DNA of 64,000 bases, from IMG/VR virus record IMGVR_UViG_3300013102_000002, positions 96,001 to 160,000 of that record. One strand, given 5' to 3'. The translations under genes and the position numbers were made by a program. The notes under the pieces were generated by a model. That model did no database searches and was not told where the DNA came from. It saw nothing but the letters and a program-made list of their open reading frames with translations. Positions 1 through 64,000 of this stretch are shown one piece after another. Origin of the DNA: a virus. Positions within the stretch are counted from its first letter, which is position 1. Every line of letters begins with the position of its first letter.

Positions 1-10
1 CTTAAAGAGA

Positions 11-577
11 ATGCTCAATGTAATTAAAGTGGATCTTTACACAATTGAGCAAATGAGAGATTACGCAGAACAGAGAGAACGTCCAATGTTAGAGTGTTTG
101 ACTGCTGCTCGGGGACGTATAGATCAATTAGAAGCGGCTTGTATGGATATGAGCGAACAAAAAGAAAGAGCAGATAGAGCCGTAAAAGATAATGATAATC
201 TAAGCAATGAAAATTCCAGATTGAAAACAAGTCTATTATCAAAACAAACATTACTTAGAGATACGGATGCATCTAGAGAGGAGTGGAAGGAAAAGTTTTG
301 GAGTGTTTGCCATATTGCAAATGATGCTCGTGAAAAACTGGAAGACTGTAAAGACCAATTGTCCATTAGTGCAGAAAGAGAAAAGCATCACTTAGAACTA
401 GCAACCGAAGAAGCGGATAAGGTAAAGCGGTTGAGAGAGGAATCAACCGAGGCAGTAGAAAGCCTATATCAAATCATTCAGCGTGGCGATTTAACAAGTT
501 TGGATTTAGAACAGGCGGAGGAAGTATTCAATAGATTCTCAAAGTCACTTAAGGAGGTTACGAATGGTGAAATTTAA
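11..577 (+). CDS. Coiled-coil hypothetical phage protein (may start before the window)
   Basis: 188-aa ORF rich in E/K/L/A heptad-like pattern. Confidence 0.6.
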   Translation: MLNVIKVDLYTIEQMRDYAEQRERPMLECLTAARGRIDQLEAACMDMSEQKERADRAVKDNDNLSNENSRLKTSLLSKQTLLRDTDASREEWKEKFWSVCHIANDAREKLEDCKDQLSISAEREKHHLELATEEADKVKRLREESTEAVESLYQIIQRGDLTSLDLEQAEEVFNRFSKSLKEVTNGEI

Positions 578-716
578 CTTTACCAAGCAGCAAGTAATTG
601 TCCCGATACCATTGTTTTTGGATGAGCAAGGTATAAATAAAAACGCCAAATTGGTGAGTGTGGTAATCGAAGGGGATAAGGTCGTCATTACCTACAAAGA
701 CGGTAATAACCAATGA
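564..716 (+). CDS. 50-aa small protein, possible AbrB/MazE-type swapped hairpin; paralogue of 28007..28156
   Basis: AGGAGG at 552-557, ATG at 564; MVKFNFTKQQVIVPIPLFLDEQGINKNAKLVSVVIEGDKVVITYKDGNNQ; TGA overlaps the next ATG; below the ORF-track cut-off. Confidence 0.75.
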   Translation: MVKFNFTKQQVIVPIPLFLDEQGINKNAKLVSVVIEGDKVVITYKDGNNQ

Positions 717-1030
717 TATACAACGAAATCGTTAAGCAAAAATATCTTCAAACTATGAAGAATCGGCAAGTATCTGAGATATTTAGTTTATTTCATGAAA
801 TCGGCTCAGCTGAACAAATGCACAAGAAAGATATTTATGATTTCTCTAAGGATGAACTTAATCAAGTTCTGTTTATATTAAAGCCGTCAACTTTTAAACA
901 ATCAGTACAAAACAAAAAAATAGTTGAACAATACATTGATTGGGCGATTACACAAGCACATTCTGATATTAATTTTAATCCTCTTTCTTTATGGGGAAAT
1001 GATTGGTGTGAACAGCACATTGTTAAATGA
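713..1030 (+). CDS. Stand-alone N-terminal (core-binding/SAM-like) domain of MrpR/YopR family
   Basis: KDIYDFS..E.....L.P..........YIDWAI......NPL aligns with KDLYNFN..E.....MSP..........YIRWAI......NPL of 6473..7468. Confidence 0.75.
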   Translation: MIYNEIVKQKYLQTMKNRQVSEIFSLFHEIGSAEQMHKKDIYDFSKDELNQVLFILKPSTFKQSVQNKKIVEQYIDWAITQAHSDINFNPLSLWGNDWCEQHIVK

Positions 1031-1053
1031 ATTACATAAGTGTTATATTGACT

Positions 1054-1082
1054 AAGCCGACTTTAATTAAGGTTGGTTTTTT
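1054..1082 (+). terminator. Intrinsic terminator
   Basis: AAGCCGAC...GTTGGTTT hairpin followed by T run. Confidence 0.6.
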
Positions 1083-1136
1083 CTATATATTTTATGTTAC
1101 ATTTAATTAATCAAATATTATTATCCAAGTATAGGA

Positions 1137-1517
1137 GTGATTTTGATGCACCAAGTGTTCTCGGGTAATTTCATTATTCATAAGGGGCCGAATGGATACA
1201 AATCGCGCGAATTATCATCCTACATGACGCAACTATCAAAAGAAATTTTGGCCTATCTTCATTTTCTATTTATAACGGAAGAATCGATAAATTCTATGCT
1301 TGAGGACTATGAACTTAATCGAATTATGGATTCAGTAGTGAGTAAGAAGATTCCCAGAGAATTATTTGAAAACAGTCTCATGTCTGAAATGGATGGGTTC
1401 CCAGAATTTTATTCAGAAGAATTAATGAATAATTCATCAAACCCAAATGGGGAAATTTTAACAGTAGATATTATGAAAAAGATAGTAATAAGCTTGATTG
1501 AGAAGAAGGCCACATGA
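1137..1517 (+). CDS. Hypothetical protein (moron-like, own transcription unit)
   Basis: 126-aa ORF with AGGAG RBS, flanked by hairpins. Confidence 0.65.
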   Translation: MILMHQVFSGNFIIHKGPNGYKSRELSSYMTQLSKEILAYLHFLFITEESINSMLEDYELNRIMDSVVSKKIPRELFENSLMSEMDGFPEFYSEELMNNSSNPNGEILTVDIMKKIVISLIEKKAT

Positions 1518-1821
1518 AATACGAATTTTATCTAAAATTGCGATGAAAAAACCCTTGATTTATAAGGGTTTTTTGTTTTGTCTTTTTATGAAAATTTTGA
1601 ATTTTGGAATTTTTTCTGTTTAAGAGTGAAAATATAAGGTTAATACAAAATAAGAGAGACATTAGTCACGTATATACATATTCCCAGCAGTAATGCAGTA
1701 CTTTTCAATTTTCAGAGAATGTCAACACCAAAACACACTATTATCCTAATTTATGTAAGGAAATTTTGTGCAACAACATTTGTATTGACAAAAACAAAAA
1801 CATTTGAATTTATTGACGTTT

Positions 1822-1835
1822 AGAACAAATGTTCG
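1822..1835. promoter_or_regulatory. LexA/DinR SOS box upstream of mazF-like gene
   Basis: AGAACAAATGTTCG fits the Firmicute GAAC-N4-GTTC box; immediately after a TTGACG -35-like hexamer (1813-1818). Confidence 0.75.
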
Positions 1836-1944
1836 CTTGTGAAAATAACTATCACTAGGTATAATAAATATATAAATAGTTAATAATAAAAGTACATAGT
1901 GATAGAAAAAATAGAGTGAAGCAAGAACAATAATAATCGGGAGT

Positions 1945-2349
1945 GTGGTACATATGAGCATGGTCATGGAACGAGTGGAAATGAATAAAAATACTAAAAT
2001 CGATGTAAGGAAATATGAAGTGTGGATGGCTGATTTAAACTCAGACGGTTCTGTACAAGGAGGAAGAAGACCAGTTGTTATTGTATCCAACAATCTTCAC
2101 AATAAATTTTCTCCGACTGCCATTATTGTACCGACAACAGGAAGCAAAACAAAACGTCCGCTTCCTACTCATGTCGATCTAATTGCTTCTGAGACAGGAT
2201 TTATTAAAAACAGTGTTATGCTGTGTGAGCAAATCACTTCTATTGACAAAGAACGACTGAAGTGGAAAATAACCGACCTCCCTCTAAATTATCATGGGAT
2301 AATTAGTAAAGCCGTAGGAGTAGCGACTTCCGATGTACAAGTTTACTAA
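1945..2349 (+). CDS. mazF: PemK/MazF-family endoribonuclease toxin (start uncertain)
   Basis: GSVQGGRRPVVIVSN, PTT, LPTHV, SVMLCEQITSIDKERL motifs. Confidence 0.9.
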   Translation: MVHMSMVMERVEMNKNTKIDVRKYEVWMADLNSDGSVQGGRRPVVIVSNNLHNKFSPTAIIVPTTGSKTKRPLPTHVDLIASETGFIKNSVMLCEQITSIDKERLKWKITDLPLNYHGIISKAVGVATSDVQVY

Positions 2350-2357
2350 ATAAATAT

Positions 2358-2390
2358 AAAAAGAAGAGGTTTTTATACCTCTTCTTTTTT
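2358..2390. terminator. Bidirectional terminator between convergent mazF and XRE gene
   Basis: AAAAAGAAGAGGT-TTTTAT-ACCTCTTCTTTTT. Confidence 0.75.
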
Positions 2391-2603
2391 AGAATCATCT
2401 TTGTGATATTTAAACAAATCAATAATATCAATATCTAACTCATCACATATTGAGACAATATTCTTTAGAGGAATTTGTTTGGCTGTATTATTGCACATTT
2501 CATTGATAGTTGAATGCCTTATGTTGGTACGTCTAGAAAGTTCTCTTTTAGTAATCCCCTTGCTATCTAGTATGTATTGTAATCTTATCTCAACCCATGA
2601 CAT
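2373..2603 (-). CDS. Cro/C1-type (HTH_26, YozG-like) transcriptional regulator
   Basis: LQYILDSKGITKRELSRRTNIRHSTINEMCNN...IVSICDELDIDIIDLF HTH pattern. Confidence 0.85.
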   Translation of the reverse strand: MSWVEIRLQYILDSKGITKRELSRRTNIRHSTINEMCNNTAKQIPLKNIVSICDELDIDIIDLFKYHKDDSKKEEV

Positions 2604-2631
2604 GATGTATCCCCCTGAGAATAATTAAGTA

Positions 2632-2684
2632 TTGACTTATAAAAGGTAATCTAGTATATTAAGGGTGGAACGATAATCGTTCCA
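2632..2684 (+). promoter_or_regulatory. SigA-type promoter plus perfect palindromic operator
   Basis: TTGACT-17-TATATT (2632-2660); TGGAACGAT-A-ATCGTTCCA at 2666-2684. Confidence 0.65.
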
Positions 2685-2710
2685 AAATTTAAGCATAGAA
2701 AAATCTCCCC

Positions 2711-3001
2711 ATGAATATGGAGAGATACTTATTAAGCAATCATAACAGAGTTAGAAATGAAATCATAGGCAAAATATTACATCGAGGTGCAGTCAGAATT
2801 ATGCCTAAAACGGGAAGATATTGTTTACAACGTCTGGTTTATTTTGATCCAGAAAGCAGACTTGAAACCTGGAAAATAACAAATTTAAAAAGTGATAGTG
2901 TCCATGCTTTTAGCAATTTTAATACTGAATTATACAGAATATTTGATACATTAGAAAACAAAGTTATTCCATTTATAGAAATTAAAAACATCATAGAGTA
3001 A
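2711..3001 (+). CDS. Hypothetical protein
   Basis: 96-aa ORF after promoter. Confidence 0.5.
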   Translation: MNMERYLLSNHNRVRNEIIGKILHRGAVRIMPKTGRYCLQRLVYFDPESRLETWKITNLKSDSVHAFSNFNTELYRIFDTLENKVIPFIEIKNIIE

Positions 3002-3075
3002 TATATTATATTTTTTATAATGAATAAAAATATGACAAATAATAATTAAATGATGTATAGAAGGGTGGAACTTAA

Positions 3076-3375
3076 ATGAATATTACATACAAGCATCTTC
3101 CCAAACATAAAAAGTTCTTAGTTCAAATGAGCGGCAGAGCTAATAGATATTGTTACGAGGTGAGGTATGAAATAGAAGTTGATCGAGGAGAAAGAATTGT
3201 TGAGGGAATCAATATTCTAAAAAAAGATATGTTGAACAGCGAAGAACTAACAAAAGAAACTTTAGCAATATTCAATACAAATTTTAAACGTGATTATTAT
3301 AGGATATTTAGGCTATTGTCGGTTGAACTTATAAATGCTTACTATATCAAACCAGACTTTCTGAAGGGGATATGA
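3076..3375 (+). CDS. Hypothetical protein
   Basis: 99-aa ORF, AAGGGTG RBS; C-terminus (FNTNF..DYYRIF) resembles that of 2711..3001 (FSNFNTELYRIF). Confidence 0.6.
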   Translation: MNITYKHLPKHKKFLVQMSGRANRYCYEVRYEIEVDRGERIVEGINILKKDMLNSEELTKETLAIFNTNFKRDYYRIFRLLSVELINAYYIKPDFLKGI

Positions 3376-3379
3376 CTAG

Positions 3380-3643
3380 ATGGATGATCAAGTTGAATTG
3401 ACTGTCAAATTGGTGCAGGTGGATCGTGGAAACGATTTTTATGATAGATACTTGAGACCAAAAGATGTTAGTACATACACCTTTGAAAGCAATAGGGAGC
3501 GGTATGTATGGCAGATCAATAATCCCTATGAAGAGGGCTTGATCGAGGGAGATTATTATAAGATATGTGCAACCAAAGGGAAAAGATTGTTTGGTGGAAG
3601 AGGAGTTGCACTAATTGATGTAGTGATAACATCCTATATCTAA
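3380..3643 (+). CDS. Hypothetical protein
   Basis: 87-aa ORF, GGGG RBS. Confidence 0.6.
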   Translation: MDDQVELTVKLVQVDRGNDFYDRYLRPKDVSTYTFESNRERYVWQINNPYEEGLIEGDYYKICATKGKRLFGGRGVALIDVVITSYI

Positions 3644-3791
3644 CCAAGAAAAAACTAAATAGTGTACCATAAAAAGTTCTATACATATGCAAATAAATGA
3701 CTTTAAAGTTGTTTATTTGTGTATAATAGGACTTTTTATTGTTATTTATTAAAATAGTATTGCAATTTTTAATCACAATGGTAAATTAGGT

Positions 3792-4283
3792 TTGGGGGTG
3801 ATATGTCTGGGGTATATTAGTGAAGATAAGAATTCTTTAAGCATTATGACATACACTTTAAACAGTGGAATAAAATCGACAGTGCCTTTGTCTGCCATAC
3901 AGATTGAAGAATGGAAAGAATGCTACCAAAATGATAAGAAGTTTATAGTAAATGTAGGAACAGAAACGTTTGGCTTGAATCCGTCCTTAGTAGCGGATTG
4001 GAGAGTACATAATAAATATTCGGAACACAGAAAACAAATTGAATGTACTATTAAAGACGTAACCCCCAATATTGAATTAAAGAATGCCTACGAAAGAGCT
4101 AAAGTTTTGATAAAAGTTGATTGCAAATGTGGAACAACTTATACTACGGAATCAACAAAAAGAAAAGTTTGGTCCTGTAGCAAATGTAAGCAAGAAGTAT
4201 ATATTATTGATGATAGTCTACATGATACAAATAAAGGAAAAGCATACGTAATGTCGAATAAGGTAAATATGTTTAAAAATTAA
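3792..4283 (+). CDS. Zn-ribbon hypothetical protein
   Basis: CKCG...CSKC in C-terminal half. Confidence 0.65.
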   Translation: MGVICLGYISEDKNSLSIMTYTLNSGIKSTVPLSAIQIEEWKECYQNDKKFIVNVGTETFGLNPSLVADWRVHNKYSEHRKQIECTIKDVTPNIELKNAYERAKVLIKVDCKCGTTYTTESTKRKVWSCSKCKQEVYIIDDSLHDTNKGKAYVMSNKVNMFKN

Positions 4284-4284
4284 A

Positions 4285-5076
4285 GTGGAAAGGAAACTTA
4301 ATTTGATCAATAAAAAATTAGAAAGCAAACTTAAGGAACTTGAAAGAAGTCATGGCTATTTGAATGTTGAACTATATGATAAATACAGAGGCAAAGAATA
4401 TCCTTCAAGCGAAACCATAAAGAAAAGCTATAATCAATCTTTGGTTGAAATATTAAAAAACCTAAAAATTAAAAATAAAGAAGATTATACCATAGAAAAA
4501 AACAGACCAGTCGCCATAAGCAATATGAAGTTATTGTTCTTAGAACATGGAGAAATATCTAAGTCGTTGTATGATAGAGCTAAATTATTGCCCAGCAGTG
4601 AGTACATTACAAAAAAATATGGATGGGAAGAATTAGCTAAAGAAGCAAATGTCAAATTGGCTAATTCTCAGTACACATCGAGTGGAGCAGTTCTAAGTGA
4701 GTTGAGGTTTAGAATAAAGGAACTAGGTTACATACCAACAAGTAAAGAGTATGAACAATTAAAGCTAAAACCCTCTTTAGAAGTTTTGCGAAAGTATAGA
4801 TTTACATTTGTAAGTGCTATGCGTAAATGTGGATTTAAAACATATAATAAACCAGTTACAGTTAAAGATAAGATTTGCAACAGTAAGAATTGCTTCAGGC
4901 AGTTTACTCCTGTAGATGATGAAATATATTGCGATGAATGTTATAAGGACTTAAGATCCAGACTTATTAAAGAGATAGGTAATATGAATCAACAAAGACT
5001 TAGAGATGTCTGCCAAAAGCTAATATATACAGGAAACAAACAAAAGACAATATTAGACATATTTAACAATATGTAA
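4285..5076 (+). CDS. Protein with three homing-endonuclease-associated-type repeats and a C-terminal Zn ribbon (probable DNA binder)
   Basis: Repeats YPSSETIKKSY / LPSSEYITKKY / KPSLEVLRKY; LGYIPTSKEY; CNSKNC...CDEC. Confidence 0.6.
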   Translation: MERKLNLINKKLESKLKELERSHGYLNVELYDKYRGKEYPSSETIKKSYNQSLVEILKNLKIKNKEDYTIEKNRPVAISNMKLLFLEHGEISKSLYDRAKLLPSSEYITKKYGWEELAKEANVKLANSQYTSSGAVLSELRFRIKELGYIPTSKEYEQLKLKPSLEVLRKYRFTFVSAMRKCGFKTYNKPVTVKDKICNSKNCFRQFTPVDDEIYCDECYKDLRSRLIKEIGNMNQQRLRDVCQKLIYTGNKQKTILDIFNNM

Positions 5077-5151
5077 AATTAGCGAAATAATTAATGAGAA
5101 TTTATTATATTTATATTTTATGATATAATTTAAATAAGGAGATGAACTCAA

Positions 5152-6483
5152 TTGAAAAAAGACAGAGATCAGCTTGAAACATTAATTGCGGAGACAATTG
5201 CAGAAGTTAAAGTTGATCGGAAAAAAGTGTTGAAAGTTAATAATTTCCTCTCTGAATCAGGAGTATCATTAGGAACATTTGATGAGATATCAAAGGGAGA
5301 TAAGCAATTATCAACATTAGAATCATCAATGTTATGTGTTTTATCCGATGCTCTGTATGAACTAACTGCTAACGGGAATCTCAAACCTGACCAATGGTTT
5401 ACCACTAAAGAAATAAGTTATGCAAAAAAGGAATTAATGAACAATACAGAAACCAATAGAATAATGTTGCCTATAGCTCTTGAAAATGTTGAGATGGTAA
5501 GTATAGACAATTATATCACTAAAATTAAGATGTCCGATTTAGTTCAATGGTTTCACTCGCAGTTAATCATTTATGATTTTGATACTCAAAGAAGTGCAAA
5601 GTTTAAAACTGGTAAGAATGGAGTTGTACCTGTACCAGATATTAATTTAAAAAGCGTTGTAGATATTGCAGATAATATGTTAAATGGTACATACCTAGAG
5701 GATATGATTACTCTAAATATTTACTCAGACGAAACTGAGGCAGTTGATTATAACTCTAAATCTCGGCTGTTGACGGTTAATGAACAAGCGGTAATATCTA
5801 TCCTTGATGGGTTTCATCGTCTACAGGGAGGTGTGAGGGCCTGTGCAACCAACCCCGAGTTAGAGCAGATGATGATTCTTTCAATTAGATCATATGATAC
5901 AGATACGGCCAAGAAGTATTTTGGACAAATCAATACCATAAACGTAGTGAAAAAAGAAAGATTGAAGGAACTGAAGTCTCAAAAATTCTCAGATTTAGTC
6001 GTTAAAGATCTTCAACAAAAAACTGATCTTAAGGGCAAGATTGCATCAGCATCAAGAATAAGCGAATTGGCTGGACAATTGACCACCTTTGACATACTTT
6101 CACATGCTATTGACAATGTTTATAAACCTAAAAGCAGACTTGATGCAATGGAGATATCAGAAAAACTCACGAAATTTTTTAATTGGTTGGCAGGTAGTTT
6201 TGTTGATGAGTTTATAACAAATCCTAACAATTATAGGGATGAGAATATTAATCATTCTCTTATATTTTTAGGATATGTCGTAATTGCTAAATACTTTGAA
6301 GACAACCAAATTCCATACAAGGACATAAAGAGTTTTATCGAAAATAAAATAGATTTTAAAGACAAGAAGTTAATTGAGCTTTTAAATAATAAGCGTGGAA
6401 TCAACAATGCAAAAGTAAGAAATGATGTAATTAAATATTTTGAGCGGCTGATAGGAATAGGAGTGGATCAAGATGTCCAATAA
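5152..6483 (+). CDS. DndB/DGQHR-like (ParB/Srx fold) protein, SPbeta YopQ-like lysogeny-switch component
   Basis: ISILDGFHRLQG motif, YDFDTQR, F.QINT; lies directly upstream of the MrpR-like gene as yopQ-yopR do in SPbeta. Confidence 0.75.
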   Translation: MKKDRDQLETLIAETIAEVKVDRKKVLKVNNFLSESGVSLGTFDEISKGDKQLSTLESSMLCVLSDALYELTANGNLKPDQWFTTKEISYAKKELMNNTETNRIMLPIALENVEMVSIDNYITKIKMSDLVQWFHSQLIIYDFDTQRSAKFKTGKNGVVPVPDINLKSVVDIADNMLNGTYLEDMITLNIYSDETEAVDYNSKSRLLTVNEQAVISILDGFHRLQGGVRACATNPELEQMMILSIRSYDTDTAKKYFGQINTINVVKKERLKELKSQKFSDLVVKDLQQKTDLKGKIASASRISELAGQLTTFDILSHAIDNVYKPKSRLDAMEISEKLTKFFNWLAGSFVDEFITNPNNYRDENINHSLIFLGYVVIAKYFEDNQIPYKDIKSFIENKIDFKDKKLIELLNNKRGINNAKVRNDVIKYFERLIGIGVDQDVQ

Positions 6484-7468
6484 AATATATGAAGATGGAT
6501 TTTTTAATGAATCCCATAAAGAAATGTATCTTAAAGATCTAAGTGAAAAAACTTACGTGTCCTATGCAAGAGTCCTAAAAAGAGCACGATATGTAGAAGA
6601 ACAATTAGGTAAAGACCTATATAACTTTAATGTGTCTGAGATAGAACAACTACTTACATTTATGTCGCCTGGGTCTTATTCAGTAAGCGGTGGAAACATA
6701 AACGTAATTAGAACTTATATAAGATGGGCAATTCAACAAGACTTAAGAGTTGATAACATCAATCCGTTAGACTCCGTTATCAGTGATGAATTTATAAACA
6801 AGTTTATTGACACAACAAACAAGAAACTATTTACCGAAGAAGAAATTAATACAATCGTTGGTGGACTACAAAGCTTCCAGGATGCAGCAATAATACAATG
6901 TCTGTTTGAGGGAATAATGGGACATGAGTACTCTGAGATTTTAAACATACTCAAAGGCGATGTAGATAGGGATAGTACTAAACTAGAGGTAAGAAATTCT
7001 CCAGCATCAGGACCAATGGAAAGAAGAGTAGCCGAAGTGAGTCCTAAATTAATGAACTTACTGTACAGTGCAGCAAACGAGACAGAATACTTAAAGTTTA
7101 ATGGGATGAGTAATTCTAAAGCTCAGAGAATCGAATTAATCGAGAATGAGTATGTATTTAGATCGGTTAAACTCAGAGTGGTTAATTATGAAAGAGCAAG
7201 TAATCATTTAGTGTTAAGAAGAATAAAGAGTATTAGGGAATGGTATGGATATCCTCATCTAACTGCAACAGGAATAAAAAACTCAGGTATGCTTAAGATG
7301 GCTAGAGATCTTTATGTAGTAAATAAGACTTTAACCCGAGAAGATATAAATAAGATTTGTAAACGATTTGGAGCGAACGCAATTGCTACAACAAGGCTCA
7401 CAAAAGACTTTTTAAATGTAGATACAATCAGGTCGCTTTATCCAGAAGTAGATGAAGAACAAGCCTAA
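6473..7468 (+). CDS. mrpR: MrpR/YopR-like master repressor of lytic cycle (catalytically degenerate tyrosine-recombinase fold)
   Basis: Integrase SAM-like N-terminus, FTEEEI, LFEGI.G...SEILNI...D; the HxLRH motif is replaced by TGIKNSG. Confidence 0.8.
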   Translation: MSNKIYEDGFFNESHKEMYLKDLSEKTYVSYARVLKRARYVEEQLGKDLYNFNVSEIEQLLTFMSPGSYSVSGGNINVIRTYIRWAIQQDLRVDNINPLDSVISDEFINKFIDTTNKKLFTEEEINTIVGGLQSFQDAAIIQCLFEGIMGHEYSEILNILKGDVDRDSTKLEVRNSPASGPMERRVAEVSPKLMNLLYSAANETEYLKFNGMSNSKAQRIELIENEYVFRSVKLRVVNYERASNHLVLRRIKSIREWYGYPHLTATGIKNSGMLKMARDLYVVNKTLTREDINKICKRFGANAIATTRLTKDFLNVDTIRSLYPEVDEEQA

Positions 7469-7487
7469 AACTTGTTCTTCTTTTTTT
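7454..7487 (+). terminator. Intrinsic terminator after mrpR-like gene
   Basis: GAAGAACAAG-CCTAAAA-CTTGTTCTTC plus T7. Confidence 0.8.
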
Positions 7488-7498
7488 GTTTAAAAGTG

Positions 7499-7562
7499 TT
7501 GACTTTGGCTTTTACGCATGATATATTGAGTACATAAGAAATACATATATTTATTAATTAAA
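7499..7562 (+). promoter_or_regulatory. SigA-type promoter of the agr-like operon with phage operator motif
   Basis: TTGACT-17-TATATT with TG extension; reverse copy of TTTAATWAATAAATAT at 7547-7562. Confidence 0.7.
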
Positions 7563-7591
7563 ACAACATCATAAAAGGAGACAAGAGAAAG

Positions 7592-8248
7592 ATGCTAGAT
7601 GCGATTATTTATGTAGGGTTTGCAGCAATTGAAGTTTACTCAATTATGTTTTTGATAATGTCAATTGCAAGGATGAATATTTTTGAATACATAAAGGAGT
7701 CTACGGTAGGAGTAGTGATTGTTTCGATCTGCACTTACTTATTTAAAGAATCTACGATATTGAGTCAGATATCTCCTATGATATGTCTCCTGCTGTTTTT
7801 ATCAATTTTAATCTTTATCTTTAGGGTTTCAACAATCCACTCAATAATCATTGTGTTGATCGGATACATAACATGCCTTATTATACAGGGAGTATTTATC
7901 TTTATTCCAACAATTTTTTCAAACTTAACCTTTGACGAAATAAAAGCCAACGATACTCTGAGATACTCCTTTCAAACAATTAATGCAATAATCATCTTCT
8001 CCCTGGGGCATTTTCTTAGAAAGAAAAACATTGGATTTTTATTTGTTCCTTATGCACCATCATTTAAGTTTAAAATCACAAAAACAAATTTGAATATCGT
8101 CTATCTATTGATACTTGCAGTACTCGCATTAAGTTCAATTCTAGAGATCGGTAAGATGTACATTGGAATCTTTATGCTAATCATTCTGTTTAATTTCGCG
8201 CTATTTATGGGACTGAGAAGAGAAAGAGGGTCGGTTAAGTTTGATTGA
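7592..8248 (+). CDS. Polytopic membrane protein resembling an AgrC sensor module without the histidine kinase domain
   Basis: About 6-7 hydrophobic segments, no H-box or HATPase; overlaps the agrB start. Confidence 0.7.
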   Translation: MLDAIIYVGFAAIEVYSIMFLIMSIARMNIFEYIKESTVGVVIVSICTYLFKESTILSQISPMICLLLFLSILIFIFRVSTIHSIIIVLIGYITCLIIQGVFIFIPTIFSNLTFDEIKANDTLRYSFQTINAIIIFSLGHFLRKKNIGFLFVPYAPSFKFKITKTNLNIVYLLILAVLALSSILEIGKMYIGIFMLIILFNFALFMGLRRERGSVKFD

Positions 8249-8777
8249 TAAAATATGCGGATTGGCTACAAACTATTTTCATAAATATGATGGAATGCCC
8301 GAAAAAGACGTAATAGAATATTCGCTTAAATTCATCTTAACAAATATAATTACATTTCTATTAATTATAGCATTGGGACTGACAACTGGGAATATCATCA
8401 ATGTTCTTATTGCTGCATTATCTTTTTCTTTACTAAGAGTTTTCTCTGGGGGGATACACATCAAAAACCCCGATTTATGTATATTAACATCTTTGACTGT
8501 GGTTTATGCATTAGCAAATCTACCAAGTTATATTAGTCCTGAATATGTAAAAGTTTTTATGGTCATTACTTTTCTATTAGTAATTATATATGCTCCTTCA
8601 AAAATAGAAGATCACTCTATATTAAGAAAAGAAAAGCACTATATATTTAAAATAATTTCCATAATTATAGTGTTTGCTGGAATCATTGGCAAGAATGAAA
8701 TTATACAGTTTTCTTTTTTTGTGCAAAGTCTAACCCTCATCAATATTCGCATGAAGGGGGGTGAAATTAATGAATAA
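8241..8777 (+). CDS. agrB: AgrB peptide-processing membrane protease
   Basis: LRVFSGGIHIKNPDLC (catalytic His and Cys), YSLKF, IYAPS, QSLTL motifs. Confidence 0.93.
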   Translation: MIDKICGLATNYFHKYDGMPEKDVIEYSLKFILTNIITFLLIIALGLTTGNIINVLIAALSFSLLRVFSGGIHIKNPDLCILTSLTVVYALANLPSYISPEYVKVFMVITFLLVIIYAPSKIEDHSILRKEKHYIFKIISIIIVFAGIIGKNEIIQFSFFVQSLTLINIRMKGGEINE

Positions 8778-8904
8778 ATTCATGAAGAAAATTGCGCCAG
8801 TAATGGGCACACTGTTTTCAGCAGTTGCAGTTCTAAGCACAGCTTCGACCGCATCTGCTTTGTGGCTCGGTAGTAATCCGGCTCCAAAGAGTTTGAGAAA
8901 GTAA
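8770..8904 (+). CDS. agrD: AgrD-like cyclic lactone autoinducer precursor (44 aa)
   Basis: GGGGGTG RBS; MNKFMKKIAPVMGTLFSAVAVLSTASTASALWLGSNPAPKSLRK: amphipathic leader, TASxxWx core, PxPxxL tail; overlaps the agrB stop; not in ORF track. Confidence 0.88.
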   Translation: MNKFMKKIAPVMGTLFSAVAVLSTASTASALWLGSNPAPKSLRK

Positions 8905-8973
8905 AATTTAGGCGAATCGTCTCCTCCCATTTATATAGTGGGAGGATATGCCGCCAAATTGGAGGCTATTATT

Positions 8974-9363
8974 TTGGGCGATAGAATAATGGTTATCAAA
9001 GTTGAAATAGATCTGAAAAAAAAGGAATACATAACCGGGGAAGCCCAATGGCTAGAAGTAGAAAAAATATTGAATACAAGAGTTGAAAGAATAAAAGGAC
9101 GAGACAAAATCATAATCAATACTACAGAAGGGTTGTTTTTTTATAATGTACTAGCAGACAACTTCACATCTTTAATGTCGGAATTAAATGGATTTGAAAT
9201 AGCTGATAGAGGTGTAATCGTTAATCTTGAGAATGAGGTTGCTCTTGACCTAGATAAAAGAGTTATTGTATTTGAAGACTATCCTAGTATCATAGCTCCA
9301 GTGGGAGGATCACGACTTCCTGATATTAAGAAGTTAATAAAAAAATGGGTACTAAAAAAGTAG
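8974..9363 (+). CDS. Stand-alone LytTR DNA-binding protein (no receiver domain)
   Basis: IIINTTEG...L...GFEIADRGVIVNL...D..KRVIVFE LytTR pattern; TTG at 8974 is 8 nt after GGAGG (track start 8938). Confidence 0.75.
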   Translation: MGDRIMVIKVEIDLKKKEYITGEAQWLEVEKILNTRVERIKGRDKIIINTTEGLFFYNVLADNFTSLMSELNGFEIADRGVIVNLENEVALDLDKRVIVFEDYPSIIAPVGGSRLPDIKKLIKKWVLKK

Positions 9364-9410
9364 TACTCATTAAAAAATAAATATATATAAGTTAAATCGT
9401 TAATCAACCA

Positions 9411-9462
9411 TTGCAATAAAGAAATATTAAATGTATAATTAATAAATAAGAACATTTGTTCC
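9411..9462 (+). promoter_or_regulatory. SigA-type promoter with LexA/DinR box
   Basis: TTGCAA-17-TATAAT (9411-9439); AGAACATTTGTTCC at 9449-9462. Confidence 0.7.
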
Positions 9463-9683
9463 TGTTTTCATCATCCGACACGAACCGACAAATTATAACC
9501 TCCGAAGAAAAATATGGCAATTGTCAACACTAAAGTTGTTGCACAATTATCGTATTGAAATAGTATCACATTAGATATATGATATATTTACCACTTATGA
9601 GTGAGGGAGCCGATGTCTATTTTTCAACTCAGATATGATAGTAGTAACAACGGGGAGCATTTCAAAAAAGAGGGGATACGCAC

Positions 9684-10076
9684 ATGCACTTATCAATGAT
9701 CAGAGAACTCTCGATGGCACTAAACGTTGATTCTAATGCTGCTGGTTTCTGGAATAACGTACGTTATCTATTTAAAACAGATGATGAGGTCAGGTCATTA
9801 CTGCATGAGTGTGCTGGGAAATCGAGAAGAGAAATAGATAAGTATATTTCAAAAGTAAGGAATGAAAAAATAAAAAAGTATCGTTTTCTGTCTTTAAATG
9901 ATTTTGTAAGTAGCTTCAATGTCGATAAGATTACTGCTCTCGAAAGGATGTTCCAAGAGCCAATTGATATTTCGAAACTATCCAAATTGACTACCAATGA
10001 CCCAACCCGCATATTCACTATACATAGCAACCTACCACTTGCGGTGTGGTTCATGAGTTTTGTAATCTATTTGTAG
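9684..10076 (+). CDS. Hypothetical protein
   Basis: 130-aa ORF, GAGGGG RBS, followed by CCGGGA...TCCCGG hairpin. Confidence 0.7.
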   Translation: MHLSMIRELSMALNVDSNAAGFWNNVRYLFKTDDEVRSLLHECAGKSRREIDKYISKVRNEKIKKYRFLSLNDFVSSFNVDKITALERMFQEPIDISKLSKLTTNDPTRIFTIHSNLPLAVWFMSFVIYL

Positions 10077-10143
10077 TTGTAGTAGAGTATTTGTGAAATT
10101 ATGCACGTTATTGTAAGCCGGGAGTAAAATCCCGGTAAAACAA

Positions 10144-10198
10144 TTTAATAAATAAATATATAAAAAGTATTGACGCATTTAAATTGACGGAGTATATT
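10144..10198 (+). promoter_or_regulatory. Early promoter with TTTAATAAATAAATAT motif
   Basis: Motif at 10144; TTGACG-17-TATATT at 10170-10198. Confidence 0.7.
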
Positions 10199-10268
10199 AA
10201 AGAAGAAGAGAGAAACAAACAAAAGCAAATCTTAATGAAGTTAATAATTTTATCAAGAAATTTAATGT

Positions 10269-10342
10269 GGGTCTTTCGTCTAATTGGTTAAGGCTTCTAT
10301 CTCATAAATAGAATAATGCCCGTTCAAGTCGGGTGAGACCCA
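10269..10342 (+). tRNA. tRNA with CAT anticodon (elongator Met or lysidine Ile2); CCA not encoded
   Basis: Acceptor GGGTCTT/GAGACCC, D arm GTCT/AGGC, anticodon arm TCTAT-CTCATAA-ATAGA, T arm GCCCG-TTCAAGT-CGGGT, discriminator A. Confidence 0.9.
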
Positions 10343-10354
10343 TAGAATTAAAAT

Positions 10355-10445
10355 GCCATGCGAAAGCATGTTGAATATATAGTCTTACGTAAGTGAGGTT
10401 ATAGATATTCTAATACTGAAAGGTGGTGAACCGACAAACTCAGTT
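10355..10445 (+). ncRNA. Candidate structured RNA downstream of tRNA
   Basis: CATGC-GAAA-GCATG and CTTAC-GTAA-GTGAG GNRA-capped stems, the latter extended by GAATAT...ATATTC; ACTGA...TCAGT third stem. Confidence 0.4.
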
Positions 10446-10477
10446 TTGTACGATACATATAGAAGTGGGTAAGAATA

Positions 10478-11416
10478 ATGAGTTTACAACCAACATACGG
10501 AAATTTCGAAGTAAGAGGTATTGTAACCGGAATGTTAAACTCCAAAGCATATAGTGATGGAGACATGCAGGATGGACAATGGAACAGGGTTCAGTTTGGT
10601 GTAAAGGTTAGTAACAATGCGTTCGTTTATGTCGAACTAATGGGGAATAAAACAAGTAAGATAAAGATGTTTAAAATTGATCCAATGACGAAGAGATATG
10701 ATAAAAATAATCACATAATGGTTAACTGGGATGAAAAGTATAGTCAGAAGTATAATGGCTATAAATACTTCCAACCAGTAAAGATTAATCTTTTAGGGTT
10801 AGATGCCGAAGATGTTCAATTGATCGGATATGACGCTGCTGAATACATCAGAGATAACCTAAAAGATGGTACATACATATTGATCAAAGGTTCGTTACGA
10901 TTTAATGAATACAAAGGCGATACTCAAGAAAATTTTATCATCAAAGAAATATATATTATGGATCAGAATGAGTTATCAAATGAAGCTTATTTTGCCCAGG
11001 AGATTGTTTATATGGGAATTGAAGATATAAACAAGTCAAAGTGTAAAGTAAATTCAAAATTGATTGTTCGTAATTCCGATGGATTTGATATCATCCCCTA
11101 CTCTTTTTTCATTAATAATAAAGATAGTAAGATGAAAAGTGTTTATGATTACTTCAAAGATAATATTCAGATTGGATCAACTTTAAAAGTTCATGGTTTG
11201 ATTAGGAATTATGTTCCTATGACCTGGACATATGAAGGGCAAGAACTTATATGTGGTTCTGCGGTTAAAGAATTGGAGATTACAGGGGGGAATATATCTT
11301 CATTGGTTCAAGGCAGATATATTCCTGAAGAACTGGAATCGAACATTATTCAAGGTTCACCGTTTGAGGATGATTCGCAAACACATGATAAAGGAGTAAA
11401 CAAATTTGGGTTCTGA
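10478..11416 (+). CDS. Double OB-fold ssDNA-binding-like protein
   Basis: N-terminal NFEVRGIV, twin G...(I/V).G...N/Y strand patterns, acidic tail; parallels 11544..12560. Confidence 0.55.
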   Translation: MSLQPTYGNFEVRGIVTGMLNSKAYSDGDMQDGQWNRVQFGVKVSNNAFVYVELMGNKTSKIKMFKIDPMTKRYDKNNHIMVNWDEKYSQKYNGYKYFQPVKINLLGLDAEDVQLIGYDAAEYIRDNLKDGTYILIKGSLRFNEYKGDTQENFIIKEIYIMDQNELSNEAYFAQEIVYMGIEDINKSKCKVNSKLIVRNSDGFDIIPYSFFINNKDSKMKSVYDYFKDNIQIGSTLKVHGLIRNYVPMTWTYEGQELICGSAVKELEITGGNISSLVQGRYIPEELESNIIQGSPFEDDSQTHDKGVNKFGF

Positions 11417-11543
11417 TGAAAGGATGTGAGGGCATAGTCAATTCAATGCGAAGTCCACCGATGTAATGAAGTGCCGCAAAATTAACCTTATACTTAAAAC
11501 TTTAAAAAACTAAACTTATACATATGGGAGAGATAAATTAATA

Positions 11544-12560
11544 ATGACAACCGAAAACAAAAAACTTCAAGAGGGCATTAATAATATTCACATCGAAGGC
11601 CTGGTAAAGGAAATTCGTATTGAAGAAAAGCCCATCGGCGGAAAAGATGCTATTTCTGGAGAAATTGATATCCAAGTTACCCCAGATTCAATTCATACAA
11701 TCAACGTATTTTCCTATAAATTGACTCAAGAAGGTAAGGTTAGTGGATTGTATAAAACGCTCGTTACAATTCGAGATGAATACAAAACTATTGATGCAGA
11801 CGGAATTGATAATGCAGACAAGGTGCGAGTTGAAACATCGGGTAAATTTGACAACGGTAAAGTTAGCAAAAATGAATATGTTGGTCAAGATGGAGAATGG
11901 AAGTCGTTCCCTCGTCTGACTGCAAAATTTGTAAATCGCCTAAAGGCTGGAGAAGTATTTGAACCACAAGCAAAATTCAACCTGGAAGTTGCGGTTGCTG
12001 GAACTAAAGAAGAAGTTCGTAATAACGAAGAAACTGGACGGCTTATTCTTAAAGGCTATATTGTTAATTTTCAAGATCAGAAAGACGACTTTAAGAAGAT
12101 TTATCCGTTTGACTTCATTGTTGAAAATCCAACATCCGTAAAGTATGTTCAGAATAATTACGAAAAAGGTCAAACAGTTAAGATTCATGGGGATATCGTT
12201 AACAGCAAAATTGTCACCAAACGTCTTGTAGAAGTGGGATTTGGAGATCCTCAAGAAGAAATTGAGCGTAAAGAAGTACGTGAGTACATTATTGTTTCCG
12301 GTACACCTCCATATGACGAAGATGATAAAAATGCTTTTGATGCTGTACTTATTCGTGAAGCACTAAAAAAACGTGAAGCTGCAATTGAAAAGAAAAAAGA
12401 AGAAAAAGCAAATGGAAATAATAATTCATCAAATTCAAATGGTGGATTCGGTGGTTCAAGCTCTAGTCAGGCAAAGAATCTTCAAAATCCATTTGGGAAT
12501 GATCCGTTTTCGGGAGACGGTAAACCGCTAGACATTTCGGACGCAGACTTGCCGTTCTGA
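11544..12560 (+). CDS. Phage SSB-like protein (SPbeta YorF-like)
   Basis: NNIHIEGLVKE, YEKGQTVKIHGDI, G/N/S linker and DISDADLPF SSB-type tail. Confidence 0.8.
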   Translation: MTTENKKLQEGINNIHIEGLVKEIRIEEKPIGGKDAISGEIDIQVTPDSIHTINVFSYKLTQEGKVSGLYKTLVTIRDEYKTIDADGIDNADKVRVETSGKFDNGKVSKNEYVGQDGEWKSFPRLTAKFVNRLKAGEVFEPQAKFNLEVAVAGTKEEVRNNEETGRLILKGYIVNFQDQKDDFKKIYPFDFIVENPTSVKYVQNNYEKGQTVKIHGDIVNSKIVTKRLVEVGFGDPQEEIERKEVREYIIVSGTPPYDEDDKNAFDAVLIREALKKREAAIEKKKEEKANGNNNSSNSNGGFGGSSSSQAKNLQNPFGNDPFSGDGKPLDISDADLPF

Positions 12561-12596
12561 GTAACAAATAAAAATAAGATATGAGTAATTAAATTA

Positions 12597-12627
12597 TGGG
12601 GCAGATTTAAAGTCTGCCCCAACCATA
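12597..12627 (+). terminator. Intergenic hairpin
   Basis: GGGGCAGAT-TTAAA-GTCTGCCCC. Confidence 0.5.
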
Positions 12628-12658
12628 AAAAACATACATAGAGGAGATAGATATATAA

Positions 12659-13846
12659 ATGGCGATTGATATTTTTAATATTGAACCAACAGTGATTTCG
12701 CGCGACCTGAGAGGTAAGATTGTTACTTTTTATGGGGAATATAAAACAGGCAAAACGACAAACGCAGTGAAATTTCCCAAACATCTCCTTCTTGCAACAG
12801 AGGTTGGCTATAACGCTTTGGCGGGAGTCAAGGCACAAAAAATCAGCAAATGGTCGGATTTCAAGTCTGTGCTTAAACAACTTAAGAATCCTGGAGCTTC
12901 AGATATGTTTGAAACGGTCATTATTGATACCGCCGATATCCTATATGATCTTTGCGAGAAGTTTATTCTGAACCGTGAAGGCGTAGATAAAATTGGGGAT
13001 ATTCCTTATGGGCAAGGATATGGAATGGTAGAAAAAGAATACGATGAGGGTCTGCGCGAAATTCCGCTGCTTGGGTTCGGACTTGTAATGATTAGTCACT
13101 CAGAGGACAAAACATTTAAAGATGAGCATGGAGAAGAATATAATAAAATCGTTCCAACCCTTCCTAAGAAGCCGCGCAAAATTGTTCTTCGTATGAGCGA
13201 CATTATTGCTTTTAGTAAGTCGATTGATACAGAGACTGGGACAAAAACAGCCTTGTATATGCGAGGAACTACAAGATTTGAAGCAGGGAGCCGATTCAAA
13301 TATACACCAGATGTTATCGAATTCACTTATGATAATCTAGTAAATGCTATTGCTGATGCGATTGAAAAACAAGAACTTGAAGATGGAGCAACAGTTGTAG
13401 CGGAGCATATTAACAATTATGAAGATAAAGAAATCAGAAGTTTCGAAACAGTGTTTAATAATATTCAAGACATGGGCAACAATCTCGTTGGAATCGGTAA
13501 AATTGCCGAAGTTAACAAGGTAGTTGAAGGTTATCTCGGTAAGGGTAAAAATATTAAAGATACAACAGAAGAGCAACTCGATATTCTTGTTCTGATTGAA
13601 GATGATCTAAAAGACATTGCTGAAAAGTATAAATCACAGTTTATTGACTTTAGTAAATATGATTTCGATGCGCTGAAGAAAGAAATTATTGCTAATGGTA
13701 AGAGACTATTCGATCTTGGTAAAAACTCGGAAGTAACAAAGTCAATTGAAAAACACCTTGGAGTAGGGAAGAAAGTAACTGACTTTGCAAAAGAACATGT
13801 TGTTCTTATGACAACAATTTTGGAAGAATTAAAGGCTGTAAAGTAA
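12659..13846 (+). CDS. AAA_24 / Sak4-like ATPase (SPbeta YorG-like) with duplicated C-terminal helical repeat
   Basis: YGEYKTGKTT Walker A, VIIDTAD Walker B, GSRF; two V...E.YLG.GK / HLG.GK repeats. Confidence 0.85.
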   Translation: MAIDIFNIEPTVISRDLRGKIVTFYGEYKTGKTTNAVKFPKHLLLATEVGYNALAGVKAQKISKWSDFKSVLKQLKNPGASDMFETVIIDTADILYDLCEKFILNREGVDKIGDIPYGQGYGMVEKEYDEGLREIPLLGFGLVMISHSEDKTFKDEHGEEYNKIVPTLPKKPRKIVLRMSDIIAFSKSIDTETGTKTALYMRGTTRFEAGSRFKYTPDVIEFTYDNLVNAIADAIEKQELEDGATVVAEHINNYEDKEIRSFETVFNNIQDMGNNLVGIGKIAEVNKVVEGYLGKGKNIKDTTEEQLDILVLIEDDLKDIAEKYKSQFIDFSKYDFDALKKEIIANGKRLFDLGKNSEVTKSIEKHLGVGKKVTDFAKEHVVLMTTILEELKAVK

Positions 13847-13850
13847 GACC

Positions 13851-13938
13851 TAATAAAAGACAGATTTCATGAGGATTTAATGTCTATATATGGTGTATTA
13901 TAAACAAATATACACCATATATAGATGAAATATTAATA
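13851..13938 (+). repeat. Left copy of 88-bp imperfect inverted repeat (partner 40941..41028); core palindrome plus tandem NrdR-box-like sites
   Basis: 60/88 gapless identity by hand to the reverse complement of 40941..41028. Confidence 0.8.
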
Positions 13939-14309
13939 TGATGGAGGATAATATGGATAAGCATACACATAACGTGAGTGTTAGTAATCACAATCACGGC
14001 TTTGATATTGGCGGAATTACTATCAGAGACACATCTAGTGCATTGGCGAGTATTTGGGACAGTGTTGCATATAAAACAACCAACAAAAAGGAGAATGAAA
14101 ATATGGAAACTTTGTATCAAGTAACTGTAGTAGCAAAAAATAAGGAAATTATCCTTGATAAAGAATCAGTTGTGGCGGTCGATCAAGAAAATGCTAAATT
14201 CATGGTGGGTCTTTATGGAATTTTGGCAGACAGAGAACTGACTCCAGCAGATGTAACGGTTATTGTAACGGCAATTGGTCAAGTTAAAATCGAAAAAGAA
14301 TCTAAGTAA
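13938..14309 (+). CDS. Hypothetical protein (possible internal start near 14103)
   Basis: 123-aa ORF; strong internal AGGAG. Confidence 0.5.
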   Translation: MMEDNMDKHTHNVSVSNHNHGFDIGGITIRDTSSALASIWDSVAYKTTNKKENENMETLYQVTVVAKNKEIILDKESVVAVDQENAKFMVGLYGILADRELTPADVTVIVTAIGQVKIEKESK

Positions 14310-14377
14310 TCATTACATAAGAATAAAAATACATAGCCTCACTGTAATGGTGGGGCTATATCTAAAACACGGAGGTT

Positions 14378-14923
14378 ATGATGCTGAACGCAATTATCGC
14401 CCTGATATTCTCATTTGCTCTGGCTCACTCAGGGATCAATGAACAAGCGGTCGGGGAAAACAAAGAAACTATGCCAATTGAAAAGAAAGTCGTCCAGACG
14501 GTTAAGGTTGAGAATGAAAAGAAAGTTGCAAAGGTTGAACCAAAAGAAATTTCAACAATTGCTGAAGAATACAAAGATTTTGAACAAGAATTAACGCCAG
14601 ATAGTACATGGGATACATATATTATTACTGCGTATGAGAATGGTGTAAGCTCTACAGGGAAGCGTCCAGGAGACAAGGGGTATTCGATTACTAGGTCAGG
14701 CAAAAAGACCGTGCAAGGCGTTACAGCGGCTGGAGATTTGAGTAAATTACCACTTGGAACAATAGTTTATATCGAATCAATTGGGTATCGCACAATACTT
14801 GATTCAGGGTCAAAAGTAAAAAATAAACATATTGATGTATTTATGGAGTCATATGATGATTGTATGGAGTTTGGGCGGCAGAAGCTTAAGGTCAAAATCA
14901 TTAAAATGGGAGAGTTGGATTAA
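14378..14923 (+). CDS. Secreted 3D-domain (lytic transglycosylase-like) protein, YorM-like
   Basis: Signal peptide; TAY, TRSG, A.D...PLGT.VYI, DSG, IDVF. Confidence 0.85.
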   Translation: MMLNAIIALIFSFALAHSGINEQAVGENKETMPIEKKVVQTVKVENEKKVAKVEPKEISTIAEEYKDFEQELTPDSTWDTYIITAYENGVSSTGKRPGDKGYSITRSGKKTVQGVTAAGDLSKLPLGTIVYIESIGYRTILDSGSKVKNKHIDVFMESYDDCMEFGRQKLKVKIIKMGELD

Positions 14924-15468
14924 TGAAGAATAAAGTTTTCGTACTCATGGCCTACAGCGGTGCGGGGAAGACGGAGATTGCTAAAGAGTTAGAAAAACAC
15001 GGTTACGATGTTTTGCAGTCGTATACAACGAGACAGCCGCGCTACAAAGGCGAATACGGGCACATGTTCTGTTCGGTAGAGGAATATGAACAGTTTGAGA
15101 AAAACGGTGAAGTTGCTGCGTATAGTTTGATTGAGGGGAATCATTATTTTAGCACAAAAGATCAGATTAAAAACAGTAAAAACAACCTCATTTATGTTTG
15201 CGATCCAGATGGAATCAAAGACCTTAAAGAAAAAGTTCCAGATGTTGAGTTTATCACAATCTACATCAAAGTAGATAAAAAAACTCGTTGGAGACGGATG
15301 GTAGAACGTGGAGATAGCACAGATAAAATTCTTAGTCGAGTTACAACTGATGGAATTAAGTTTGCAAAAAAACGCTTTGATTACCAAGTCATCAATTATG
15401 AATTTGATAAAGCAGTAAAGATAATCAAGAATATTATTGAGGTGGAAAACGAACAACCATTAAATTAA
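14923..15468 (+). CDS. gmk: Guanylate kinase-like nucleotide kinase
   Basis: AYSGAGKT P-loop, SYTTRQPR, DPDG. Confidence 0.88.
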   Translation: MKNKVFVLMAYSGAGKTEIAKELEKHGYDVLQSYTTRQPRYKGEYGHMFCSVEEYEQFEKNGEVAAYSLIEGNHYFSTKDQIKNSKNNLIYVCDPDGIKDLKEKVPDVEFITIYIKVDKKTRWRRMVERGDSTDKILSRVTTDGIKFAKKRFDYQVINYEFDKAVKIIKNIIEVENEQPLN

Positions 15469-17332
15469 AAAGGGAAGTGATGATATGTTTCCTGTTGATT
15501 TAGAAATTTTCAAGGACGTTCTTGATGCGGTTGTTAGTGGAGACTATACATATAGCGAGTTGTTGGAGTTAAGAGACAAGTTGAAAGACGTAGCGGACTA
15601 TGTAGAACGGTTGTTAGATGAAGAGTAAATGATGATAAAACTGTTAATTTATGAAGAAATTAAAGGAGGATAAAAATGGATAAATATGAAGTAGGATCAA
15701 AAGTGATGTTGCTTGAAAGTAGTTATGCAGAAAATTTGGGGATCACAGGAATGACCGGATACATTATTGATGAAGATAGTGATCATTATGATTATGCAGT
15801 AGAATATTCTCTTCCAAAACTGAATAGAAAAATGAAGGACTTTTTCAATCACAAAGAACTAACTTTAGTCACTGAGGATTAATAATGAACAAACCTAAGA
15901 AAAAATTGGTACTAGGGGAGAATAAAATGGAAACGAAACTTGGCGAATGGGCTGAAAGTATTAATGCCTTTTGGTGTGGTGGGAATGGTATGGAATGTGT
16001 TGCACGAAAAGGGGCTTTAGAGGTACTTGTTTATGACTGCGACCAGTATCCATGTCCACCGAATTACGTAGTTTTGTTGGGGATGGGGCGAAGAATTAGA
16101 ACGCTGGATGATTTCAACGAAGCATTAACCAGTGGAGTACGGATGAAAGCGACTTATGAAAAAGCTGGAACTGGAGCATTTGGAGATTAATTTCTTGATA
16201 AAAACCGCATTTTATTTGAATATTTAAGGAGATGGTAGAGTGGATATTTTTCAAACTATTCAGAAGAAAGTAAATAAAATTGCCAAAGAGACATATAAAT
16301 TGGATGAAGATCCGCCAGAATTCATCGTCAGTCTATTATATGAAAAGGCAGAAAACGGCGCAAAGGATATTGATCATAAAATTATCCTAACCATTAAACA
16401 TTGTGGATTTTCATTTAGCAAAGTGATTTTTCCTCAAACATCGCAAAGATACGGTTATGAATCTTTAGAAGAAGAAATGAAATATATGTATAACAAAACG
16501 ATGTAAGAGGTGAATCATGAGCATTGATAAAGATGGTTTTGGTAACGAAGTATGTTCTAAGTGTGGAGAAGAGATATATAACTCAGAGACATTGAGTAGG
16601 TGTTTGAGATGTGGGAAATCGACTCCCAGAGAAATGAGCGGTAAGGAATATTATAAGAATAAATATATGGATGGTGAAAATAATGAAAATTGAAGTGCCG
16701 CTATATAAGGAATCAGAAAAGTATATCAAAGAAACTTTTTCACGATACACCGAGAGTAGGGAGTTGCCATTTTCATTGACACTTGACAATTGCATTATCC
16801 ATATGTATCCGCACAGTGATACATACGATGATAATGGCGAATTGAATGGTTATGTTGATGCCTTGTTTTTTAGAGCACATATATACGATGTGAAAAATGG
16901 TGTAGTTTATAAATCTGAAATTCACGATGCAATTTTTACTGAAGCAAACTGTCAAATTAAATATTTTAAAGACATGAGTACAATGGTTCATTTTGAGAGA
17001 CCAATTAATATAATTATGGGCAGAGCAATTCACGTAATGAGTGTTTGATAATGGTTAATAAAATAAGGAATTGATTAGGAAAGGAGGGCTGCTTAATGGA
17101 ACTGAATGGAATATATGTAGTTTTATTTAAACATCCAGATGATAATACAAGTTCTTGTCATCATTACAGGTTTGAAGGCAGGTGTGAGAACTTTGTTACA
17201 ATAGGTACTTGTGCTTTTTCAAATGACAAAAAAGAAATGCTATTAGTTAACTATAGAGATATAGTTCAGATGAGATTAAAATAACGCCTTACCAAATGGA
17301 TCTTTTAAATAGAAAGGATGAAATAAATACAC

Positions 17333-17614
17333 ATGAGTGAAACTAAAGTAGTTAATAAATATCACAAATTACCATATGACATCTATTGCGGCAGAGGATC
17401 TAAATGGGGAAACCCATTTGTTATAGGCAAGGACGGAGATAGAGATGAAGTGTGTGATAAATACGAAGAGTGGTTTCCTAGTCAAGAACACTTGGTCAAA
17501 GACCTGCATGAGTTAAAAGGGAAAACTTTGTGCTGCTTCTGTAAGCCTAAGAGGTGTCATGTTGATTTTTTAGCAAAAAGGGCAGATGAAACTAGAAAGG
17601 AAAGTGCCAATTGA
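17333..17614 (+). CDS. DUF4326 family protein
   Basis: YDIYCGRGSKWGNPF...L.GK.L.C.C.P..CH. Confidence 0.85.
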   Translation: MSETKVVNKYHKLPYDIYCGRGSKWGNPFVIGKDGDRDEVCDKYEEWFPSQEHLVKDLHELKGKTLCCFCKPKRCHVDFLAKRADETRKESAN

Positions 17615-19042
17615 AAGAACTTATGGCTTACGTAAACATGATTAAAGATGTTCTGGATCGTGAATATGGGAAAGAAGTTATCTTCTATAGTGAAGGAGAG
17701 TGGTATTCAAGAGACCACTCTAGAAATATTACTGTTGAAGAACTAAGAGAATACCTGCTACAGCAAACATATAAAGGTGAGGATGCTTATTGAGTCTTAA
17801 TGAATTCATCATTTCACGGAGAAAGGGAGAGGTAACATGAACGAATTTGAAGAATTAAAAGAGTATGAAGAGGATTATTTAAAAAGTAATTGGTCTCGTA
17901 TGGACTTATTTTTAGCAGAAAAAATTAAAATGCAAAGTAGTGAGTTGGAGAACTTGAGGAAGTTTTATAGTTATTTTCGTGAATTGTATGGCGAAGGTCT
18001 GGAGGTAGCAAATTGGCACAAAAACGGAGATCTGGAACCATTTGATAACCTCTTTGATTCCGCCGAAGAGTGATAAAATAAAACTTTTATGAGGAGATGA
18101 GAAAAATATGAATATTAAACAAGTAGAAAAAATTAATGATTATTCAGCATGTACCGGAGACTTGCTTCTAACTAAAGATTCTAATGGGACAGAGCAATAT
18201 TTATTATTTTGCGAATCTGATGCAAGTATAGTCTTTGACGAAGAAAGATTCAGCAAATTTTATTTTGTAAATATTAAATCAGGGTATATGTTTGAACAAG
18301 AATTGCATAGCGACGATGAAATTAAAGTGGGAACTAAGATTAATGGGTGTGGAGCAATTATTAAGATCGTACCCAGTGATGATATCGAAGTGTTATTGCA
18401 CGAGTCTAAATATAATTAAATTTTGATTAATAGTTGAGAGGAGAAGGAGTTATTGAAATTAATCAACTATCTTTTAGAAACTGACAAAGAAATTGAAACA
18501 TATGAAATGGCTGCTAGTTTTCATGAGATGGAAGTTGAAGATTACATTAAAACTGGATATTGCCCTTCGGCATTTACTGTTTTTATAAATACAGTCTACA
18601 GTAAACCACTTGTTGCCGATAAAAAGCACAAAGATTCGTGTAAATATTCCAATCTAGAGGATCAAGATAAATGTAATGAATGTTGGAGCAGAAATATTCT
18701 TTTTGTTACTAAGTAAAAATTAGAAAACATACATATGAAAGTGGGAAATAATAATGGCAAACCTGTTACCAGAAGAAAAAGAAACAGTATGCACTACGGA
18801 TGAAGAGAGCAAGGTTTGGAAAATCTATTCCATGTCAAAACCGAAGATTACGAAAATGCTTAAAGCTGGGTTTGTTCCAGTAAAAGTTGACGAAGAGGGC
18901 GGTCACTTCTTTGAAGTAGAGGATAATCAAGTTTCATTCAGAGCAAAAAGTACACGAGTTGTGAGCCAAGAACAGAAAGATGCTGCTTCAGAACGGTTTA
19001 AACAAATGTGGAAAGATAAACTCAATCAAGAGGAGGTTTAAT

Positions 19043-19411
19043 ATGGACGCTGAAACTAAAGTAAGAACCGATTCTCAACGGTTAAAGATTCTCAATCTGC
19101 TACGGTCTGCCGGAACAAGCGGCGTAACTATTGTGGATTTAGCCAAGATTGCCAAACGCTATAACGCACGTATTCAAGAAATGTACGTTGAAGGGTATGA
19201 GATCAAGGTCGAAGATTTGGGTGGAGGTTTGACTAAATACACACTGGTAAAAGAGCCTGAAACAAAGAAAAGTAAACCAGAGAAGGCATTAAATGTTCTG
19301 ATTGAAGGTATTAAGAATAAATATAATGGTAATTTGAGTGTTGAACAATTGATTGAAGAGTTGAATAATAACAATTTTACAGTGAGACGGAATATCGGAA
19401 CGTTTTGCTAA
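19043..19411 (+). CDS. Winged-HTH domain protein
   Basis: SQRLKILNLLR...GVT..DL.....YNARIQEM...GYEI; start after GAGGAGG. Confidence 0.65.
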   Translation: MDAETKVRTDSQRLKILNLLRSAGTSGVTIVDLAKIAKRYNARIQEMYVEGYEIKVEDLGGGLTKYTLVKEPETKKSKPEKALNVLIEGIKNKYNGNLSVEQLIEELNNNNFTVRRNIGTFC

Positions 19412-21776
19412 AATAAAGGAGAGATTAGATGAAGAAAATAAAAGTTATCTGTAACAAATGCGGAAAATCAATCAAACGCTCTTATGATGAAGACTTTAAA
19501 ACAATCAATCTGGATTTTGGGTATGAGAGTAGTTTTGACGGAGAGACTTGGAGTTTCGATCTGTGCGATGATTGCTTAGAGGAGATGATTAAAACATTTA
19601 AATATCCTCCGTCTGGATTTAAAATTGATAATCATTTATTACTAGATGATGACATGCATCAGAGAGTGTTTGAAGACTGGAAGATAACTGGCGAATGGGA
19701 AGATTTAAAATATCATACATATGAACAGTTAGTAGATCTAAACGGTTATATGAGCGCAGGATACTTAAACACATATATCGAAAAGTATCACAAATTAATG
19801 CCCATGCTAGAAAATAATGATATTTAGTTTTGATCAAAGGAGAACTTATATGGGGAATGATCCAACCGTACTAGGAGCTGTCGATATAGTTAAGCTTGAA
19901 CTCGAAGAATTGGTTAGCAAGGGCGAAATAGCAAAAAGTTATTTAGATGAAGTTCTTTACGCTGAAAGAGATTACAAAAAAGGATTTAAAGACATTCCTG
20001 AAATGATCGAATTGATTAATGACATTGCTCTGTTTTGCAGGGGCACCAGAGAGGATGTTGATGATGATTTGTAATAATACACACTGTTTATGGAATGCTT
20101 ATGCAATGTGCTGTCACGAGAGCAAAGAAGGTTATGCAGCAGCAACACCTAATGAGTTGGATTGTTCATCATCACTACGTAAGGACTTTCAGGAGTCAAT
20201 GTATCAAATGATGGATGAAATTGATGAAATGATGATTAAGAGAAAGTTTATTGAGTTAGTTCAAATACATAAATTTGTAAGAGATCAAAGAAAAGTTGAT
20301 AAAGTCTAAATTTCGTGAAGAAAGGATGACTATTAATAATGAAATTTAAGCGCATCGCACAGACAGATATTGAAGCCACAACCGGAGACTTACTAATTAT
20401 TGAGTCAGAGGAAAGTGCTGAGTACTTTTTATTTTCTGAAAACAATAAACAGCCAGATGAAAAAGGCGTAGACGGAGTTGTTTTTACAGAGCTTAAGACT
20501 GGTATCTCATATGTAAAAATTATTCCAAGTTCATTGCCTATTAAAAAAGGAACACTTATTGATGATATTGGAATAATAAGAGAGGTTATTACTCAAGAAA
20601 AAATTGAAATATCGTTTTAAAACAAATTCACTAAGAATGGGAGATAGTTAATGTATAGCGAACCAGATTACTACGATTATGAACGTGAACCCTCAGAAAT
20701 TGAAAATGTGTTTTCAACTATGGTTGAAGCTGAAGTGACTAAGCGTACATCAAAGTATTTTGAAAAAATGAAACAGTTAGAAGACCAACACCTGACCGAT
20801 GTTAAAAAAGTGCTTGAAATCAAAAACGAGAGAGATGAGTTGAAAAAGACTCACAAACAAAGTGAATCATTCAGTGTATTTAAATCACAGATCAATGATA
20901 AAAATATTGAGAATGTAGTATCATTCTTGAATCTTAATGAAGTTAAAATTGATTTTAACGGAATGGATAGTGAGCGAATTCCATCATGGTTTAAATTGAT
21001 TGCAAAGTATTATCCAGATCGAGACAAAATCTTCTCATTATTGGATTTGTTTGAAATAAAATATCCTGATTGGGCAAAGTCATTTAAGATGCCGTTTGAT
21101 TATGGAGAGAAAGAACTGGATCTAATTTTCTTAAAACTTGGAAGGATGTATGTGTGTAATGGTTGCATATTTGATGGAAATATGGGGTTCTTCTATACTA
21201 ATTATTCTAGATATAAAGATATTAACATTTTATTTGATAAAGAATCTTCTGTTGGAATTCCGTGGAATCTATTCTTACAGAACAAACTTCTTACGACAGA
21301 AAAGTACTTTGATAAGATCATACAGGCATTTAAAGACAAAGAGAGACATTCTGTATATTTTTATAAGATTCAAGATTATCAAGAGTTGGTTCCAGAGCAA
21401 GCAGAAAGATTGTTTGATTTTCTACCGATGAATAATCTCTACGACATTCATAAAATGTTCATTGAGTTGAATACGGACATTATTAAAAAGAAACCAGAAT
21501 TAGCGAATACATATAAAGATAAGATGAGCGACAATCAGTACTCAAGTTTTTATTATTTGAACTTTCCTGTTGAAATGCAAAAAGACTTTATCAGAAATTA
21601 CAGGGGGATGGGGAGATATGAGTCTAAATTTGATCTTATAAAAAAGATGAACATCTCCAAGGAGGATAAACTAGTGTTTCTGCAAGAGATTAATGAACAA
21701 ATGTTAAGTAATAAATAAACTTCATAAATGATAGGTTTTATTATAACAAAAATACATATAAAAGGAGAAATAATTA

Positions 21777-22445
21777 ATGGAAGCATATGAATATCAAAAC
21801 GAAGTAAATGAACTAATTGAGGATCAAGACGAACTATCTTATATTATCCAGGATGAGACATGGAAGGTACTAGACCTAGCAACTGCTGTATGGGTAGATG
21901 AGAAAATCCATGAACGAGAAGTCAAGATTGCAGAAGTTGAAAAAGTTGCAGATGATAATATTACTGCACTGGAAGCGAAGATCGAGAAACTGAAGGCGTG
22001 GAAAGATGCTTCTACAAAGGTAGATAAGGATCGAATTACATTCTTCAAAGAACATCTACATATTTGGCATAGTAAATTGATTGATTGCGAAAAGCAAATA
22101 AATGAAGAGTTGATTGCTAAAGGTAAAAAAGAGAAGAAACTGAGCCTCACTGTCAAATTGCCGTATCGTAATTTGACTTGTCGTAATCAGAGTCCAGAAA
22201 TTATTATCAATGGCAAAGACACTTTGAACGCCAAAAAAGATGAAACGTTTGTTAAATACGTAAAAGAGAACAGTCCACAATACATTAAAACAACCGAAGA
22301 AGTTAAGTGGTCAGAATATAAAGACAGCCTCAATACAAGTGTGATCGATGGTGAGTTAATGTATGTAGATGAAAACGGCAGTCCAATTGAATTTATTAAA
22401 CTTCAACAACGTGGAGAAAAGTATGATTGGAAACTGACTGAATAA
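21777..22445 (+). CDS. gam: Mu Gam-like host-nuclease inhibitor
   Basis: WKVLDLATAVW..EKI, coiled coil, TVKLPY..L..R, YIKT.EEVKW. Confidence 0.75.
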   Translation: MEAYEYQNEVNELIEDQDELSYIIQDETWKVLDLATAVWVDEKIHEREVKIAEVEKVADDNITALEAKIEKLKAWKDASTKVDKDRITFFKEHLHIWHSKLIDCEKQINEELIAKGKKEKKLSLTVKLPYRNLTCRNQSPEIIINGKDTLNAKKDETFVKYVKENSPQYIKTTEEVKWSEYKDSLNTSVIDGELMYVDENGSPIEFIKLQQRGEKYDWKLTE

Positions 22446-22543
22446 TTTAATGAATAAAAATATGTACATAACAAAAACAACGTGGTATAATGACATTAGA
22501 TAAGTCGTTATACCACGTTTTATTGTGAGGAGGGAAAATACAT

Positions 22544-22774
22544 ATGCGTAAACTTGGCGAAGATTTTGAAAAGTTAATGGAGGAAGCCAAAGAGATACCT
22601 GGAGTTAAAGAACGGTCGGAGAAACCGTTTCGTAAAAGCCGCGAAGAGATCCTTGAACTGGCAGACAAGTGGGGAATTGAATACGAATTGAATTCTGATA
22701 ATCCTGGATTCTTTGTTGAAGATAAAGACGGTGTAGTAAGGAAAGTGAGTATTGAAGATATATTGTTTTTATAA
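22544..22774 (+). CDS. Hypothetical protein with own promoter
   Basis: GAGGAGGG RBS; upstream -10 TATAAT lies inside a 16-bp inverted repeat. Confidence 0.65.
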   Translation: MRKLGEDFEKLMEEAKEIPGVKERSEKPFRKSREEILELADKWGIEYELNSDNPGFFVEDKDGVVRKVSIEDILFL

Positions 22775-22804
22775 AAAAACCTTGAAAGGGAGGTGATATA
22801 ATAA

Positions 22805-23983
22805 ATGTATAAATCAATCTACATTCCAGTAAAAGCAAATAAAGCAGATATAGTTTATCTTTTTCAAACCAGAAGATTATCTGCCGAAGTATGGAATTTA
22901 TGTGTCCAACTTGACAAATCAAATAGAAAAGAAACTGGAAAGTCTCTTACAATGTCAGAAATTCAAAAGTTAACAAAGAAATGTGTGGGGCTACATGCCA
23001 AAGGTATACATCATGTATCTCACAAATACCTATTTGCAAGAGACGCAATGTTTCGGTCTAGGGAGTCAGGTGTGGAAAGAGTCAGATTACCATATAAAAA
23101 TAAGCGATATTTCAATACTGGCTGGGACTACCAAAGTATAAAAATTGACTATGACAAGGGAATCATTTTTCTTGCTCGACAAAGTAGTATTGTTGACGGA
23201 AAAGTAAAAAGAAACCCCCGTGTAAAATGTTATGCAAGAACTATTCCAAAAAATATTGTAGAGATTGAATTAACGCACAAGGGGAAGTTGATGCTTTGTA
23301 TTAAGTACAAAGAAGAAGATTATCTCGAAGTTAAACGTGAGAATGAGGCATCTATTGATCTTGGTGAAATTCACGCAATAACATCTATGTGCAACAATAA
23401 GAACGGAGTTATAATTACTGGTCGAAAAATCCGAGAAATAAAACATCTAAGAAATAATAATTTATCCGTACTGCGTTCCAAAAGAAGCAAATGCACAAAG
23501 GGTAGTAGGCAGTATAGAAAATACTCTAGGGCAATTGCAAAATTACAGGTAAAAACAGATACCAGAGTAAATGACTGTGTTCACAAAGTTTCTAAACAAT
23601 ATCTTGATTTTTGTCTAACAAACAATATAGGCAAGGTTTATTATGGAGATCTTGATTCTGCCACACGCTCCACGAAGCAGAATAATAAAGGGAATAATCA
23701 CGTTAGACAGAAATTGAGTCAATGGAATTACGGTGAACTAATGCGGCAAGTAGAAAATAAACTAACTCGTCACGGAATCAAACTAGAAAAGGTCAAAGAA
23801 TATTATACCTCACAGAAGTGTCCACAATGTAAAACTCTGAATAAAGTTCATAACCGCGAATACAAATGTTCATGCGGATACAAGCAACACAGAGACATTG
23901 TAGGAGCAATAAATATACTTAATGACAATGGTGGATACTCAATAGTGAGATATGAAACAAAATTGTATCTGCAAATTGCTTAG
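22805..23983 (+). CDS. tnpB: TnpB RNA-guided endonuclease (IS200/IS605/IS607 family), no TnpA nearby
   Basis: RuvC-I SIDLG, RuvC-II region YYGDL, EYYTSQKCPQC...CSCG Zn finger, RuvC-III HRDIVGAINI. Confidence 0.92.
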   Translation: MYKSIYIPVKANKADIVYLFQTRRLSAEVWNLCVQLDKSNRKETGKSLTMSEIQKLTKKCVGLHAKGIHHVSHKYLFARDAMFRSRESGVERVRLPYKNKRYFNTGWDYQSIKIDYDKGIIFLARQSSIVDGKVKRNPRVKCYARTIPKNIVEIELTHKGKLMLCIKYKEEDYLEVKRENEASIDLGEIHAITSMCNNKNGVIITGRKIREIKHLRNNNLSVLRSKRSKCTKGSRQYRKYSRAIAKLQVKTDTRVNDCVHKVSKQYLDFCLTNNIGKVYYGDLDSATRSTKQNNKGNNHVRQKLSQWNYGELMRQVENKLTRHGIKLEKVKEYYTSQKCPQCKTLNKVHNREYKCSCGYKQHRDIVGAINILNDNGGYSIVRYETKLYLQIA

Positions 23984-24086
23984 AGCATGAGCAGTAAATG
24001 TGGACGTAAGCCACCACTTGAACATGAGTGTAGCCTATGGATTACGCATAGGAAATTGATTCTAGTGTTTCACTAGATGAAACCTT
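23984..24086 (+). ncRNA. Candidate omegaRNA scaffold / element right end
   Basis: Non-coding region after tnpB with stems GTGG..CCAC, CCTATG..CATAGG and TCTAGTG-TTT-CACTAGA. Confidence 0.55.
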
Positions 24087-25262
24087 ACGAAAGGCACGTT
24101 TTATCAAAACTTTAAGGAGGTAGTAACATGGATTATTTAGAAAATTTAAACATGCAATCTGAAATAAGTTCATTAAAAAGAAAATTAGAAGAATCGGAAG
24201 AACCGTCTTCTTCAACTCATGGAGCGATAATCTATGGTGAGATTAGAAGAAAAATCTATTACGGAGCGCATATATATAGCAGAGAAGGATCAATCACTAA
24301 AGTTGTTGATATGTCTATTTGCGAAGGAAGCGAGTTTGTTGAGTATAAAGAAATCTTCAGGGGAGACATTAGAAATCCAAGCCTTTCTGGAACAATAAAA
24401 TTAAATATTGAGGACGAGAAAACAGCATACATAAAAGATAAAGTAAGAGATATCAAAGGAAATTTTCTATACTATACCAATTATATTATTGAGACAGTCG
24501 AAGATGAAAAAACTACTAAGTCTTTTGAAAAATTCAACAATGAAAAAGATGAATTGTGCAGAAGAGCGAATGAGCGTCTAAGAAACGGATTTGAGGACTT
24601 TATTACTGATGAGGTAGTTACTAAAGAAAATTTTTGGAAACGATTGGTGAACATAATATTTAATGGGAAAGGAAGGTAGGCATGATTCCAACGTATACAA
24701 AAATCAAAGAAATGATTGAAGATGAGCGCCGTTCAATGCAAGAGAAGTACGGACACTATTGTAATTACGCACGAACACAAGGATATGAGCCAGTTACATA
24801 TACAGCGTTTAAAGAGTCAAGAAAATATTTTGAAGGTGGAATTAAGAAGTTGACTCATATTATTCATGGAGGGATTAAGAATGAAAATTAGTGATTTTAG
24901 TGTTCCTTGCGAAATTATTCAATTTAATTTGACAAATAAATATATTGAATTAAAGACAGAATATGAATCATTATGGTGCGAGTTGAACGAACTGATGAAG
25001 AGTCAATCAAAGTTATATGACCAAATCAAGGACACGGTAAGTCCGTTAGACAGATATGGTCATCGTTATGCTTATACATATGAAGATTTCAAAAAGCGCA
25101 AAGCGTGGCGTGATGTATTAGTGCTACAGGATGTAATTAATCAAGCCGTTGAAAATGAAGCTATGGTTCAGGAGATCAATATGAAGTATATTGGAGTTGG
25201 TGAAAAAATAAAAAACATTTATAAGAAGTGCGGACTAAATCCTAAATGGGTTTAAAAGGAGA

Positions 25263-25718
25263 ATGTTTATGATTAAAATTATTGAAGGAAATTTACTTGA
25301 AGCATCTGAAGATATTATTGGGCATCAGGTGAATTGTCAAGCAGTAATGGGATCTGGTATCGCCAAATCTCTCAGAGATAAATACTCTAATTTATACCCA
25401 TCCTATAAACAATTTTGCCAAAATCATAATCCACATGATTTGCTTGGCAAGTGCCATATCATTAAAACAGGGGAAAAATATACTGCCAACATATTTGGGC
25501 AGTTGAATTATGGCAGACAGAAAGTTAGATATACTGATTATGATGCTTTGAGGGAAGGTTTAATATCTCTTAAAGTTAGAGCAGTAAAACATAATTTAAG
25601 CGTTGCTCTTCCCTGGATGATTGGATGCGGATTGGCTAATGGAAGTTGGGATGTAGTTTATAAGATAATTGATGAGGTATTTGAGGATTGTGAAGTTACG
25701 TTATATAAACTGAATTGA
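25263..25718 (+). CDS. Macrodomain (TARG1/DarG-like ADP-ribose hydrolase)
   Basis: IIEGNLL...IGHQVNC..VMGSGIA, P.IGCGLA.G.W. Confidence 0.9.
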   Translation: MFMIKIIEGNLLEASEDIIGHQVNCQAVMGSGIAKSLRDKYSNLYPSYKQFCQNHNPHDLLGKCHIIKTGEKYTANIFGQLNYGRQKVRYTDYDALREGLISLKVRAVKHNLSVALPWMIGCGLANGSWDVVYKIIDEVFEDCEVTLYKLN

Positions 25719-28006
25719 GGAGATGGATTAAAAGATGAAAATAATTAAAACTGACAACTTTGACAGAGATTATGTAAGTGACAAATTAGTTTGTGAGAAC
25801 GTGAATCAGTATTATGGAAAACATATTGTTGATTTTTTGAACAATAAATTTTCCGGTGATAACAGTTCTGATTTCTATAAATTGGTCGAAGACGGTCAAG
25901 AATTATATGTGTGGGAGCCATAAAATGTATAAAAAATGGATAATCAGAGAGGGCAAAAAGTACCTCATTTCTATTGAAGAAGAAACCGTTATGGTTAGAA
26001 TTGGCGATTTCATCAAATTTAACATTGTTACAATTAAGAAAACTAGGATGTTATTTGGTTGGAAAATAATTTACAAGAATAAACATAAAGAGTCTACACT
26101 AACATTGAGCGAATTGGCTGAATTATCAATCGAGGATTGTTTTAAATGACACGATGAAATGCGTGTTTTATTAATAAATAAAAATATATAGGAGATGAAA
26201 TTATGGATAACGAACAAAAAGAACTACTTTTGAAGGAGAAAGAAGAATACAACTATGAATGTTTTGACTCGATGATGACTTCACTTTTTGATTTGGCAAG
26301 TGAATTACATGACAAATTAGAAGAAAACAAAGAACTGACCAGTGCAGAAGTAGAGTTTTTGTTGAGTTTTGATCTATATGTTGATTCGGCATGTGAACTC
26401 AGTGATTCAGAGGAGGAATTGAAAAATGTTCAGTAACGAAATTATTGTAAAAGGGAATTATGTATCTGGGACAATTAAGAAGAATGACGGCAATAAAGAT
26501 ACATCAAATCATCCATACATACTGCATAGCGGGTTAAATTTTGGTGGACGTGGAGGAACAACTTGGACTGCCGATAAAATGAGAGAAATTATAGTTGAAC
26601 TAGAAAATGTGATTATTGAAATGGATAAACAGAACGGAGTGAAGTAATGACACAGGAAGAATTCGATAAAAAGTGTAAGGAGCCAGTTGATCTTGATAAA
26701 GTACATGAGGCATTGAAACGATTCATCGATAAACGAGGAAGAATGAGTGTTCCAGTTAATCCAGATGATGACGATATGTTAATTTGTAGATTGATGATTG
26801 AAGTCGAGAAGCATAGAAAGATAGAGAAATCAAAGGAAGAAGTTTATGTGGTCCAGGGGAGAAGTGGAATTGTATTTTCTGCCACAAATAATTATGAGGA
26901 GGCTTTGAGGGTTAAGGATGGCTTGAACGAGATCGAAAGCGATAGAGGAAGAATGAATCACTGGGAAAACAATAAATGTGTTTTGCAGGATTGATATAAA
27001 AAACAAGATCAAATACATATTTAAACAAAAACAAGGAGTGGTTGTTTTGGAAACTAGATGGAGTTTTTATGGAGAAAATGTAAAAGAGAAACTAGTTCCG
27101 AGTTTAGAAAGATACGGATTAAAATATGTAGAGCCTGATGGAAAGAATCGAGAATTTTATAATTTGGATCTGATTAGTTATAAGCAATACGAAGATTTAG
27201 AAACATTAGCTGAGACACTCGACTTAGTATTGCGCATCAGACACGGAGCAGAATGGTTGGCATGTTTATATTATGATCTGAGCAAATGAACATTTCATAA
27301 TGAAAGGAAAGAATGATGAGGTGTATAACATGAGAGTTCCTGCCGAATCTTTAAAGAAGTCTCTTGAAGACATGAAACAAATTCGTCAAGGCAAACAACC
27401 TAGAAAAACGTGGGATGATTATTTAAAGGAACAAAAGGAAAATATGAAATCATCTGACACATTAATGAAGGGAATATGAGTAAAAAAAATACATAAAATC
27501 AAAGGAGAAAAAATGAAGGAACATCTCTTAAATGATATTGAAGCTATGGTTCTAGCGGCAAAGGGAGGACTTTGGACTGCCGAGTATGAGATGAAAGAAA
27601 GAGCATCGGTAATTATTCCAGAATTGTTGGATGCTTTAAAGTATGAAATGGGTAAAGATAAAGATACTTATTGGAGTAAAGAGAGTAGATACCAAGACAA
27701 GGTTTCAAAAGTATTTGCACAAGCAGATGAAATTAGAGAACTAAGGACCACCGTAGAAGAATTGCAACATCGACTAGATCGGATAATTAATGCTTCAGGT
27801 ATTAATTACATGTAGAAGAGGAGTTTTAAATTGAGTTGGTATTTAGTAATTGACCGTGAGGACGTAGTGATGGTTATAGAAAATGAACCGCAGATAAGTG
27901 AAGTCATCACAGATCAGGAAATAGGGAAAGTGTACACCGTATATGAGAAGTCAAAAGAAAGCAGGGTTGTTTTTGTGACCGAATACTTTAGAGAGGATGA
28001 AGAAAA

Positions 28007-28156
28007 ATGAAATTCAATTGGTTGAAACAACAGATTATTGTTCCTATCCCACTGTTTTTGAATGAGAACGGGATAGATAAGACTTCAGAATTGGTGAGTG
28101 TAGAAATACAAGGAGATAAAGTAGTCATTACCTACAAAGACGGTGATAAGCAATGA
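28007..28156 (+). CDS. 49-aa paralogue of 564..716
   Basis: GAGAGG RBS; MKFNWLKQQIIVPIPLFLNENGIDKTSELVSVEIQGDKVVITYKDGDKQ. Confidence 0.75.
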   Translation: MKFNWLKQQIIVPIPLFLNENGIDKTSELVSVEIQGDKVVITYKDGDKQ

Positions 28157-29057
28157 CCAAACCACATTCCTGTTTCAACTGTCACCACATCATTGATGAC
28201 TGCGAATATGGCGACTATGGAACCACCCTATCCACTCACTGGGAATGTGGCAAGCGCGGAGAAGAACTGCCAGAGGATGCAGACTTCCCGTTCGATATAG
28301 CACCAAAGGAATGCTTCAGGATGGATTTCTGGCACAGTGAGTTCTGCTTAGAACTGAAAGACGGAAGTCAAGAAGAAATGAACAAGGTGTATGCTAAATA
28401 TGAAGAATGGTGCAAACAGGAATACGCTGCTGTTTCAAACAAGTAGGCACGATGTGCAATCATTACTCTGCGAATGACATATGAAATAAATATATAATGT
28501 GATTAAAACAAACAATAAAATTTTTATCATTAATAAAACAAGAAGAAGAGGTGAAAAATGAAACAACACATATCTCCAATGCAAGCAAGAGAAGTGACAG
28601 AGGAGCAGTTTTATTCTTTTTATCCAGAGGGTGAATTAGTAAGGCGAAAAGATTGGGCTACATATCATCACAAGAAAATGACTATCGGTAAGATGATTGA
28701 GATCATGACTAATAAAGGACATAAGATAACCATTGATAACTGTACCCCATGCTCAGTTAAGGATTATATGATCGATAAAGAGTACTGCCAAATGAGCGTA
28801 TGCGATACGCTTTGGGATGCGGTCAAAGGTTGTATTTAAATAGATTTTAGAGGGGGATACACCAACTGTTGAATCTTTAGCGATGGACTATATGTTCTAT
28901 TCACAATATTTGAGAGAGGATGAGTGATAATAATGCCATATATGCCAGATTTACACTATTGCTGTGTATGCAAAGAATATCTGGGGCCAGATAATGGTGA
29001 TGGTATTTGTTTGGATTGTGATACTGAAGAAGAAATCAATATCGAGGAGGAAACTAA

Positions 29058-29420
29058 TTGACACTAACAAAAGAGGTGGTCCTAGCTCAAGTCCCAGGTA
29101 GAACACTTGATATAATGGTTGCCGAAGAAGTTATGGGATTCAGATATAAATATGTTGAGCGTTATAACGTGTTCATGTGGGTTAAATCGGAAACCGAATG
29201 TACTTCGTGGTTTCCAGCATCAACCGACATAGCTGTAGCATGGGAAGTTGTGGAGAAGATGAGAGAAATGGGCGTATATCTTAATATTCACGCCGATAAA
29301 GACACTTACTACGTTCTTGGATTAGTAAGTTCTGAATCTGCTCCGGAAGCAATTTGTAAGGCTGCTTTAATCGCAATCATATATATGAAAAATGATGCTA
29401 ATAATCGACAACCTGTATGA
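29058..29420 (+). CDS. Phage ABA-sandwich (BC1872-like) protein
   Basis: LD..VAE.VMG...STDIA.AW.VVEKM...APEAICKAAL. Confidence 0.75.
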   Translation: MTLTKEVVLAQVPGRTLDIMVAEEVMGFRYKYVERYNVFMWVKSETECTSWFPASTDIAVAWEVVEKMREMGVYLNIHADKDTYYVLGLVSSESAPEAICKAALIAIIYMKNDANNRQPV

Positions 29421-29423
29421 CAT

Positions 29424-29630
29424 TTATTCATACCAATCATTAAAGTCGTCTCTATAAAAAATTGGAGGGATGAAGCGAGTACTCCAACCACATTTTTCAC
29501 ATTTTAAAATAACTTCATTATTAACCATCATAGGTACTATCTTTCCGTGTACATAGACTGAACTACATCTCATCATTCTGTCATCATTTTTTTGGAATAT
29601 GTTTATTCTGTCAATTAAGATTTGGTTGTC
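29424..29630 (-). CDS. Reverse-strand Zn-ribbon small protein
   Basis: GGAGG RBS on minus strand before MDNQIL; C..H...CEKC. Confidence 0.6.
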   Translation of the reverse strand, partial: DNQILIDRINIFQKNDDRMMRCSSVYVHGKIVPMMVNNEVILKCEKCGWSTRFIPPIFYRDDFNDWYE

Positions 29631-29740
29631 CATAATACATCTTTCCTCCAAACGATCAAATTAATTAACTACATACAATTCTACACAAGAAAAAAATAAA
29701 TGCAAATTCTAAGATTGGGAAATTGTAGGAGGAATAAATC

Positions 29741-30163
29741 ATAAAAATACTTGAATGTTCATCCAAAGGAGATAAGCGTTTTTCTGCATTTTACGCTAAA
29801 GTTAAAGCATGGGGAAGATATGACAGTATAGAAAACCATTATCAACTCGCTAAACGATTTGGAGATTATAAACCTACATCATGGAAAGATGCCAAGGGAA
29901 AGCAACCAACGCATATTGAGTTGAATGGAAAGCAGTATGAATTACGCTTTCTGTCTCAATGGTATCAAATGCTATGGGTAAATTACCTGGATAACAATCC
30001 TGATCTGGTTGAATATGCAAAAGGATTTGATGAATTCAATGATATTTTCAAAGGTAAAAGTTTGAACTGTCAGGCTGACGTTGTGAGACAATACATAAAA
30101 CAAGGAAGGCAATCCCTGGTTGATGAGTACCAGGAGTTAATGGATTTGTTTAAGAAAAAATGA
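29741..30163 (+). CDS. NADAR-like protein with probable ATA start (140 aa)
   Basis: AGGAGG 8 nt before in-frame ATA at 29741; ILECSSKGDKRFSAFYA...SIENHYQLAK...AKGK...NCQA resembles DarT1-associated NADAR proteins. Confidence 0.6.
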   Translation: MKILECSSKGDKRFSAFYAKVKAWGRYDSIENHYQLAKRFGDYKPTSWKDAKGKQPTHIELNGKQYELRFLSQWYQMLWVNYLDNNPDLVEYAKGFDEFNDIFKGKSLNCQADVVRQYIKQGRQSLVDEYQELMDLFKKK

Positions 30164-30174
30164 AGATTTGAGAG

Positions 30175-30789
30175 GTGAACATTATTAAAATTGCAGGGAT
30201 TAGTATTAATCTGAAGAATCGTGAAAAGTGGGTTGCAATTATTGGTTCTAGAAACGCCACAACAGATGAACTTAAAACAGCATTTAATTTTTCATTCAAC
30301 CTTGCTTCTCAAGGATACATAATTGTTTCAGGACTTGCCAAAGGAATTGATGCTGCTGCACACAAAGGGGCAATTGCAGCAAAAGGAAAAACAGTAGCAT
30401 TGGTGAATGCACCAATCGAACAAGATATTTATCCTTGGCAGAATAGAAGTCTTGCCGAACAAATTAAGCAATTTGGATGTATCATTCATCCGTTCACTGG
30501 TAAGGCAACAGAGGACAATGAAAAGGGCTTGAGCCAATTTTCTAAGCGTCTGATCGAACGAGATAGACTTCTGGCAAGACTGTGTCCCAAAGTCGTTACA
30601 GTTAAGAATGAGGGAGTTATTGATGGCGGTACACGATATGGTATGACTTATGGCAAACAGTATGATCAAGATGTTTATCGTTATGATAACCAGATGACGC
30701 TACACAAAAACCCCGAAGTCAAAGAGGGTAAGATTTGGTGGAATATGGAGTTAGATATTGAAGGTTTGATTGACGAATATTTCTCATAA
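30175..30789 (+). CDS. DprA/SMF-like SLOG (Rossmann) protein
   Basis: VAIIGSR, IVSGLAKGIDAAAH.GA, RDR. Confidence 0.85.
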   Translation: MNIIKIAGISINLKNREKWVAIIGSRNATTDELKTAFNFSFNLASQGYIIVSGLAKGIDAAAHKGAIAAKGKTVALVNAPIEQDIYPWQNRSLAEQIKQFGCIIHPFTGKATEDNEKGLSQFSKRLIERDRLLARLCPKVVTVKNEGVIDGGTRYGMTYGKQYDQDVYRYDNQMTLHKNPEVKEGKIWWNMELDIEGLIDEYFS

Positions 30790-30867
30790 AATTGGGCTTT
30801 CATCAGAAAATAAGTTGAGTAAAACAGAGCAATTAAGAGTATTTAAGAGATACTGGGAGGTTCTATT

Positions 30868-31290
30868 TTGAATAATTTAAGTCAGGCTATTTGCATAGCT
30901 ACAACAGCTCATACTGGTCAATTTGATAAAGGTGGTAATCCTTATATCCTTCATCCATTAAGAATTATGCTGAAAATGGATTCCAATGAAGAAAGAATAG
31001 TTGCCGTTCTTCATGATGTAATTGAAGATACTAATGTTTTAATTAGCGAATTAAGAAAAGTTTTCTTTGATGAAATTGCAAATGCCATTCTAGCACTAAC
31101 AAGAAATCATAATGAATCCTATATAGACTTTATTAGACGTTGTAAACAAAATGATTTGGCCCGTAAAGTTAAAATTGCTGATATTGAAGACAATATGGAT
31201 TTGAGTCGGATTGATAATCCAACAGAAGAGGATTATAAGCGAGTTAAAAAATACGAAAAGGCGTGGAGGGAATTGAATAAAAATGACTAA
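30868..31290 (+). CDS. Small HD-domain protein, (p)ppGpp-hydrolase / Mesh1-like
   Basis: AH.GQ.DKGG.PYILHP, AVLHDVIEDT, VKIAD..DN. Confidence 0.85.
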   Translation: MNNLSQAICIATTAHTGQFDKGGNPYILHPLRIMLKMDSNEERIVAVLHDVIEDTNVLISELRKVFFDEIANAILALTRNHNESYIDFIRRCKQNDLARKVKIADIEDNMDLSRIDNPTEEDYKRVKKYEKAWRELNKND

Positions 31291-31576
31291 CAGACTATTG
31301 GCAATCGGATTTATTGTGGTTAGTGCACTAACATTAAGTGGATGCAAAAACGATGTTAAAACTGTTTATAATCAAACATACATAGAAACGGTTAGTACGC
31401 AAAAAGGTGATGTCATGATCTTCAAAAACGAAGAAGGGTTTAAATACGGTTATATATTAGATCCGAGTGATTCTTTTAAGGTTTCAAAAAATAAAGTATA
31501 TGATTTACAGGTGTCAGTTGAAACGTTGTTTACTTCATATGGAGGATTCATAAAAGGCGTTGATGAAAATAAATAA
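31283..31576 (+). CDS. Lipoprotein
   Basis: Signal peptide with LSGC lipobox. Confidence 0.7.
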   Translation: MTNRLLAIGFIVVSALTLSGCKNDVKTVYNQTYIETVSTQKGDVMIFKNEEGFKYGYILDPSDSFKVSKNKVYDLQVSVETLFTSYGGFIKGVDENK

Positions 31577-32526
31577 TGATAAAAATCAAAATATTAAAAG
31601 GAGTAAAAATAATGAAAAAGATAAGTAAATTAAAGAAACAATCTCAGAACAATGTATATAACTTTCCACCCAAAACAGATTTAGAATTTCGTATACATAT
31701 GAAGACTAATTCCCAAGGCAATAAAATAATCATCTGCTTTGAGTTACCTAATGGAGAGCAGCATATTAGAAATTATGGCGATATTCCTTCACATAATTTA
31801 TTAATTCCATTCGAATCACAATTATTTGAGCTTTATCTTGATGAAGGATATCAAGGAAAATACAAATTGCTCACGGCAACTCGTGACGCATTTACGTATG
31901 ATAAGGTAGAATAGACATATAAACATCATGATCAACTTAGGCCGTCTAATTATAGGCGGTCATTTTGAGTAAATAAATTTAAAGTGCTTGCTTTTAATGA
32001 ATAAATATATTAAAATAATAAGTGTAAAGAAGATGTGATTAGTGATAAGCAGCAGGAAAATACATATGATTTGTGGAATATTATAATGGTGGAGGAGATT
32101 TAATTTATGAAAACAACACGAAGAAAAGCAAGAGATTTTAAAATTGGCGAAGAAGTAATTCATCGTAGTCATGGTAAGGGAACTGTGTTCTCGTATGATC
32201 GGGTTTACGAAGATGATATCTATATTGATTTTGATGTGCAACCTGTTGGATGGGATAAAATTCTGTGTGTGACAGCGAATTTATTAAAAAAAGTCGGTGA
32301 ATAAGGGTTGCTAAAATCAAAAAAATATCCCAGTTTTGATGAAGCCATTCAGAATTTAGAGAAGTCAGGTGAATTAAAATTCTTTGGTCGTGAAGGTGTA
32401 ATGGCAGATGGGTATGTGTATCAGTATTGGAGTAATGGGATAATGCAAGTGATTGTGGTTTATACAAATGGAAAACTGGTAGTTGTAGGAGAGTAATTAA
32501 GTGAAACAAAATTAAAAAAAGGAGAT

Positions 32527-33099
32527 TTGATTGGGATTAACAATAGAAAATTTAACGATTATACCGTTGATGGAGATGTGACATATATTCATGTGCTAAA
32601 TAGAAAGAAAGAAAAGTTTGATATACTGATCGATACTGAAGATTTGCAGAAACTGATTGATCTCGATTGTTACTGGCATGTTGCTTTCAATCCAAAAATA
32701 AAAGGATATTATGCACAAGCTTCGGTATATATGGGTATAGTCAACAAGAAGCCAAAATATAAAACGATGTATCTACATAGAGTAATTCTTGACGCGAGTG
32801 AAAATGATGGAAAGTATGTGCACCATAAAAATCATACAAAGACTCTGGATAATAGAAAGGAAAATCTGGCAGCAACAAATAACGAAAATAATTCTAAAGA
32901 CAGAAAAGGTAAAAATGAGAATAACAAATCTGGATACAGAAATGTTTGTTGGTTGAAAAACGAAAAGAAATGGGTTGTACAATTGCAAATTAAAGGCGTT
33001 AATACTCGACTTTCATTTTTCGATGATGTTCATGAAGCAGGAAGATATGCCGAAGAGATGAGGAAGAAATATTACGGAGAGTTTGCTGGGAAAAATTAG
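32527..33099 (+). CDS. HNH endonuclease with AP2 domain
   Basis: LHRVI...VHHKNH..TLDNRKENL; NKSGYRNV.W...KW. Confidence 0.88.
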   Translation: MIGINNRKFNDYTVDGDVTYIHVLNRKKEKFDILIDTEDLQKLIDLDCYWHVAFNPKIKGYYAQASVYMGIVNKKPKYKTMYLHRVILDASENDGKYVHHKNHTKTLDNRKENLAATNNENNSKDRKGKNENNKSGYRNVCWLKNEKKWVVQLQIKGVNTRLSFFDDVHEAGRYAEEMRKKYYGEFAGKN

Positions 33100-33315
33100 T
33101 TGGAATTCATGGGAGGAGGTATAGAAATTGGCCGGAAAATCGATCTACTTCACGGATAAAGAGTTGAAAATGATTAGAGATGCTTTTGATCAATATAACT
33201 ACTCTTTTGAGGGTGATGATCTCACCGATGAAGAGACTGAAGAAAAATATTCTTTGGCAGAAAGTATTCGAAACAAAGTAAAACGATGACCTATTAAAAA
33301 CATTCTTTCATAAAG

Positions 33316-33993
33316 ATGGGGGTGCGAAATTATATGGCAACACATTTCGGAGTAAAGGTACTCAATAGAGAGGGAGAGTTAAAGCTAACCGCTGATAATT
33401 ATGTGAGAAAAATTGATAAAGATAATGTCGTTTCGTCAGATGAAGTAAAACTTAAGTTAGAAAAAGTCATGACTCGATTCAATCTTAATATGAACGACTT
33501 CAAGTCGTTGTCCAGGAAAAAATTTAATGAAGAACTAGATAAGTTCATCAACAAAAATAAATTTTATGAGATCAAAGACCTCAATTCTGTAGCTGGTATT
33601 TATGGACACTATGTAATGGTCTTAGACGAGTATTGTCAAGTTTATATAGGAACTGCTAGTCGTAACGAGGGCATAAAAGCAAGGATACCTCAACATTGGA
33701 GAGAGAAATTATCCTTAGTTCAACTTGACAGGGGCGAATATGGTTCTCTACATATAGATAGTTTTAGAGCTATGGATACCACCAGGATTTTTGTGTGGCG
33801 CGATGATGAATGTACTTTTTTCGAGGATTACACGTTTAACGAGCTTTGCGAAGGTAAATTAGTTGCCCAATTTCCTATAGATTATTGCTTGAATTCAGTC
33901 ATGAATAATATACCAAAAGAGTTTTTCCATAAGAGAATGAGAGATCGGGATTTAAGGGATTTAAGGGTATATGGCAAGAATCATAAAGCGTAG
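33316..33993 (+). CDS. GIY-YIG nuclease-family protein
   Basis: GIY...VMVLDEY.QVYIG...I..RI.QHW. Confidence 0.7.
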   Translation: MGVRNYMATHFGVKVLNREGELKLTADNYVRKIDKDNVVSSDEVKLKLEKVMTRFNLNMNDFKSLSRKKFNEELDKFINKNKFYEIKDLNSVAGIYGHYVMVLDEYCQVYIGTASRNEGIKARIPQHWREKLSLVQLDRGEYGSLHIDSFRAMDTTRIFVWRDDECTFFEDYTFNELCEGKLVAQFPIDYCLNSVMNNIPKEFFHKRMRDRDLRDLRVYGKNHKA

Positions 33994-34463
33994 TCATTAG
34001 CTAGATATGATCAAGGAACCATGAGGTTATGAAATGTGAATTTTACGGGGAGTGATATATGTGGGTTTAAGACCGAAAGAAGATCAGAGAATTAAGTTTT
34101 GTCAATTTGGTACAGCAGAAATTCGCATTGGCACAGTAAAGCGTATTCTAAGACCGGAGTTTTATCGTCACTTAAAGAGAGTGCAGTATCTTGTTGAATG
34201 TGACGGTGAACAACTACATATAGAACCACATGAAATGATTGAGTATGTATCCAAATGAAATATGACTTTCACGAAGAAATGGAAGGAGAAATATAATGAT
34301 TGAAATTACAAAGGAAGAATACGACATTATTAAAAGAATTCTAATTGATGGAACAGGTGATGCTATAGTGAATATAACCGATGGATCAAGAAGAGCTGTA
34401 ATTATTATGGAAGATGCTTTTGAAGAAAATTAAACTTAACTAGAGAGGAGAGGAAGATACACA

Positions 34464-34742
34464 ATGCCAAATAAGAAACTAAGAATCGCACACTTTCCAC
34501 AAATCGGAGCAAAAGCATTCGAAGTAGAAGTGAGCAATCTACAAGAGGCCAGATTGCTCTATAACACGCTTGCAGATTATGACTTGTTCCAATACCATAA
34601 TCAAATCAAACCTGACTATGCCAATGCTACAGTCGTTCAGGAGTGGCTTGAGGAAGAGGGTGAATGGATTAGTTGGTCAGATGATAAAACAGGGATTGAT
34701 GATATTAATGAGTATTTTGAATATTTAGAAGAGGTGAAATGA
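34464..34742 (+). CDS. P22 gp17-like (superinfection-exclusion related) protein
   Basis: LRI.H.PQI....F.VEV.....LADYDLFQY...IKPDY.N. Confidence 0.65.
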   Translation: MPNKKLRIAHFPQIGAKAFEVEVSNLQEARLLYNTLADYDLFQYHNQIKPDYANATVVQEWLEEEGEWISWSDDKTGIDDINEYFEYLEEVK

Positions 34743-37576
34743 AAATGGCTGATAGATATTATTCGACATTGATTATGCATTATGTACCAGATGAAGTATT
34801 GGAAAAGTATGGTGTGAAAAGAACACATAAGCAATTTCGTATCGTATGTAAGGCAAAATCAAGAGCCGCCGCCGAGAGATATGTCAAAGAAGTATTGGAC
34901 ATTAATGGTGGAAAAGTTTTTGATCCTAACTATACTTCTGAAACAGGTAACAAAGAAGCGATTGACGCTGCCGACAAATTCACAGGAGCAATATCACTAG
35001 GTAATATGGGATCGGTTTATCATGACATGAAAGAAATACACAGAGAGATCGAAGAATTCAGAAACATGAAGAATTGACAACTAGAAAACCCGCATAGAAT
35101 AAGGGTTTTTTGATACATAAATCATGATAAAAGTGGCATTTCATGAGAAGGGGAGAAATGAGCGTATGACAACAATTTATGTCGTTACATATTGTGCTCC
35201 TTGGGCAGAGTATAATACCCAAAGGTCAAATACGAAGGCGTTTTATGATAAAGAAGAAGCTCAAGAATATATTAACCAAGAACTAAATAAAAAACATGAA
35301 AGTGGTCATGATGAATATTTTAAAGGTATGAATGGTGATTATGAAATTGATGAAATTGAACTGATTTAATTGATTTAGATAATATTGGAAAGAAGGGATA
35401 TTAATGAGCGTAATTACTACATACGATGAAAAAAGAGACAGACTCAGAGACGAACTTACGGATTGTCTAAAATTGGCTAAAGAGTTACTCGATGAGGACA
35501 TTTGGGGATACGATGAGATGAAAGATGATTATGCTATGAATGTTTATACGGCAGTAAAAAAGGCTAGAGATGCTGTGTAAAACACCGAATACATAAATGG
35601 GGTGATAAAATGAATGAGGTAGAACTAACAGAATTTATAAAGAATAACCTTTCAATTGAGATTGAAGAGGACTACATATCCTATAGCGGGTCTGGCATCA
35701 GAGTGAATTTGGTCTTGAATGGTGAAAGGATTTCCACAGACTATATTGTTACCAACCAAGATTAGAATAATTACAAATATTTGATAAAGAAGAGGAGAGA
35801 TGTTTATGTTTATGATGTTTATCTATGTTAATGGTACAGCACATAATAGTATGGGTATTCGCGGAGAATTGGATGAATTATACTTAATTGCAGAACAAGA
35901 AACAAAAAAGTTGTTTAAGACTAATCCACATGCCGAGATTTCAACAAAGATTACAAAATATATTTAAGATAAATCATACATTTCAACATGAAAAAGGAGA
36001 TTGATAAAAATGGATATCAAAAACACTTTTAAGGTTGCTCAAGAAATTGCCGCACTCTCTACTAAATACGAGAATGAAGACATCGGCGATAATGAACAAG
36101 CAGAGATTCTTAACAAGAAATTTATTGATGAACTAGATATGTTGCACAGCAAACTCTTACAATTAAGTATGTACGCCACAGATAAACTACTTAATAAAAC
36201 AGCAGTCAACACTAAAACTTATGAGCAACTGTCTTCATATTCTAACTTGAGTGTTTATTACATCTATGAAAACGAAGGACTTGCTCTTGTTGAAGATACA
36301 GGGATGGGTTTACATCTTGTTCCGTTGGACATTCTAAGGTTCGAAGATTAATATCTTGATTAAATTTTCTTTTGATTAAGAAAAGAAGAAAGGAGGATTC
36401 GTATGAAATATCTGTTAATCGAAAATTTAATGGGTGGATGCGCCTGGATTCTGAAGGAGTACCTAGATGAATTAGAGCTTCATGAAGTTTACAAGTTTAT
36501 GAATTCGGGAACATTTTCATCTGGAGATATTCAAAAATATATCGTTACTGAAGAAGATTTTAATAGGGAAATTGAGTCTGGAACGTTGCAGTATTTGTGA
36601 GTTGCTTATAAAATCTTTCTTTCAACAGGAATATTTTACCGCAAGCTACTTTGTGATAAATAAAGTATTATGGTGGGGTAAAATAATCCAATTTGAACGG
36701 AGAGATTTATTATGGATGATAAGACAGCAAAGATTCAACTGACTACATATAACCAATTTGGGGAATTTAGTTTTTATGTTGATCGTAAACAGATCCAGGA
36801 TTATTTAGACAGTAAGCTATCTAAAATAGAAGTCGATCAGTTTCTTGATATGTGTACGCTTAAGGATACTAGAATGCTATTTGATTGGATTAAAGAGAGT
36901 TCAGTAAAGAAAGTAGAATAGTTAAAATTGAAATTAAAAAGGATGAGATAATAATGACAGATAGAGTAAAGGGTTTATATGTGGTTCTGGATAATGATTA
37001 TAGAGATGATGATGTTCAAGAAATTATCAATGCAATTAAAATGATTAAAGGAGTTCAAGATGTTACAAATAGTATTGTTGATGGAGACGACTGGATGAAT
37101 CGTTCGAGAATTGGTTTTGAATTTCAAAGTAAAATACTTGATGTGCTGAAAGATTTGAAATAACTTAAAGAAAACTTGATTTGATTAAAAAATAAAGGAG
37201 ATGACTAATTTGATTTCAAAGGAAACATTAGATGAATTATCTGAATTCGAAAAATTTAATGAGTGTTATTATCGACCACTTACTTATAATGGCTATGCTA
37301 CTCTGGCTTGTATGCAATGGTTCGATGAATACGATTGTGATGAAAAACGATTCTTCAGAGATGAAAATGATGACAAATATCGCTTTTCAAACAAGGAAGA
37401 GGGGATTGAGTGGCTGTTTAACAATATCAAAGCTGATAAAATAGATCCTGAATATCAAGAATACAATCATGATCATTTTTACAAATAATGAAGAAACCAA
37501 AAACCCTTATAAACACTGGACTTTTTAATCACTAAAAGCGCATGAAAGCCCGATTTTATCAAGAGAGGAGAATATA

Positions 37577-38434
37577 ATGGATACGGAATACTTGGATAAA
37601 TTAAGCCAAATTATTATAAACGAAGGCTTACGTGACACCTGGAAGACCCAAGAAAGACTGAAGGCATTAAATAAAATACACCCATCTGATACTGTTATTT
37701 ATCACTCGGAAAACATCAGAGGTAAGTGTATTGTGTATTATGGAAGTATTTCCGACCTAGGAAGCATAGGCACATATGAATTTAAGTTGGGGAAGATTAA
37801 GAAAGAAGAAACAATTAGTGGCGTTCTGAAATTGAAGGCGTGGGAAAATCAATTCAATAAAACAATACATAAACAGAAGCCGAATCTAGCAATGATTAAG
37901 GAAGATATTTTGAACTGGACTAAAAAAAGCAAGAACGAAAAACACAAAAAACAATTTCTCAACACTCTAAGTGTTCATTATAAATACACTGGACAAATTA
38001 TTGTTTTCTATAAAGAATTTAATGGAGAAGCAAAAAAAATAAAACCTATCTACAAAATGTTTGAAGACGTTAGCGTAGAAGAGCTATATACATACGCAAA
38101 AACAAAGAGTAAAGAATTTTGGAATCGTGAATTTACTGGCACGATCAAATATGTTAAGACCTTTTGGAACAATCAATTAGGAGTGTACTTCCCGGAATTT
38201 GAAACAATCAGATTTAGCGAATACATGAATGGCACACAATCAAAAGAAAAGATATTCGATACATTAATTCACGAACTTGTTCATTGGCATTTGCACACTT
38301 CCGGGAGTAAATATGCCGATGAAGATTTTGAATTCATCGAAGAATGTTTGCGTGTCGGCTGTGGTTTATCAAATGCTGCTGGAGCGCAAAGAGCTTATAG
38401 AGAGTATTTAAATAGTAAAAATAAGGTTGTGTGA
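37577..38434 (+). CDS. SprT-like zinc metalloprotease domain protein
   Basis: DTLIHELVHW (HEXXH) in C-terminal domain. Confidence 0.75.
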   Translation: MDTEYLDKLSQIIINEGLRDTWKTQERLKALNKIHPSDTVIYHSENIRGKCIVYYGSISDLGSIGTYEFKLGKIKKEETISGVLKLKAWENQFNKTIHKQKPNLAMIKEDILNWTKKSKNEKHKKQFLNTLSVHYKYTGQIIVFYKEFNGEAKKIKPIYKMFEDVSVEELYTYAKTKSKEFWNREFTGTIKYVKTFWNNQLGVYFPEFETIRFSEYMNGTQSKEKIFDTLIHELVHWHLHTSGSKYADEDFEFIEECLRVGCGLSNAAGAQRAYREYLNSKNKVV

Positions 38435-38778
38435 GTAATGGGTGTCTGGGGAGAAATGTTATACCAAGTTAGTACAAAAACGTTAAAGATAAGAGCGCTT
38501 GAACTCAGAGATGAGATTGAAATTAAACCGAAGCGAAAATTGAAGAAAGAGTTAAAGGAAATTCTTGATGAAATTGAATATCAAGAAGGCAGACTGCAAT
38601 ATGCCAATAGGCCATATAGTTTTCCAACTGCAAAATTACCCATTCCTGGAACGGAGCTAATTGAACATGACTTGGATTGTGATTGTGGATGTTGGCTGAA
38701 GATATTTAATAAATAAATATATGTACAATAATAATATAATGTGTTATGATGAACTTGTGAGACAATACATATGAGGAG

Positions 38779-39603
38779 ATGGATATATTAATGATTAAAA
38801 TTGAAGGCAAGAAGCATGAAGAGTTTATTCAAGAATTATGCGATACATATGGTAAGCTTAAGTTTGATCCAGATAATAGCGGACTAAAAAATGATTACGA
38901 AGGTCTTAAGAAGATTATCTTGGAACGGATGAATTCTTATTCTATTGTAGATAGTGTGGAACTTTCTGAACTACTCACTCTAGAAGATATTATTGTTAAT
39001 GGAGATCAGATTGATCAAGTGTTCAATAAACTTAATGAATATTTAGATGAGCACGTTCATTCACCAAAGAATTTGTGCAGCAAGGATAATGCTGTTTTTA
39101 TTCTGATGATGGATAATTCTGGATCTATGGGTTCGTATGAAAGGTATATGGCAAAAGCAATGGTTACTTGGAGCAGACTCTTACTTGGAGACAGATATAA
39201 TAAAGTCAAAATGGAGTATATTGTTCATAATACAAAAGCCGAAAGCGTAAGCGAGGATGCATTTCTAAATAGTACAGAATCTGGAGGAACGATTGCATCA
39301 TCTACTTATGTACGCTGCCTAGAAATAATCAATTCGACTGATTATAAGAATAAAGATATTTATGTTATGCATATATCTGATGGGGATAATCTTACTTCAG
39401 ATAATTCGAGAACTGAGAATTATCTATATGACATTTTAAATAAAGTAAATCAAGTTCATTATGTAGAAACAAATCAATATAATAGAAGCAGTACTTTAAT
39501 GCAAGTCTTTAAGAAGGTTAATAACAATAAGTTTATTAAGTCAACAATTAAAGATAAGAGCGATGTTCTCAAGGCAATTCTTGATGCATATGTAATCGCT
39601 TAG
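38779..39603 (+). CDS. YhbH/DUF444-like vWA domain protein
   Basis: MMDNSGSM MIDAS, ESGGT..SS, H.SDGDNL.SDN. Confidence 0.85.
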   Translation: MDILMIKIEGKKHEEFIQELCDTYGKLKFDPDNSGLKNDYEGLKKIILERMNSYSIVDSVELSELLTLEDIIVNGDQIDQVFNKLNEYLDEHVHSPKNLCSKDNAVFILMMDNSGSMGSYERYMAKAMVTWSRLLLGDRYNKVKMEYIVHNTKAESVSEDAFLNSTESGGTIASSTYVRCLEIINSTDYKNKDIYVMHISDGDNLTSDNSRTENYLYDILNKVNQVHYVETNQYNRSSTLMQVFKKVNNNKFIKSTIKDKSDVLKAILDAYVIA

Positions 39604-39889
39604 TAGATTACATGAAAGTTCTGTTTTATCAAGAAAAAAGGGAGTGGGTATTTGTGGAACATCATGATTGTGAGAGCAATATTTATTATGCTGGGACACC
39701 TGTAAATAAGTGGTTTCTTTTGGTCGAGGGCAGCTCGTGGGATACATATACTGACGGATTTGAAGTAATTAATGTTGAAATCAGTTATTGCCCTCACTGT
39801 GGAGCAAAATTGGAAACGATTAGTGAAGCTGTATAATGAAATCTCAGTTTTATAAGGAATAAAAATAATTATAATAAGGAGAATTAAAA

Positions 39890-40636
39890 ATGACAATTGA
39901 AAAAAGTATTCAGGATGTAATTCAATCTAAACTAGAAGAGGGCTTAGTTGAGAAGTTGGTGGCTGAACAACTTGAAAAAGGTATTACAAAAGCTCTCGAA
40001 AGTTTATTTGGATCATATGGTGATGTTACAAAGATTCTGGAAAAGCAAATTAAATCGGTTATGGTTCCATTTCTTGAAGCTTATGATTATTCAGAATACA
40101 TAGTGAAATTAGATGATGTGCTGGTTGAGGTTCTAAAAAATACAACAATGGAAAATAAATCAATCCTTAATAATTTTAAAGAATTAATGACTATTGATGA
40201 AAAAGTAAAGGAAATTAAACTAACTGATCTATTTACTAAGTGGACAGAATATGTGGCTAAAAATGTTGATACAAGTGATTTGGAAGTTTGCTACGATGAC
40301 GGTGTAAGTTATGAAAATGTCGATGTTCGTTTTAATGTTGATTATAACGAAGATAACAGTTGGAGTAGTTTTGAATACGCCGTGCTAACATTTGAATGTG
40401 AACAAGATGAGGAAATGAATTTTGCAATTAGATTGCATCGATGGAAGAACGGAAGAGATAAGAGTTGGGACATCGACTACGACAAAGTTAACGATTTGAA
40501 GTCACTAAAACATGTCAACCATTTTGAAATACTTTTGATGAAGCTTAAACAGAGTTTTACAAAATTAATAATTGATGAAGATTGTGATTCTGACGAGGTT
40601 CAACCAGAGGCCGAACCAGAGGCATCATTCAGTTAA
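39890..40636 (+). CDS. Conserved acidic phage protein
   Basis: 248-aa ORF, AAGGAG RBS, flanked on both sides by exact palindromes (39836, 40643). Confidence 0.7.
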   Translation: MTIEKSIQDVIQSKLEEGLVEKLVAEQLEKGITKALESLFGSYGDVTKILEKQIKSVMVPFLEAYDYSEYIVKLDDVLVEVLKNTTMENKSILNNFKELMTIDEKVKEIKLTDLFTKWTEYVAKNVDTSDLEVCYDDGVSYENVDVRFNVDYNEDNSWSSFEYAVLTFECEQDEEMNFAIRLHRWKNGRDKSWDIDYDKVNDLKSLKHVNHFEILLMKLKQSFTKLIIDEDCDSDEVQPEAEPEASFS

Positions 40637-40940
40637 GGATTCATGAAACCCTCATTTCATAAGGAATTTAAAAGTAAAAATACATAATTAGTCAAAGGGG
40701 ATAGATATGTTTAACAACAAGCCTAGCTGCTATGAAACAAAAGTTTTTGTTAAAAAGGGTGATTTGTTAATTGCTAATACTTCTGAATTTGATTTAACAG
40801 AAGGACGAATATATATGGTAATCAAAAATCAGGGCGAAGGTACATTTGGGGATTGTTTTTATATTGTTAACGACAAAGAAAATACACAAGATTATTCTGG
40901 AGAATATTTTTGCCATTATGAGGGTGAATTAGTCACATTC

Positions 40941-41028
40941 GACTAACATTTTGTCTATATATAGTATTTATACTTGAGAATATATCTATATATAGACATG
41001 AAAACCACATGAAAGAGGTATTTTATTA
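40941..41028 (-). repeat. Right copy of 88-bp imperfect inverted repeat (partner 13851..13938)
   Basis: Tandem CTATATATAG boxes 31 bp apart, 10-nt linker, then core palindrome 41009-41026. Confidence 0.8.
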
Positions 41029-41746
41029 AAACATGAAAAGGAGTGGATTGATTTGAAAATTATGAATACAGGAAGTCTGGTTTTCGAAGAAATCGGAGCA
41101 AACATTTATGTAATGGGAGCTAACCGATATGGGAAAATAGATAATGCGGTATATTCAAAAGAAGATTTTAAAGACCTAGAAAAAATGGGATATATGATTG
41201 AAATTAGAAAGTAAAAAATAAAAATAATAGGAGAGGTGAAATATAATGCATCAAGAAAGAGTTCAGAAATTTCTACAAAAACTTGATCAACTTACTGAAG
41301 ATTTTGGTATTTATATCGATCTTGATTATAAGAGCAATGTTAAATTAAAAGATTCTGAAACAGATGAAGTGCTCGGAAATGACTTTTGTTTTGCAGAGGA
41401 ACTTGGTTATGAATGTTATTGAATGGAGCGATACATTGTGTCGATAGTTTATTTACCCGATAATTCACTTGAGATTATTACCGACAACCACGATCTAGTC
41501 AAACTTATCAAGCAGCATATGGGATATGAGACCGCTCAACTCGTAGAGGAATTGTCCGAAGCAATCACGGCAGAAGAAGATTACGAAGAAAGACTTGAAG
41601 ATAATCAATTCGCTTTTGATGTGCTCGATGATCATATCGACTTTCTATTGAATGAACTGGAAAGATTAGAGATAAGTGAATCAATAACAAATGTCGTGAA
41701 GAAGATGAAAAGAGTTGTGGAGAGTCAAATGTAAGGAGGTGATAAA

Positions 41747-42346
41747 TTGGCTGAACGATTGTTGAAATGTCCTATCTGTGAGCAATATGGTCATAAAGAT
41801 AAGATGACCAGAGAGACAGATAAAAAGTATTATCACAATGAATACTGTCACGATAGATATTTACGCGACAAAGCATTCAAACAGAAGGAAAGGGAAGAAA
41901 TGGATAGTCTTATTAATACAATAGTGAGGCTCCATAAACTTCAAAGCGTAGCTACATTTCCACGAACATTCTATCCATTCATCCAGGAACTACGCAATGA
42001 CTCTGTGTTGTTCGGTAAGATCGAACGAAGATACAAAGAAGGTCTTACATATAAGACGATTGAGGATACATATCTGTACTGTGCTGAAAAGATAGAATGG
42101 GCAAAAGGCAACAAGGAATTCAAGAACGTAATGAGTGAGTTGAAATATTGTTTCGCTATTGTTAAGAATAATATCGAGAATTATTTCAGGGATGGTAAGA
42201 AAATATCTAAGCAAAAAGCAGAGACTGAAATATTGACTAGTCATGTTGAATCAATGAGAGATGTGAACAAAGTTATTATCGCAGCTCAAAATAAAGCAGT
42301 CCAAAATAATGAAGATAAAATAGATATAACATCGTTGTTCGACTAA
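41747..42346 (+). CDS. Zn-binding replication accessory protein (SPbeta YorH-like)
   Basis: CPIC...YYH..C; directly upstream of helicase. Confidence 0.65.
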   Translation: MAERLLKCPICEQYGHKDKMTRETDKKYYHNEYCHDRYLRDKAFKQKEREEMDSLINTIVRLHKLQSVATFPRTFYPFIQELRNDSVLFGKIERRYKEGLTYKTIEDTYLYCAEKIEWAKGNKEFKNVMSELKYCFAIVKNNIENYFRDGKKISKQKAETEILTSHVESMRDVNKVIIAAQNKAVQNNEDKIDITSLFD

Positions 42347-42372
42347 AGGAAGGTGATATTATTTCTGAGGAA

Positions 42373-43893
42373 TTGTCTAAGATTGAAGATTTGGGATCAG
42401 AGATGTTTATCATTGGAAGCATGTATCTCAACCCAGACCTGTTTTTGGATTATGGAGAACTAATTAAGTCCAAGTATGATTTCAATCAACCATCAAATAA
42501 GTTTTTGTACGACTCCATAATGGATTTGTATAGTCAACACGCAGGAACAGAAATTAATCAAATTAAAATAAATACATATATGAATTCAGATCCAGAGAGA
42601 AAAGCAAAATACGAATATTTAAAGGGGTATTCAATCATTGACCGCCTAACAAGAGTGGTTGATTTGGATGATTTCCCTCTATATTATGAAAAACTTAAGA
42701 AGTATTCACTGCTTCGTGAGTTTGAAAGAAAAGGGTTCCCCGTACAAAAGTTAATGGGTAGAAAAGACTTTGACAAAATCGGGACAGAAGAGATTATCAA
42801 AGGTATGGAGTACCAAATTAATACGATTGGAACTGTAATTGGTGGTGTTCAAGACAGCATTATTCTTGGTCACAATATGCCGGAGAAGATTGATGAGTGG
42901 AAACTAACTCCTGATGTTGGTATTCCCATTCCATTCCAAATCATCAATTCACTTCTTCGTGGACTAAGAGGTAAAAAGTTTAATCTATTCGGGATGCATA
43001 GTGGATGTGGGAAAAGTCGTACCACTAGCAAACTTGCTTGTTACCTTGGAATTAAGTTGGGTATTCCGGTGTTGGTACTTGTGAATGAACAGGACGAGGC
43101 GGAATGGTTGGGAATGCAGATTAGTTGCGTTCTGAATAATCCTGAGTTTGGATTCGATGTTCAGATGAAACGCCGAGGAATTGACCTGATTGACGAAACA
43201 AAGATTGTTACCGGAACACTCAATGAGCAAGAAGAGGAGATTGTTAAAGAGGCAGCGCAATACATAAAGAAAAATAGTAAGATTTATTTTCTTGAATTGA
43301 ATAAATATGATGAAAACACTTTAAAAAGACAGATTAAACGACATAAACTTAGAAATTGTCAATTGATTATATATGACACAATGAAAGCACCAGATCATGA
43401 CTGGATGACATTTGTTAAAACTGCCGACATGCTTAAGGAAGTCGCAAGCACAGAAGATATTCCAGTTTGGTCTACATTCCAATTAACGGACGATAGTTTG
43501 TTCAATGACATGCTAACTAGTCAGGCCATTGCTAACGGCAAACACATTAAACACGTTGCCGATGCACTTATGATGGCAAAACCAATTTCTCGTGACCAAT
43601 ATGATAAATTTGTTATTTACAATCCAAATGACCCCTTTGTTGGAGAATCCACCACTCAACTTGAAATGCATATAAATTATTATATGGTAGTAATTGACAA
43701 AAATAGAGGAGGTAAAGACAAAGATATTCTCTGTTTTGAAGTTGATAAAGGCAAAAACTTGTGGATTGAACGAGGATATTTAGTTCCATCTCAAGGAGAG
43801 AAGGAATTGAAAGCACTCAAGAAAGAAAACAAGAAACTCAAAACAGAGCAAGAAGTGGTTAAGTTGAGAAAGGCTTTAAACAAAGAAGAATAA
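42373..43893 (+). CDS. dnaB: DnaB-like replicative helicase (YorI-like; possible ATT start at 42361)
   Basis: GMHSGCGKSR Walker A, NEQ, IIYD, FQL, DKNRGG. Confidence 0.9.
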   Translation: MSKIEDLGSEMFIIGSMYLNPDLFLDYGELIKSKYDFNQPSNKFLYDSIMDLYSQHAGTEINQIKINTYMNSDPERKAKYEYLKGYSIIDRLTRVVDLDDFPLYYEKLKKYSLLREFERKGFPVQKLMGRKDFDKIGTEEIIKGMEYQINTIGTVIGGVQDSIILGHNMPEKIDEWKLTPDVGIPIPFQIINSLLRGLRGKKFNLFGMHSGCGKSRTTSKLACYLGIKLGIPVLVLVNEQDEAEWLGMQISCVLNNPEFGFDVQMKRRGIDLIDETKIVTGTLNEQEEEIVKEAAQYIKKNSKIYFLELNKYDENTLKRQIKRHKLRNCQLIIYDTMKAPDHDWMTFVKTADMLKEVASTEDIPVWSTFQLTDDSLFNDMLTSQAIANGKHIKHVADALMMAKPISRDQYDKFVIYNPNDPFVGESTTQLEMHINYYMVVIDKNRGGKDKDILCFEVDKGKNLWIERGYLVPSQGEKELKALKKENKKLKTEQEVVKLRKALNKEE

Positions 43894-43911
43894 TCCAAGA
43901 GGTGATATAAA

Positions 43912-44949
43912 ATTGATGCTCAAACTTTAAAAGAAAACATAATAAGAGACAATAAAGTTGCTGATATTTTAACATCTCTTGGATGTCACATTAATGAACG
44001 AATGTCAGATCATACAGAGATACGTTCTACGAGACCGGGGGGAGACAATCCCTCCAGTCTTCAAGTTTTTACCGATTCATTATTAGTGAACTGTTACACA
44101 GAAACAATCCCAAAGTTGTCAAATGGGCATCCAGATATAATTACACTCGTACAACATTATAAAGAAATGTCATTTTCAAAAGCGCTGTACTATATTTGTG
44201 AGGTATGCGGCTACAGTTATTACTCTGACTACAAACCTGTAAAAGAAGAAGTTGATCCGTGCCTTGCATTTTTAGATTTAATTGAACCTAAATCAGAACA
44301 TCACGATGAAGTACCATTGAGAAAAATAGATGAACAAGTATTAAACATGTATCTTCCAATACCCAATCAATGGTTCCTGGATGAAGGAATAAGCGTAGAT
44401 GTTCAGAGACTTTTCGAAGTTGGATATTCAATAAATGATAATTGTATAACTATTCCGATTAGAGACGAACTTGGGTCATTGGTTGGAGTAAAGGGAAGAA
44501 CAACACTGGATCATAAAGCGCTAAAAACATCGAAGTATTGGTATCTCATTCCTACCCCCAAGAGCCAGATTCTATATGGATTAGATAAGACCTACGATCA
44601 TATCAAGGATTCTGGTAGGGTAATCGTGTTTGAGGCTGAGAAGAGTGTACAGAAGGCGTGGAGTTGTGGAATCAAGAATTCTGTGAGCATTGGCGGTCAT
44701 GAACTAAGCGAGACTCAAATATTGAAACTGGAACGCATGGGAGTTGAGGTTGTTCTTGCATTTGACAACAACATAACCAGCCAAGAAATTAAGGAAGAGG
44801 CTGCTAAATTTGTTGTCAGAGATAGCGTAAGATGTCTGTTTGCTCACAAGAACAAGGGAATTATGGGAGAGAAGGATGCGCCGATTGATCTGGGGGCAGA
44901 GTTTTTCATGAAATTGATGAACGAGGATAAATATAAGATACCAGTTTAA
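43912..44949 (+). CDS. dnaG: DnaG-like TOPRIM primase (YorJ-like) with probable ATT start
   Basis: IPIRD..G.LVGVKGR, LYGL, VFEAEKS, LAFDN; GAGGTG 7 nt before in-frame ATT at 43912. Confidence 0.88.
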   Translation: MDAQTLKENIIRDNKVADILTSLGCHINERMSDHTEIRSTRPGGDNPSSLQVFTDSLLVNCYTETIPKLSNGHPDIITLVQHYKEMSFSKALYYICEVCGYSYYSDYKPVKEEVDPCLAFLDLIEPKSEHHDEVPLRKIDEQVLNMYLPIPNQWFLDEGISVDVQRLFEVGYSINDNCITIPIRDELGSLVGVKGRTTLDHKALKTSKYWYLIPTPKSQILYGLDKTYDHIKDSGRVIVFEAEKSVQKAWSCGIKNSVSIGGHELSETQILKLERMGVEVVLAFDNNITSQEIKEEAAKFVVRDSVRCLFAHKNKGIMGEKDAPIDLGAEFFMKLMNEDKYKIPV

Positions 44950-45780
44950 ATCAAATATAGGTTTTATCAAAAGAAAGAGGTGAGGATAATATTTAATCAG
45001 TTTAAAGTTAAGGTACAAGATGCAATTGATGAATTAACCGCTCAGATTAATTTTATTGAGGCCGCAACTAAGTCTCCAGTTCTGCTATTTACAACGTCTG
45101 ACAAAGTACTCAAGAACGATAGAGCGTCACTATTCATTACTCTAGGTTATGATAATGGTAAGTTTCGTGGGTATATGGCTAATTTAATGAGTTCATATTT
45201 TTCAAATAACTGTCCATATAATTTAACCATCAGACCACGCTCAAAATCACAAACATCAATTTTTGCAATTTATCATGAAGATATTGAGATTGCACAGTTT
45301 AATATTTTTGAACAATGGTATGGGATCAGAGACAAACCGAGTTTAGAAGATGATATTTTAAAAGAACATCAAAGGCTTGAAAATGAAAAAAATAAAGAGA
45401 TTAGTTTAGTGAATGAGCGCATTCAAAAATGGGAGGGAATTTTAACCCATCCATATAAATACGTGTACAATTTTTACCTCAAAAATAAAAAACTTAGAGC
45501 TAAATCTATTTTTCAATTTATTGATGATTCGATACACCTCTTGTTCAATAAGAACTTGATAGACAAGATTAAAAACAGATTGAAACAAGAGAAAGATAAG
45601 TTGAAGGAAATCAACGATAGGTATGCTAGGCACTCATTTGATCCAGAAGAACTTATTGCATCAAACAAGGAAAAAGAAGCGTATATAAAATTCTGCGTGG
45701 ACTTCTTTGAACTACACCAATATTCATTACAACAAAAACAACATAAACTATATTAAAAAAGGAGGCATAAGCCTCCCATA

Positions 45781-45942
45781 TTAGTACTCTAGGATTGTAA
45801 ACTCACCCAGTATTCTTGCGTTCTGGGCTGCTATTTGAGTATCAAAAGTTTCCACTGAAAAGTGGAGATCGCTACTACGACAAATCTTCCATTCGTTATT
45901 TTCCTTACTTACATCTTCAACAAAGTACTCAAAGGGTTGCAT
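45781..45942 (-). CDS. 53-aa reverse-strand protein
   Basis: GGAGGTG RBS on minus strand; MQPFEYFVEDVSKENNEWKICRSSDLHFSVETFDTQIAAQNARILGEFTILEY; hairpin GGAGGC..GCCTCC at the convergent end. Confidence 0.7.
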   Translation of the reverse strand: MQPFEYFVEDVSKENNEWKICRSSDLHFSVETFDTQIAAQNARILGEFTILEY

Positions 45943-46557
45943 AAAATTTTCACCTCCTAGTTGTATGACTTTACTATAAATTATAGTTTAAAAAGTAAAT
46001 AGTTATACCTGTGCTAGAACCGCGCAGTTGCTGCGTGAGTTTAATTTAAGGAGACGATTAAACTAATGAATCTTTACGAAATTCAATTTGAACATTTTTC
46101 ACAAAAAGACAGTCAAAGAGGAATTTTAGTCTATCTTGCTGCTAAGTCAGATGAACATGTTTATGAATGGTTGAAGTCTAATCCAGACCTGGGAAATAAT
46201 AATTATATTTTTACAACTTATCAAGACAATGAACGAGATGGGGAAATTTTTGATATTTATGCTGATGACTGGTCGATTATTGGAACAGAATCATTCAAGG
46301 AACGAATCATTAGATTGTCTGGAGAAATAAACGATGATGAAGTTGAACTTACTGATCTTTATTATGGTAAAACTCTTTATGGGTGGAAATTGGTCAAAGA
46401 AGATGTCAAGCCAGATGTTTTTGCAATCGTTGAGGAATGCGGCATTAATCTGATTAATGGACTGGATATCGAAATTAAAAACCCTTGATAAATAAGGGTT
46501 TTTTGCACATCATTTCATCATAAAATAAAGATTTTACACAATCTTCAGCCGGGAATA

Positions 46558-46616
46558 TTTAATAAATAAATATATATACAAAAACCATTGACATTCATTT
46601 AATAAATAAATATAAT
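46558..46616 (+). promoter_or_regulatory. Consensus SigA promoter with two TTTAATAAATAAATAT motifs
   Basis: TTGACA-17-TATAAT (46588-46616); motifs at 46558 and 46598. Confidence 0.85.
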
Positions 46617-47032
46617 AAGACTATGACATGAGAGAGGGATGATTATCTTGTCTATTACTGAAATCAAAGCATCTGATTTAAAGCTTACCGAAGACGAAAA
46701 TGCAGCAAGGTACATTGAAATATGGAGCAATAAATGGGGGAGTAAATTAACAATTGGAGGACTGTATGAGATAAAGAGATCATACGGAAGCCCTCAAATA
46801 TATGGCGATGAAGGGGAAATGTATATTATAGATGATGAAGGCAAAGACGCTTACGGATTTCAAATGTTGTGTGATGTTAACTACTATGAATAATACATAA
46901 ATATATATAGATAAATTACACCAGTGATCGGACTAGAAAGTGTGGATTGTTATGTTGGTAATAAAGCGGAGTTGCATTGTGATGATGTGACTCCAAATGA
47001 AAATATAAAATACATATGAAGGGAAGTAAGAA

Positions 47033-47698
47033 ATGAAAAAGAACAATAAGGCGTTAACGAACGAATCGGCCTATAGAGGATTCAAGGTAAGAGGTATTGC
47101 AAACAAGAACGAACTTATAACAGCAATGAGAGCCATGATACCAAATGCATTAAAAGTTAATGACATCGTATTTGTTTGCATCGGAACAGACAGATCTACA
47201 GGAGACTCATTGGGGCCATTGGTTGGAAGCTACTTAAAAGACATGGGATACGCAAATGTATATGGAACAATTGATAATCCAGTACACGCAGTTAATCTTG
47301 AAGAAACAATGAAAAGTATACCGAAGAATAAGATTGTTATTGCAGTAGATGCCTCTCTTGGAGGGTCTGTGGATGTTGGAAATATATCGTTGATCAAAGG
47401 AAGTCTCAAGCCTGGAGCTGGTGTTGGGAAAGATTTGATAGAAGTAGGAGATTTCTCTCTATGTGGGGTTGTAAATGTAGGTGGATTTATGGAACATTTT
47501 GTTTTGCAAAATACGAGGCTATCCTTGGTTATCAAGTTGGCGAAAGATATTGTTTCAGGTATAACCAATACATTTCCACTTAAAGAAGAGAGTAAGCGAA
47601 AGAGTAACGAGAAATTTGTAAGTAGGGCAGATGATATTAGAACGATTACCAAGCTAAAGAAAAAAGGATTAAATGTTGCATATCTTCAAAATACATAA
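47033..47698 (+). CDS. yyaC: Spore protease YyaC family
   Basis: CIGTDRSTGDSLGPLVG, PVHAVNL, DASLG, PGAGVGK.L, LQNTRL. Confidence 0.93.
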   Translation: MKKNNKALTNESAYRGFKVRGIANKNELITAMRAMIPNALKVNDIVFVCIGTDRSTGDSLGPLVGSYLKDMGYANVYGTIDNPVHAVNLEETMKSIPKNKIVIAVDASLGGSVDVGNISLIKGSLKPGAGVGKDLIEVGDFSLCGVVNVGGFMEHFVLQNTRLSLVIKLAKDIVSGITNTFPLKEESKRKSNEKFVSRADDIRTITKLKKKGLNVAYLQNT

Positions 47699-48645
47699 TA
47701 CATATGATTAGATGAGAGATGGATTTCGTAAAGAATGGAGACTATAAATGTCACTAAAAATTGAAAATGAAACGGTTTATGTGATTTATATAAACGGCAT
47801 TCCATATGAGGGAGATGGAAGAAAACTTGTATATACTTCTGTGGGTGCTGCAAACGGAGTAATTACAAAAGAAGCGAAACGTGAGGCTGAGCACAGATAT
47901 ACAACAACAAGAAATTATCTGACGGACATAGACTGGTACGAACTAGGTTGGAATTCAAGAGAATATTTGATTGATAGAGTTAAAGACGAATTTACTATTG
48001 TTGAATATGGACCAAAGGAGAATAAAAATGCAAATACTAATGGGCAGTAATCGTAGAGTTGACTTTTACGGAAACGCTAAAGACGGTGTGCATGTTGAAA
48101 TGGTCAACGACAAGGGTGAAACGTTTGTGTCGAGAAGATTAAGTGAAGAGCAACGATTGAATCTAATTGAGACCCTGACGCGAATGGATAATGGCAAGGC
48201 AGTTTAAAACTGTGGTTAAAATTGGAGATGATACAATGAAAACTTACACTTCTGAAGAAATCATTCAAAAACTCAAAGATCAAATATCTTCAACAAACCT
48301 TTATGACCGTGACAGCTTCAATGAAGGATATCGCGAAGCACTAAGAGACATGATTCAAGTGTTTAAATCGATATAAAATTTGTGTTTTATAAGAAAAGGA
48401 GATGTGAAAAATGGGTGAAGCTAATCGAAGAAAATTACTTAATGATTATCCAGAGATAAACGAGAAGCAAAAGCAAAAGAAGATGTCTAAAAGAGATATC
48501 ATAAACGAGATAAGCACTAGTAACCCTATGCTTACTGTAGCAGGATTGGTTGGAGGATTTGGCGGCCATATTTGAGAATTGATGATATAAGAGTTTTATA
48601 GTGAACAGTAGTCAAATTATACGAAATAAGAAGAGGAGATAAAAA

Positions 48646-49038
48646 ATGAAAAAAATAAAAGTATTATTGGCAGTATTGATGACGGTGATTGCATTGACTG
48701 GTTGCACAACAGAAGCAGACAAGGTTAGCCAAAATCTGTCGTTAGAAGCAGATAATTTTAATGTTGTTCGTCAATTAACCGTAATTAACTGCATACAGGG
48801 AGATACGTTATTTCAAATGACAGGAAAAATGTCAATAAAAGCAGATAGCACTGATAATCAACTTGAAATTGTTGTTGAAGATGAAAATGGGAATTACCAA
48901 AAACACTTCATAGGCTTAAGCGACAATGTGTCGTATGTTGTGGAGCAGAAGGGATATAAAAATGTAAGCAAATTTAAATATACATTGAACTATAATCCAA
49001 AAATGTGGATTCCTGTTGATGTCAAAACAATCGAATAA
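48646..49038 (+). CDS. Conserved phage lipoprotein
   Basis: LTGC lipobox; EADNFNVVRQLTVIN...KHFIGLSDNVSYVVEQ. Confidence 0.8.
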   Translation: MKKIKVLLAVLMTVIALTGCTTEADKVSQNLSLEADNFNVVRQLTVINCIQGDTLFQMTGKMSIKADSTDNQLEIVVEDENGNYQKHFIGLSDNVSYVVEQKGYKNVSKFKYTLNYNPKMWIPVDVKTIE

Positions 49039-51194
49039 TCGCAAAATAATAGATTTATCAAAATTTAGGAGGAATATAAGTGGAAAATAAATATTTGAAA
49101 ATTAACTTTTCTTGGGGAAACACAATTGAAAGTGCTGTTCATCAACTACTTGAATACAAAAAGAATGGTGTTTTAGCCTGCGGTGAATTTAATGGAGCAA
49201 CGCTGTATTCAGATACGGTTACTATGGACGGAGCATATAAAGAAATTATTGGAAAGACGAAAGCAGAATTCGATGAATCGCAGCGAAAATGGAGAGAGGA
49301 ATCAGAAAAGAGAGAAGTGGAATTCAAAAACAGTATTCCATCTCTTACTGAAGAATGGAAAGCGAAAGGCAGAAAAGTATTAGATCAAGACAAATGGGAT
49401 TATTGGGATGAAATTGTACCAATTAGGCTTGGAGATTTGTATCATGGAATGGAATTGGGATGCTGCTTGAATATTGTGAAGATTCTAAATGAAAATGGCA
49501 GTCTCGAAGACGCAAAGAAAGAAATTGAAAACCAAGGACATTCAGGAATGTCATTTGGTTTAGTAAGAACAATGGTTAAAGAGTTTTGTGCTAGGGGCGA
49601 AGAGTTTTCAAAGTATTTGGCTTATTAGAATATTTGATAAATACATACTTTTATAAAGAAATGAGGGGGATAATAATGTACATTATTATCACAATGCTTA
49701 TCGTATGGGCTTTGGCAATGCTGTTTTTGCCAAGGTGGTTGACCCACATTGAAATGACAAAAGAAGATGTAAAAGAATATGGGTGGGCAACTTATAAACA
49801 ATTTAAAGAAAACTTCAACAAATACGAATGGACTCCATTACGACTTTATCCAGACAGTTGCTCTAATGACAAAGAAGAATGTTATTTTCACGCAAGTATT
49901 ATTAAAATGGGTGGCAAAGGAATGTTGATTAGAGACCCTATCAGTTTGATGTTGGTGAAAAGATATGTAAAAAATGTGTTGTACAAGAAACCAGAAAAGC
50001 CAATTAAATCGGTTGATTTGTGGAAGGAGGCCAATAATGAGCCAAGAAGAAAGCAATTTTACTTTTAGAACAAAGCTATTTCCAATGGATGTATCGTTAC
50101 TCTTCTCAATTTTTCAGAATCCCAACACAGTATTTACAGATGATCAAATTGAGAGCTGGAATAAGCAAGCGAACCAGATTCGTGATATTCTGGACGATCT
50201 GATTGATGAAGCAAATATAATTATGGAGAGCTAATACATATGAAACCACTTTACATGAGTAGACATTTTAAATATTACCACAAGAACAGATTTCATATTG
50301 AAGGCGTATCACGCAAAACTAAAAAGCATCTTCAGAAAGCAATCAAAAAAGGCTACTTGCCAACTGTAACAGAGCAACGCTGGTTTCAATTGCCTGAATG
50401 CAAATGGTGTAATGGTGGAGGGTATTATCGAGAGCACGAATATGACACTGGTTATACTTGCCCTGATTGTGTTGGCACTGGCAAAGATGGATGGTTTGCG
50501 AAAGATGGGAAAATGTATGACAGAGAAACAAGATTAGAAGTTAAAGAATTCTAAGGAGGTTTAATTATGATTTGGTTTGTGGTTGTTGGAGGACTTTTCA
50601 ATATCATATCTGCACTTGTGATGAATACAAAAGATGTGCCAAGCGCTGTATTCTTTAAAGTGATTCCTTTCATCTTGGGGTTGGGTTGCATTCTTTACTC
50701 AGTGTCTTATTTTAACATTCTATAAAACTTATCTTTTATCAAAACAAGGAGGTGTACTATATTGGAAGAAATCGATTATGATAAGCTGCTGAATGATTGG
50801 GCAGATGGGATATTTAAACTTTTAGATGAGGCCAACAATAAAAAAGATGCCGAAGACTTTGGAACTCCTGAGTATTATCGCAACTTTGGTAGAGTTCAAG
50901 CGTTCTCAGAGTCTCTTTCTCAATTGAGTTTTCTAGAGAAAAGACGTAAGGGTAATTATATTAAAAATCAAGGAGGTGATATTAATGAGACGCATTGAAC
51001 TTTTATTGTCTGACCTGAATATCGAGTATAAGCACCCAGATGGTCAGTGGAAGAGTTTTGGTGAGGTTTGGACTGAACTTGCTGTGGCATGGGGTAAATA
51101 TGATCAGAGTGAACAACAGGAGATTATTTATGCTTTGGAAGATACTCTGAATCAAGACAATAAATAAAAATATTTGGGGGAGTGGTATTTATAA

Positions 51195-52842
51195 ATGAAA
51201 TGGAAACAAAAAACACCTGTCATTCCATTTGAATCATATGACAATACGTATTCTAAACTTGCGAAACTTAACGGAATCACAAACATTGATCAATTCCTGA
51301 ATCCACTGTCTAATGTAATTTGTGATTCTTATCTGCTTAAAAATATTGATGCATTAGCAAGTCGAATCATTCTTGCAATTCGGAATCGTGAGCCTATTAC
51401 GATTACTGGCGACCCTGATTAGTTAGGATTATGACGGCGTAACTTCGTTGGTGACAATGTATAAGTATCTACTTAATTTCACTGACGAAGTATATTATGT
51501 GTGCAATGAACGATCCGAAGGTCATTCGATTAATAACTTAGTCGAAACGATTCCAGGATCAACAAAAGTTCTGATTGCAGTAGACAGTTCATCAAACGAT
51601 GTTGAGACCATGCGACTACTATCATCAAGAGGAATTGACTGCTTAATCATTGACCATCATACAGTTACAGTAGATAACCCATATGCAATTTTAGTAAACC
51701 CGCAGCAAGCCAATGACCAATATCCAAACAAAAATGCTTGCGGCGGTTTACTCGTCTTCAAGGTTTGCCAAGTAATTGATGATTACATGAATACATATTA
51801 TTCAAACAAGCTCGATGATCTTCCTGGATTTTCTCTAATGGCTGATATGATGTCAATGTTGGAATTAGAGAACAGATATTACGCAAAACAGTCACTGAAG
51901 AATTTACATCACGCAGGACTCAAAGCATTGTTTCAAGCAATGAATTATGATCTAACAAACCTATCTGCGACAGACTTTCTATACGGGGTAAGCCCTGCTG
52001 TAACAGCTGCTACACGAGCAGATAATATCCAGTTAGCAATTGACTTTCTGATGTGTATAGATGACTCAGGCGACATCAAGGGGCTTGCTAAAGAGTTGGT
52101 TAAGGCCAATGAGAAGCGTAAAGAAGTTCAGGCTGAGGCACTCAACGCATTGAAACCGTTTGTGGATGAGCGAGATAAAGTAGTAATTGTCTTCGATCCG
52201 ACACTTGGGAAAGGGATGAATGGCCTCGTAGCGCAAGAATTGTCACGGACATTCAATAAACCAGCAATTGTTCTTGGAGAAGGTGACGACAAAGATACCT
52301 ACGCAGGAAGTTATCGTGGATTAGAGGACTTTTCAATGCTTGAATTACTTAATGGTTGCGAGAGTGTAATTTACACAGGAGGACATCCGTCTGCTGGAGG
52401 GGTGCAACTACCCAAGACCAACTTAGAATTGCTTAGACAAGAACTAAATAAAAAATTGTCTAATTTTGAAGCCGACGATTCGTTGTACTATGATCTAGAA
52501 TTCAACTTGTCAGATGTCAATGAGAATCTAGTTAATTATCTGAATGAGTTTTACCGGATTACAGGCAACAAATTCAAGCAAGGCAAATTTCTCATCAAGG
52601 GATTATTCGTCTCAGATAAGAAGCTCATGGGTAAATCTGCTAATACAGTTAAGGTTGATTGCGATAAGATTCAATTGATGAAGTTTAAAACTGATGAGCA
52701 ATACTTTAACTCAGTCCCGGTATTCTCTGAAATTGAAGCCATCGGCTCACTCAACATCAACGTTTGGAAAGTTTATAAGCCCAAGTTTAAAGTCACTAAA
52801 ACACTGCAATTATTCATTGATGATTACCGGGAAAATATTTAA
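51195..52842 (+). CDS. recJ: RecJ/DHH ssDNA exonuclease (YorK-like), split by a 10-nt gap at 51420-51429
   Basis: GDPD|YDGVTS motif I across the gap, AVDS, IIDHH, LVNP, GGHPSAGG; joined product 545 aa. Confidence 0.9.
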
Positions 52843-54664
52843 TAAATAAATATATACAAATTACAAAATACATTATATAATAAAGGAGAACAATACATAT
52901 GACATTTTACGGACTGGCAACAACTCAAAACGGAGCAAGCGTAGTAATCAGAGATTTTACAGCAACAGATCGAATTGGTGTAGAAAATGAAGCAAAAAGC
53001 TATTGCAAGAAACAAGGACTGGTATTTGATAAGGTATTGCCAGAAAAGAATACAGTTAAAGGAGGATCAACACTTACCAAATACGCGAAGCAGCGTCAGC
53101 AATCGAATAACAAACGGTAATTAGTAAATATAATAGGTCTTCTATAATGGGAGGCCTATTCCTTTAAGGGAGTGCTTGAGTTGAAAAATGAAACAGTTTA
53201 TGTAGCACCTGAGTCAATCACAAATAAGAATGTTGAATACATAAAGTTGCTAAGTGGGAAAATTGATTTGAAGAAACCAAGTTTTGCATCTAGCGATGAA
53301 ATTATCGACACACTGAAAGAATTCGATTTAGAAAAACCGCGAAAACATTGAGTTTTTTGAAGGCAATAATCTGATGAAATTGAGTTTTTATCAAGAAAGA
53401 GGGATCGATTAAATGTACATATCAAGCAAGAAAGAAAAAATTTATGTAATTGGGGTAAAAAACAAAGGCTATGTTGATCAATTTGGAGGCATTAATCAGG
53501 ATGTATTTAATGCTCAAAGCTATCAGGAAGTGGATGATGCCAGAAAACATGCGGGTTTATGCACTAATTTGGGGGATTTATATATCAGAGCACTAGTTGT
53601 TGAAGACGCTGGTATTGTAGAAATTTAATTATAAGAACCGTTTCATAAAATTATATGGGGGCGATGCTTTGATTAATATTAGGGAAGTGAAAGAGATATC
53701 TAAGAGCAATGCAAAAGAAATAGTTGAAAATCTTATTGCATTAAAGGAGATAGAATCTCAAATACTTGCTGCTGCTAAGATGGGACTTACTTACACGAAA
53801 GTTGAGATTAACAATGTGAGTAAAGATGAATATACTCAAATTGGCTCATATCTTGAAATGTGTGGATATTCTTTTACTCCATTTAATGATTATCGTTGTG
53901 CTTTTATAGGATGGAAATATGAATAACAATATAAAATACAAGATTCATCAAAAAAGGAGGATAATAATGTATTATTTGCGCAAGGAATCAGAAGAAAAAA
54001 TTATTTCCGAAATTACTAAGACTGATGGGTCAGTAATACCAGAAAGAAAATTTATGAGCGAAGAACGTGCTGTCTTCAAACACCATGATTTTTCACGTTT
54101 TTATAGAGGAACATTTAATGGACTGACGGAGAAATATCAAGGTATGAAAGTATACCAGTGCAAGACATTAAAGAAAATTCTTGAGCTTAGGGAAAGTACA
54201 TTTAATTATAGTGGTGAGTGGTTTGATGTTTATGATGAGAATGGAAAAGTGGAAATTGATGATTTGAAATAGTGGTTTTATTAGGTCACAAATTCATATG
54301 AAAGGAGACTGTTCTATGCCAAACTATTTAAATGACTCTAATAACAAAAGGGTTTTTCTCTATGTGAGAGGTGATGATTATTCAGCTCTCACTTTTGATC
54401 AAAAGTTTTATGCTCAAGAAGTATACGAAGATATGGTTAGTAAAGGCGAAACGTCTAGAACGATTGACGATGAAGATTATATGGATATTGATATCGTAGA
54501 GTTTAACAAGGTTGATGAGAGATTTTTGAAGTGGGTTAAGGATTATCTCTGTGACTACGATCAACTTAAAGGCAGCGATATTTTTGAAGTTAAGCCAGTA
54601 AAGATATAATCAAATAATGCTTTCATGATGTTTTAAAAATAAAAATAAGAGGAGTTGTTGTAAT

Positions 54665-55750
54665 TTGAGTAGTTTGATTGTTGAAGTTTGTAGGGTTGAT
54701 AGCATTGAGAAGCATCCGAACGCCGATAAACTATCCATCATTAGTGTAAAGGGTTGGAATTGTATCGTTGGCCTGGATCAATACAAAGAAGGAGATTTAG
54801 TTGTTTTCATTCCACCAGATTCAATTATTCCTGAAGATTTGATTGAAAAGTATGAACTTACTTATCTCAAGAATGGTGGAAGAGTTGGCAGCACAAAGCT
54901 TCGTGGTTACATTTCACAGGGACTAATTCTTGCTCCACCACAAGGAAAGAAATATAAAGTTGGTGATGATGTAGCCAAAGAAATGAACATCAAGAAATGG
55001 GAGCCACCAACACCGTCTTACCAACAAAATCAATCTGGTAAGAAGAGTACGCCCCGTAATATTAATCCTTATTTTGATAAATATAATGATTTGGAGAATA
55101 TTAAAAACTTCAACAACGTATTCAAAGATGGTGACAAAGTTTATATCAGCGAAAAACTCCACGGAACAAGTTGGAGAGCTGGTAATCATCCGGTAGTTAA
55201 CAAAGGCATAAAAAGAAAAATAGTTAATTTCTTTAAAAAACTGATTGGTAAATATGATGGATATGAATTCGTTTATGGAAGTCGAAATGTTCAATTGTCT
55301 TATACATCGAAGAAGGGATACTACGGTGATGATGTTTACGGAAATATTGCTAAGAAATACAACATGAAAAACATCATCCCAAAAGACTACGGAGTATATG
55401 GTGAAGTTATTGGCAGAGGAATTCAGGATCTGGAGTATGGACTGGATGAGCATGATCTTTACATTTATGATATTAAACTAAATGGCAAGTATCTTCCTTA
55501 TGAAGATATGAAAGCATTCTGTGATGAGCGTAATCTTAAAGTTGTTCCACTTTTATACATAGGTGAATGGAATTCAGAATTAATCAATACATATACGAAC
55601 GGTAAATCGATCTTGGCTCCAAAACAGATTCGTGAGGGTTGCGTAATTAAAGATTACAATGAGACGAATGATCAAAGGCTTGGCCGTAAAGTATTGAAAA
55701 GTATTTCGTTTGATTACTTGACACGAAAAAATGCTACGGAATTCCATTAA
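54665..55750 (+). CDS. ATP-dependent RNA ligase, DRB0094/Rnl2-like family with N-terminal OB domain
   Basis: HPNADKL, LRG..SQGL, EKLHGT (motif I), YGEVIG, YDI, REGCVIK. Confidence 0.9.
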   Translation: MSSLIVEVCRVDSIEKHPNADKLSIISVKGWNCIVGLDQYKEGDLVVFIPPDSIIPEDLIEKYELTYLKNGGRVGSTKLRGYISQGLILAPPQGKKYKVGDDVAKEMNIKKWEPPTPSYQQNQSGKKSTPRNINPYFDKYNDLENIKNFNNVFKDGDKVYISEKLHGTSWRAGNHPVVNKGIKRKIVNFFKKLIGKYDGYEFVYGSRNVQLSYTSKKGYYGDDVYGNIAKKYNMKNIIPKDYGVYGEVIGRGIQDLEYGLDEHDLYIYDIKLNGKYLPYEDMKAFCDERNLKVVPLLYIGEWNSELINTYTNGKSILAPKQIREGCVIKDYNETNDQRLGRKVLKSISFDYLTRKNATEFH

Positions 55751-57418
55751 GAAAGGAGGTAAATAATGCACTGGTCTGATACATATCCCCATGAACTATA
55801 CGCAAATGTACTATTGCTCGATGGTAAAATTGAATGCTGGAAAACTGGAAGCACAAAAGCAGAAGGATACTGGCCTTTTAAGTCATGGTGGAAGCCAAAT
55901 CGATTGAGATTGTCTAATAGCGATCCTCACGAAGAGTGGACGATGGGGGATTACACGGTTGAATCTAAAACATGGATCGTCAACAATGACCAGGAACATA
56001 ATGATGTATTCGCCATTCACTCTAAGGAATGGTATCGACAATGGGAACATGCAGCTGATTATAAATTGGGGAGGGCTTATTGATTGAATCACGCTGAATA
56101 TAAAAAGTTGGTCAAGATTGGTGAAGAAGTATGGATTTGTGACTATCGATTTAACGATATTGACAATCAACCTATTCGTCATGTTAAGCCGACAAGAGTT
56201 TTAGTGGTAAGTAATGAGGAGTTGCCAAGCAATAAGACTGTATATTATTCAGAGTTTCATTTTAAGCCATTTGGAAAGAATGGCAAGCCACTGGCACAAG
56301 TAATTGCTCCATATGATAATACGGGTTATCGATCTTATACCGGAGAGTCACTTAATATTTTCTATGATGAAAAAGAGTGCGTGAAGCACTATAAGAAGCA
56401 ATGTGAAGGAATTATTGATAAGTTTGAAGCCGCCAAAGAATCCAAGTTGAAATATTATGACAAGAAGATTGCTGAGATTCAAGCTGAAATGGAGGAATTT
56501 TAAGAATGATTGATATATTAAAGGCAAAAATTGAATCATTACAAGAAGAAATAACTGAAATCAACTCACAAATAGAAAGTGATTTTGATCCTGATGAATG
56601 GTCTGGAGGCAACTTCGACGATTGCTACAATCTAGGATTTGAACATGGAGAGAAATTTGGTCGAATGGATGCTTATAAAGAAATGCTAAAAATTCTAGAA
56701 AGTACGAATTGAAAAACGTTGATTTATAAGGGTTTTTTAGACCGAAAAACCTCATGAAAGTCAAATTTCATTAGAAAAAGGAGAGATAAGATGATCATAA
56801 ATAAAAGTATTGAAGCCGTAAAAGGTTTGGTAGAGTATTCTATTAATTTCGATGGTTATTCAGAAGAAGATGAACTGCTAGAATATGAAGAATTCAACAA
56901 CATCAAAGAGTTGATGGTGGCATTAAGCAAAGAAAAGTTGCAAGAGATAAAAGAAACTTATCATGAAGCAGACAGAATAAAAATCATTAGTATTAGCTTT
57001 AAAGGAACAACAGAAGACAAGGATACATCATTTCAAATTTTCTTGACTGACAATGAAGTTAGAGAAAATGTTGTAGCAAAAATTGATAACGATGATATCG
57101 ATAATCGACTTCTTTCTAATGTGGAAAAGATCAAAGAAATCATTGATAACACGCTTAATCAATATCCGATCAAGTATTAATAAAATGCACATTTGATGAA
57201 GAAAAGGAGGACAGAACTTGAAAGATGAAAGAGAGTTCGAAAACGAGAATAGAATGTTATTGGGCAATATAGCTAGAATAATTCTTTCAAATGATGCAGA
57301 TGAGATCGAAAATATGAGAATATGGGCGCATAAACGAATTGATGACATGGCTGATTTTAAAATTAAAGAGACTGAATAAATTGTAACATTTATTAAGAAA
57401 AAGAAAGGGTGAATAAAT

Positions 57419-58543
57419 ATTAAAACAAACATATTCGTACCACAAAAGATTAAAGTTGGTTTTCAGAATCGCAACGATACATATACAAAGAAGTTGGCAT
57501 ATGTAATCTACTATGACACAAAAGGAAAGCTACGCCAAGAAACTTCATGGGAGGGATGGCGCGACAATAAAATAGATCCAGTCGAATATGATAATGGACC
57601 AGTTTCAGGATTTGTATTAAATAAGAAGGTTGGCGATTATAAAAGCGGCTGGAACCATCGACAAGCGTACACAAGAGTTTATGATCCTAGAGGGTTTGAA
57701 TTTGAAATAACAATTGAAAATCTGCTCTATATTCTTGAGAACGCCAACTCTATCAAAGGAAAGGGTCTAGAAGGCGAATTCGTCTACTCGTGGGATGGTA
57801 AGAATCTGATTCTTTTACCTGTAGACTCTCCAGATTATCAAGAGATAAGCCAATTTAATAAAATCCTACATGAAAAGAATTTTGTAAAGGCAAAAGATCT
57901 GATTGTTGGAGCTACATACAAATCTAAAGACAATCAAGAGTGGATTTATATGGGGAGATTTGATCTGAAGGATACTGAGTCTGAGCAGATTTATACGGGG
58001 AGATCAAATGATCGTTGGAGTTCGCCACAGTATAAGTATATTTATCACAACATCTCAAAAGGGAAACACCATTTCTTTGTGAAAGAGTCAGAATATACTT
58101 ATGGAGAAAAATATAAAGCATTATCAACAATTAAGTCGCTAGGAGATAGATTTATCGAAGTGGTTTCAAGTGAATGTACAGAAGATTATGCCGAATGGTT
58201 TGATTGGGTAGAAAGACAAACAGAATATTCCCATAGAGACAAATCGAAAGATGAATGGATTAATTATTCATTAGGTGACTTTGAAGAGTATATTCAAAAC
58301 AAAGAGTTTAGAGATGATCGTTGGGGGAGTGTTGTAGATCTGTATATTGAACCAGAAAAGACAGAGCGCGTTCATTATGATATAAATAAAACCCAATTCT
58401 ATAAAGATGGGAAATACATTGCAACTAATCGTGAGTATGAAAAAATTTATATTGGTGATATCCAAACTGTTTATGACCTTTATTCCCCAATGTATAAGAA
58501 CGAGTACTTAGAAAATGGAAAACTATATCGGAGGATTGGTTAA
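57419..58543 (+). CDS. Conserved phage protein with probable ATT start
   Basis: AAGGGTG 7 nt before in-frame ATT; KTNIFVPQKIKVGFQ...LAYVIYYD..GKLR...RVYDPRGFEFEI. Confidence 0.75.
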   Translation: MKTNIFVPQKIKVGFQNRNDTYTKKLAYVIYYDTKGKLRQETSWEGWRDNKIDPVEYDNGPVSGFVLNKKVGDYKSGWNHRQAYTRVYDPRGFEFEITIENLLYILENANSIKGKGLEGEFVYSWDGKNLILLPVDSPDYQEISQFNKILHEKNFVKAKDLIVGATYKSKDNQEWIYMGRFDLKDTESEQIYTGRSNDRWSSPQYKYIYHNISKGKHHFFVKESEYTYGEKYKALSTIKSLGDRFIEVVSSECTEDYAEWFDWVERQTEYSHRDKSKDEWINYSLGDFEEYIQNKEFRDDRWGSVVDLYIEPEKTERVHYDINKTQFYKDGKYIATNREYEKIYIGDIQTVYDLYSPMYKNEYLENGKLYRRIG

Positions 58544-59157
58544 AATGGCGAACAATAATGATCACAAAATTCTGGAACTAAAGAAGCAGATCGAAGACAA
58601 GAAAAAGCAAGTTGGTAAGTTACAAAAGTTTACTCCAGTCACCAATTGTTCTATTGAAATTGATGGACTCAGACACAATATCAATGTTCTCAGTAAGGAA
58701 CAGATTTTATTGTTGATGGTAAAACTAAATTCTTATGCTATTTCTGCAAATGAACTTGGTGTACTAGAAGACTATAATATTAGTGGGTATAATGTTATTG
58801 ATTGGATTGCTGATCTTAAGTCCAAACTTAGTATTCTTGGTAAAAAAGAAGAAGAAGCTAAACTGAAGGCAATGGAATCTAAGTTGGATCAACTATTATC
58901 TGATGATAAGAAAGTTGAACTTGAACTTGATGAAATTGCTAACTTTTTAAAATGAGTAAAACAATGAGAACGGTCCAAAAGCTAGTTAATGGTGAATGGC
59001 AACCAATCAAATTCTATCAGATTAAATACGGTGATTACTTCAGAATGTTTGATAATATTACTCCTGTATCAGATAATGGTAAGTACATATTCCATGCAAC
59101 CAGCTATCCCTATTGCAATGATGATCAGGGTACTCAGACAATTGATTACGAAACATG

Positions 59158-59186
59158 TTGACAAAAGTTTAATAAATAAATATAAT
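59158..59186 (+). promoter_or_regulatory. Consensus SigA promoter with operator in spacer
   Basis: TTGACA-17-TATAAT with TTTAATAAATAAATAT at 59168-59183. Confidence 0.8.
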
Positions 59187-60166
59187 GATAAGTATAGGAG
59201 GTTAACGGAACGAATAAAACATACATAAGTTTGGGAGATGCATTATATGATTGTTTCAAAGAAGATGTTGGAACGGATAATGAATCTCAATTACATGAAG
59301 ATGTTTATGTGAAGAAAAAGCTTAGAGATCATATAGGAGCAAAAGAATACAAAAAGATGGATGCTTTAGATGAAAAGATATGGTATGAAGCCTGGAGAGA
59401 ATTTGATATGAGAACCTATTATGATCGAATGGGAAAATAGGAGGTGTAATGTGGAAACCGGAATACTGTTTAAAGTAGAACTTGCTACATATAAAGATGA
59501 TGGAGTATTGGATAGTAAATTTGATTTCAATGTATTCGTTGATGCGAGTGATTGTCTGGAGGTTTCTTCGGATGAAGAAGAGATTGATATTGGACAAATG
59601 GAAGAGATGGCTGTCAAATATGCAATAGATAAGTTCTTTGATCAAGGTAATGTGCTAAGGATGGGAGAGATAATCGAGATTGTGAGTGTTAGTTATTAAT
59701 GAATAAAAATAAACATAAAGAAGGAATGTAATGGTGAGAACCATTGAAAAACTTACGGTCAATGGATGGGTTGTTTACGAATTTAAAGAATTAGTTGAGC
59801 ATGATATTTTTCGACTGTTTGATGATGGCGTATTATTTGTTGATAAAGATGGTAACTCAGAATTCCAGACGATAAGCGATTCTTATCTAAATAAAGAAGG
59901 ATTTTGGCAAGTTGATATAACTGGCTAGAATATAATAAAAATAATATTTTATCAAGATTGCGAGGTGCAAAATGTTTAAGGAATACAAGGTTAGGTTCTA
60001 TGATTCTGGAGAACATAAACTGGGTTATCTTGTAACTATCGTGGCGTTGGATGTTGAACAGGCCAATGAGTTTGCAACGATGATTGTTTCGGGGCTGGCA
60101 TACCAACCAGATAGCGATTGGTTTCCTCATGACACGAACTATGAGTTTATTTAAAGGAGGTGAATA

Positions 60167-60406
60167 ATGAAACGGATTGATCTAAAACTTATTCAGCCTT
60201 ATTTTTCTCAAGTTAAACATCGATTCAAACCATTTGAAGTGAGAAAGAATGATCGAGACTACGAAGTTGGTGACACTTTAGTTTTACATGAATGGATTCC
60301 TGAAGAAGAAAAATATGCGGGAGACTGGTTTGAGCGAGAAGTAATTTATGTATTTGATAATCCTGATTATGTAAAAGAGGGATTTGTGATTTTGGGGATT
60401 GAATAA
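60167..60406 (+). CDS. DUF3850 / ASCH-PUA protein
   Basis: LK....YF..V....K.FEVRKNDRDY.VGD.L.L.EW. Confidence 0.85.
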   Translation: MKRIDLKLIQPYFSQVKHRFKPFEVRKNDRDYEVGDTLVLHEWIPEEEKYAGDWFEREVIYVFDNPDYVKEGFVILGIE

Positions 60407-60417
60407 GACACTAGGAG

Positions 60418-63400
60418 ATGACGCATACGCAAGTTACAAAGAGAGATGGAATCATTAGCGAATATGATCCAAATAAAATTACTGACGCAATTATTAAGGC
60501 AATGAGAATGACTGAAGTAGGAATTGATAAAGAATTAGCAGAGAAAATAACTTTAAAAGTTACCCAACAAGTAATGAAGAGTAAAAATACATATTCCGTA
60601 GAGTTGCTACAGGACTTGATAGAAAAAGACCTTATGATGAGTAGCAGAAAAGATGTTGCAAGAGAGTATATTACCTATCGGCAAAAAAGAACAGAAGAGC
60701 GCCTTAAACAAAGTGAACTATTTAAGATTGGCGAAGGCATTATTTCTGGAGAAAACGAAGAAGTAACCAAAGAAAATGCTAATTTAAATGGTGAATCCTA
60801 TAGTGGAAAAATGAATCGTTTTGGCTCTGAGTACAGTAAAATGTATGCAAGAAATGTGATGCTTCCAAAACGACTAGTTAAAGCGATGGACGAAGGATTT
60901 ATTCATGTTCACGACCTAGACCATTATGCTGTAGGAACACATAACTGCTTATTTATCCCGTTTGATAAACTCTTAGCAAATGGGTTCCAGGTTAGTGATA
61001 AAGGTTCTGTAAGAACTCCTAACTCAATCATGACTGCAATGGCTCAGGTGGCTATTATTTTTCAGTGTCAACAGAATAGTCAATTTGGTGGGTGTGGTGC
61101 TGCTAAATTTGATTGGGATTTGGCTCCTTATGTGACTAAATCATTCAAGAAACATTTTCGTAAAGGGCAAATGTATTTTGGTGAAACCTATGTCGAAGTA
61201 AGCGACGATAAACTATTTCTTGATAACTCCGCGTTATTGTCTGTACTCCCTAAGTCATACACGTATGCCAAAGAAGAAACAGAGCTAGAGACAAAGCAAG
61301 CAGCAGAAAGTATGATTCATAACTTGAATACAATGGCCTCAAGAGCAGGAGGTCAGGTTCCATTTACCTCAATTACCTTTGGACTATGTACTTCTACAGA
61401 GGGAAAAATGATTTCTAACGCTATCCTAAATGCATCGATGAATGGATTGGGACACTCAGAAACAGCGATTTTCCCACAACTTATTTTCCAGTGTAAGCAA
61501 GGAGTAAACCAGAATCTTGGGGAACCGAATTACGATATTTTCATGAAGGCAATTGAATGCTCTAGTAAGCGTTTGTTTCCTAATTTCGTGAACGTCGATG
61601 CAGACTTCAATCTCCAATATTACGATCCAAGTGATCCAGATACGGCAGTGGCAACCATGGGATGTGTTGATGGAGACGAGGTAGTTACCTACAAACTTAA
61701 TGATATTCTCTATGTGGAATCATTTAAAAGAATGTACGATAATGTTGAAAGGATTGGTTTTAAAAGTAGATTCGGAATATCTGAGTACGTAGAATGTGAA
61801 CGGCTAGAGATATTTGATTCTTACAGTGGTGGGTTTGTAGTCGTTAAGAAAGTGATTAAAAATCCAGATCAAAATAACTGGGTTATCGTAAAACTTAATA
61901 ATGGAAGAAGTATGCTTGCAACAAAGGATCATCCGCTACCAGTTGAGGGAAGAGGACGAATATTCGTAAAGGATATTAAAATTGGCGATAGTATTCCAGT
62001 GACATATGATCAATACTCCGAAGAGTCTGAGGTCTACGAAAATGAAAAAGCATGGCTAGATGGAATGCTGCTATGTGACAGTTCATATAGTGGAGGATGC
62101 GTTAGAATTTCGCTTGGTATGGATGAAAAAGATGCTGCTGAAGCATCTCAAACTGCACTAAGAAGAGTATATGGAATAAAAAACAAAGTAGTATTTCAAC
62201 AACGTGGAGTCAAGGGAATATATCTAGATATTGTTTCTTATGAGTCAGGGACAGAAAAGCTTAATGCGTTGGCTGATATGTTTGGTGGCTGGAATAAGAT
62301 TAACAGAAAAGTTCCTGATTATATCTTCAGATCCAGCAGAGAAAATAAACTCTCGTTTTTGGCTGGAATGATTGATGCGGATGGGCATATCAAAAATATG
62401 CATGGTTCTGCAAGAGTAGAGATTGGCAGTACTAATAAAGAGCTTGCTTTGCAACAAGTAGCATTGGCCCAGGCAGTTGGCATTAAAGCTAAATTATATT
62501 TAAATAAATACAATGGTAATGACAAAAGTAAGATCAGATATAAGGTTGAATTCTATAATACATATGAGTTAAACAAATATCTAAAGTGCAAGAAAAAAAG
62601 AGATGTTCTTGAAAACTGTAAAGCAAGTAATGTGATTGTTCATGAGTGTGCAAAGGTAACAGAAATTATAGAAATGGGTTTTATGAATAAACATAGTTAT
62701 GATGTTGAAACAGAATCAGATCGATTTGATGTCAGCGGAATATACAGTCACAATTGCAGAACCCGTGTAATCTCCAATCGATTTGGAAAAGGTTGTCAAT
62801 CAGGTAGAGGGAATGTTTCATTTAATTCCATCAATTTAACCAAACTAGGTATTGAATATGGAGCAGTAAATGGACGCTCTGAAATTGACGTTGATGGATT
62901 CTGGAATAAACTTGATGAGATTCTTGATATCACTCTAGATGGATTGCTTCATCGTTTTGATATTCAGGGCAACCAACCAGCAAAAGCAAGTGACTTTATG
63001 ATGCAGAATGGTTCATGGACTGGTGGAGAAAAACTTCATCCCAATCAGAAAATTAAAGACTTGCTCAGAATGGGTTCAATTAGTATTGGATTTGTTGGAC
63101 TAGCAGAGTGTCTAAAGGCTTTGTTCGGGAAACATCATGGTGAAGATCAAGACGTATGGTATTTTGGGCAGGAACTGATCCATTATATCAGAGAGTATTG
63201 TGACATGAAATCAGATGAACACGATATGAATATCACATGCTTCGCGTCTCCCGCAGAATCACTTGCAGGTAAATTTGCCAGAATGAATAATAAGCAATAT
63301 GGCGTTATTGAGGGAGTTACAGACAGAGAATATATCACTAATTCATTCCATATTCCTGTTTATTTTAATTTGCCAGCTCACAAGAAAATTGAATTAGAAG

Positions 63401-63726
63401 CACCTTTTCATAAGATGACTAATGCGGGACATATCTCATATGTTGAACTTGATGGTAATGCACGAAACAATCTAGAGGCATTTAAAAATATTGTTCAATA
63501 TGCTCTTAGTAAGAACATTGGATATTTCAGTATTAATCATCCAATTGATAAATGTATGACCTGTAATTTTGATGGTGTTATTAATAAAGAATGTCCTTCT
63601 TGTGGAGAAACCGATGAAAACAATATTGCAAGAATCAGACGTATAACTGGGTATTTAGTCGGGACTCTTAACAGATTCAATGGTTCGAAGAAAGCAGAAG
63701 AACGAGACCGTGTTAAGCATTCATGA
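60418..63726 (+). CDS. nrdD: Class III anaerobic ribonucleoside-triphosphate reductase with ATP cone and intein
   Basis: VTKRDG ATP cone, HVHDLD, HNC, MG|CR, PAES, RITGYL glycyl-radical motif. Confidence 0.95.
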   Translation: MTHTQVTKRDGIISEYDPNKITDAIIKAMRMTEVGIDKELAEKITLKVTQQVMKSKNTYSVELLQDLIEKDLMMSSRKDVAREYITYRQKRTEERLKQSELFKIGEGIISGENEEVTKENANLNGESYSGKMNRFGSEYSKMYARNVMLPKRLVKAMDEGFIHVHDLDHYAVGTHNCLFIPFDKLLANGFQVSDKGSVRTPNSIMTAMAQVAIIFQCQQNSQFGGCGAAKFDWDLAPYVTKSFKKHFRKGQMYFGETYVEVSDDKLFLDNSALLSVLPKSYTYAKEETELETKQAAESMIHNLNTMASRAGGQVPFTSITFGLCTSTEGKMISNAILNASMNGLGHSETAIFPQLIFQCKQGVNQNLGEPNYDIFMKAIECSSKRLFPNFVNVDADFNLQYYDPSDPDTAVATMGCVDGDEVVTYKLNDILYVESFKRMYDNVERIGFKSRFGISEYVECERLEIFDSYSGGFVVVKKVIKNPDQNNWVIVKLNNGRSMLATKDHPLPVEGRGRIFVKDIKIGDSIPVTYDQYSEESEVYENEKAWLDGMLLCDSSYSGGCVRISLGMDEKDAAEASQTALRRVYGIKNKVVFQQRGVKGIYLDIVSYESGTEKLNALADMFGGWNKINRKVPDYIFRSSRENKLSFLAGMIDADGHIKNMHGSARVEIGSTNKELALQQVALAQAVGIKAKLYLNKYNGNDKSKIRYKVEFYNTYELNKYLKCKKKRDVLENCKASNVIVHECAKVTEIIEMGFMNKHSYDVETESDRFDVSGIYSHNCRTRVISNRFGKGCQSGRGNVSFNSINLTKLGIEYGAVNGRSEIDVDGFWNKLDEILDITLDGLLHRFDIQGNQPAKASDFMMQNGSWTGGEKLHPNQKIKDLLRMGSISIGFVGLAECLKALFGKHHGEDQDVWYFGQELIHYIREYCDMKSDEHDMNITCFASPAESLAGKFARMNNKQYGVIEGVTDREYITNSFHIPVYFNLPAHKKIELEAPFHKMTNAGHISYVELDGNARNNLEAFKNIVQYALSKNIGYFSINHPIDKCMTCNFDGVINKECPSCGETDENNIARIRRITGYLVGTLNRFNGSKKAEERDRVKHS
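61663..62754 (+). mobile_element. 364-aa intein with LAGLIDADG homing endonuclease
   Basis: Starts CVDGD after ATMG; block B ATKDHPL; LDGMLLCDS and FLAGMIDADG; ends YDVETES...SHN before Cys+1. Confidence 0.93.
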
Positions 63727-64000
63727 GAATATCTGGATACATAAAAGAAAGTATAGTTGATGGTCAAGGATTAAGAGCAGTCGTGTTTTTTAGCGGCTGC
63801 TACCACAACTGCCCTGGATGCCATTCTCTACAAACACATGACAAGAACTATGGAGAGGAATTTACTGAAGAAAGACAATGGGAGATTATTAATAATATCA
63901 AATCAAATCCACTTCTATCTGGCGTGACCTTATCAGGAGGTGATTGTTTTTTCTCGGCAAAAGAAGTTGTTAAGTTTGTAATAAAGTTAAAAAATGAGAT
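63723..64000 (+). CDS. nrdG: Anaerobic RNR activase (radical SAM), truncated by the window end
   Basis: MRISGYIKESIVDGQGLRAVVFFSGCYHNCPGCH...GVTLSGGD; ATG overlaps the nrdD stop. Confidence 0.93.
   Translation, partial: MRISGYIKESIVDGQGLRAVVFFSGCYHNCPGCHSLQTHDKNYGEEFTEERQWEIINNIKSNPLLSGVTLSGGDCFFSAKEVVKFVIKLKNE

Follow-up and report, generated by a model that had tools for sequence, protein, structure and literature searches.

The window analysed here, a stretch of 64,000 nt from the 174.5-kb genome of a large soil phage (G000), carries many copies of an 18-bp palindrome, ATRAAA-N6-TTTYAT, which we tentatively (with a probability of roughly 0.4) consider to be a double-stranded DNA site of a putative dimeric protein, serving both as an intercistronic operator or roadblock and as a linker between gene modules. 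The motif itself is genuine, as confirmed by its frequency: the window contains 17 exact copies compared to 0.32 expected, and the largest number obtained in any shuffled sequence was three. Across the whole genome, exact copies number 30, where a third-order Markov model predicts ∼0.7–1, and another 44 have one mismatch, against an expectation of 18; the enrichment over shuffles, found in non-coding spacers, was 30- to 50-fold. The initial annotation had listed more than 40 copies at gene boundaries; all 17 of its exact copies are present where it placed them, and all 25 degenerate ones have one or two arm mismatches. It had also described the spacer as never repeating, and indeed the N6 sequences of all 30 exact copies in G000 are different.

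The layout is a strict 6-6-6 with the half-site A-T-R-A-A-A, which extends to about TCTnnATAAAA in SPbeta. This weaker extension results in a ∼11-6-11 arrangement in SPbeta and phi3T, and takes the form Y-n-T-n ... n-A-R-R in G000. Comparison of orthologous copies reveals strong purifying selection on the arms of the palindrome, in which 0–1.6% of positions have changed, compared to 5–7% in the N6 spacer and 12–23% in the flanks.

The first exact copy in the window (1514..1531) overlaps the stop codon of ORF 1137-1517 and is followed by an intrinsic terminator, and the second (13853..13870) is located 6 nt past the stop of the AAA_24 gene. At 18073..18090 the first A of the motif is the final base of a TGA stop codon, at 30786..30803 the upstream arm contains the stop codon, and the copy at 35127..35144 is positioned between an intrinsic terminator and an RBS. 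The order terminator–motif–RBS is found at 37542..37559, 53374..53391 and 56754..56771. The remaining exact copies are at 16198..16215, 26154..26171, 39612..39629, 39836..39853, 40643..40660, 41009..41026, 48373..48390, 50722..50739 and 59935..59952. Copies with one mismatch occupy positions 15635..15652 (stop +6, start +23), 21724..21741, 24087..24104 (with an ACGAAA arm), 33294..33311, 34029..34046, 34255..34272, 36608..36625, 44950..44967 (immediately 3' of a stop codon), 46520..46537, 48582..48599, 49637..49654, 53931..53948, 54264..54281, 54609..54626 and 57180..57197, and those with two mismatches 17058..17075, 17800..17817, 19817..19834, 20299..20316, 27281..27298, 35969..35986, 36359..36376, 37168..37185, 47712..47729 and 57376..57393.

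The association with gene boundaries, stop codons and ribosome-binding sites that had been proposed for the window holds for the genome as a whole. All but one of the 30 exact copies are fully or partly outside the called genes, typically from -4 to +10 nt relative to the upstream stop and 14–35 nt ahead of the next start, and nearly all of the ∼45 further degenerate copies are found in stop-to-RBS spacers. Within the early region, 38 of the 46 spacers of 35–60 nt hold a copy with no more than two mismatches. The copies are strongly concentrated in this early/accessory region and are rare in the late one. They are also missing from the lysogeny/replication block (1.6–13.8 kb), even though the latter has several long spacers; as had been noted, no proper copy lies between 1514 and 13853, where only two-mismatch matches occur, two of which are terminator stems. 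The motif is found 3–12 nt 5' of the RBS in transcribed intercistronic spacers of G000, E3 and SPbeta, albeit its arrangement varies (stop–motif–RBS, stop–motif–terminator or terminator–motif–RBS). In two related genomes, G001 and G002, some copies are located directly 5' of a TTGACA box, and several have an RBS in the spacer. In the G000 window there is no space for -35 and -10 elements between the motif and the RBS. The sigma-A-type early promoters of G000 bear a separate element, ATTTAATAAATAAATATAT, adjoining TTGACA (19 copies, including five in the window); therefore, the palindromes are located within operons and not at promoters.

The motif is lineage-specific, being common to large SPbeta-like siphoviruses. 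Exact copies were counted in SPbeta (17), phi3T (16), Geobacillus phage E3 (24), Nate (18), FADO (30), vB_BcoS-136 (14), KKP_3916 (12), Mammaliicoccus phage phi6255 (26), G001 (30) and G002 (32). The enriched genomes, three IMG/VR contigs among them, have 12–32 exact copies each, apart from a fragmentary contig with six; enrichment was weak (three copies) in Brevibacillus phage Sundance. No enrichment was detected in SPO1, SPP1, phi105, AR9, phage G or G004–G015. Hosts of the motif-bearing phages are Bacillus, Geobacillus, Alicyclobacillus and Mammaliicoccus, with 12–80 sites per phage genome. An operator of a repressor is expected to diverge between phages, and the sameness of the motif from Bacillus to Mammaliicoccus hosts argues against such an operator; it is more in keeping with a core role, or with a host factor that is itself conserved, than with an immunity repressor. 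We found no description of the palindrome in the searchable literature; the 1999 genome paper is outside that scope and an older mention is possible.

Several phage proteins were considered as binders. As the initial annotation had stated, the window contains no intact recombinase. However, an apparently intact gene for a YopP-like tyrosine recombinase, with the R-K-H-R-H-Y residues readable in the predicted product, is present elsewhere in the genome (G000:63010-64077, outside the window), which also encodes a large serine recombinase. The yopP gene has been listed as a core gene that is expressed in lysogens (PMC10516654). Searches for general PF00589 matches at the Pfam cut-off revealed at least one tyrosine-recombinase-fold gene in every motif-bearing genome tested and none in G004 and G005, whereas protein searches found no member of the YopP family in G001, G002, phi6255 or Sundance. 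MrpR was rejected as the binder: its known operator, SPBRE, differs in sequence from the palindrome, and neither PF22822 nor the MrpR-like protein of G000 retrieved a homologue from the complete genomes of G001 and G002, which bear more than 30 copies of the motif (the B. subtilis control was positive). YonO was rejected as well, since it is absent from the motif-bearing E3, Nate and PJN02. Only one protein family was found in every downloaded genome with the motif and was nearly confined to these genomes, a YonG-like 386-aa protein encoded next to the large terminase.

The symmetry of the sites bears on whether they are read as DNA or as RNA. In 66 curated sites, the matrices of the left and the reverse-complemented right half-sites are nearly identical (r = 0.99), yet no compensatory covariation between the arms was detected: complementary bases occupy 303 of 396 arm positions, and shuffling the arms between sites gives 302.8 ± 4.3. 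No site pairs ATCAAA with TTTGAT, and where ACGAAA is found the partner arm has not changed to match it. Arm mismatches thus ignore pairing, as the initial annotation had supposed, and the dimeric-regulator operator that it named as an alternative is the better fit to these data; tolerance of the same substitutions in both arms without compensatory pairing is what a symmetric dimer on double-stranded DNA would be expected to produce. Predicted RNA hairpins have a median stability of about -1 kcal/mol, 4 of the 17 form no stem, none is followed by a T-run and no matching Rfam family was found, so a structured RNA element or an intrinsic terminator was rejected. A looser mRNA element directly 5' of the RBS, in the form of a short AU hairpin or of a single-stranded motif in two parts, might still be used by a phage or host protein for processing, stabilisation or translational control of each cistron in the long early transcripts, which would suit the transcribed location close to the RBS, the linkage to the downstream cistron, the G001/G002 spacers in which the RBS would be looped and one orthologous pair (G001 139480 versus G002 131188) in which the spacer is flipped, a change seen at hairpin loops. 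The outermost base is more often relaxed in the downstream than in the upstream arm of the copies in SPbeta, phi3T and E3, and this polarity could point to a role at the RNA level, but it would also follow from the stop codons that the upstream arm overlaps. Taking into account the lack of covariation, the marginal stability, the equal tolerance of both arms, the Rfam result and the location of some copies (5' of -35 boxes, or with a stop codon before and a terminator after them), we regard such an element as rather unlikely. A DNA transaction apart from expression, with a core protein of the phage or a conserved factor of the host acting in replication, initiation of recombination, packaging or chromosome structuring, is a slightly better candidate but also unlikely; here, the sites would be confined to spacers only since coding sequence cannot accommodate an 18-bp AT-rich palindrome. 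Conservation across several host families suggests the frozen specificity typical of core machinery, and the YonG-like protein tracks the downloaded motif-bearing genomes. The A4-N6-T4 core, moreover, amounts to two A-tracts one helical turn apart, an arrangement that makes DNA intrinsically bent. Nevertheless, the early/accessory concentration of the copies and their absence from the 1.6–13.8 kb block, with its several long spacers, are difficult to reconcile with this role, and the lack of the motif in other phages of Bacillus hosts argues against a general host factor.

Recombination was assessed from breakpoints in three pairs of relatives, SPbeta/phi3T, PJN02/FADO and G001/G002. In the first two pairs, breakpoints are ∼2-fold commoner in motif-bearing than in neighbouring motif-less spacers, albeit in single pairs the excess is no longer significant after controlling for region, gene orientation and spacer length; in G001/G002, with ∼30 copies each, there is no excess at the motif. 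The pooled odds ratio is ∼2.1 (44/124 versus 102/496; p = 0.003 or 0.09 with one genome per pair). The initial annotation had viewed the palindromes as recombination junctions of an integron-like cassette exchange system, for which gain and loss breakpoints would be expected in N6, but none of the 49 breakpoints in motif-bearing spacers of the three pairs does so (BLAST ends are accurate to a few bases). A majority of 26 map to the upstream arm or to the side facing the stop codon, with 11 downstream, and the motif and its N6 therefore stay with the downstream gene. Among ∼31 simple indels in G001/G002, one has a single end at the motif and none has the motif at both ends. Hybrid sites, combining the left flank of one copy with the right flank of another, were not found in SPbeta/phi3T or G001/G002, and in the single case available, the homologue of window ORF 39890-40636 in the unrelated phage vB_BtS_B83, the motif is present on neither side of the gene. 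An integron-like cassette array was rejected because of these indels, the lack of hybrid sites and this one case in which the site did not travel with the gene; site-specific cassette exchange of the integron type is not what the palindrome serves. Overall, the earlier interpretation is partly supported: the motif marks gene boundaries and, in two of the three pairs, coincides with mosaic junctions, whereas the proposed spacer-centred, site-specific exchange failed. The palindromes might instead be core-type sites at which a tyrosine recombinase of the phage (of the YopP family or an analogue) acts, the unique N6 sequences being addresses that restrict exchange to matching sites of co-infecting relatives and so allow ordered reassortment of modules; this is a weaker form of the earlier proposal. 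We consider this improbable, notwithstanding the arm–6 bp–arm geometry, which in the ∼11-6-11 form of SPbeta/phi3T is of the Xer/dif type, the tyrosine-recombinase-fold genes that accompany the motif and are lacking in G004/G005, and the fact that YopP has no assigned job because G000 and SPbeta integrate by serine recombinases. Some exchanges do resemble such events besides the ∼2-fold excess over local controls: two copies bound a single 1.3-kb replacement in PJN02/FADO, and SPbeta and phi3T share a 3.2-kb block, with 99.97% identity, that starts and finishes at two copies. However, small-gene insertions beside the motif in FADO have no second copy and only 4-nt microhomology, the breakpoints avoid N6, hybrid sites are missing, G001/G002 show no enrichment at all, the controlled comparisons within single pairs show no significant one, and the searches found no YopP family member in four motif-bearing phages; the co-occurrence itself is weak evidence because many temperate phages encode tyrosine recombinases. 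Even more doubtful is the proposal that such an enzyme of the SPbeta lineage uses 40–80 N6-addressed sites for programmed reassortment of accessory gene modules with co-infecting or resident relatives and leaves its own genome unscrambled.

For the preferred reading, a dimeric protein on double-stranded DNA, the most likely role by analogy is that of an intercistronic operator or roadblock. A two-fold symmetric protein would read the palindrome as a cis-acting site within long early operons, 3' of one cistron's stop codon and 5' of the RBS of the cistron that follows, to which the site is mainly linked. Once bound, the protein might curb read-through into accessory genes during lysogeny or at a particular stage of infection. 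The palindrome is the only sequence conserved between otherwise unrelated neighbouring genes and would therefore also mark, and may slightly favour, points at which modules are swapped between related phages. Judging from sequence conservation, one 18-bp site that is unchanged at 12–80 places per genome implies a probable unrecognised protein–DNA system that controls or structures large accessory early regions. SPbeta is a model temperate phage of Bacillus subtilis and, like phi3T, carries the palindrome, so the question can be addressed directly in a common laboratory strain. A silencer as the binder would add a second layer to the MrpR/arbitrium lysis–lysogeny circuit; if it is a recombinase, the mosaic structure of the SPbeta-like phage group would be explained.

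The palindrome conforms to the layout of tyrosine-recombinase core sites (arms of ∼9–13 bp and a spacer of 6–8 bp), and shares with the XerCD sites dif and pdif and with attC the inverted arms around a 6-bp centre. Like pdif and attC it occurs in multiple copies flanking gene modules, and attC, too, is found after stop codons. It differs from recombinase core sites in that breakpoints avoid N6, cassettes lack a site at each end and genes do not take the site along with them. We take its arms to be unlike those of Bacillus dif, and attC is a folded single strand of 57–141 bp with extrahelical bases. Within the same phage lineage, SPBRE is likewise a repeated intergenic element, and its binder MrpR has a tyrosine-recombinase fold (PMC10516654). 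However, SPBRE is ATACAAAWAATATGTAT-like, as read upstream of aimR, yonX, yopM and yopV, and is found at about ten promoters, with only ∼ten ChAP-seq peaks for MrpR (PMC10516654); G000 has its own promoter-linked analogue of SPBRE, separate from the palindrome. In T4-type phages, modules are shuffled at PeSLs, conserved regulatory cassettes located between genes (PMC2839356), which, like the palindrome, lie among small accessory early genes. Indels and replacements between close relatives often end at PeSLs and may do so at the palindrome; the proposed linker role would be similar to theirs. A PeSL consists of a sigma-70 promoter and a terminator hairpin, both shown to be functional, and gives rise to mini-circles by homologous exchange (PMC2839356), whereas the palindrome, at 18 bp, lacks a promoter and forms no stable hairpin, and neither circles nor two-ended cassettes were observed; with no room for -35/-10 elements, a fold of ∼-1 kcal/mol and no T-run, it was rejected as a PeSL-type cassette. 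Stoperators of cluster A mycobacteriophages are repressor sites, many per genome, that halt elongation in short intergenic spaces (PMC9283540, PMC6550527). The L5 gp71-type sites are asymmetric, 13–14 bp long and oriented with transcription, whereas the palindrome is symmetric with weak polarity in one outer base; their monomeric immunity repressor also binds the early promoter, whereas the palindrome differs from the promoter-linked element; and their sequence varies by immunity group, whereas the palindrome is the same across many genera. Nevertheless, both elements are present in tens of copies per genome, in short stop–start spacers inside operons and in a geometry distinct from that of ordinary promoters, and silencing by an elongation block, as at stoperators, is what we propose for the palindrome.

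All 17 exact copies of the 18-bp palindrome ATRAAA-N6-TTTYAT (two 6-nt arms separated by a 6-nt spacer) that the initial annotation listed for the window were confirmed at their coordinates, against an expectation of 0.32 and a maximum of 3 in dinucleotide-preserving shuffles, and the degenerate copies reported with them were recovered as well (25/25). The source record, 174,510 bp long with terminal repeats and a G+C content of 34%, comes from a rhizosphere metagenome, and the window corresponds to its positions 96001–160000. Exact copies number 30 in the whole genome (G000), and another 44 copies deviate at one arm position; a third-order Markov model predicts ∼1 and 18, respectively. The N6 spacers were said never to repeat, and their sequences indeed differ in 30 of 30 exact copies. 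The motif is offset by −4 to +10 nt from the upstream stop codon and usually lies 14–35 nt upstream of the next start codon, i.e. a few bases ahead of the ribosome-binding site (RBS). Within the early region (85–174 kb), copies with up to two mismatches occupy 38 of the 46 intergenic spacers of 35–60 nt, and most of the genes lacking a copy have spacers shorter than 18 nt. The motif is concentrated in the accessory early region and is absent from the lysogeny and replication block; the regulatory block described earlier as motif-free (window 1514–13853) holds only weak matches with two mismatches. A protein with a MazF/PemK-type toxin domain is encoded inside this block (window 1945–2349, plus strand). 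Elsewhere in the window, the plus strand encodes a TnpB/Cas12f-like IS605 OrfB protein (22805–23983; 57% identity to a protein of Geobacillus virus E3) and an anaerobic ribonucleotide reductase, NrdD, split by an intein that carries a LAGLIDADG homing endonuclease domain (60418–63726). Genes for an N6-methyltransferase fused to a DEAD-box helicase (1013 aa; G000:81123–84164) and for a protein with a GmrSD N-terminal domain (G000:88065–89084) are located outside the window.

G000 also possesses its own promoter-linked element, ATTTAATAAATAAATATAT, which adjoins a TTGACA box that is followed after ∼17 nt by a −10 box. The genome has 19 copies of the element, of which the window includes five (10143, 38704, 46557, 46597 and 52837), and ATTTAATAAATAAATATAT/TTGACA is positioned roughly 80–90 nt upstream of the next start codon. 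The element looks like the G000 analogue of SPBRE, the operator of the SPbeta master repressor MrpR at early promoters. Since ATTTAATAAATAAATATAT marks promoters, the palindromes sit inside long operons, between those promoters.

In order to characterize the symmetry of the motif, 66 curated sites, each located upstream of a plus-strand gene, were analysed. The left arm and the reverse complement of the right arm have highly correlated base counts (r = 0.99). Arm position 3 is A or G independently in either arm, and the variant arms ATCAAA, ACGAAA and ATAAAT are found on both sides without a compensating change. The earlier remark that arm mismatches ignore base pairing was borne out: arm positions are complementary in 303 of 396 cases, compared to 302.8 ± 4.3 after random reassignment of right arms to sites. 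Predicted RNA folds of the 17 exact copies range from 0 to −6 kcal/mol (median near −1), four of the 17 having no stem, and a search of the window against Rfam yielded no match. Taken together, the arm correlation, the lack of compensatory pairing, the marginal RNA folds and the negative Rfam search argue for two equivalent half-sites that a symmetric dimer would recognize in duplex DNA, rather than for a hairpin. A weak dyad extension is seen both in G000 (Y-n-T-n before the motif, n-A-R-R after it) and in SPbeta and phi3T (TCTrr before, yyAGA after); the whole site therefore spans ∼28 bp. Among orthologous copies, 0–1.6% of arm positions have changed, compared to 5–7% in the spacer and 12–23% in the flanks, the latter figure being inflated by junctions with one non-homologous flank. 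In one orthologous pair (position 139480 of contig G001 and 131188 of contig G002; loci L040 and L051) the spacer of one copy is the reverse complement of that of the other (tgtaga and tctaca) with the arms unchanged, a small inversion such as also occurs at hairpin loops.

The window encodes homologues of SPbeta YopQ and MrpR/YopR (PF22822 and PF22823), and the order of these genes matches that in phi3T and Geobacillus E3. Exact motif copies were counted in other phages, with the reversed but not complemented motif as a control (control counts in brackets). SPbeta contains 17 copies, and 49 if one mismatch is allowed (9); phi3T contains 16 (2), Geobacillus E3 24 (0), Bacillus phage Nate 18 (0), FADO 30 (1), vB_BcoS-136 14 (0), Alicyclobacillus KKP_3916 12 (0), Mammaliicoccus phi6255 26 (0) and Brevibacillus Sundance 3 (0), and the IMG/VR contigs G001, G002 and G003 contain 30 (0), 32 (0) and 6 (0), respectively. 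The succession of stop codon, motif and RBS recurs in E3 and SPbeta. No copies were detected in SPO1, SPP1 and phi105, while AR9 has 4 (control 1) and phage G 6 (control 7). Close relatives of G000 were found neither among phage records nor in IMG/VR; the best identity of the AAA_24 protein is 52%, and the IMG/VR relatives nearest by this protein (G004–G015) have one motif copy each or none. One of these, G004 (loci L084–L092), contains 29 copies of another palindrome, TATGT-N3-ACATA, ∼100-fold over expectation. Since SPO1, SPP1, phi105, AR9, phage G and G004–G015 show no enrichment, the motif is a trait of one phage lineage extending over several host families and no general Bacillus-phage signal.

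Several candidate binders were considered. MrpR itself was rejected: SPBRE, as we read the sequences preceding aimR, yonX, yopM and yopV, is a ATACAAAWAATATGTAT-like sequence and differs from the palindrome, and searches for MrpR in G001 and G002, complete genomes with 30 or more palindromes, found none. In addition, the window encodes a 105-aa protein consisting of the MrpR N-terminal core-binding domain only (713–1030, plus strand; PF22822, E = 3e-18), a truncated paralogue of the repressor at 6473–7468. It was dismissed as a universal binder, its phage matches being only the N-termini of full-length MrpR. A promoter or terminator of the single-subunit RNA polymerase YonO was likewise rejected as a general answer, because YonO is missing from some motif-bearing genomes. 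Homologues are present in G000 (929 aa; G000:59589–62378, minus strand, outside the window), G001, G002, SPbeta and phi3T; in G002 and phi3T the homologue comprises two separate open frames. A profile made from three of these homologues (G000, G001 and SPbeta) had no match in E3, Nate, G004 and G005, nor did phrog_8308 in these four genomes and PJN02. Only one family, a YonG-like protein of 386 aa whose gene adjoins that for the large terminase, was found in all downloaded motif-bearing genomes and in hardly any others.

The initial annotation noted no intact recombinase in the window and left the remainder of the genome to be searched. Outside the window, a YopP-like tyrosine recombinase gene (G000:63010–64077, plus strand) is apparently intact, with R, K, H-x-x-R, H and Y readable. 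The recombinase seems to have no obvious job, as in SPbeta, and integration is probably carried out by a large serine recombinase (G000 about 9.1–10.6 kb, open frame of 496 aa). All motif-bearing genomes that were tested encode at least one tyrosine-recombinase-fold protein scoring above the Pfam cut-off, and G004 and G005 encode none; searches for the YopP family proper gave no match in G001, G002, phi6255 and Sundance.

As G000 has no close relative, breakpoints were studied in three other motif-bearing pairs: G001/G002 (about 90% identical), SPbeta/phi3T and PJN02/FADO (97% identical). Of 72 events between G001 and G002, four have an end no more than 5 nt from a motif. Simple indels account for about 31 of the events; a single indel has a motif at one end, and none has motifs at both. 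For 9 of the 80 breakpoints between SPbeta and phi3T, a motif is at most 5 nt away, compared to 2.8% for random intergenic positions, and a breakpoint is found in 48% of motif-bearing spacers versus 18% (p = 0.001), or 50% versus 25% (p = 0.1) when only co-directional genes of the early region with spacers of 18–120 nt are considered. For PJN02 and FADO, about 17 of 62 alignment ends fall within 8 nt of a motif. Three small-gene insertions, read base by base, occurred between the upstream stop codon and the motif, none with a second strict copy at the far end; the junction of the 183-bp insertion among them shows only 4-nt microhomology (ATAA), and one 1.3-kb replacement is flanked by two copies. 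When the pairs were pooled and compared with the nearest motif-less spacers, breakpoints were found in 44 of 124 motif-bearing and 102 of 496 control spacers (odds ratio 2.1; p = 0.003 or 0.09 with one genome per pair), albeit G001/G002 showed no excess against local controls. Of the junction role proposed for the motif, there remains an apparent, about two-fold association with module boundaries in two lineages.

The spacer-centred, integron-like exchange proposed in the same annotation fails its own test. Instead of falling in the N6 spacer (0/49), the breakpoints in motif-bearing intergenic spacers lie between stop codon and motif (19), in the upstream arm (7), in the downstream arm (3), on the RBS side (8) or further away (12). 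Hybrid sites were looked for and none was found, and one window gene has a homologue in the unrelated phage B83 with no motif beside it. A single case is suggestive: phi3T copy 80189 combines the left flank of one SPbeta copy with the spacer of the next (SPbeta 87598 and 88399; 19 nt identical), its right flank being a third, unrelated sequence, as might be expected of a copy with both sides exchanged. Public sequencing data comprise one probable source run and two with small shares of the phage, no RNA run being among those listed; their contigs match the phage in short mosaic pieces, and a few joints near motifs have sides of only 21–24 nt, too weak to be informative.

We consider the primary function of the motif more likely to be regulatory, because it resembles a symmetric protein site, is placed at the 5′ edge of cistrons in long operons, is concentrated in the accessory early region and is absent from the lysogeny and replication block. 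Specifically, it may be an intercistronic operator or roadblock site that doubles as a module linker, a reading to which we assign a probability of about 0.4. The two-fold boundary association is what would be expected if the motif were the sole conserved patch between unrelated neighbouring genes, and its sameness across genera is easier to reconcile with a specificity that is core or frozen than with an immunity repressor. That the motif is a recombinase site is improbable given the lack of breakpoints in the N6 spacers and of hybrid sites, the co-occurring recombinase fold notwithstanding. Action at the RNA level, for which the position just ahead of the RBS might speak, is doubtful, as arm complementarity equals that of shuffled arms, folds are marginal and Rfam gave no match. 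Slightly less doubtful, yet still unlikely, is a role of the duplex site in another DNA transaction or as the target of a host factor; a general host-factor signal is unlikely given the phages without the motif (SPO1, SPP1, phi105, AR9 and phage G).

No description of the palindrome, including the motif string, was found in the searched literature, which excluded the original SPbeta genome paper; new here are its lineage-wide distribution, including SPbeta, the symmetry test, the separation from SPBRE and the breakpoint statistics. The putative operator may be compared with three known systems. PeSL elements of T4-type phages have a linker role (PMC2839356), and the motif resembles them as a linker at module boundaries but lacks the PeSL promoter and terminator. 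SPBRE is ATACAAAWAATATGTAT-like and corresponds to about ten MrpR ChAP-seq peaks, at promoters (PMC10516654), whereas the palindrome is another sequence inside operons. The stoperators of cluster A mycobacteriophages (PMC9283540, PMC6550527) are similar in that the motif, too, would be a regulatory site inside long operons; it differs from them in being symmetric, distinct from the promoter operator and unchanged across genera.

Follow-up and report, generated by a model that had tools for sequence, protein, structure and literature searches.

The hairpin-core units and their surroundings

The 174.5-kb genome of this SPbeta-like phage of soil bacilli harbours 11 composite units of ~61 nt, each consisting of a hairpin-shaped repeat, a short linker and an 18-bp palindrome, hereafter the core. 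Six of the units are located in the window, that is, the whole stretch of 64,000 nt analysed here, and the other five at genome positions 17042, 39585, 93573, 166905 and 173110. The window also contains two variants in which an AT-rich palindrome accompanies the linker and core. One of these palindromes resembles SPBRE, the 15-bp motif that underlies the ChAP-seq peaks of MrpR at promoters of SPbeta (PMC10516654). In window coordinates the elements are as follows.

1514 to 1574, minus strand: mirrored unit; core 1514-1531, 14-nt linker 1532-1545, hairpin with A-run and T-run 1546-1574
13853 to 13925, minus strand: variant unit; core 13853-13870, 14-nt linker of the same family, long AT-rich palindrome (SPBRE-like)
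35085 to 35144, plus strand: unit; hairpin 35085-35111, linker 35112-35126, core 35127-35144
37499 to 37559, plus strand: unit with decayed hairpin; hairpin 37499-37526, linker 37527-37541, core 37542-37559
40994 to 41026, plus strand: variant unit; AT-rich palindrome, 15-nt linker of the same family, core 41009-41026
46477 to 46537, plus strand: unit at an operon boundary; hairpin 46477-46504, linker 46505-46519, core 46520-46537
53332 to 53391, plus strand: unit with decayed hairpin; hairpin 53332-53358, linker 53359-53373, core 53374-53391
56712 to 56771, plus strand: unit with partly mismatched hairpin; hairpin 56712-56738, linker 56739-56753, core 56754-56771

The unit at 1514 is positioned at the end of a plus-strand operon: the core's own TGA (1515-1517) ends the upstream ORF of 126 aa, and a region of opposite-strand ORFs lies beyond the hairpin at 1546. 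The unit at 35085 is found mid-operon between two ORFs without a Pfam match, and that at 37499 lies 5' of an ORF of 285 aa with a weak SprT-like match. Downstream of the unit at 46477 there is an SPBRE-like box (46549-46587), followed by a perfect 12/12 sigma-A-type promoter (46588-46616). Nine of the 10 flanking ORFs belong to no Pfam family. In the variant at 13853 the AT-rich palindrome replaces the terminator-shaped hairpin, and the linker attains the top profile score of all non-composite core flanks (10.7 versus a mean of -2.8). For the variant at 41009, the core with the same centre in a related phage, G001, has the usual hairpin.

A rigid composite of three parts

All six hairpin-core sites reported in a first-pass annotation of the window were recovered. 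The hairpin and core are separated by exactly 15 nt at the cores 35127, 37542, 46520, 53374 and 56754 and, as had been noted, by 14 nt in the mirrored sixth copy at 1514. The spacing is preserved despite lost pairing at the hairpins 37499 and 53332, which fold no better than shuffled sequences (-0.3 and -2.3 kcal/mol). The annotation had suggested examining spacing in a larger sample, and there too it is non-random: an alignment of 29 copies from five related phages, running from the hairpin A-run through the core, needs one gap of 1 nt, and the 11 copies of this genome align with none. The distance is tightly held but not strictly 15 nt, since values of 13–17 nt occur among relatives. The proposed separation of two helical turns likewise describes the 21 nt between the base of the G-C stem and the core, but not the centre-to-centre distance of ~38 bp.

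Measured from the end of the T-run, the core begins after 13–15 nt in 11/11 genome copies and after 14–17 nt in relatives; the distance from the CCC to the core is steadier than this. When the 74 cores of the genome are taken together, T- or A-runs of at least 5 nt occur 13–15 nt from the core 14 times, versus 1.3 ± 1.1 at random positions. In four related phages, 23 of 47 T-run-to-core gaps (gaps of 0–30 nt being counted) fall at 13–16 nt. Fourteen same-family hairpins in four related phages were located independently of cores, and 12 of them have a core at an equal distance (±1). Unit length is far more tightly held than the distance from core to start codon, which ranges from 17 to 46 nt. 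The stem register shifts by one between copies.

The linkers are also alike, with a pairwise identity of 0.42, versus 0.27 for shuffles and 0.31 ± 0.026 for the sequences that flank other cores, and a leave-one-out profile score of 5.4, versus -4.1 for other upstream flanks. This similarity indicates one repeated unit of ~61 nt rather than two elements at a set distance. The data support a composite of hairpin and core with a fixed geometry that is maintained where pairing has been lost.

The hairpin

The hairpin is laid out as an A-run, CCC, 11 nt, GGG and a T-run, and contains three G-C pairs only. Within the window the predicted folding energies are -12.1 kcal/mol (z -4.4) for the hairpin at 1546-1574, -9.3 (z -3.9) for 35085-35111, -10.5 (z -3.9) for 46477-46504 and -5.3 (z -2.9) for 56712-56738; neither 37499-37526 nor 53332-53358 forms a fold, but the G001 copy of the former still does (-8.1 kcal/mol). 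Among the 11 genome copies, three fold strongly, two are intermediate and six show no fold. Two of the three strong folders occupy operon ends (1546, and 46477 before the 12/12 promoter). The intrinsic-terminator shape, with a G-C stem directly followed by a T-tract, is displayed by 5/11 copies, and a stop codon abuts the A-run in 7/11. In both orientations, the hairpin is placed after a stop codon and before a ribosome-binding site. These hairpins escape a simple terminator scan, as their T-run is base-paired to the A-run.

Conservation is stronger in the left arm than in the right, and the stem sequence is conserved, not covarying. The loops are flipped between orthologues, and some cores that share a centre have the hairpin in one relative and lack it in another. 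The same shape is found with no core nearby at at least 84 IMG/VR loci, and a core-less hairpin occurs in named phages of Paenibacillus, the Bacillus cereus group and Streptococcus, where it is intergenic and unannotated. To judge from its sequence, it has a generic, low-GC terminator shape that is common to many, also unrelated, Firmicutes phages. Rfam covariance models gave zero matches at the gathering score across the whole window. A frameshift site on the slippery A-run is ruled out, as the stop codon comes before the A-run, and a leader peptide or a hairpin hiding the ribosome-binding site across the core was rejected as not general.

The core palindrome

The core takes the form ATRAAA-N6-TTTYAT and fills most of the gaps between early genes. 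Of the 74 copies, 63 are without a hairpin; A-runs recur 14–17 nt past these ordinary cores as well. Positions 3 and 16 vary independently (by hand count, G..T 14, A..C 6, G..C 2 and A..T 8). An RNA stem was rejected on account of this absence of covariation and because the SPbeta version would have A-U pairs throughout. The core is not the SPBRE/MrpR operator, as SPbeta's ten ChAP-seq promoters bear a different motif; the motif upstream of yorE, aimR, yonT, yonP, yonX, yorZ, yosX, yopV and yopM is unlike both core and hairpin. A reading of the six window units together with a promoter scan disclosed no -35/-10 pair within the unit. Only the unit with core 46520 has a promoter, a separate element ~50 nt further on. 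The junction of T-run and linker is often -35-like, yet no -10 element follows 16–18 nt downstream, which disposes of a sigma-A promoter in the unit; an extended -10 reading fits few cores only. For annotation, it is worth bearing in mind that the ATG of the core creates false gene starts, whereas its TGA or TAA is the real stop of several genes.

Conserved islands amid gene replacement

In G001 and a second relative, G002, the units survive as islands of 60–88 bp with 83–97% identity between non-homologous flanks, the genes on one or both sides having been replaced. The unit at 35085 is an isolated 88-bp island in G002 (90% identity, linker and centre identical), that at 37499 an isolated island of 75–80 bp in both relatives and that at 46477 a 60-bp island in G002 (97% identity). 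Orthologues of the unit at 1514 have an identical centre in both genomes. The core at 53374 marks the end of homology with both relatives, which extends over ~3.4 kb in G001 and 2.2 kb in G002: the G002 unit has the same centre and divergence starts just past the core, whereas the G001 unit differs in its centre and is followed by another gene. Homology with G001 begins at 46475, two bases before the first hairpin base (46477).

Overall, 13 of 76 homology end-points lie no more than 6 nt from a core or unit, versus 2.0 ± 1.4 expected. The islands and the break positions in G001 and G002 bear out the view that the units sit where related phages exchanged genes. The breaks are distributed over the outer edge of the hairpin (46475, 37500), a point in the core left of the centre (53374, in the comparison with G001) and the bases past the core (53391-53394, in that with G002). 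Exchange involves single genes, each lying between adjacent cores, rather than larger segments bounded by composites. DNA searches among named phages, for near and distant matches alike, retrieved no relative, the hairpin part alone being matched, and the whole unit is in no named phage record searched. A prophage of Paenibacillus barcinonensis has a unit sharing the six-base centre of the unit at 56712. Replication polarity was rejected, as GC skew follows the gene strand only.

Proposed role: transcription punctuation and a homology patch

The explanation that we favour, and to which we would give about an even chance, is that the units form one ~61-nt intergenic family of SPbeta-like Bacillales phages that serves as transcription punctuation and doubles as a crossover patch. 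Each copy combines a bidirectional low-GC hairpin of intrinsic-terminator type, a semi-conserved linker of 15 nt and the 18-bp palindrome. The spacing would be constant because inheritance and exchange carry the three parts together as a single block, with no need for a set distance. The anatomy, rigidity and linker similarity of the units, their survival as islands and the positions of the breaks are observed; termination, decay, and recombination as the cause are inferred: intact copies would end or attenuate transcripts at operon ends, and copies carried into mid-operon, which look like decayed terminators, would have lost their pairing. A working terminator in those mid-operon copies, which have no promoter after them, would starve the downstream genes, a point against this account. 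The block would also supply 60–80 bp of locus-specific homology for recombination between related phages, the simplest route being the phage's own relaxed homologous recombination, for which the Sak4-like annealing protein encoded in the genome is a candidate. Such recombination would swap the genes on either side and leave the unit behind as a conserved island.

Several observations sit uneasily with this account. The six non-folding copies still retain the A-run, CC and T-run, and the left arm is better conserved than the right one; this is expected neither from plain decay nor from a working terminator. The near-absence of indels at ~38% divergence suggests a constraint on length beyond descent alone. 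Stretches of 18–60 bp are short for ordinary homologous recombination, and one break is found inside the core beside the centre, as site-specific exchange would give.

The constraint on length would acquire a function if a protein on the palindrome halted RNA polymerase with its active site ~14–15 bp upstream, at the end of the T-run, so that a weak hairpin became an efficient and regulated terminator. A stalled polymerase would make the weak hairpin terminate, and the fixed distance would then be functional. Pavco and Steege reportedly observed in 1990 that polymerases blocked by EcoRI Q111 halt ~14 bp before the site. The position of the T-run end in all 11 copies and in relatives would suit such a mechanism, as would the weakness of the hairpins (-5 to -12 kcal/mol) and a unit length much tighter than the core-to-start distance. 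Transcription roadblocks have been reviewed (PMC10310618), and phage repressors are able to halt elongation at many intergenic sites, the stoperators (PMC9283540). However, 4/11 units are oriented against sense transcription, the six copies unable to fold would not terminate, no protein is known to bind the core and the CCC rather than the T-run keeps the steadier distance. We regard this mechanism as unlikely.

It is likewise unlikely that the unit is a fixed DNA docking platform, in which the hairpin arms would form another palindromic site for a protein, its centre ~38 bp from that of the core, and A/T tracts every ~10–11 bp would bend the DNA for a silencing or replication complex. This proposal accommodates a stem sequence that is conserved rather than covarying, the retention of the left arm and of both runs where pairing is gone, the two orientations relative to genes (7 to 4), the A-runs beyond ordinary cores and the linker-plus-core beside a different palindrome at the same distance (13853, 41009). 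Poor conservation of the right arm would not be tolerable in a dimer site, though, and the same hairpin is abundant elsewhere without cores. The phasing of the A/T tracts is modest and at most suggestive.

The first-pass annotation had proposed an architecture of core plus arm or accessory site that defines the left and right ends of mobilisable units. In terms of a tyrosine-recombinase-type system, the palindrome would be the crossover core, while the hairpin would lend direction and mark cassette ends. What stands of this model is one composite unit at points of gene exchange; the arm as a mark of left and right ends is not supported. The core is indeed shaped like a recombinase site, with inverted arms and a 6-bp centre that varies between sites and is kept per locus. 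The genome encodes three proteins of the tyrosine-recombinase fold (YomM-, YopP- and MrpR-like), of which the YomM-like protein is 63% identical to that of SPbeta and has a unit ~400 nt downstream of its gene. Gene replacements stop at the units, one break falls between left arm and centre, as site-specific exchange would also give, and the flipped loops indicate that the DNA hairpin forms at times.

Against this, the orientations show no left/right pairing: along the plus strand of the genome there are two units running hairpin-to-core, two core-to-hairpin and seven hairpin-to-core, and in the window one mirrored copy precedes five in a row facing the same way. The single genes exchanged between neighbouring cores take the place of the postulated mobilisable segments between composites, and the breaks occur at several positions instead of at one fixed point. 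The cores without a hairpin are break points too, and the hairpin is of a generic terminator shape that many phages carry without cores. The relative with the same left flank and a different centre is not expected from exchange at matching centres. No recombinase gene adjoins the window copies, and MrpR, the sole studied protein of this fold, is a repressor that binds another motif (PMC10516654). The argument that a plain terminator would neither keep its spacing nor tolerate lost pairing is answered by descent as one 61-nt family. We consider a crossover core with an accessory arm improbable. The fuller version, in which the 61-nt unit is the full site of a YomM-, YopP- or MrpR-like protein that binds the palindrome, the hairpin, either extruded from the DNA or acting as a second palindrome, being a direction-giving accessory, and single-gene cassettes are exchanged by the address of their six-base centres, is very doubtful, although it would amount to an integron-like system carried by a virus.

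As relatives keep the unit and swap the adjacent genes, it looks like punctuation and a crossover patch; the end of a jumping element is not supported. SPbeta-like phages are a model of lysogeny control, and the punctuation of their early operons and their trading of small genes are undescribed; our literature search found no paper mentioning the palindrome or the composite. A rigid, portable unit that stays put amid gene change provides a concrete handle on gene shuffling in Gram-positive phages and poses the question of homology patches, as in T4-like phages, versus a dedicated enzyme.

Comparison with known systems

Lambda-type att sites and integron attC sites share with the unit inverted arms around a short centre, a structured element nearby and exchangeable segments of gene size. 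Unlike lambda-type att, the unit has no arm-type repeats on both sides, consistent crossover point or pairing of ends: only one side bears a palindromic hairpin, and the series of orientations (2, 2, 7) is unpaired. Unlike integrons, there is no adjacent integrase with attI and a promoter, an intI-type platform being seen neither in the ORF list nor in the SPbeta comparison, and no bulged hairpin of attC type, the stem of A-run and T-run being either perfect or decayed. SPBRE is also a repeated intergenic element, in the same phage group, and is bound by a recombinase-fold protein; it differs in sequence and lies at promoters, and the genome's own SPBRE-like box (e.g. 38698-38730, 46549-46587) is separate from core and hairpin.

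In cluster A mycobacteriophages, stoperators are asymmetric 13-mers that are oriented with transcription and bound by a monomeric repressor (PMC9283540). Here too, dozens of short conserved sites occupy short intergenic gaps of a temperate phage and often touch stop codons, a likeness that suggests a protein acting on the elongating polymerase. In contrast to stoperators, the site is palindromic, and a hairpin stands beside only ~15% of the sites. With bidirectional rho-independent terminators the unit shares an A-run, a short G-C stem, a loop and a T-run between a stop codon and the next ribosome-binding site, in a shape widespread in Firmicutes phages. Unlike those terminators, the hairpin has three G-C pairs only, is tied to a palindrome by a fixed spacing and retains its length and its two runs where pairing has been lost.

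The nearest known system is that of the PeSLs (promoter-early stem-loops) of T4-type phages, cassettes composed of a terminator-type stem-loop and a sigma-70-type early promoter (PMC2839356, PMC4122927). In both cases a small composite intergenic cassette with a terminator-type stem-loop is repeated among small genes of unknown function in variable early regions, and the motif is conserved while its neighbours are inserted, deleted or replaced, with crossovers inside the motif or at its edges. The units described here likewise flank small orphan genes in variable regions, and gene changes end at the unit. The differences are that the second part is an 18-bp palindrome of variable centre and not a promoter, no -35/-10 pair fitting in the unit; that the hosts of the element are SPbeta-like siphoviruses of Bacillales rather than T4-like myoviruses; and that the unit occurs in both orientations, with more than half of its stem-loops decayed. 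The unit may work as a PeSL cassette does in T4-like phages, with the palindrome in the place of the promoter.

A rigid unit of hairpin, linker and core

The first-pass annotation had described six sites in the window at which a hairpin-like repeat stands at a fixed distance from a core palindrome, and all six are as described. Each is a module of about 61 nt, made up of a terminator-shaped hairpin, a linker of about 15 nt and an 18-bp palindromic core with a six-base centre. In the whole genome a hairpin-like element lies 13–15 nt before or after a core at eleven places:

genome 17042, among − strand genes, core-first unit
genome 39585, among − strand genes, core-first unit
genome 93573, + strand, core-first unit
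window 1514-1574, + strand, core-first unit (mirrored)
window 35085-35144, hairpin-first unit
window 37499-37559, hairpin-first unit
window 46477-46537, hairpin-first unit
window 53332-53391, hairpin-first unit
window 56712-56771, hairpin-first unit
genome 166905, hairpin-first unit
genome 173110, hairpin-first unit

The spacing exceeds chance: distances from a core to the nearest T-run (upstream) or A-run (downstream) of at least 5 nt peak sharply at 14–15 nt, and 14 cases fall at 13–15 nt, where random positions give 1.3 ± 1.1. The eleven copies can be aligned from the core without gaps, with the A-run, the left-arm CC, the T-run and the core in register. Spacing is likewise conserved in related phages. 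With copies added from the IMG/VR relatives G001, G002, G003 and G005 by means of T-run-plus-core patterns, the set comprises 29 units (at least 17 distinct loci), which align over 61 nt with a single 1-nt gap and a mean column identity of 62%; the distance from C triplet to G triplet is 11 nt in every unit.

The 15-nt linker is alike in sequence as well as length, its mean pairwise identity being 0.42; flanks taken from other cores give 0.31 ± 0.026 (the highest of 2000 draws being 0.43) and shuffled linkers 0.27. In leave-one-out comparison the unit linkers score 5.4 with a linker profile, whereas the flanks of other cores score −4.1 and −2.8 and random 15-mers −8.3. The best-scoring outsiders are cores 13853 and 41009, where a long AT-rich palindrome takes the place of the hairpin and is joined to the core by the family linker. 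These two variant units have opposite orientations and different centres:

window 13851-13940, core, family linker and AT-rich palindrome
window 40940-41028, core, family linker and AT-rich palindrome

The constant piece is therefore the linker plus the core, with a structured neighbour abutting. Hairpin, linker and core form one unit rather than two sites, and the composite element is real, rigid and conserved.

The phage and its host

The virus record is a single sequence of 174,510 bp with 34% G+C, of which the window is bases 96001-160000; nearly all window genes are small and lie on the + strand. No close relative was found among named phage records. Searches with tblastn revealed matches to proteins of phage SPbeta, including the YorL polymerase (53% identity), a YomM-like integrase (63%) and YopP-, YopQ-, YopR/MrpR-, YonO-, Sak4-, RecJ- and helicase-like genes, which by protein similarity mark this as a distant SPbeta-like phage. 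The unit is also present in prophages of Paenibacillus (five species), Bacillus glycinifermentans and Brevibacillus reuszeri, and the host is therefore probably Paenibacillus or a related bacillus. A 105-aa ORF at window 713-1030 is similar to SPbeta MrpR over the latter's first 79 residues (28% identity, E 2e-7) and may be a short MrpR paralogue or an N-terminal fragment of the repressor.

The hairpin

The hairpin consists of an A-run, three C, two optional T-A pairs, a loop, three G and a T-run, a shape that reads as a bidirectional low-GC intrinsic terminator. Three copies fold far better than their shuffles (−12.1 kcal/mol at 1546, −10.5 at 46477 and −9.3 at 35085), weaker folds are seen at 56712 (−5.3) and genome 93609 (−4.3 kcal/mol), and six of the eleven fold no better than shuffled sequence. 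Sought alone, the hairpin occurs at no fewer than 101 distinct IMG/VR loci, 84 of them without a core within 40 nt, and it matches unannotated intergenic hairpins in phages of Paenibacillus larvae, the Bacillus cereus group and Streptococcus thermophilus. It is thus a common terminator shape rather than an arm site of a special kind. In the SPbeta-like phages G000, G001, G002 and G004, 12 of 14 family hairpins have a core at the same distance ±1; no core lies near the genome's G-C-richer terminators. In SPbeta itself the palindrome adjoins a stem-loop five times, with annotated gaps of 2, 7, 8, 17 and 17 nt (our own reading of the yorZ/yosA site gives 14 nt from core to A-run). The fixed distance is therefore characteristic of this unit family and does not extend to all relatives.

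Between window 1546-1574 and G002 105059-105082 the loop is inverted while the arms are unchanged, and the same flip-flop separates the paralogues at genome 17000-17029 and 39540-39568. This suggests occasional formation of the DNA hairpin, through template switching or recombination of the arms. Phage H2, a relative of SPbeta, has a published 15-bp att core (PMC8270828, Table 2) that is very similar to the C triplet and loop of the hairpin family, for example G005 18260-18285; the likeness may mean only that the integration target of H2 is a host terminator of this common shape.

The junction palindrome

The core has the form ATRAAA-N6-TTTYAT and, with up to one mismatch, is present in 74 copies genome-wide, 34 of them inside the window; the strict pattern has 16 exact + strand copies, compared with 0.2 in shuffles. 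Most intergenic gaps of the early region consist mainly of this core, which there usually starts 0–13 nt past the upstream stop codon and ends 17–30 nt before the next start codon; its own TGA/TAA is the stop codon of eight upstream genes. Its ATG leads mechanical ORF lists to place starts too early (39612..39836, 35124..35369); cores at window 39612, 35124, 1514 and elsewhere give false starts or real stops.

An A-rich element of the AAAAATAAAA type recurs between core and RBS in a subset of junctions, 8–17 nt downstream of many cores (genome 92047, 135836 and 150609; SPbeta 113663 and 132746). About 10% of ordinary cores have an A-run starting 14–17 nt after them, in the same place as that of the mirrored units. 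The SPbeta palindrome takes the form ATAAAA-N6-TTTTAW in about 35 copies. In G004, a more distant relative of 168 kb, a constant 7-nt flank (reverse complement GTGGTTT) lies between most cores and the RBS; the extended junction-site consensus therefore differs between clades.

An identity of the core with the operator of the SPbeta repressor MrpR is ruled out: the sequence immediately before the ChAP-seq target genes of SPbeta shows that this operator, SPBRE, has another motif (PMC10516654). The phage has an SPBRE-like box of its own, an AT-rich motif ending ATATGTACAA and sitting immediately before sigma-A-type promoters, with many copies in G001 and G002. It differs from the junction palindrome and is probably the operator of the MrpR-like repressor. 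Box and promoter are found at:

window 38698-38750
window 46549-46616
genome about 1470
genome about 169290

Gene context and exchange

Seven units run from stop codon through hairpin, linker and core to RBS and start; in four the stop codon lies in or near the core, followed by linker and hairpin. In both arrangements the hairpin stands between a stop codon and the next RBS. Two of the three well-folding hairpins occupy operon ends: beyond that at 1546 lie opposite-strand ORFs and a second bidirectional terminator, and after that at 46477 come an SPBRE-like box and a 12-of-12 sigma-A-type promoter (46588-46616). Early-region copies that do not fold are mid-operon. Nine of ten ORFs beside units matched no Pfam family.

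Both G001 (164 kb) and G002 (167 kb) are mosaically related to this genome. Unit 35085-35144 survives in G002 as an isolated 88-bp island of 90% identity, linker and six-base centre identical, between unrelated genes; unit 37499-37559 is an isolated island of 75–80 bp in both relatives. At the 46477 unit, G001 homology starts at 46475, two bases ahead of the hairpin, and G002 retains a 60-bp island of 97% identity. At unit 53332-53391 homology ends at the core after 3.4 kb (G001) and 2.2 kb (G002): G001 shares hairpin, linker and left arm but differs in centre and downstream gene, G002 shares the centre and departs from the sequence right after the core, and G005 keeps the centre and right flank with a different left side. 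In two pairs of same-centre cores the hairpin is present in G001 and absent from this genome (G001 15242 versus window 41009; G001 48230 versus genome 171253). Altogether 13 of 76 homology end-points are no more than 6 nt from a core or unit, where chance predicts 2.0 ± 1.4. The unit is thus kept while its neighbours are exchanged, with its outer edges and core among the break points; the breaks against relatives reveal no single crossover position.

Origin of the fixed spacing

The simplest reading that would cover these facts is a junction cassette inherited as a block, akin to the promoter-early stem-loop (PeSL) cassettes of T4-type phages, in which a terminator or attenuator hairpin is fused to a junction palindrome. 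Fixed spacing would follow from the unit being one sequence family, loss of pairing mid-operon from selection against termination there or from plain decay, and the islands would be the trace of recombination on short stretches of shared sequence. Among the phage's genes is one for a Sak4-like annealing protein, and such proteins allow recombination on short, diverged homology. This reading does not explain why units have hardly any indels despite about 38% divergence, why A-run, CC and T-run persist in copies that do not fold, or why the left arm is better conserved than the right in the 29-unit alignment. These three features would allow for a genuine constraint on distance.

One attractive form of such a constraint is a terminator timed by a roadblock. 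Polymerases stopped by a DNA-bound protein reportedly halt about 14 bp before it, in work attributed to Pavco and Steege (1990), and here that point would fall where the T-run ends; the four copies in reverse orientation and the six that do not fold speak against this as a general rule. The proposal of the first-pass annotation that core and arm site mark left and right ends of mobilisable units is weakened and finds no support, since orientations along the genome run two, two, seven with no alternation able to bracket units, the hairpin is generic, break positions vary, and 63 of 74 cores lack a hairpin, yet such cores mark exchanges too.

The proposed block-inherited junction cassette resembles the PeSL cassettes (PMC2839356, PMC4122927) without being one in the strict sense, as the unit lacks a promoter; it would represent a PeSL-like element in a phage group where none was previously described.

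Follow-up and report, generated by a model that had tools for sequence, protein, structure and literature searches.

The locus raises the question of whether an agr-type cassette that carries neither of the phosphotransfer domains of agr could allow a phage to sense its own kind. The window analyzed here is a 64,000-nucleotide stretch of IMG/VR virus record IMGVR_UViG_3300013102_000002 (positions 96,001 to 160,000), and the phage to which it belongs is an SPbeta-like phage of Paenibacillus with a complete genome of 174,510 bp. Among the sequencing runs listed for this DNA, the one that contains it in full is a rhizosphere metagenome, possibly its source, and none is from RNA. The cassette comprises four genes, all on the plus strand at window positions 7592–9363, directly 3′ of the master-repressor gene mrpR; at 1.8 kb, it is small and portable. 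To date, arbitrium is the main peptide system demonstrated to let phages gauge the number of their own kind; should agr parts prove to make up another such system, phages would have found a solution repeatedly. Lysogeny in Paenibacillus, whose members include probiotics of plants and pathogens of bees, would then also become open to pherotype-specific control. Phages aside, a sensor module acting together with a LytTR domain in the absence of a kinase or a receiver would constitute a new route of signal transduction, and the orphan “LytTR regulatory systems” would gain a first candidate class of ligand.

The lysogeny region and transcription of the cassette

Two plus-strand genes precede the cassette. 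The first (5152–6483) encodes a YopQ-like DndB/DGQHR protein (PF14072, E 7.9e-6; TIGR03187, E 1.1e-8; phrog_5732, E 4e-111) and is the upstream partner of mrpR in all related loci. The second (6473–7468) encodes an MrpR-type master repressor with a tyrosine-recombinase fold, in which both domains, PF22822 (E 5.5e-24) and PF22823 (E 2.4e-14), score above the cut-off and which shares 26–31% identity with the YopR proteins of phi3T and SPbeta. This order is that of yopQ-yopR on the phi3T map, as expected of an SPbeta-type lysogeny switch. The cassette was originally described as adjoining an mrpR-like gene, and it does so: mrpR ends at 7468 and the open reading frame of the first cassette gene starts at 7592. 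No arbitrium receptor was detected in the phage genome, where the AimR model NF038310 reached only 18.6 bits, over the HTH part only (cut-off 70), and a tblastn search with phi3T AimR gave E 0.25 or worse; AimR was likewise not found in the 401 Paenibacillaceae genomes searched.

The cassette and mrpR are kept apart by an intrinsic terminator (7454–7480, plus strand), which consists of a 10-bp stem followed by a T-run and is conserved in five phages, and by a strong promoter (7499–7527, plus strand; TTGACT, a 17-nt spacer and an extended −10 element, TG-TATATT) whose −35 and −10 elements do not vary among five related phages. A ribosome-binding site for the first gene, AAAGGAG, is located at 7576. 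One promoter had been proposed to drive all of the genes; the promoter is present, but a strong GC-rich hairpin (8905–8960, plus strand; −33.3 kcal/mol, z −3.7, equalled by 0 of 200 shuffles) separates agrD from the LytTR gene, and a single transcript for all four genes is therefore not certain. The hairpin is a candidate partial terminator or mRNA stabilizer. Hairpins of other sequence occupy the equivalent position in six related phages, one of them being followed by a U-run, and a second hairpin in the window spans the ATG at 8989 of the LytTR gene. Autoinduction is not evident, because the cassette promoter is constitutive in appearance and a search upstream of 13 cassette promoters yielded nothing convincing in the way of LytTR-type direct repeats. 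A 13-nt motif present in both promoter regions (7548 and 9436) was also considered as an operator; with 16 occurrences in the window, it proved to be an AT-rich sequence common at gene ends and was rejected.

A sensor-module homologue, an AgrB peptidase, a putative signal and a LytTR protein

The first cassette gene (7592–8248, plus strand) encodes a membrane protein of 218 amino acids with seven helices (AlphaFold2 model, pLDDT 81), which is the proposed peptide receptor. It has no Pfam match, matches phrog_15604 (E 8e-8), and ends approximately 10 residues past helix 7. Residues 145–166, which connect helices 5 and 6, form a conserved loop. Its fold gives TM-scores of 0.69–0.75 against HATPase_c_5 kinases vs. 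0.39 or less against unrelated membrane proteins, and the profile of its family matches the N-terminus of a 471-aa AgrC-type kinase (E 1.3e-7). The fold comparisons and this profile match identify the protein as a genuine homologue of the sensor module of AgrC, with the kinase part absent; of the canonical AgrC architecture, in which DHp and GHKL ATPase domains form the kinase, it contains the sensor module only. The original description of this protein as kinase-free is thus accurate, and so is the statement that both phosphotransfer domains are missing together, since neither HATPase_c nor Response_reg was found anywhere in the complete 174,510-bp phage genome. Other searches were less informative: an hhalign comparison of the family with nine mixed kinase N-termini returned a probability of 13%, with a poor target alignment; a PDB sequence search and Foldseek gave no match (the best rows were GPCRs at a TM-score of 0.2, and no AgrC sensor was matched there); and a word-based search, which constitutes weak evidence, found no longer, fused relatives at E≤1e-3.

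The second gene (8241–8777, plus strand) overlaps the first by 8 nt and encodes an AgrB peptidase/cyclase of 178 amino acids (PF04647, E 1.2e-24). As had been claimed, its catalytic His and Cys are intact: R66, G71, H73, and C80 do not vary among 14 homologues, with a His-Cys spacing of 7. It is followed, again with an overlap of 8 nt, by an open reading frame for an AgrD-like precursor of 44 amino acids (ATG at 8770; 8770–8904, plus strand), which is assigned on the basis of its position and C-terminal motif. The predicted ring is S-A-L-W-L, followed by GSNPAPKSLRK. A C-terminal P-x-(E/S)-L-(R)K motif is common to this peptide and to the peptide at the same place in 31 of 32 other cassettes, in many of which the aligned ring position is Cys or Ser. 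The assignment as AgrD is tentative: the reading frame, its position and the tail motif speak for it, but the peptide contains no Cys, with Ser at the ring position, and its match to TIGR04223 (E 0.16, 12.2 bits) lies below the cut-off of 19.

The fourth gene (8989–9363, plus strand) encodes a protein of 124 amino acids that is regarded as a LytTR-only DNA-binding protein because of the PF04397 matches of its family and its AlphaFold2 model. Taken alone, the window protein has no Pfam LytTR match even at E<1. PF04397 is matched by 5 of 13 family members (best E 3.4e-7), and AgrA is the top PDB match of the family profile (E 0.03). The model (pLDDT 82) retrieved only LytTR domains, those of ComE, AgrA, or 3d6w, as its top 10 PDB matches in Foldseek (probability 1.00), and the TM-scores against these three were 0.52–0.60 by query and 0.65–0.71 by stand-alone LytTR targets. 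The original prediction of a LytTR-only protein therefore holds at the level of the family and the model, although not by a Pfam match of the protein itself, and the receiver that accompanies LytTR in AgrA is lacking. Alternative starts exist at TTG 8974, behind GGAGG, and at GTG 8938; comparison with homologues suggests that ATG 8989 is the likely start, rather than GTG 8938, and all 12 family representatives are 118–127 amino acids in length.

Distribution among chromosomes and phages

The same four-gene unit is present in 130 of the 401 Paenibacillaceae genomes sampled (approximately one-third), often in housekeeping contexts. The genes for the membrane protein, AgrB, and the LytTR protein were in identical order in 32 of 32 Paenibacillaceae loci inspected, with an AgrD-like open reading frame between the latter two in 31 of them; judged from this conservation of gene order, membrane protein-AgrB-AgrD-LytTR is a unit under selection. 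With the unit so common in chromosomes, the view of the cassette as specific to, or invented by, phages is not borne out. Nevertheless, of the 26 mrpR loci examined, at least 12 have a kinase-less agr module directly 3′ of mrpR, with three gene orders represented, which supports by comparison the proposed tie to the lysogeny switch. The window-type cassette directly follows yopQ-mrpR in the window and in loci L004, L005, L007, and L010, and at 6 of 42 mrpR loci in the 401 genomes; among 20 further mrpR loci, six have permuted kinase-less versions at this position. A survey of the synteny in phages vs. chromosomes had been suggested, and the unit was recovered in both, including a position beside the integrase in the unrelated Brevibacillus phages Davies, Abouo, and Emery. 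These phages were found only with AgrB as the query; a blastn search with positions 6400–9700 and tblastn searches with the membrane and LytTR proteins gave no match among published phages.

Between the window and L005, identity is 95% for MrpR and 94% for YopQ, compared with 60% for the membrane protein, 50% for AgrB, and 73% for AgrD, and the predicted ring is SALWL in the former vs. SILWL in the latter. The prophage of Paenibacillus tianjinensis (L004) is predicted to have the same ring as the window. This divergence of the cassette proteins appears pherotype-like.

An early promoter with a LexA box downstream of the cassette

Beyond the LytTR gene lies an early rightward promoter (9411–9439, plus strand; TTGCAA, a 17-nt spacer and TG-TATAAT) that is conserved in related phages. 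A Cheo-type LexA box, GAAC-N4-GTTC, is positioned just past the −10 element (9450–9461); only two such boxes exist in the 174.5-kb phage genome. It is followed by the direct repeat CGACA-N5-CGACA (9476–9490, plus strand), which occurs once in the genome and is a candidate operator for the LytTR protein. In phages with this type of cassette, the LexA box is invariant and is accompanied by the repeat, 3′ of the LytTR gene, at 10 of 10 loci: the repeat lies 12–15 nt past the box in nine, with a variable spacer sequence, and one more has TGACA as the first unit. The repeat was found at 0 of 20 other mrpR loci and only in phages with the window-type cassette, a co-occurrence that is confounded by the common ancestry of the ten phages. 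The repeat consists of 5-mers one helical turn apart and is unlike classical LytTR sites, which are 9-bp repeats approximately 21 bp apart. The first gene of the SOS-controlled early unit (9684–10076, plus strand) encodes a protein of 130 amino acids from an unknown family with no Pfam match, and a gene for 123–159 amino acids comes next after the cassette in every related phage.

Proposed circuit and alternative explanations

We propose that the cassette is a phosphorelay-free, self-contained agr-type peptide signaling module wired into the MrpR/SOS lysogeny switch, a reading to which we assign slightly less than an even chance; sensing of the phage's own kind by the cassette would probably proceed without phosphorylation. 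AgrB would turn AgrD into a secreted cyclic peptide, probably a Ser-lactone with the ring SALWL, and this peptide would bind the membrane protein. By analogy with the streptococcal LytTR regulatory systems, the membrane protein would hold or release the LytTR protein by direct contact, with no phosphorylation; a predicted complex of the two scored 0.06, which is counted neither for nor against contact. Free LytTR protein would then bind CGACA-N5-CGACA, approximately 30–45 nt past the start of the early promoter under LexA control, and its binding would tune early lytic transcription to the number of nearby cells carrying the same phage pherotype. The circuit proposed here would reproduce the logic of arbitrium with different parts. 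A wider generalization, which is possible but more doubtful, is that kinase-less agr cassettes are the arbitrium-equivalent of the temperate phages of Paenibacillus and Brevibacillus: they would form a second, unrelated family of peptide communication between phages, with pherotypes, in which a cyclic peptide sensed at the membrane controls a bare LytTR protein by contact and gates an SOS-dependent early promoter, and would belong to a widespread phosphorylation-free branch of agr in the bacilli.

Since the cassette is common in chromosomal housekeeping contexts, its ancestral role is a bacterial one, and a moron is what the phage copy could represent. Such a module would manipulate or eavesdrop on the kinase-less agr cassettes of the host, through jamming by a non-cognate peptide or as an added receiver, and would act on host physiology and not on phage lysis-lysogeny. 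Targets of this kind are available, as related cassettes occur in hosts at the frequency given above and the Paenibacillus genome with the closest prophage contains two further copies; the strong promoter of the cassette's own behind a terminator is an arrangement found in morons, and PHROGs places the membrane protein in the class “moron, auxiliary metabolic gene and host takeover.” However, a generic moron would not be expected to have settled directly 3′ of mrpR repeatedly and independently, with three gene orders, or next to the integrases of unrelated phages; the rings of the phage peptides (SALWL and SWTVI) differ strongly from chromosomal peptides, and the early promoter region contains a conserved repeat specific to the cassette type. 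Taken together, we consider this explanation unlikely, though it is the one that survives best beside the self-contained module.

Dependence on a host kinase is less probable still. The sensor could pair with a host AgrC-type kinase, forming a heterodimer that adds or blocks specificity, while the LytTR protein acts against or together with host AgrA-type regulators, so that the cassette would not be self-contained and phosphotransfer would be needed. The membrane protein has the sensor fold of HATPase_c_5 kinases, of which (AgrC-type) there are 3–9 per genome in five Paenibacillaceae genomes, and an orphan AgrC-type kinase divergently adjoins the chromosomal cassette in L050 and probably also in L058. 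Most loci examined more widely, however, have no adjacent kinase; type A cassettes, which lie between thymidine kinase/DinB and an HTH gene, and those of L049, L053, and L059 are likewise without one nearby. A unit moving between Paenibacillus and Brevibacillus phages would, moreover, need a compatible host kinase each time.

It is improbable that the membrane protein is a factor for peptide maturation, export or immunity and not a receptor, with the LytTR protein an ordinary constitutive phage regulator: agr systems do need further membrane proteins to remove the leader and export the peptide (in S. aureus, SpsB and MroQ), the membrane-protein gene is translationally coupled to agrB through the overlap, and the hairpin sets the LytTR gene apart from the first three, but the fold and the sequence-level match indicate an AgrC sensor module and not a protease or transporter, and in the genome of L048/L118 (a single case) the membrane-protein and LytTR genes are intact, whereas of agrB only a 57-aa remnant is left.

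Comparison with known systems

The cassette shares with the canonical agrBDCA systems of Staphylococcus, Listeria, and the clostridia the catalytic His and Cys of AgrB, a polytopic sensor with the AgrC fold, a LytTR output, and a putative small precursor of the AgrD type, with a five-residue ring position and a C-terminal tail that is charged and rich in Pro; agrB, agrD, and the sensor are likewise hypervariable between close relatives. It differs in that the sensor stops after helix 7, without DHp or ATPase, and the regulator lacks a receiver; the genes are arranged as sensor-agrB-agrD-LytTR, the ring has Ser in place of Cys, and an autoinducible promoter with LytTR repeats is not apparent. 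A report on the autoinducing peptide of Paenibacillus polymyxa describes an agr locus of agrB, agrD, and agrE and mentions neither LytTR nor a histidine kinase (PMC12180512).

The LytTR regulatory systems HdrRM and BrsRM of Streptococcus mutans, for which inhibition of a soluble LytTR regulator at the membrane without phosphotransfer has been proposed (Zou et al., 2018; PMC6193735), resemble the cassette in that a LytTR-only regulator is co-encoded with a membrane protein, a pair kept in all 32 loci. In those systems, the regulator gene is first and the membrane gene directly next, promoter direct repeats serve autoregulation, the membrane proteins are from different families (e.g., DUF2154), and no signal or signal synthase is known (PMC6193735). 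In the cassette, by contrast, the membrane gene is first and encodes an AgrC-like protein, agrB and agrD intervene and supply a candidate signal, and no direct repeats were found upstream of the promoters.

Among phages, phiCDHM1 is likewise temperate and carries agr signal genes (agrB, agrC, and agrD, without agrA), but it encodes a full kinase. AgrB/AgrD and AgrC-like membrane proteins without an ATPase domain were mentioned briefly for Davies, Emery, and Abouo (Hargreaves et al., 2014; PMC3901668), and the suggestion of a candidate new system must be qualified to that extent; the LytTR-only fourth gene, the chromosomal spread and the association with mrpR were not recognized in that study, and no phosphorylation-free mechanism was proposed. 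A description of the four-gene unit was not found in our literature search. The arbitrium system of SPbeta-like Bacillus phages (AimR-AimP-AimX) is comparable in logic: a secreted phage peptide acts there through a dedicated receptor, roles that are predicted for the cassette products; both systems share their lysogeny region with yopQ-mrpR (phi3T map), and peptide and receptor diverge between related phages. The parts themselves are unrelated, in that arbitrium employs a linear hexapeptide that is imported by Opp and bound by a cytoplasmic TPR receptor, whereas the cassette would employ a cyclic peptide sensed at the membrane.

Gene organization of the cassette

The virus record from which the window (bases 96,001–160,000) derives is complete (174,510 bp, with direct terminal repeats); nearly all window genes are located on the + strand, and the closest relatives of the window proteins are found in Paenibacillus, the membrane protein being 88% identical to a P. 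tianjinensis prophage protein. A YopQ-like DndB/DGQHR gene (5152–6483) is followed by the gene encoding the MrpR-type repressor (6473–7468; PF22822 and PF22823 above cut-off), a terminator (7454–7480) and a strong extended −10 promoter (7499–7527), downstream of which the genes encoding a 218-aa membrane protein (7592–8248), AgrB (8241–8777; PF04647, E 1.2e-24) and a 44-aa AgrD-like peptide (8770–8904) are translationally coupled. A strong hairpin (8905–8960; z −3.7) separates the AgrD-like ORF from the last gene of the cassette, which encodes a 124-aa protein (ATG at 8989, to 9363). The cassette promoter harbors no repeats and looks constitutive; therefore, classical autoinduction is not evident.

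Components of the cassette

The membrane protein was modeled with seven helices (pLDDT 81), and in the ESM Atlas 205–211 of its residues aligned (TM-score 0.69–0.75) to clusters of 432–460-aa kinases, 87–100% of which carry HATPase_c_5, as against TM-scores of at most 0.39 with unrelated membrane proteins. At the sequence level, 401 genomes of the class were searched with a 19-member profile, which aligned to the N-terminal 184–210 residues of 406–471-aa proteins encoded just upstream of agrB, including a bona fide AgrC-type kinase (L114; 471 aa; E 1.3e-7 per genome) that carries SPOB_a, HATPase_c_5 and HATPase_c. On the basis of these fold and profile matches, the membrane protein is an AgrC sensor module minus its kinase. 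As originally predicted, both phosphotransfer domains are missing, since neither HATPase_c nor a receiver domain was found in the whole phage. Proteins of 406–450 aa encoded just upstream of agrB in other Bacilli (L108–L113) combine an N-terminal sensor module with a C-terminal extension of ~200 aa, in which Pfam analysis of three of them gave weak coiled-coil-like matches and no kinase domain; they represent another kinase-less, or cryptic, form of AgrC.

By itself, the 124-aa protein has no Pfam match. An exhaustive HMMER search yielded 12 representative relatives, all of 118–127 aa; PF04397 is matched by 5 of the 13 family members (best E 3.4e-7), the best solved relative of the family profile is the AgrA LytTR domain, and the ten best PDB matches of the AF2 model (pLDDT 82) are the LytTR domains of ComE, AgrA and 3d6w. 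On this evidence, the protein is identified as a divergent LytTR-only protein, and the assignment of a receiver-less LytTR factor to the fourth gene is confirmed.

The catalytic pair of AgrB, H73 and C80, is intact, as had been proposed, and is invariant among 14 homologues together with R66 and G71. The AgrD assignment is putative: of the 32 related cassettes inspected, 31 have a small ORF at this position, with a common C-terminal motif that reads (H/N)-x-P-E-x-P-x-E-L-(R)K or deviates little from it, but the 44-aa ORF contains no cysteine and its match to the AgrD model is below cut-off (E 0.16). Five residues before the tail His/Asn, some cassettes have Cys (C-FWIM) and the phage types have Ser (S-WTVI; S-ALWL in the window). 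Ser-lactone autoinducers are known in staphylococci. Among the chromosomal AgrD-like peptides, the members of the largest group (L047, L051, L052, L055–L057 and the related L026–L039), which end in ...VLKPLYHSPEIPKELRK, have neither Cys nor Ser at the ring position, and a Lys is conserved four residues before the His; these peptides might be cyclised by another chemistry or act as linear signals.

Proposed circuit, distribution and alternatives

A phosphorelay-free circuit is our leading, though tentative, interpretation: the peptide would act on the AgrC-like receptor, which would control the LytTR factor by direct contact, and this factor would act on the early promoter. A moron, or a role in interference toward host cassettes, is a rather unlikely alternative, to be weighed beside the wide occurrence of the cassette in bacteria. 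The LytTR-only family profile matched 130 of 401 sampled Paenibacillaceae genomes (E<=1e-5), and the order membrane protein, AgrB, LytTR was identical at all 32 loci fetched. The synteny is thus not confined to phages. The wider flanks of 18 cassette loci fell into three contexts: prophages, always with yopQ-mrpR-cassette; housekeeping surroundings, at a conserved site that has thymidine kinase/DinB on one side and an HTH gene on the other and lacks a nearby kinase; and loci where a divergent orphan AgrC-type kinase adjoins the cassette. Therefore, the phage cassette is a captured common bacterial module. The four genes constitute a real, well-defined, conserved unit linked to the lysogeny switch by comparison; phage communication would be a candidate function, and the unit is not phage-specific. 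On the P. tianjinensis chromosome (G001, 2.71 Mb; L048/L118), one cassette has intact membrane protein and LytTR genes but only a 57-aa remnant of agrB, a gene that is intact at the orthologous loci of three other genomes; early decay, or an orphan pair with the receptor, may account for this cassette.

Dependence on host AgrC/AgrA-type proteins is a distinctly improbable alternative, for which the third context is of interest: an orphan AgrC-type histidine kinase (SPOB_a and HATPase_c_5; 462 aa) is encoded divergently from the kinase-less cassette at L050 (5452–6840, − strand), and probably also at L058, and at L050 it has no adjacent response regulator. Least probable, in view of its AgrC-type fold, is that the membrane protein serves in biosynthesis or export.

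Brevibacillus phages Davies, Emery and Abouo were reported to carry AgrB, membrane proteins that resemble AgrC but have no ATPase domain, and a putative AgrD (Hargreaves et al., 2014; PMC3901668). Our analysis found the fourth gene in these phages as well; its 121-aa product matches LytTR weakly (E 0.007), and the cassette adjoins integrase and repressor genes. No description of the four-gene unit was found in the searchable literature, and the cassette is a new variant of agr signaling not described as such a unit in the literature searched. In Davies (L001; 2604–3263 and 3340–4008), and likewise in Emery, agrB is preceded by a tandem pair of paralogous genes for membrane proteins of 219 and 222 aa; there may be two receptors for one signal gene.

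Output region

For the phosphorelay-free circuit, a candidate target lies in a 320-bp region immediately downstream of the LytTR gene, where non-coding detail is conserved between phages whose sensors are only 21–30% identical. A rightward extended −10 early promoter (9411–9439) is followed by a LexA box, GAAC-N4-GTTC (9450–9461), of which the genome has only two, and, 12–15 nt after it, by CGACA-N5-CGACA (9476–9490), which is unique in the genome and is followed by a conserved TGTCAA (TTGACA when read on the opposite strand). All 10 loci of this cassette type showed these elements in this order, although in one of them the first repeat unit is TGACA, as against 0 of 20 other mrpR loci, a co-occurrence confounded by the common descent of the loci. 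The repeat, which is unlike classical LytTR sites, is a candidate LytTR operator; since it spans roughly positions +30 to +45 relative to the SOS-controlled early promoter, the simplest effect of a bound protein would be repression of early transcription.

A leftward promoter-like site faces the early promoter (−35 at 9520–9515, −10 at 9497–9492; 11/12 matches), placing the LexA box and the repeat between two face-to-face promoter-like sites; the minus-strand TTGACA (~9521–9526) is kept in all ten related loci. The region 9411–9530 may function as a convergent-transcription switch or produce antisense RNA into the LytTR gene. Further downstream, a 400-bp stretch without an ORF (10077–10477), between a 130-aa early gene and an SSB-like gene, has its own promoter-like site (10170–10198), GC-rich paired segments and a second exact copy of GAACCGACAAA (10428–10438), and may encode a small RNA or leader. 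The only other LexA-type box of the phage, GAACAAATGTTC (1823–1834), precedes by ~110 nt a gene for a PemK/MazF-like toxin (1945–2349; PF02452, E 7e-22), which a small HTH gene (~2433–2579) adjoins on the opposite strand. The related phages L004–L007 also have the PemK and HTH genes upstream of yopQ-mrpR, and the toxin could be an SOS-controlled member of the lysogeny module.

Link to the lysogeny switch and comparison with known systems

MrpR homologues were identified at 42 loci in 38 of the 401 Paenibacillaceae genomes, and the cassette lies directly downstream of mrpR at 6 of these loci. Among 20 other mrpR loci fetched, six have an agr module without a kinase in this position, but with the genes arranged differently: either AgrB-sensor-(AgrD)-LytTR, or LytTR separated by a few small genes from a following sensor-AgrB-AgrD. 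Adjacency was thus seen at 12 or more of the 26 loci examined, well beyond what chance would produce in 6-Mb genomes, and comparative evidence strongly links the cassette to the SPbeta-type lysogeny switch. In B. subtilis phage phi3T, the arbitrium genes aimR-aimP-aimX lie ~4 kb upstream of yopQ-yopR, whereas no AimR was found in the window phage (only an 18.6-bit HTH match to NF038310; tblastn E 0.25 or worse); none was found in the 401 Paenibacillaceae genomes, with few candidates scored per genome. Between the window and a related phage (L005), MrpR and YopQ are 95% and 94% identical, as against 60% for the sensor, 50% for AgrB, 73% for AgrD and 75% for LytTR, and the rings are SALWL and SILWL, respectively; relative to the P. 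tianjinensis prophage (L004), the flanks are 83–84% identical, the sensor 88%, and the ring is identical. The divergence of the cassette between related phages is mosaic and hypervariable, as in agr specificity groups and arbitrium pherotypes.

Follow-up and report, generated by a model that had tools for sequence, protein, structure and literature searches.

Do two similar 88-bp sequences, inverted relative to each other and separated by some 27 kb of small genes, mark the two ends of one unit inserted in a phage replication operon, or does their likeness have another origin? The question concerns a temperate SPbeta-type phage with a genome of 174.5 kb (G000), and coordinates refer, unless stated otherwise, to the window, the whole stretch of 64,000 nucleotides that was analysed. 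The initial annotation had read the pair as the left and right ends of a large unit or hotspot between the yorG-like and yorH-like genes.

The inverted pair and the accessory block

Positions 13851-13938 match the reverse complement of 40941-41028 without gaps at 60 of 88 positions, against a null of 200,000 random pairs of 88-mers taken from the window with a mean of 23.6 identities, a standard deviation of 4.2 and a maximum of 43. A repeat search also returned the first 41 nt of the 88-bp copies as an inverted pair (I2), 83% complementary. Both copies contain the arms TAATAAAA-N6-TTTCATG, a short linker and then TGTCTATATAT...ATATATAGA, with the cores outward, and our recount bears out the match, the anatomy and the orientation first described. 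The core centres are unlike, GACAGA on the left versus TACCTC on the right when both are read in one sense (GAGGTA on the opposite strand). The left copy begins 4 nt past the stop codon of a YorG/Sak4-like gene (12659-13846), and the right copy ends 719 nt short of the gene in the YorH position (41747). That yorG and yorH are adjacent in SPbeta, as had been stated, also proved correct, with a 42-bp gap containing a stem-loop. The genes of the locus are as follows:

12659-13846, plus strand: YorG/Sak4-like ATPase (phrog_124, E 6.5e-51), the last conserved gene ahead of the block
13938-41734, plus strand: accessory block of 27.8 kb, with about 70 small co-oriented ORFs and some 20 junction palindromes
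From 13938 (likely start 13954), plus strand: 123-aa ORF, the first gene after the left operator
14378-14923, plus strand: 3D-domain protein (Pfam 3D domain, E 2.9e-10)
14923-15468, plus strand: guanylate-kinase-like protein (Guanylate_kin, E 9.5e-14)
22805-23983, plus strand: TnpB/IS605 OrfB-type gene (Pfam Cas12f1-like_TNB, E 7e-21; OrfB_IS605, E 2.8e-10)
40707-40946, plus strand: 79-aa ORF, whose cassette terminates in the right candidate NrdR operator
41053-41734, plus strand: three small ORFs, of 53, 58 and 103 aa, lying past the right composite and ahead of the YorH-position gene
41747-44949, plus strand: resumed replication module of YorH-position protein, helicase and primase-like YorJ (phrog_6344, phrog_19, phrog_47)
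42373-43893, plus strand: DnaB-like helicase of this module
44002-44949, plus strand: primase-like YorJ of this module

The ATPase shares 33% identity with YorG of SPbeta and 51% with homologues in Enterococcus phages, and the YorH-position protein weakly resembles SPbeta YorH at its N-terminus (33% over 64 aa). The first genes after the left operator (13938-15468) include a phrog_1815 match, and family searches with the three small ORFs at 41053-41734 gave no matches. The TnpB/IS605 OrfB-type gene inside the block is a separate small element. The block interrupts the otherwise conserved order yorF-yorG-yorH-yorI-yorJ. In SPbeta and an Enterococcus phage the gap from yorG to yorH is about 42-65 bp, in this clade 22-29 kb; SPbeta, the Enterococcus phages and about 70 metagenomic relatives lack the block. 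Its G+C content and skew are those of the flanks, and GC skew at the block borders revealed neither an origin-like inflection nor a compositional break.

Two motifs joined in either order

Both 88-bp copies resolve into a 22-bp quasi-palindrome and a tandem pair of NrdR boxes exactly 8 nt apart, with the palindrome first in the left copy and the NrdR operator first in the right one. The initial annotation had missed that the core arms belong to a motif with 30 copies in the genome, and that a perfect tandem pair of NrdR boxes makes up the AT-rich hairpin. The four elements, none of which is assigned a strand, are:

13851-13872: left junction palindrome, TAATAAAA-GACAGA-TTTCATGA, among the 30 exact genome copies
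13881-13927: left candidate NrdR operator (box 1 13881-13896, 15-bp linker, box 2 13912-13927; 12/12 key positions)
40952-40998: right candidate NrdR operator (boxes 40952-40967 and 40983-40998, 15-bp linker; 12/12 key positions)
41007-41028: right junction palindrome, ACATGAAA-GAGGTA-TTTTATTA, 8 nt past the right operator

The junction palindrome has the consensus TYATRAAA-N6-TTTYATRA, each copy with its own 6-bp centre. The genome holds 30 exact copies of ATRAAA-N6-TTTYAT (0.6 expected) and about 74 copies with one mismatch, nearly all of them intergenic and usually placed after a stop codon and ahead of the following ribosome-binding site. A role of the 22-bp palindrome as an RNA hairpin is unlikely because the R/Y positions of the arms fail to covary (G with T or A with C in 18 of 27 copies). 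Similar sequences of the form ATAAAA-N6-TTTTAT in the distant phages G001 and G002 were not counted as the same element, most of them having a ribosome-binding site in the centre or overlapping start codons.

Variable centres of 6-8 bp are a feature of recombinase cores such as dif/pdif modules and heterospecific lox/FRT sites, and in T4-type phages promoter stem-loops mediate module shuffling. The junction palindromes are like both in their inverted arms, 6-bp centre, copies at cassette boundaries and mosaic breakpoints, and unlike recombinase core sites in not being tied to any recombinase. Partner sites of a tyrosine recombinase have an identical central region; here 2/6 positions are identical, and because the centres differ the left and right sites are not partners under a centre-matching rule.

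Another candidate was the operator SPBRE, bound in SPbeta by the master repressor MrpR/YopR (PMC10516654) and likewise a short element repeated between the genes of an SPbeta-type phage. It was ruled out by reading SPBRE in SPbeta, where AAATACAAAwAATATGTATAwA lies upstream of yonT, yonX, aimR, yopM, yopV and yorE, a sequence unrelated to the palindrome consensus and different from both parts of the 88-mer. YopQ-like and YopR-like proteins are encoded at 5152-7468 of the window, and another repeat family there, TTTAATRAATAAATATAT, looks more SPBRE-like.

The tandem NrdR boxes of bacterial ribonucleotide reductase operons are 16 bp long and partially palindromic (PMC13584703; PMC12051234), an operator being defined by two such boxes, each with the key positions C4, A6, A8, T9, T11 and G13 (PMC13584703). 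Between C4 and G13, where the published definition asks for at least 63% A+T, each left box has 7/8 and each right box 8/8 such positions, and the linkers fall in the 15-16 bp range of bacterial, non-conserved ones. These are the only two full tandem pairs in the 174.5-kb genome, where 0.05 would be expected. On 31 Bacillota genomes the strict pattern gave 0-3 sites per genome in 30, and of 10 matches inspected nine immediately preceded ribonucleotide reductase genes, the tenth being upstream of gyrB.

The candidates resemble bacterial NrdR boxes in the six key positions, the linker and the AT-rich box interior. They are unlike them in lying in a phage genome, in having 3D-domain/guanylate-kinase-like genes and YorH/helicase/primase genes downstream instead of ribonucleotide reductase, in a fixed 8-bp fusion to a phage-specific palindrome, and in a covarying 16-bp stem formed by box 1 and box 2. 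No such operator accompanies the ribonucleotide reductase genes that the phage itself encodes (G000 160.6-163.2 kb), and no nrdR gene was found in the phage genome. Bacterial NrdR boxes are normally located in promoters, whereas no convincing sigma-A promoter overlaps either candidate, so that repression would need a roadblock or an unrecognised promoter.

Comparison with relatives and competing explanations

Close relatives were recovered only with the helicase as query (81-90% identity); YorG queries on viral, genome and metagenome contigs returned relatives whose identity did not exceed 56%, a Megablast search of the phage collection with both junctions gave no matches, and neither did a pattern derived from the composite when searched in viral contigs. 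The block measures 22 kb in G006 and 28.8 kb in G010, has the same orientation as in G000 and forms a collinear mosaic with both, in which the centres GACAGA, GGCACG, TGCGTG, TGAACA and TATGAC keep their order across relatives between unrelated flanks. The GACAGA centre occupies the orthologous left junction in G006, G007, G008, G009, G010 and G042. Homology with relatives begins and ends at junction palindromes, as also seen against L100, where at the right junction it starts exactly at the palindrome; the block therefore behaves as a recombination hotspot.

The left composite recurs in three relatives, with 12/12 key positions of the operator in G010, 11/12 in G006 and a degenerate form in G009, all with the GACAGA palindrome and the 8-nt gap of G000, and homologous 3D-domain and guanylate-kinase genes follow it in G006 and G010. 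Between the G000 and G010 boxes 12/20 non-key positions have changed versus 0/12 key positions (Fisher's exact P about 6e-4, calculated by hand), and the linker varies freely between orthologues, as expected of NrdR sites. These three relatives have no right partner, and the right operator is absent from the orthologous junction of all 12 relatives searched, including L100, which keeps the GAGGTA palindrome with other arms (TTATAAAA...TTTTATCA) and no operator. G000 and L100 show no nucleotide homology at the cassette of the 79-aa ORF and the right operator, and no homologue of this ORF was found in the relatives. A separate composite (operator, 8 nt, palindrome) follows yorJ in L103/L105, and the 8-bp coupling occurs, in either order, in at least three independent places in the phage clade.

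One half of the original proposal holds up: there is a large accessory block or hotspot in the replication operon, with interrupted gene order and palindrome breakpoints. The other half, that the 88-bp pair forms the left and right ends of one unit, fails, the left composite being conserved in relatives without a right partner. The opposing case named at the outset, independent NrdR sites, is what we find, the similarity coming from two NrdR operators plus a generic junction palindrome. From these sequence comparisons we consider it probable that the 88-bp copies are composite regulatory junctions, each a palindrome with an NrdR operator, in a block that is reshuffled cassette by cassette and is not one bounded unit. 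Two such composites read as an inverted repeat because both elements are near-palindromic and the composite occurs in both orders.

An unlikely alternative is that the right composite arose from the left one within this genome, by copying or by conversion, and came to lie in opposite orientation at the GAGGTA junction via recombination at palindromes, making them a homologous pair and not unit ends. Within G000 the two copies share 15/16 arm and 6/8 gap positions (21/24), more than the left copy shares with its orthologues (16-18/24; 13/16 and 5/8 in G010, 12/16 and 4/8 in G006), their 8-nt spacing is the same, and the operator-free GAGGTA palindrome of L100 with its different arms would fit such an origin. 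However, the difference amounts to a few bases, the consensus constrains arms and boxes, and the linkers (5/15 identical) and centres are unrelated. The independent L103 composite has the same spacing, so the 8 nt may reflect a functional need rather than inheritance.

It is improbable that the AT-rich hairpins are mainly nucleic-acid structures, either an intercistronic RNA stem-loop (processing, mRNA stability, pausing) or a DNA cruciform, with the NrdR-box match secondary. The left operator does fold as a 16-bp stem, box 1 pairing with box 2, which is stable in three orthologues (RNA fold z-scores of -4.1 in G000, -4.8 and -3.7), and a stem-loop is annotated at the yorG-yorH junction of SPbeta as well. 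The stem survives five compensatory double changes between G000 and G010, with one G-U in G006, which suggests a further constraint acting on the hairpin, as RNA or as DNA. Against structure as the main role, the key NrdR positions are all invariant while paired non-key positions change, three sites have a loop of exactly 15-16 nt, as long as an NrdR linker, and the right copy (z-score -1.8, marginal) and the L103 composite (-0.3, no stem) keep 12/12 box positions. Neither 88-bp copy gave an Rfam family match or a terminator-like site, the stems being AT-rich and lacking a U-tract or T-run.

That a mobile or invertible 27-kb unit between yorG and yorH terminates in this pair, as its terminal inverted repeats or recombination ends, is hardly credible: the similarity is real, inverted and outward-facing, the left copy adjoins the yorG stop and many relatives lack the block, but the right copy sits inside the block and not outermost, the identity is concentrated where two known types of motif have their consensus positions, the centres are unlike, the flanks (...AAGTAAGACC left, AAACATGAAA... 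right) contain no direct repeat or target-site duplication, the sole transposase-like gene is the internal TnpB and not end-associated, the block is collinear, co-oriented, mosaic across relatives and compositionally unbroken, and relatives have the left composite alone.

A possible link to host deoxynucleotide status

If the composites are regulatory junctions, a host NrdR tetramer would bind both boxes when the dATP/ATP state favours its DNA-binding form, and the bound protein may block RNA polymerase from starting at, or reading through, the junctions. The left site would link the operon that opens the block, with its 3D-domain and guanylate-kinase genes, to host deoxynucleotide status, and the right site would do the same for the YorH-helicase-primase replication genes. 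The 27.8-kb block itself is probably a clade-wide hypervariable accessory region, reshuffled at its junction palindromes. More speculatively, and with rather low probability, NrdR occupancy could gate a palindrome-acting process (cassette exchange, or a phage transcription or processing factor) by dNTP status, or the operators could titrate host NrdR and derepress host ribonucleotide reductase genes.

Our literature search found no description of phage use of the NrdR regulon of this type. If host NrdR does bind, a temperate SPbeta-type phage places its replication genes and a nucleotide-kinase operon under the dATP/ATP sensor of its host, with its own ribonucleotide reductase genes staying outside such control. 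The locus also carries a caution, that two near-palindromic regulatory motifs in opposite order can mimic terminal inverted repeats. The junction palindromes are conserved, ordered breakpoints of a mosaic region of 22-29 kb, which offers a concrete locus for the swapping of small accessory genes in large phages.

Gene order and the interrupted replication region

The phage carrying the window (G000, an IMG/VR record of 174,510 bp with direct terminal repeats, of which the window covers 96001–160000) is SPbeta-like in gene order and content, and its closest named phages by YorG are the Enterococcus phages EF1, EF5, H1, and VRE9, at 51% amino-acid identity. Its relevant features are as follows.

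Window 5152–7468: YopQ-like and YopR/MrpR-like proteins
Up to window 13846: two YorF-like proteins, then a YorG/Sak4-like ATPase (12659–13846)
Window 22805–23983: lone TnpB/IS605 OrfB-type gene (392 aa), inside the accessory block
Downstream of the block: YorH-position protein, DnaB-like helicase, primase-like YorJ, RecJ-like YorK, large polymerase
G000 159.8–163.2 kb (window 63800 onward, past the window end): ribonucleotide reductase cluster with an activase-like ORF, ATP-cone, and small- and large-subunit matches

In SPbeta, an Enterococcus phage, and dozens of metagenomic relatives, the helicase comes within ~0.7 kb after yorG, whilst in the clade of G000 the interval measures 27.9 kb in G000, 22 kb in G006, and 28.8 kb in G010. 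Small ORFs further interrupt yorJ–yorK (~6.5 kb, 44949–51448) and yorK–yorL (~7.6 kb, 52842–60418), genes that are contiguous in SPbeta but separated in G000. In nine distant relatives (L023, L024, L025, L036, L037, L038, L040, L041, and L043) the YorG/Sak4-like match is split into 2–3 pieces ~0.25–1.2 kb apart, which suggests introns, inteins, or homing-endonuclease insertions. A 149-nt direct repeat (76% identity, window 568–716 and 28008–28156) spans two paralogous ORFs of ~50 aa.

Two elements within the 88-bp pair

The inverted 88-bp similarity and its anatomy, as initially annotated, are correct: the ungapped alignment is identical at 60/88 positions, against a maximum of 43 (mean 23.6, sd 4.2) when 200,000 inverted 88-mer pairs were drawn at random from the window. 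Each copy is a composite of a junction palindrome and a predicted tandem NrdR operator. The left junction runs stop, palindrome (13851–13872), 8 nt, operator, and ribosome-binding site, and the right one stop, operator, 8 nt, palindrome (41007–41028), and ribosome-binding site. Since these orders are opposite and both elements are near-palindromic, the pair reads as an inverted repeat. Most of the matching positions are palindrome-arm bases (15/16) or NrdR key bases (12/12); the two copies have unrelated centres (2/6) and linkers (5/15).

The palindrome, ATRAAA-N6-TTTYAT, has 30 copies in the genome versus 0.6 expected, or 74 with one arm mismatch permitted. Nearly all sit in the gap from one gene's stop codon to the following ribosome-binding site, and they lie on the coding strand in both gene blocks. 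Covariation between the R of one arm and the Y of the other is absent, and therefore a hairpin is not what is selected. Identity with SPBRE, the operator of the SPbeta repressor, was rejected, as SPBRE upstream of MrpR-bound genes (PMC10516654) reads AAATACAAAwAATATGTATAwA. A second dispersed family, TTTAATRAATAAATATAT(G/A)TACA (window 10136–10171, 22446–22474, 31993–32021, 38697–38732, 46555–46616, 52830–52865, and 59147–59186), resembles the SPBRE core (ATATGTA), frequently overlaps TTGACA/TATAAT-type promoters, and could serve as operator for the YopR/MrpR-like protein (6473–7468).

An NrdR site is defined as a pair of 16-bp boxes in which C4, A6, A8, T9, T11, and G13 are highly conserved, with 15–16 non-conserved bp between them (PMC13584703). 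The predicted operators (13881–13927 and 40952–40998) match at 12/12 key positions with 15-bp linkers. The G000 genome contains just these two pairs, against 0.05 expected, and 554 kb of other loci contain none. The pattern gave 0–3 matches per genome in 30/31 control Bacillota genomes and its reversed version 0–1; of the ten matches inspected, nine immediately precede ribonucleotide reductase genes (class I/II or class III) and the tenth precedes gyrB. The exceptional genome, G032, has 42 copies of a ~41-bp repeat (CAACATTTTGTATATATGCAAAATTGGCTGCCCATATGTAG) satisfying the strict pattern; this dispersed repeat either contains NrdR operators or imitates them.

The composites and the block in relatives

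Close relatives were obtained with the helicase as query (81–90% identity in L095–L102 and L106; 57–63% in L103–L105 and L107). The left composite is kept in G010 (12/12) and G006 (11/12, 16-bp linker), both with the GACAGA centre and 8-nt gap of G000 and homologous 3D-domain and guanylate-kinase genes downstream; it is degenerate in G009, and G007, G008, and G042 keep the palindrome without the operator or the first ORF. Upstream of the composite, G000 has the YorG-like gene, G006 a version of it at 32% identity, and G010 an unrelated ORF of 390 aa (L108 8382–9554). This ORF, with no PHROG match, holds the YorG/Sak4 position throughout G007–G010 and likewise terminates right before the GACAGA palindrome.

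Between G000 and G010 the left boxes differ at 12/20 non-key and 0/12 key positions (Fisher's exact P ~6e-4, calculated by hand). Five of the changes are compensatory and retain a 16-bp box 1–box 2 stem, and the three left orthologues have fold z-scores of -4.1, -4.8, and -3.7, which points to a second constraint on this site beside the key positions. Three tandem NrdR-like boxes, each adjacent pair 11/12, occur ~3 kb downstream of the first G010 operator (G010r 8736–8814, contig ~65.2 kb), with no junction palindrome nearby.

At the right junction, none of 12 relatives has an NrdR pair. The orthologous junction in L100 has the GAGGTA-centre palindrome without an operator, and nucleotide homology with G000 starts exactly there. 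L103/L105 carry an independent composite (operator, 8 nt, palindrome) after yorJ, and in L103 a further pair (12/12) precedes the YorH-position gene by 118 nt. Operators at such differing junctions imply that they have been gained and lost across the replication region of the clade. L103/L105 also have a 32%-identical copy of the TnpB/IS605 OrfB-type gene after the RecJ-like gene.

Within the block, genes common to relatives are a minority in collinear order. Palindromes with the centres GACAGA, GGCACG, TGCGTG, TGAACA, and TATGAC follow the same order in three phages, with 60-nt flanks lacking similarity:

G000 window: 13859, 24093, 26160, 27287, 34261
G010r: 5639, 20744, 22510, 23919, 29490
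G006r: 3742, 14759, 16528, 20056

Patches of L100 homology begin or end exactly at palindromes (36604, 37560, 39836, and 41009), and neither G+C content nor skew changes at the block borders. The shared collinear mosaic, palindrome breakpoints, even composition, and other interruptions thus point to an old, clade-wide block reshuffled by cassette. Of the earlier view that the pair marks the left and right ends of a large unit or hotspot, the hotspot stands; the two ends do not, the NrdR sites being independent, which is a refuting case that this view had itself named, and a single insertion bounded by the 88-bp pair is rejected.

A predicted NrdR roadblock

The phage genome has no nrdR gene, and its ribonucleotide reductase genes (G000 160.6–163.2 kb) have no NrdR box pair upstream, unlike two other operons. 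As the dATP/ATP tetramer, NrdR of the host would occupy the box pairs and impede RNA polymerase. Because no good sigma-A promoter or terminator lies at either operator site, the simplest reading is that NrdR acts as a roadblock within long operons; at another site, in relative G006 (L109), the arrangement is classical, box 1 being overlapped by a TTTACA-17-TATACT promoter. At least three independent composites have the 8-bp spacing unchanged, a constancy that suggests either functional coupling of palindrome and operator or common descent.

What the first reader, a model, noticed from the sequence alone, without database searches (positions are those of the whole stretch)
51411..51447. Candidate programmed translational bypass of 10 nt in the RecJ catalytic motif
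Seen: GAC CCT GAT [TAG TTAG GAT] TAT GAC GGC GTA ACT TCG. Removing 51420-51429 restores DHH motif I (GDPDYDGVTS) and a 545-aa protein. The take-off codon GAT (51417-19) is followed by a stop and matched by a landing GAT (51427-29). CCTGA-TTAG-TTAGG can form a 5-bp stem with the UAG in a tetraloop. Both halves are otherwise intact, and the downstream half has no properly spaced SD. Known: T4 gene 60 bypassing uses matched codons, an adjacent stop and a take-off hairpin; natural examples are very rare. Inference: ribosome hopping regulates an essential-motif nuclease. Alternatives are a minimal intron remnant, an excision scar or an assembly error.
Basis: partly seen in the sequence, partly recalled or inferred. 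Interest (0 to 1): 0.9.

Follow-up and report, generated by a model that had tools for sequence, protein, structure and literature searches.

The report
Ribosome-hop gap in prophage recJ
The RecJ-type DNA exonuclease gene of this large Paenibacillus phage is cut inside its metal-binding motif by 10 untranslatable bases that start with a stop codon. About 20 diverged relatives keep 9- or 10-base versions with both halves under selection, so ribosomes most likely hop over the gap, a rare natural short form of translational bypassing.

Summary
GAT (51417-19) is followed by TAGTTAGGAT (51420-29), then TAT GAC GGC. An independent assembly of the probable source run reproduces it exactly, so it is not an assembly error. 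Contigs from two other studies bridge the site with one base fewer.

- **Distribution:** six other distinct genomes carry 10-nt (TAGTTAGGAT, TAGTTAAGAT) or 9-nt in-frame (TAGCCAGGC, TAGCTAGAC) versions. Eighteen database clusters of ~75-aa fragments all end in GDPD.
- **Origin:** on the N-terminal part all carriers form one clade, nested among gap-less relatives that read GDPD-Y/F-DG without interruption.
- **Selection:** both halves have dN/dS of 0.02-0.10 at near-saturated dS. The gap itself is more conserved than four-fold sites (P≈0.002).
- **Frames:** in the 10-nt forms frame 0 and frame +1 both hold a stop inside the gap, so no single frameshift can join the halves.
- **Code:** TAG is an ordinary stop in this genome and there is no suppressor tRNA.

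Best reading (~0.7): a UAG-triggered hop of peptidyl-tRNA-Asp from GAU to GAU/GAC.

New here: gap-less relatives start the gene at ATA/ATC, whereas carriers start at ATG/TTG. A second lineage has a conserved 1-nt CCC-TGA interruption one codon upstream.

No protein or RNA proof exists. The scan already reported this gap in related prophages (e1-5610585, e1-5728591, e1-5700396).

The parts
51176..51182 (+). Shine-Dalgarno-like GGGGGAG upstream of the ATG start
   Evidence: Read directly. Carriers have a canonical ATG or TTG start here, whereas gap-less relatives have ATA or ATC.
51195..51419 (+). Upstream coding segment: 75 codons, the N-terminal helices and strand beta1 of the RecJ-like protein, ending ...ITGDPD
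   Evidence: ORF. dN/dS is 0.02-0.10 among carriers. Eighteen database fragment clusters end at the same residue.
51417..51419 (+). Proposed take-off codon GAT (Asp), the first Asp of the catalytic DxD of DHH motif I
   Evidence: GAT in 7 of 7 distinct carriers. Aligns to the DxD of solved RecJ structures through the intact relative L009.
51420..51429 (+). 10-nt coding gap TAGTTAGGAT. It holds the frame-0 stop UAG (51420-22), the frame +1 stop UAG (51424-26) and the proposed landing codon GAT (51427-29).
   Evidence: Absent from gap-less relatives. More conserved than four-fold degenerate sites.
51414..51427 (+). Possible small take-off hairpin: CCUGA stem, UUAG loop, UUAGG stem
   Evidence: Predicted in the window and L010. 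Partly kept in other carriers, with no compensatory changes and non-significant z-scores. Status inconclusive.
51430..52842 (+). Downstream coding segment: resume codon TAT, 470 codons and the TAA stop, covering DHH, DHHA1 and RecJ_OB domains
   Evidence: Pfam hits. dN/dS about 0.05-0.07 among carriers. The first six codons YDGVTS vary only synonymously. No start codon lies upstream of them.

Best explanation
This is an evolutionarily retained short translational bypass, a 'stop-hop'.

**Proposed steps**
1. Ribosomes translate the 75-codon upstream segment.
2. With peptidyl-tRNA-Asp on GAU (51417-19) in the P site, the A site holds UAG.
3. In a fraction of ribosomes the tRNA unpairs instead of the chain terminating. 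The mRNA slips forward 10 nt (9 nt in the in-frame variants).
4. The tRNA re-pairs with the next Asp codon: GAU, GAC in L004, or GGC through a G.U pair in the L002/L083 subtype.
5. Decoding resumes at UAU. The product is a 545-aa RecJ-like 5'-3' ssDNA exonuclease with an intact D-P-D-Y-D-G motif I.
6. Ribosomes that terminate at UAG release the 75-aa fragment.

**Efficiency.** The hop is probably inefficient. Gap-less relatives start this gene at a weak ATA/ATC codon, while carriers have gained ATG/TTG. This fits a low, selected expression level that is throttled at initiation in one group and at the hop in the other.

**Shown:** the gap, its conservation, selection on both halves, closed frames, the normal use of TAG as a stop, and the start-codon pattern.

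**Inferred:** the hop itself, its efficiency and its purpose.
For: **The gap is real and shared**
- Seven distinct carrier DNAs were read: window, L002, L083, L004, L003/L084, L005 and L010.
- X2 and X3 add contigs from other studies.
- Eighteen 90%-identity clusters of N-fragments all end in GDPD. They come from P. polymyxa, P. odorifer, P. spiritus and from compost and rhizosphere metagenomes.

**The junction is exact**
- Gap-less relatives L009, L011, L012, L030 and L020 read GDPD directly followed by Y/F/M-DG.

**Single origin, long persistence**
- On the N-terminal part all 20 carriers form one clade with support 95/79.

**Selection on both halves**
- dN/dS is 0.02-0.10 in both halves, with dS from 0.35 to saturated. 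This holds within the GGC subtype too: L002 against L083 has dS 0.75-1.05 and dN/dS 0.03-0.05.
- Codons on both sides of the gap change only synonymously.

**The gap itself is constrained**
- Mean pairwise identity is 0.74 against 0.515 at four-fold sites (P≈0.002). Five of 10 columns are invariant against 11.7% (P≈0.0014).

**Simple alternatives are closed off**
- In the 10-nt forms a frame-0 stop lies at +3 and a frame +1 stop (TAG or TAA) at +7, so no single shift can connect the frames.
- TAG ends 31 of 192 long ORFs, and the genome encodes only tRNA-Met.
- No start codon lies upstream of YDGVTS. In L010 the first in-frame start of the downstream half is codon 47, without an SD.

**Start-codon pattern**
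- The start codon is ATG/TTG in 7 of 7 carriers and ATA/ATC in 18 of 18 gap-less relatives.
- The following 21 codons are under purifying selection, pN/pS 0.15.

**Precedent**
- The 10-nt gaps in the phiHau3 terminase gene were bypassed in E. coli when a stop codon opened the gap, with a junction peptide seen by mass spectrometry (PMC10732093).
- Synthetic stop-hops are described in PMC5009743.
Against: - There is no protein, ribosome-profiling or RNA evidence. No RNA-holding run was listed.
- The landing codon is GGC, not an Asp codon, in the long-lived L002/L083 subtype.
- No conserved stimulatory RNA structure or SD-like element was found.
- No nascent-peptide signal could be tested.
- Known unstimulated stop-hops are inefficient (about 1% is my recollection of synthetic constructs, not something tested here), so the yield could be very low.
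- The carriers are one clade. The gap and the start-codon change are therefore essentially one evolutionary transition and not many independent ones.
Confidence: 0.7

Rival explanations
1. The gene is functionally split and no hop occurs. The 75-aa N-fragment and a separately initiated C-fragment, or the N-fragment alone, are the selected products, and the nuclease is catalytically dead or the pieces reassemble.
For: Both halves are intact and under selection, which would also fit two useful proteins. Carriers have an efficient start for the N-fragment. Weak start candidates (TTG, GTG, ATG) exist at codons 7-10 of the downstream half in most carriers.
Against: The six codons YDGVTS before those starts change only synonymously across carriers, and no start codon lies upstream of them. 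In L010 the first in-frame start is codon 47 without an SD. The GDPD end is invariant in all 20 carriers, which is hard to explain for a free C-terminus. Conservation of the gap's landing codon is also unexplained.
Confidence: 0.1
2. Mixed conventional recoding. In the 9-nt forms UAG is read through, adding three residues. The 10-nt forms would need readthrough plus a further shift.
For: The 9-nt forms are in frame. In L004 readthrough would still leave a DYDG motif.
Against: The 10-nt forms carry a second stop in frame +1 and a TGA further on in frame 0, so readthrough plus one shift fails. Three extra residues would sit directly before or within the DxD metal site, where all gap-less relatives have none. 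No suppressor tRNA is encoded and TAG is a normal stop.
Confidence: 0.06
3. The 9-10 nt are removed from the mRNA by an unknown endonuclease-and-ligase or micro-intron mechanism, or from a sub-population of DNA by slippage between the GATTA direct repeats.
For: GATTA flanks the 10-nt unit in the window.
Against: No conserved structure surrounds the gap. The 9-nt forms have only a TA repeat. No bacterial or phage 9-10-nt intron is known, to my knowledge. Contigs from three studies all keep the gap, although contigs cannot show rare variants.
Confidence: 0.06
4. The gene is a pseudogene, a neutral scar or an assembly artefact.
For: A stop codon sits inside a catalytic motif, and gene callers split the gene.
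Against: The gap is reproduced in independent assemblies and studies. dN/dS is 0.02-0.10 over saturated dS. The gap is more conserved than neutral sites. It occurs in about 20 diverged lineages.
Confidence: 0.02

Closest known systems
Streptomyces phage phiHau3 large-terminase gene: two 10-nt coding gaps, and a 7-nt gap in a related prophage (Smith et al. 2013; Antonov et al. 2023, PMC10732093)
   Same: The gap is short (10 nt) and frame-disrupting, in an essential-type phage gene. The flanks are contiguous in relatives that lack the insert. A slow-to-decode codon opens the gap. Bypass of 10 nt was shown by a junction peptide in E. coli when that codon was a stop.
   Different: The phiHau3 trigger is the rare Leu codon UUA, tied to Streptomyces bldA biology, not a stop. 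Only 3 of 100 terminase genes carry it. A stem-loop and an SD 5' of the gap were proposed there. Here the trigger is always UAG, about 20 diverged lineages carry the gap, both +1 and in-frame lengths exist, and no SD or structure is supported.
Phage T4 gene 60 50-nt bypass and its homologues within the MobA homing-endonuclease element (Huang 1988; Bonocora 2011; Manning & Atkins, bioRxiv 10.1101/2022.08.31.505936)
   Same: Both have a take-off codon followed at once by UAG, a matched landing codon next to the resume codon, and a take-off codon lying in a potential hairpin. Both gaps sit in a phage DNA-metabolism gene, and lateral spread is suggested by the L010 mosaic.
   Different: The gap here is 9-10 nt, not 50. 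No nascent-peptide signal is known. There is no supported stem-loop or internal SD. No homing-endonuclease gene lies beside the gene: HNH, HNH_3 and GIY-YIG are absent from this genome and tens of kb away in other carriers.
Synthetic 'stop-hops' in E. coli (Weiss et al. 1987, as reviewed in PMC5009743)
   Same: Matched codons flank a stop, the P-site tRNA re-pairs downstream, and no elaborate stimulators are needed.
   Different: Those were laboratory constructs of 9 nt in total (codon, stop, codon). The review states that no natural in-frame stop-hop is known. Here the skipped stretch is 9-10 nt beyond the take-off codon, and it is natural and conserved.
Magnusiomyces capitatus mitochondrial 'byps' (Lang et al. 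2014, cited in PMC5009743)
   Same: Short inserts inside conserved coding sequence are bypassed, and take-off and landing codons are not always perfectly matched.
   Different: Those are 27-55 nt mobile GC-rich elements at 81 sites, read by a relaxed mitochondrial translation system with an unused codon in the A site. Here there is one site, read by an ordinary bacterial code.
prfB-type +1 programmed frameshift at a 'shifty stop' (relevant to the L059 lineage)
   Same: L059 reads CCC TGA C at the same motif. A P-site tRNA-Pro could slip from CCC to CCU with a stop in the A site.
   Different: This is not the window's mechanism. No upstream SD stimulator was examined, and only one DNA sequence was available.

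Membership tests
RecJ-like DHH phosphoesterase (ssDNA exonuclease; SPbeta YorK-type) | DHH, DHHA1 and RecJ OB-fold domains | tested here: met
   PF01368 44.7 bits, PF02272 29.7 bits and PF17768 33.3 bits, all above their cut-offs; the intact relative matches RecJ structures 8y30, 5f54, 1ir6 and 2zxo at E 5e-35 to 2e-27.
RecJ-like DHH phosphoesterase (ssDNA exonuclease; SPbeta YorK-type) | Motif I D-x-D(-G) metal ligands contiguous in one polypeptide | tested here: inconclusive
   In the DNA the motif is split between D (51417-19) and Y-D-G (51430 onward). It is contiguous only if 51420-29 is skipped. Gap-less relatives have it contiguous.
Programmed translational bypassing (gene 60 / phiHau3 kind) | Non-coding insert absent from homologues, with flanks co-linear with the intact protein | tested here: met
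   gap-less relatives read GDPD then Y/F/M-DG.
Programmed translational bypassing (gene 60 / phiHau3 kind) | Stop or slow-to-decode codon immediately 3' of the take-off codon | tested here: met
   UAG follows GAT in 7 of 7 carrier DNAs. All 18 database fragment clusters terminate after GDPD. No TAA- or TGA-led form was found in viral contigs.
Programmed translational bypassing (gene 60 / phiHau3 kind) | Landing codon cognate to the take-off tRNA, directly 5' of the resume codon | tested here: inconclusive
   GAT in the window, L003, L010 and L005; GAC in L004; GGC in L002 and L083, which would need a G.U pair at the middle position.
Programmed translational bypassing (gene 60 / phiHau3 kind) | Gene remains under purifying selection on both sides of the gap | tested here: met
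   dN/dS 0.02-0.10.
Programmed translational bypassing (gene 60 / phiHau3 kind) | Stimulatory mRNA structure, such as a take-off stem-loop | tested here: inconclusive
   A small hairpin is possible, but there are 0 compensatory pairs and z-scores run from -0.05 to -0.9.
Programmed translational bypassing (gene 60 / phiHau3 kind) | A single full-length protein with the junction peptide is made | not testable with these tools
   Needs mass spectrometry or a reporter assay. No RNA or protein data were reachable.
MobA-type homing-endonuclease plus bypass mobile cassette | Homing-endonuclease gene adjacent to the interrupted gene | tested here: not met
   Neighbouring ORFs have no endonuclease hits. 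HNH, HNH_3 and GIY-YIG are absent from G000 and lie more than 15 kb from the gene in other carriers.
Stop-codon reassignment (TAG read as an amino acid) | TAG avoided as a terminator, frequent in-frame TAG, or a suppressor tRNA | tested here: not met
   31 of 192 long ORFs end in TAG. The 174.5-kb genome encodes only tRNA-Met.

The most novel reading that the evidence does not exclude
The gap is a translational throttle that replaced an older one. The RecJ-like nuclease of this phage group is normally kept scarce by a conserved non-canonical AUA/AUC start codon. In one clade a UAG-led 9-10-nt hop took over that role and the start became ATG/TTG. A second lineage independently placed a CCC-UGA +1 shift site one codon away. 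If so, the 9-nt forms would be the first natural in-frame stop-hop, and the system would give a set of natural variants (10-nt, 9-nt, GGC landing, +1 site) for studying unstimulated bypassing in Gram-positive bacteria.
Probability: 0.35. Interest if true: 0.9.

Novelty: new variant of a known kind. Interest (0 to 1): 0.8.

Why it matters
**Rarity.** Natural translational bypassing is known from very few systems: T4 gene 60 and its homologues, one yeast mitochondrion, and the phiHau3 candidate. The 2016 recoding review states that no natural in-frame stop-hop is known.

**What this case offers.**
- The gap is short and stop-triggered, and it is conserved through roughly 20 diverged prophage lineages of cultivable Paenibacillus, including P. 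polymyxa.
- Natural length and landing-codon variants exist.
- No homing endonuclease sits beside the gene to confound interpretation.
- A start-codon switch correlates with the gap and suggests what the gap costs in expression.

**Testability.** The hop can be tested directly with a reporter, or by proteomics of an induced lysogen.

**Annotation.** Gene callers split this gene or truncate it. Intact relatives are truncated to 524 aa for lack of a canonical start.

Tried and rejected
- **Close DNA relatives among deposited phages:** megablast and blastn of the gene found nothing. Only tblastn hits below 40% identity appeared, all intact. Tsamsa gp107 was checked and is uninterrupted.
- **RNA evidence:** no RNA holder was listed among sequencing runs. 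All four runs laid were contigs, so they cannot show rare variants, transcripts or expression.
- **Other gap lengths and stops:** 7- and 8-nt forms, mentioned in earlier notes, and TAA- or TGA-led forms were not found in viral contigs with two further patterns.
- **Family-level search:** 401 Paenibacillaceae genomes yielded no additional carriers beyond G111 and G018.
- **Homing-endonuclease cassette:** not found.
- **Conserved RNA structure:** not supported.
- **TAG reassignment or a suppressor tRNA:** rejected.
- **Synonymous-site suppression near the gap:** only modest, 0.30-0.40 against a mean of 0.48 (SD 0.08), and not the lowest in the gene.
- **Structure and complex prediction:** not run. 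Intact relatives already show the fold, and a test on split halves would pass by homology alone.

Full report
**1. The observation**

The window is bases 96001-160000 of a 174,510-bp IMG/VR virus record with direct terminal repeats.

- At 51408-51447 the + strand reads GGC GAC CCT GAT, then TAGTTAGGAT, then TAT GAC GGC GTA ACT TCG.
- A 75-codon ORF (51195-51422) ends ...ITGDPD followed by TAG.
- The downstream frame is open from GAT 51427 to TAA 52840-42. It carries DHH, DHHA1 and RecJ_OB domains above the Pfam cut-offs.
- An intact relative aligns to solved RecJ structures, with GDPDYDGVTS opposite GDYDADGVTA/SA. The interrupted codon pair therefore lies inside the metal-binding DxD of motif I.

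**2. Not an error**

- The Logan contig of the probable source run is identical over 50400-52600.
- Contigs from two other studies bridge the site with only one base fewer.

**3. Relatives**

*Carriers.* Viral, metagenome and genome scans gave seven distinct carrier sequences:

| Gap | Length | Genomes |
|---|---|---|
| TAGTTAGGAT | 10 nt | window, L003/L084, L010 |
| TAGTTAAGAT | 10 nt | L005 |
| TAGCTAGAC | 9 nt, in frame | L004 |
| TAGCCAGGC | 9 nt, in frame | L002, L083 |

L083 lies in a complete Paenibacillus chromosome and differs synonymously from L002 in the flanks.

*Gap-less relatives.* Relatives at 66-78% identity (L009, L011, L012, L030, L020) read GDPD directly followed by Y/F/M-DG.

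*Database fragments.* Eighteen 90%-identity clusters of ~75-aa proteins all end in GDPD. They include entries from P. polymyxa, P. odorifer and P. spiritus.

*Phylogeny.* On the N-terminal part all 20 carriers form one clade (95/79) nested among gap-less relatives.

*A mosaic.* On the C-terminal part L010 sits among gap-less relatives.
- It is 97-99% identical to L011/L012 from about +40 nt onward.
- Upstream it is only about 60-80% identical to anything sampled.
- A recombination breakpoint therefore lies just downstream of the gap.

**4. Selection**

- Among carriers dN/dS is 0.02-0.10 in both halves, while dS runs from 0.35 to saturation.
- Within the GGC subtype (L002 against L083) dS is 0.75-1.05 and dN/dS 0.03-0.05, yet the 9-nt gap is identical.
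- Codons on both sides of the gap vary only synonymously.
- The gap is more conserved than four-fold degenerate sites. Mean pairwise identity is 0.74 against 0.515 (P≈0.002), and 5 of 10 columns are invariant against 11.7% (P≈0.0014).

A pseudogene or a neutral scar is therefore excluded.

**5. What can join the halves**

- TAG terminates 31 of 192 long ORFs, and the genome encodes only tRNA-Met. Reassignment and suppression are out.
- In all four 10-nt forms frame 0 has a stop at +3 and frame +1 has a stop (TAG or TAA) at +7. No single frameshift works, and readthrough plus one shift does not work either.
- No start codon precedes YDGVTS. In L010 the first in-frame start of the downstream half is codon 47, without an SD. 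A separately made C-fragment would lack motif I.

What remains is a jump from GAU to the codon after the landing triplet.
- The first Asp-type triplet 3' of the stop is the landing codon in 5 of 7 carriers (GAU or GAC).
- In L002/L083 the triplet there is GGC. The tRNA-Asp anticodon GUC could pair with it through a middle G.U; this is inference.
- Landing instead on the next GAY would give GDPD-GVTS, which still reads D-x-D-G. I cannot decide between these two options.

**6. Signals**

- RNAalifold and single-sequence folds show no significant or covarying structure.
It has one mismatch in L003, L004 and L005.
- SD-like AGGA occurs only in some forms.
- The conserved features are therefore GAU-UAG, an A at gap position 6, and the landing triplet.

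**7. No endonuclease cassette**

- Neighbouring ORFs have no PHROG or Pfam endonuclease hits.
- HNH, HNH_3 and GIY-YIG are absent from this genome and far from the gene in other carriers.
- The T4 mobA/gene 60 cassette model is not met, although the L010 mosaic shows that the gap can move by recombination.

**8. Two new observations**

*(a) Start codons.*
- In all 18 gap-less relatives examined there is no usable ATG, GTG or TTG before the conserved WKQK. The codon two positions before Trp is ATA (15 relatives) or ATC (3), placed 9-10 nt after a strong SD.
- In all 7 carriers that codon is ATG or TTG.
- The 21 codons after ATA/ATC are under purifying selection (pS 0.73, pN 0.11), so they are translated.
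- This suggests that low expression is selected. The gap clade appears to have traded a weak start for an inefficient hop.
- Because the carriers are one clade, this is essentially a single evolutionary transition.

*(b) A second interruption.*
- L059 (Paenibacillus sp. Marseille-Q4541, 58% identity) reads GAT CCC TGA C TAC GAT GGC. That is one extra base and a shift-prone CCC-UGA, one codon upstream of the window's site.
- Two further fragment clusters (92% and 82% identical, from independent assemblies) also end ...IVIFSDP. This interruption is therefore conserved too.

**9. Comparison with what is known**

- The nearest published case is the phiHau3 terminase gene, with 10-nt gaps opened by UUA. 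Bypass was shown there by a junction peptide in E. coli when a stop replaced UUA (PMC10732093).
- T4 gene 60 shares the take-off codon followed by UAG and the matched landing codon. It differs in having a 50-nt gap, a nascent-peptide signal, a stem-loop and a MobA cassette (bioRxiv 10.1101/2022.08.31.505936).
- Synthetic stop-hops are the simplest mechanistic model.
- I found no paper on this Paenibacillus case.
- Within this scan the same gap was already reported in related prophage genomes (e1-5610585, e1-5728591, e1-5700396). Many analogous short stop-led gaps were noted in other phage genes. These are unchecked AI notes, and I could not confirm their 7- and 8-nt forms.

**10. Verdict**

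A UAG-triggered 9-10-nt translational hop is the best-supported explanation (about 0.7), but it rests on comparative evidence alone. It is a new variant of a known kind, and interest is high.

Noticed in passing
window 51195-51197; loci L009, L011, L012, L015-L024, L030, L032, L035, L057, L063 about 225 nt upstream of position 1501: Gap-less relatives of this recJ-like gene have no canonical start codon. A conserved ATA (15 of 18) or ATC (3 of 18) lies 9-10 nt after a strong SD, and the next 21 codons are under purifying selection. All 7 gap carriers have ATG or TTG there. Annotation pipelines truncate the intact genes to 524 aa.
   Followed up: partly
L059 around 1480-1500 (same site in L082, minus strand; Paenibacillus sp. 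Marseille-Q4541): A second, independent interruption of the same motif: GAT CCC TGA C TAC GAT GGC, one extra base forming a CCC-UGA shift-prone site one codon upstream of the window's gap site. Two further diverged fragment clusters (P0025, P0026) also end ...IVIFSDP, so it is conserved. This is a candidate programmed +1 frameshift.
   Followed up: partly
L010 (IMGVR_UViG_2907128583_000005; its N-fragment is identical to the P. polymyxa protein P0014): The gene is a mosaic. From about +40 nt after the gap it is 97-99% identical to gap-less L011/L012. The gap and everything upstream come from a different, unsampled carrier lineage, so a recombination breakpoint sits within about 50 nt of the gap.
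   Followed up: partly
window 50240-50554: A 104-aa ORF with a CxxC...CxxC zinc-ribbon motif. It has weak, below-cut-off similarity to Anti-TRAP and hits to PHROGs of unknown function.
   Followed up: no
window 49000-54600: The recJ-like gene is surrounded by many small ORFs (50-180 aa) with no Pfam or PHROG function, and the flanks cannot be aligned between otherwise close relatives. Earlier notes describe repeat-bounded one-gene cassettes in this region.
   Followed up: no
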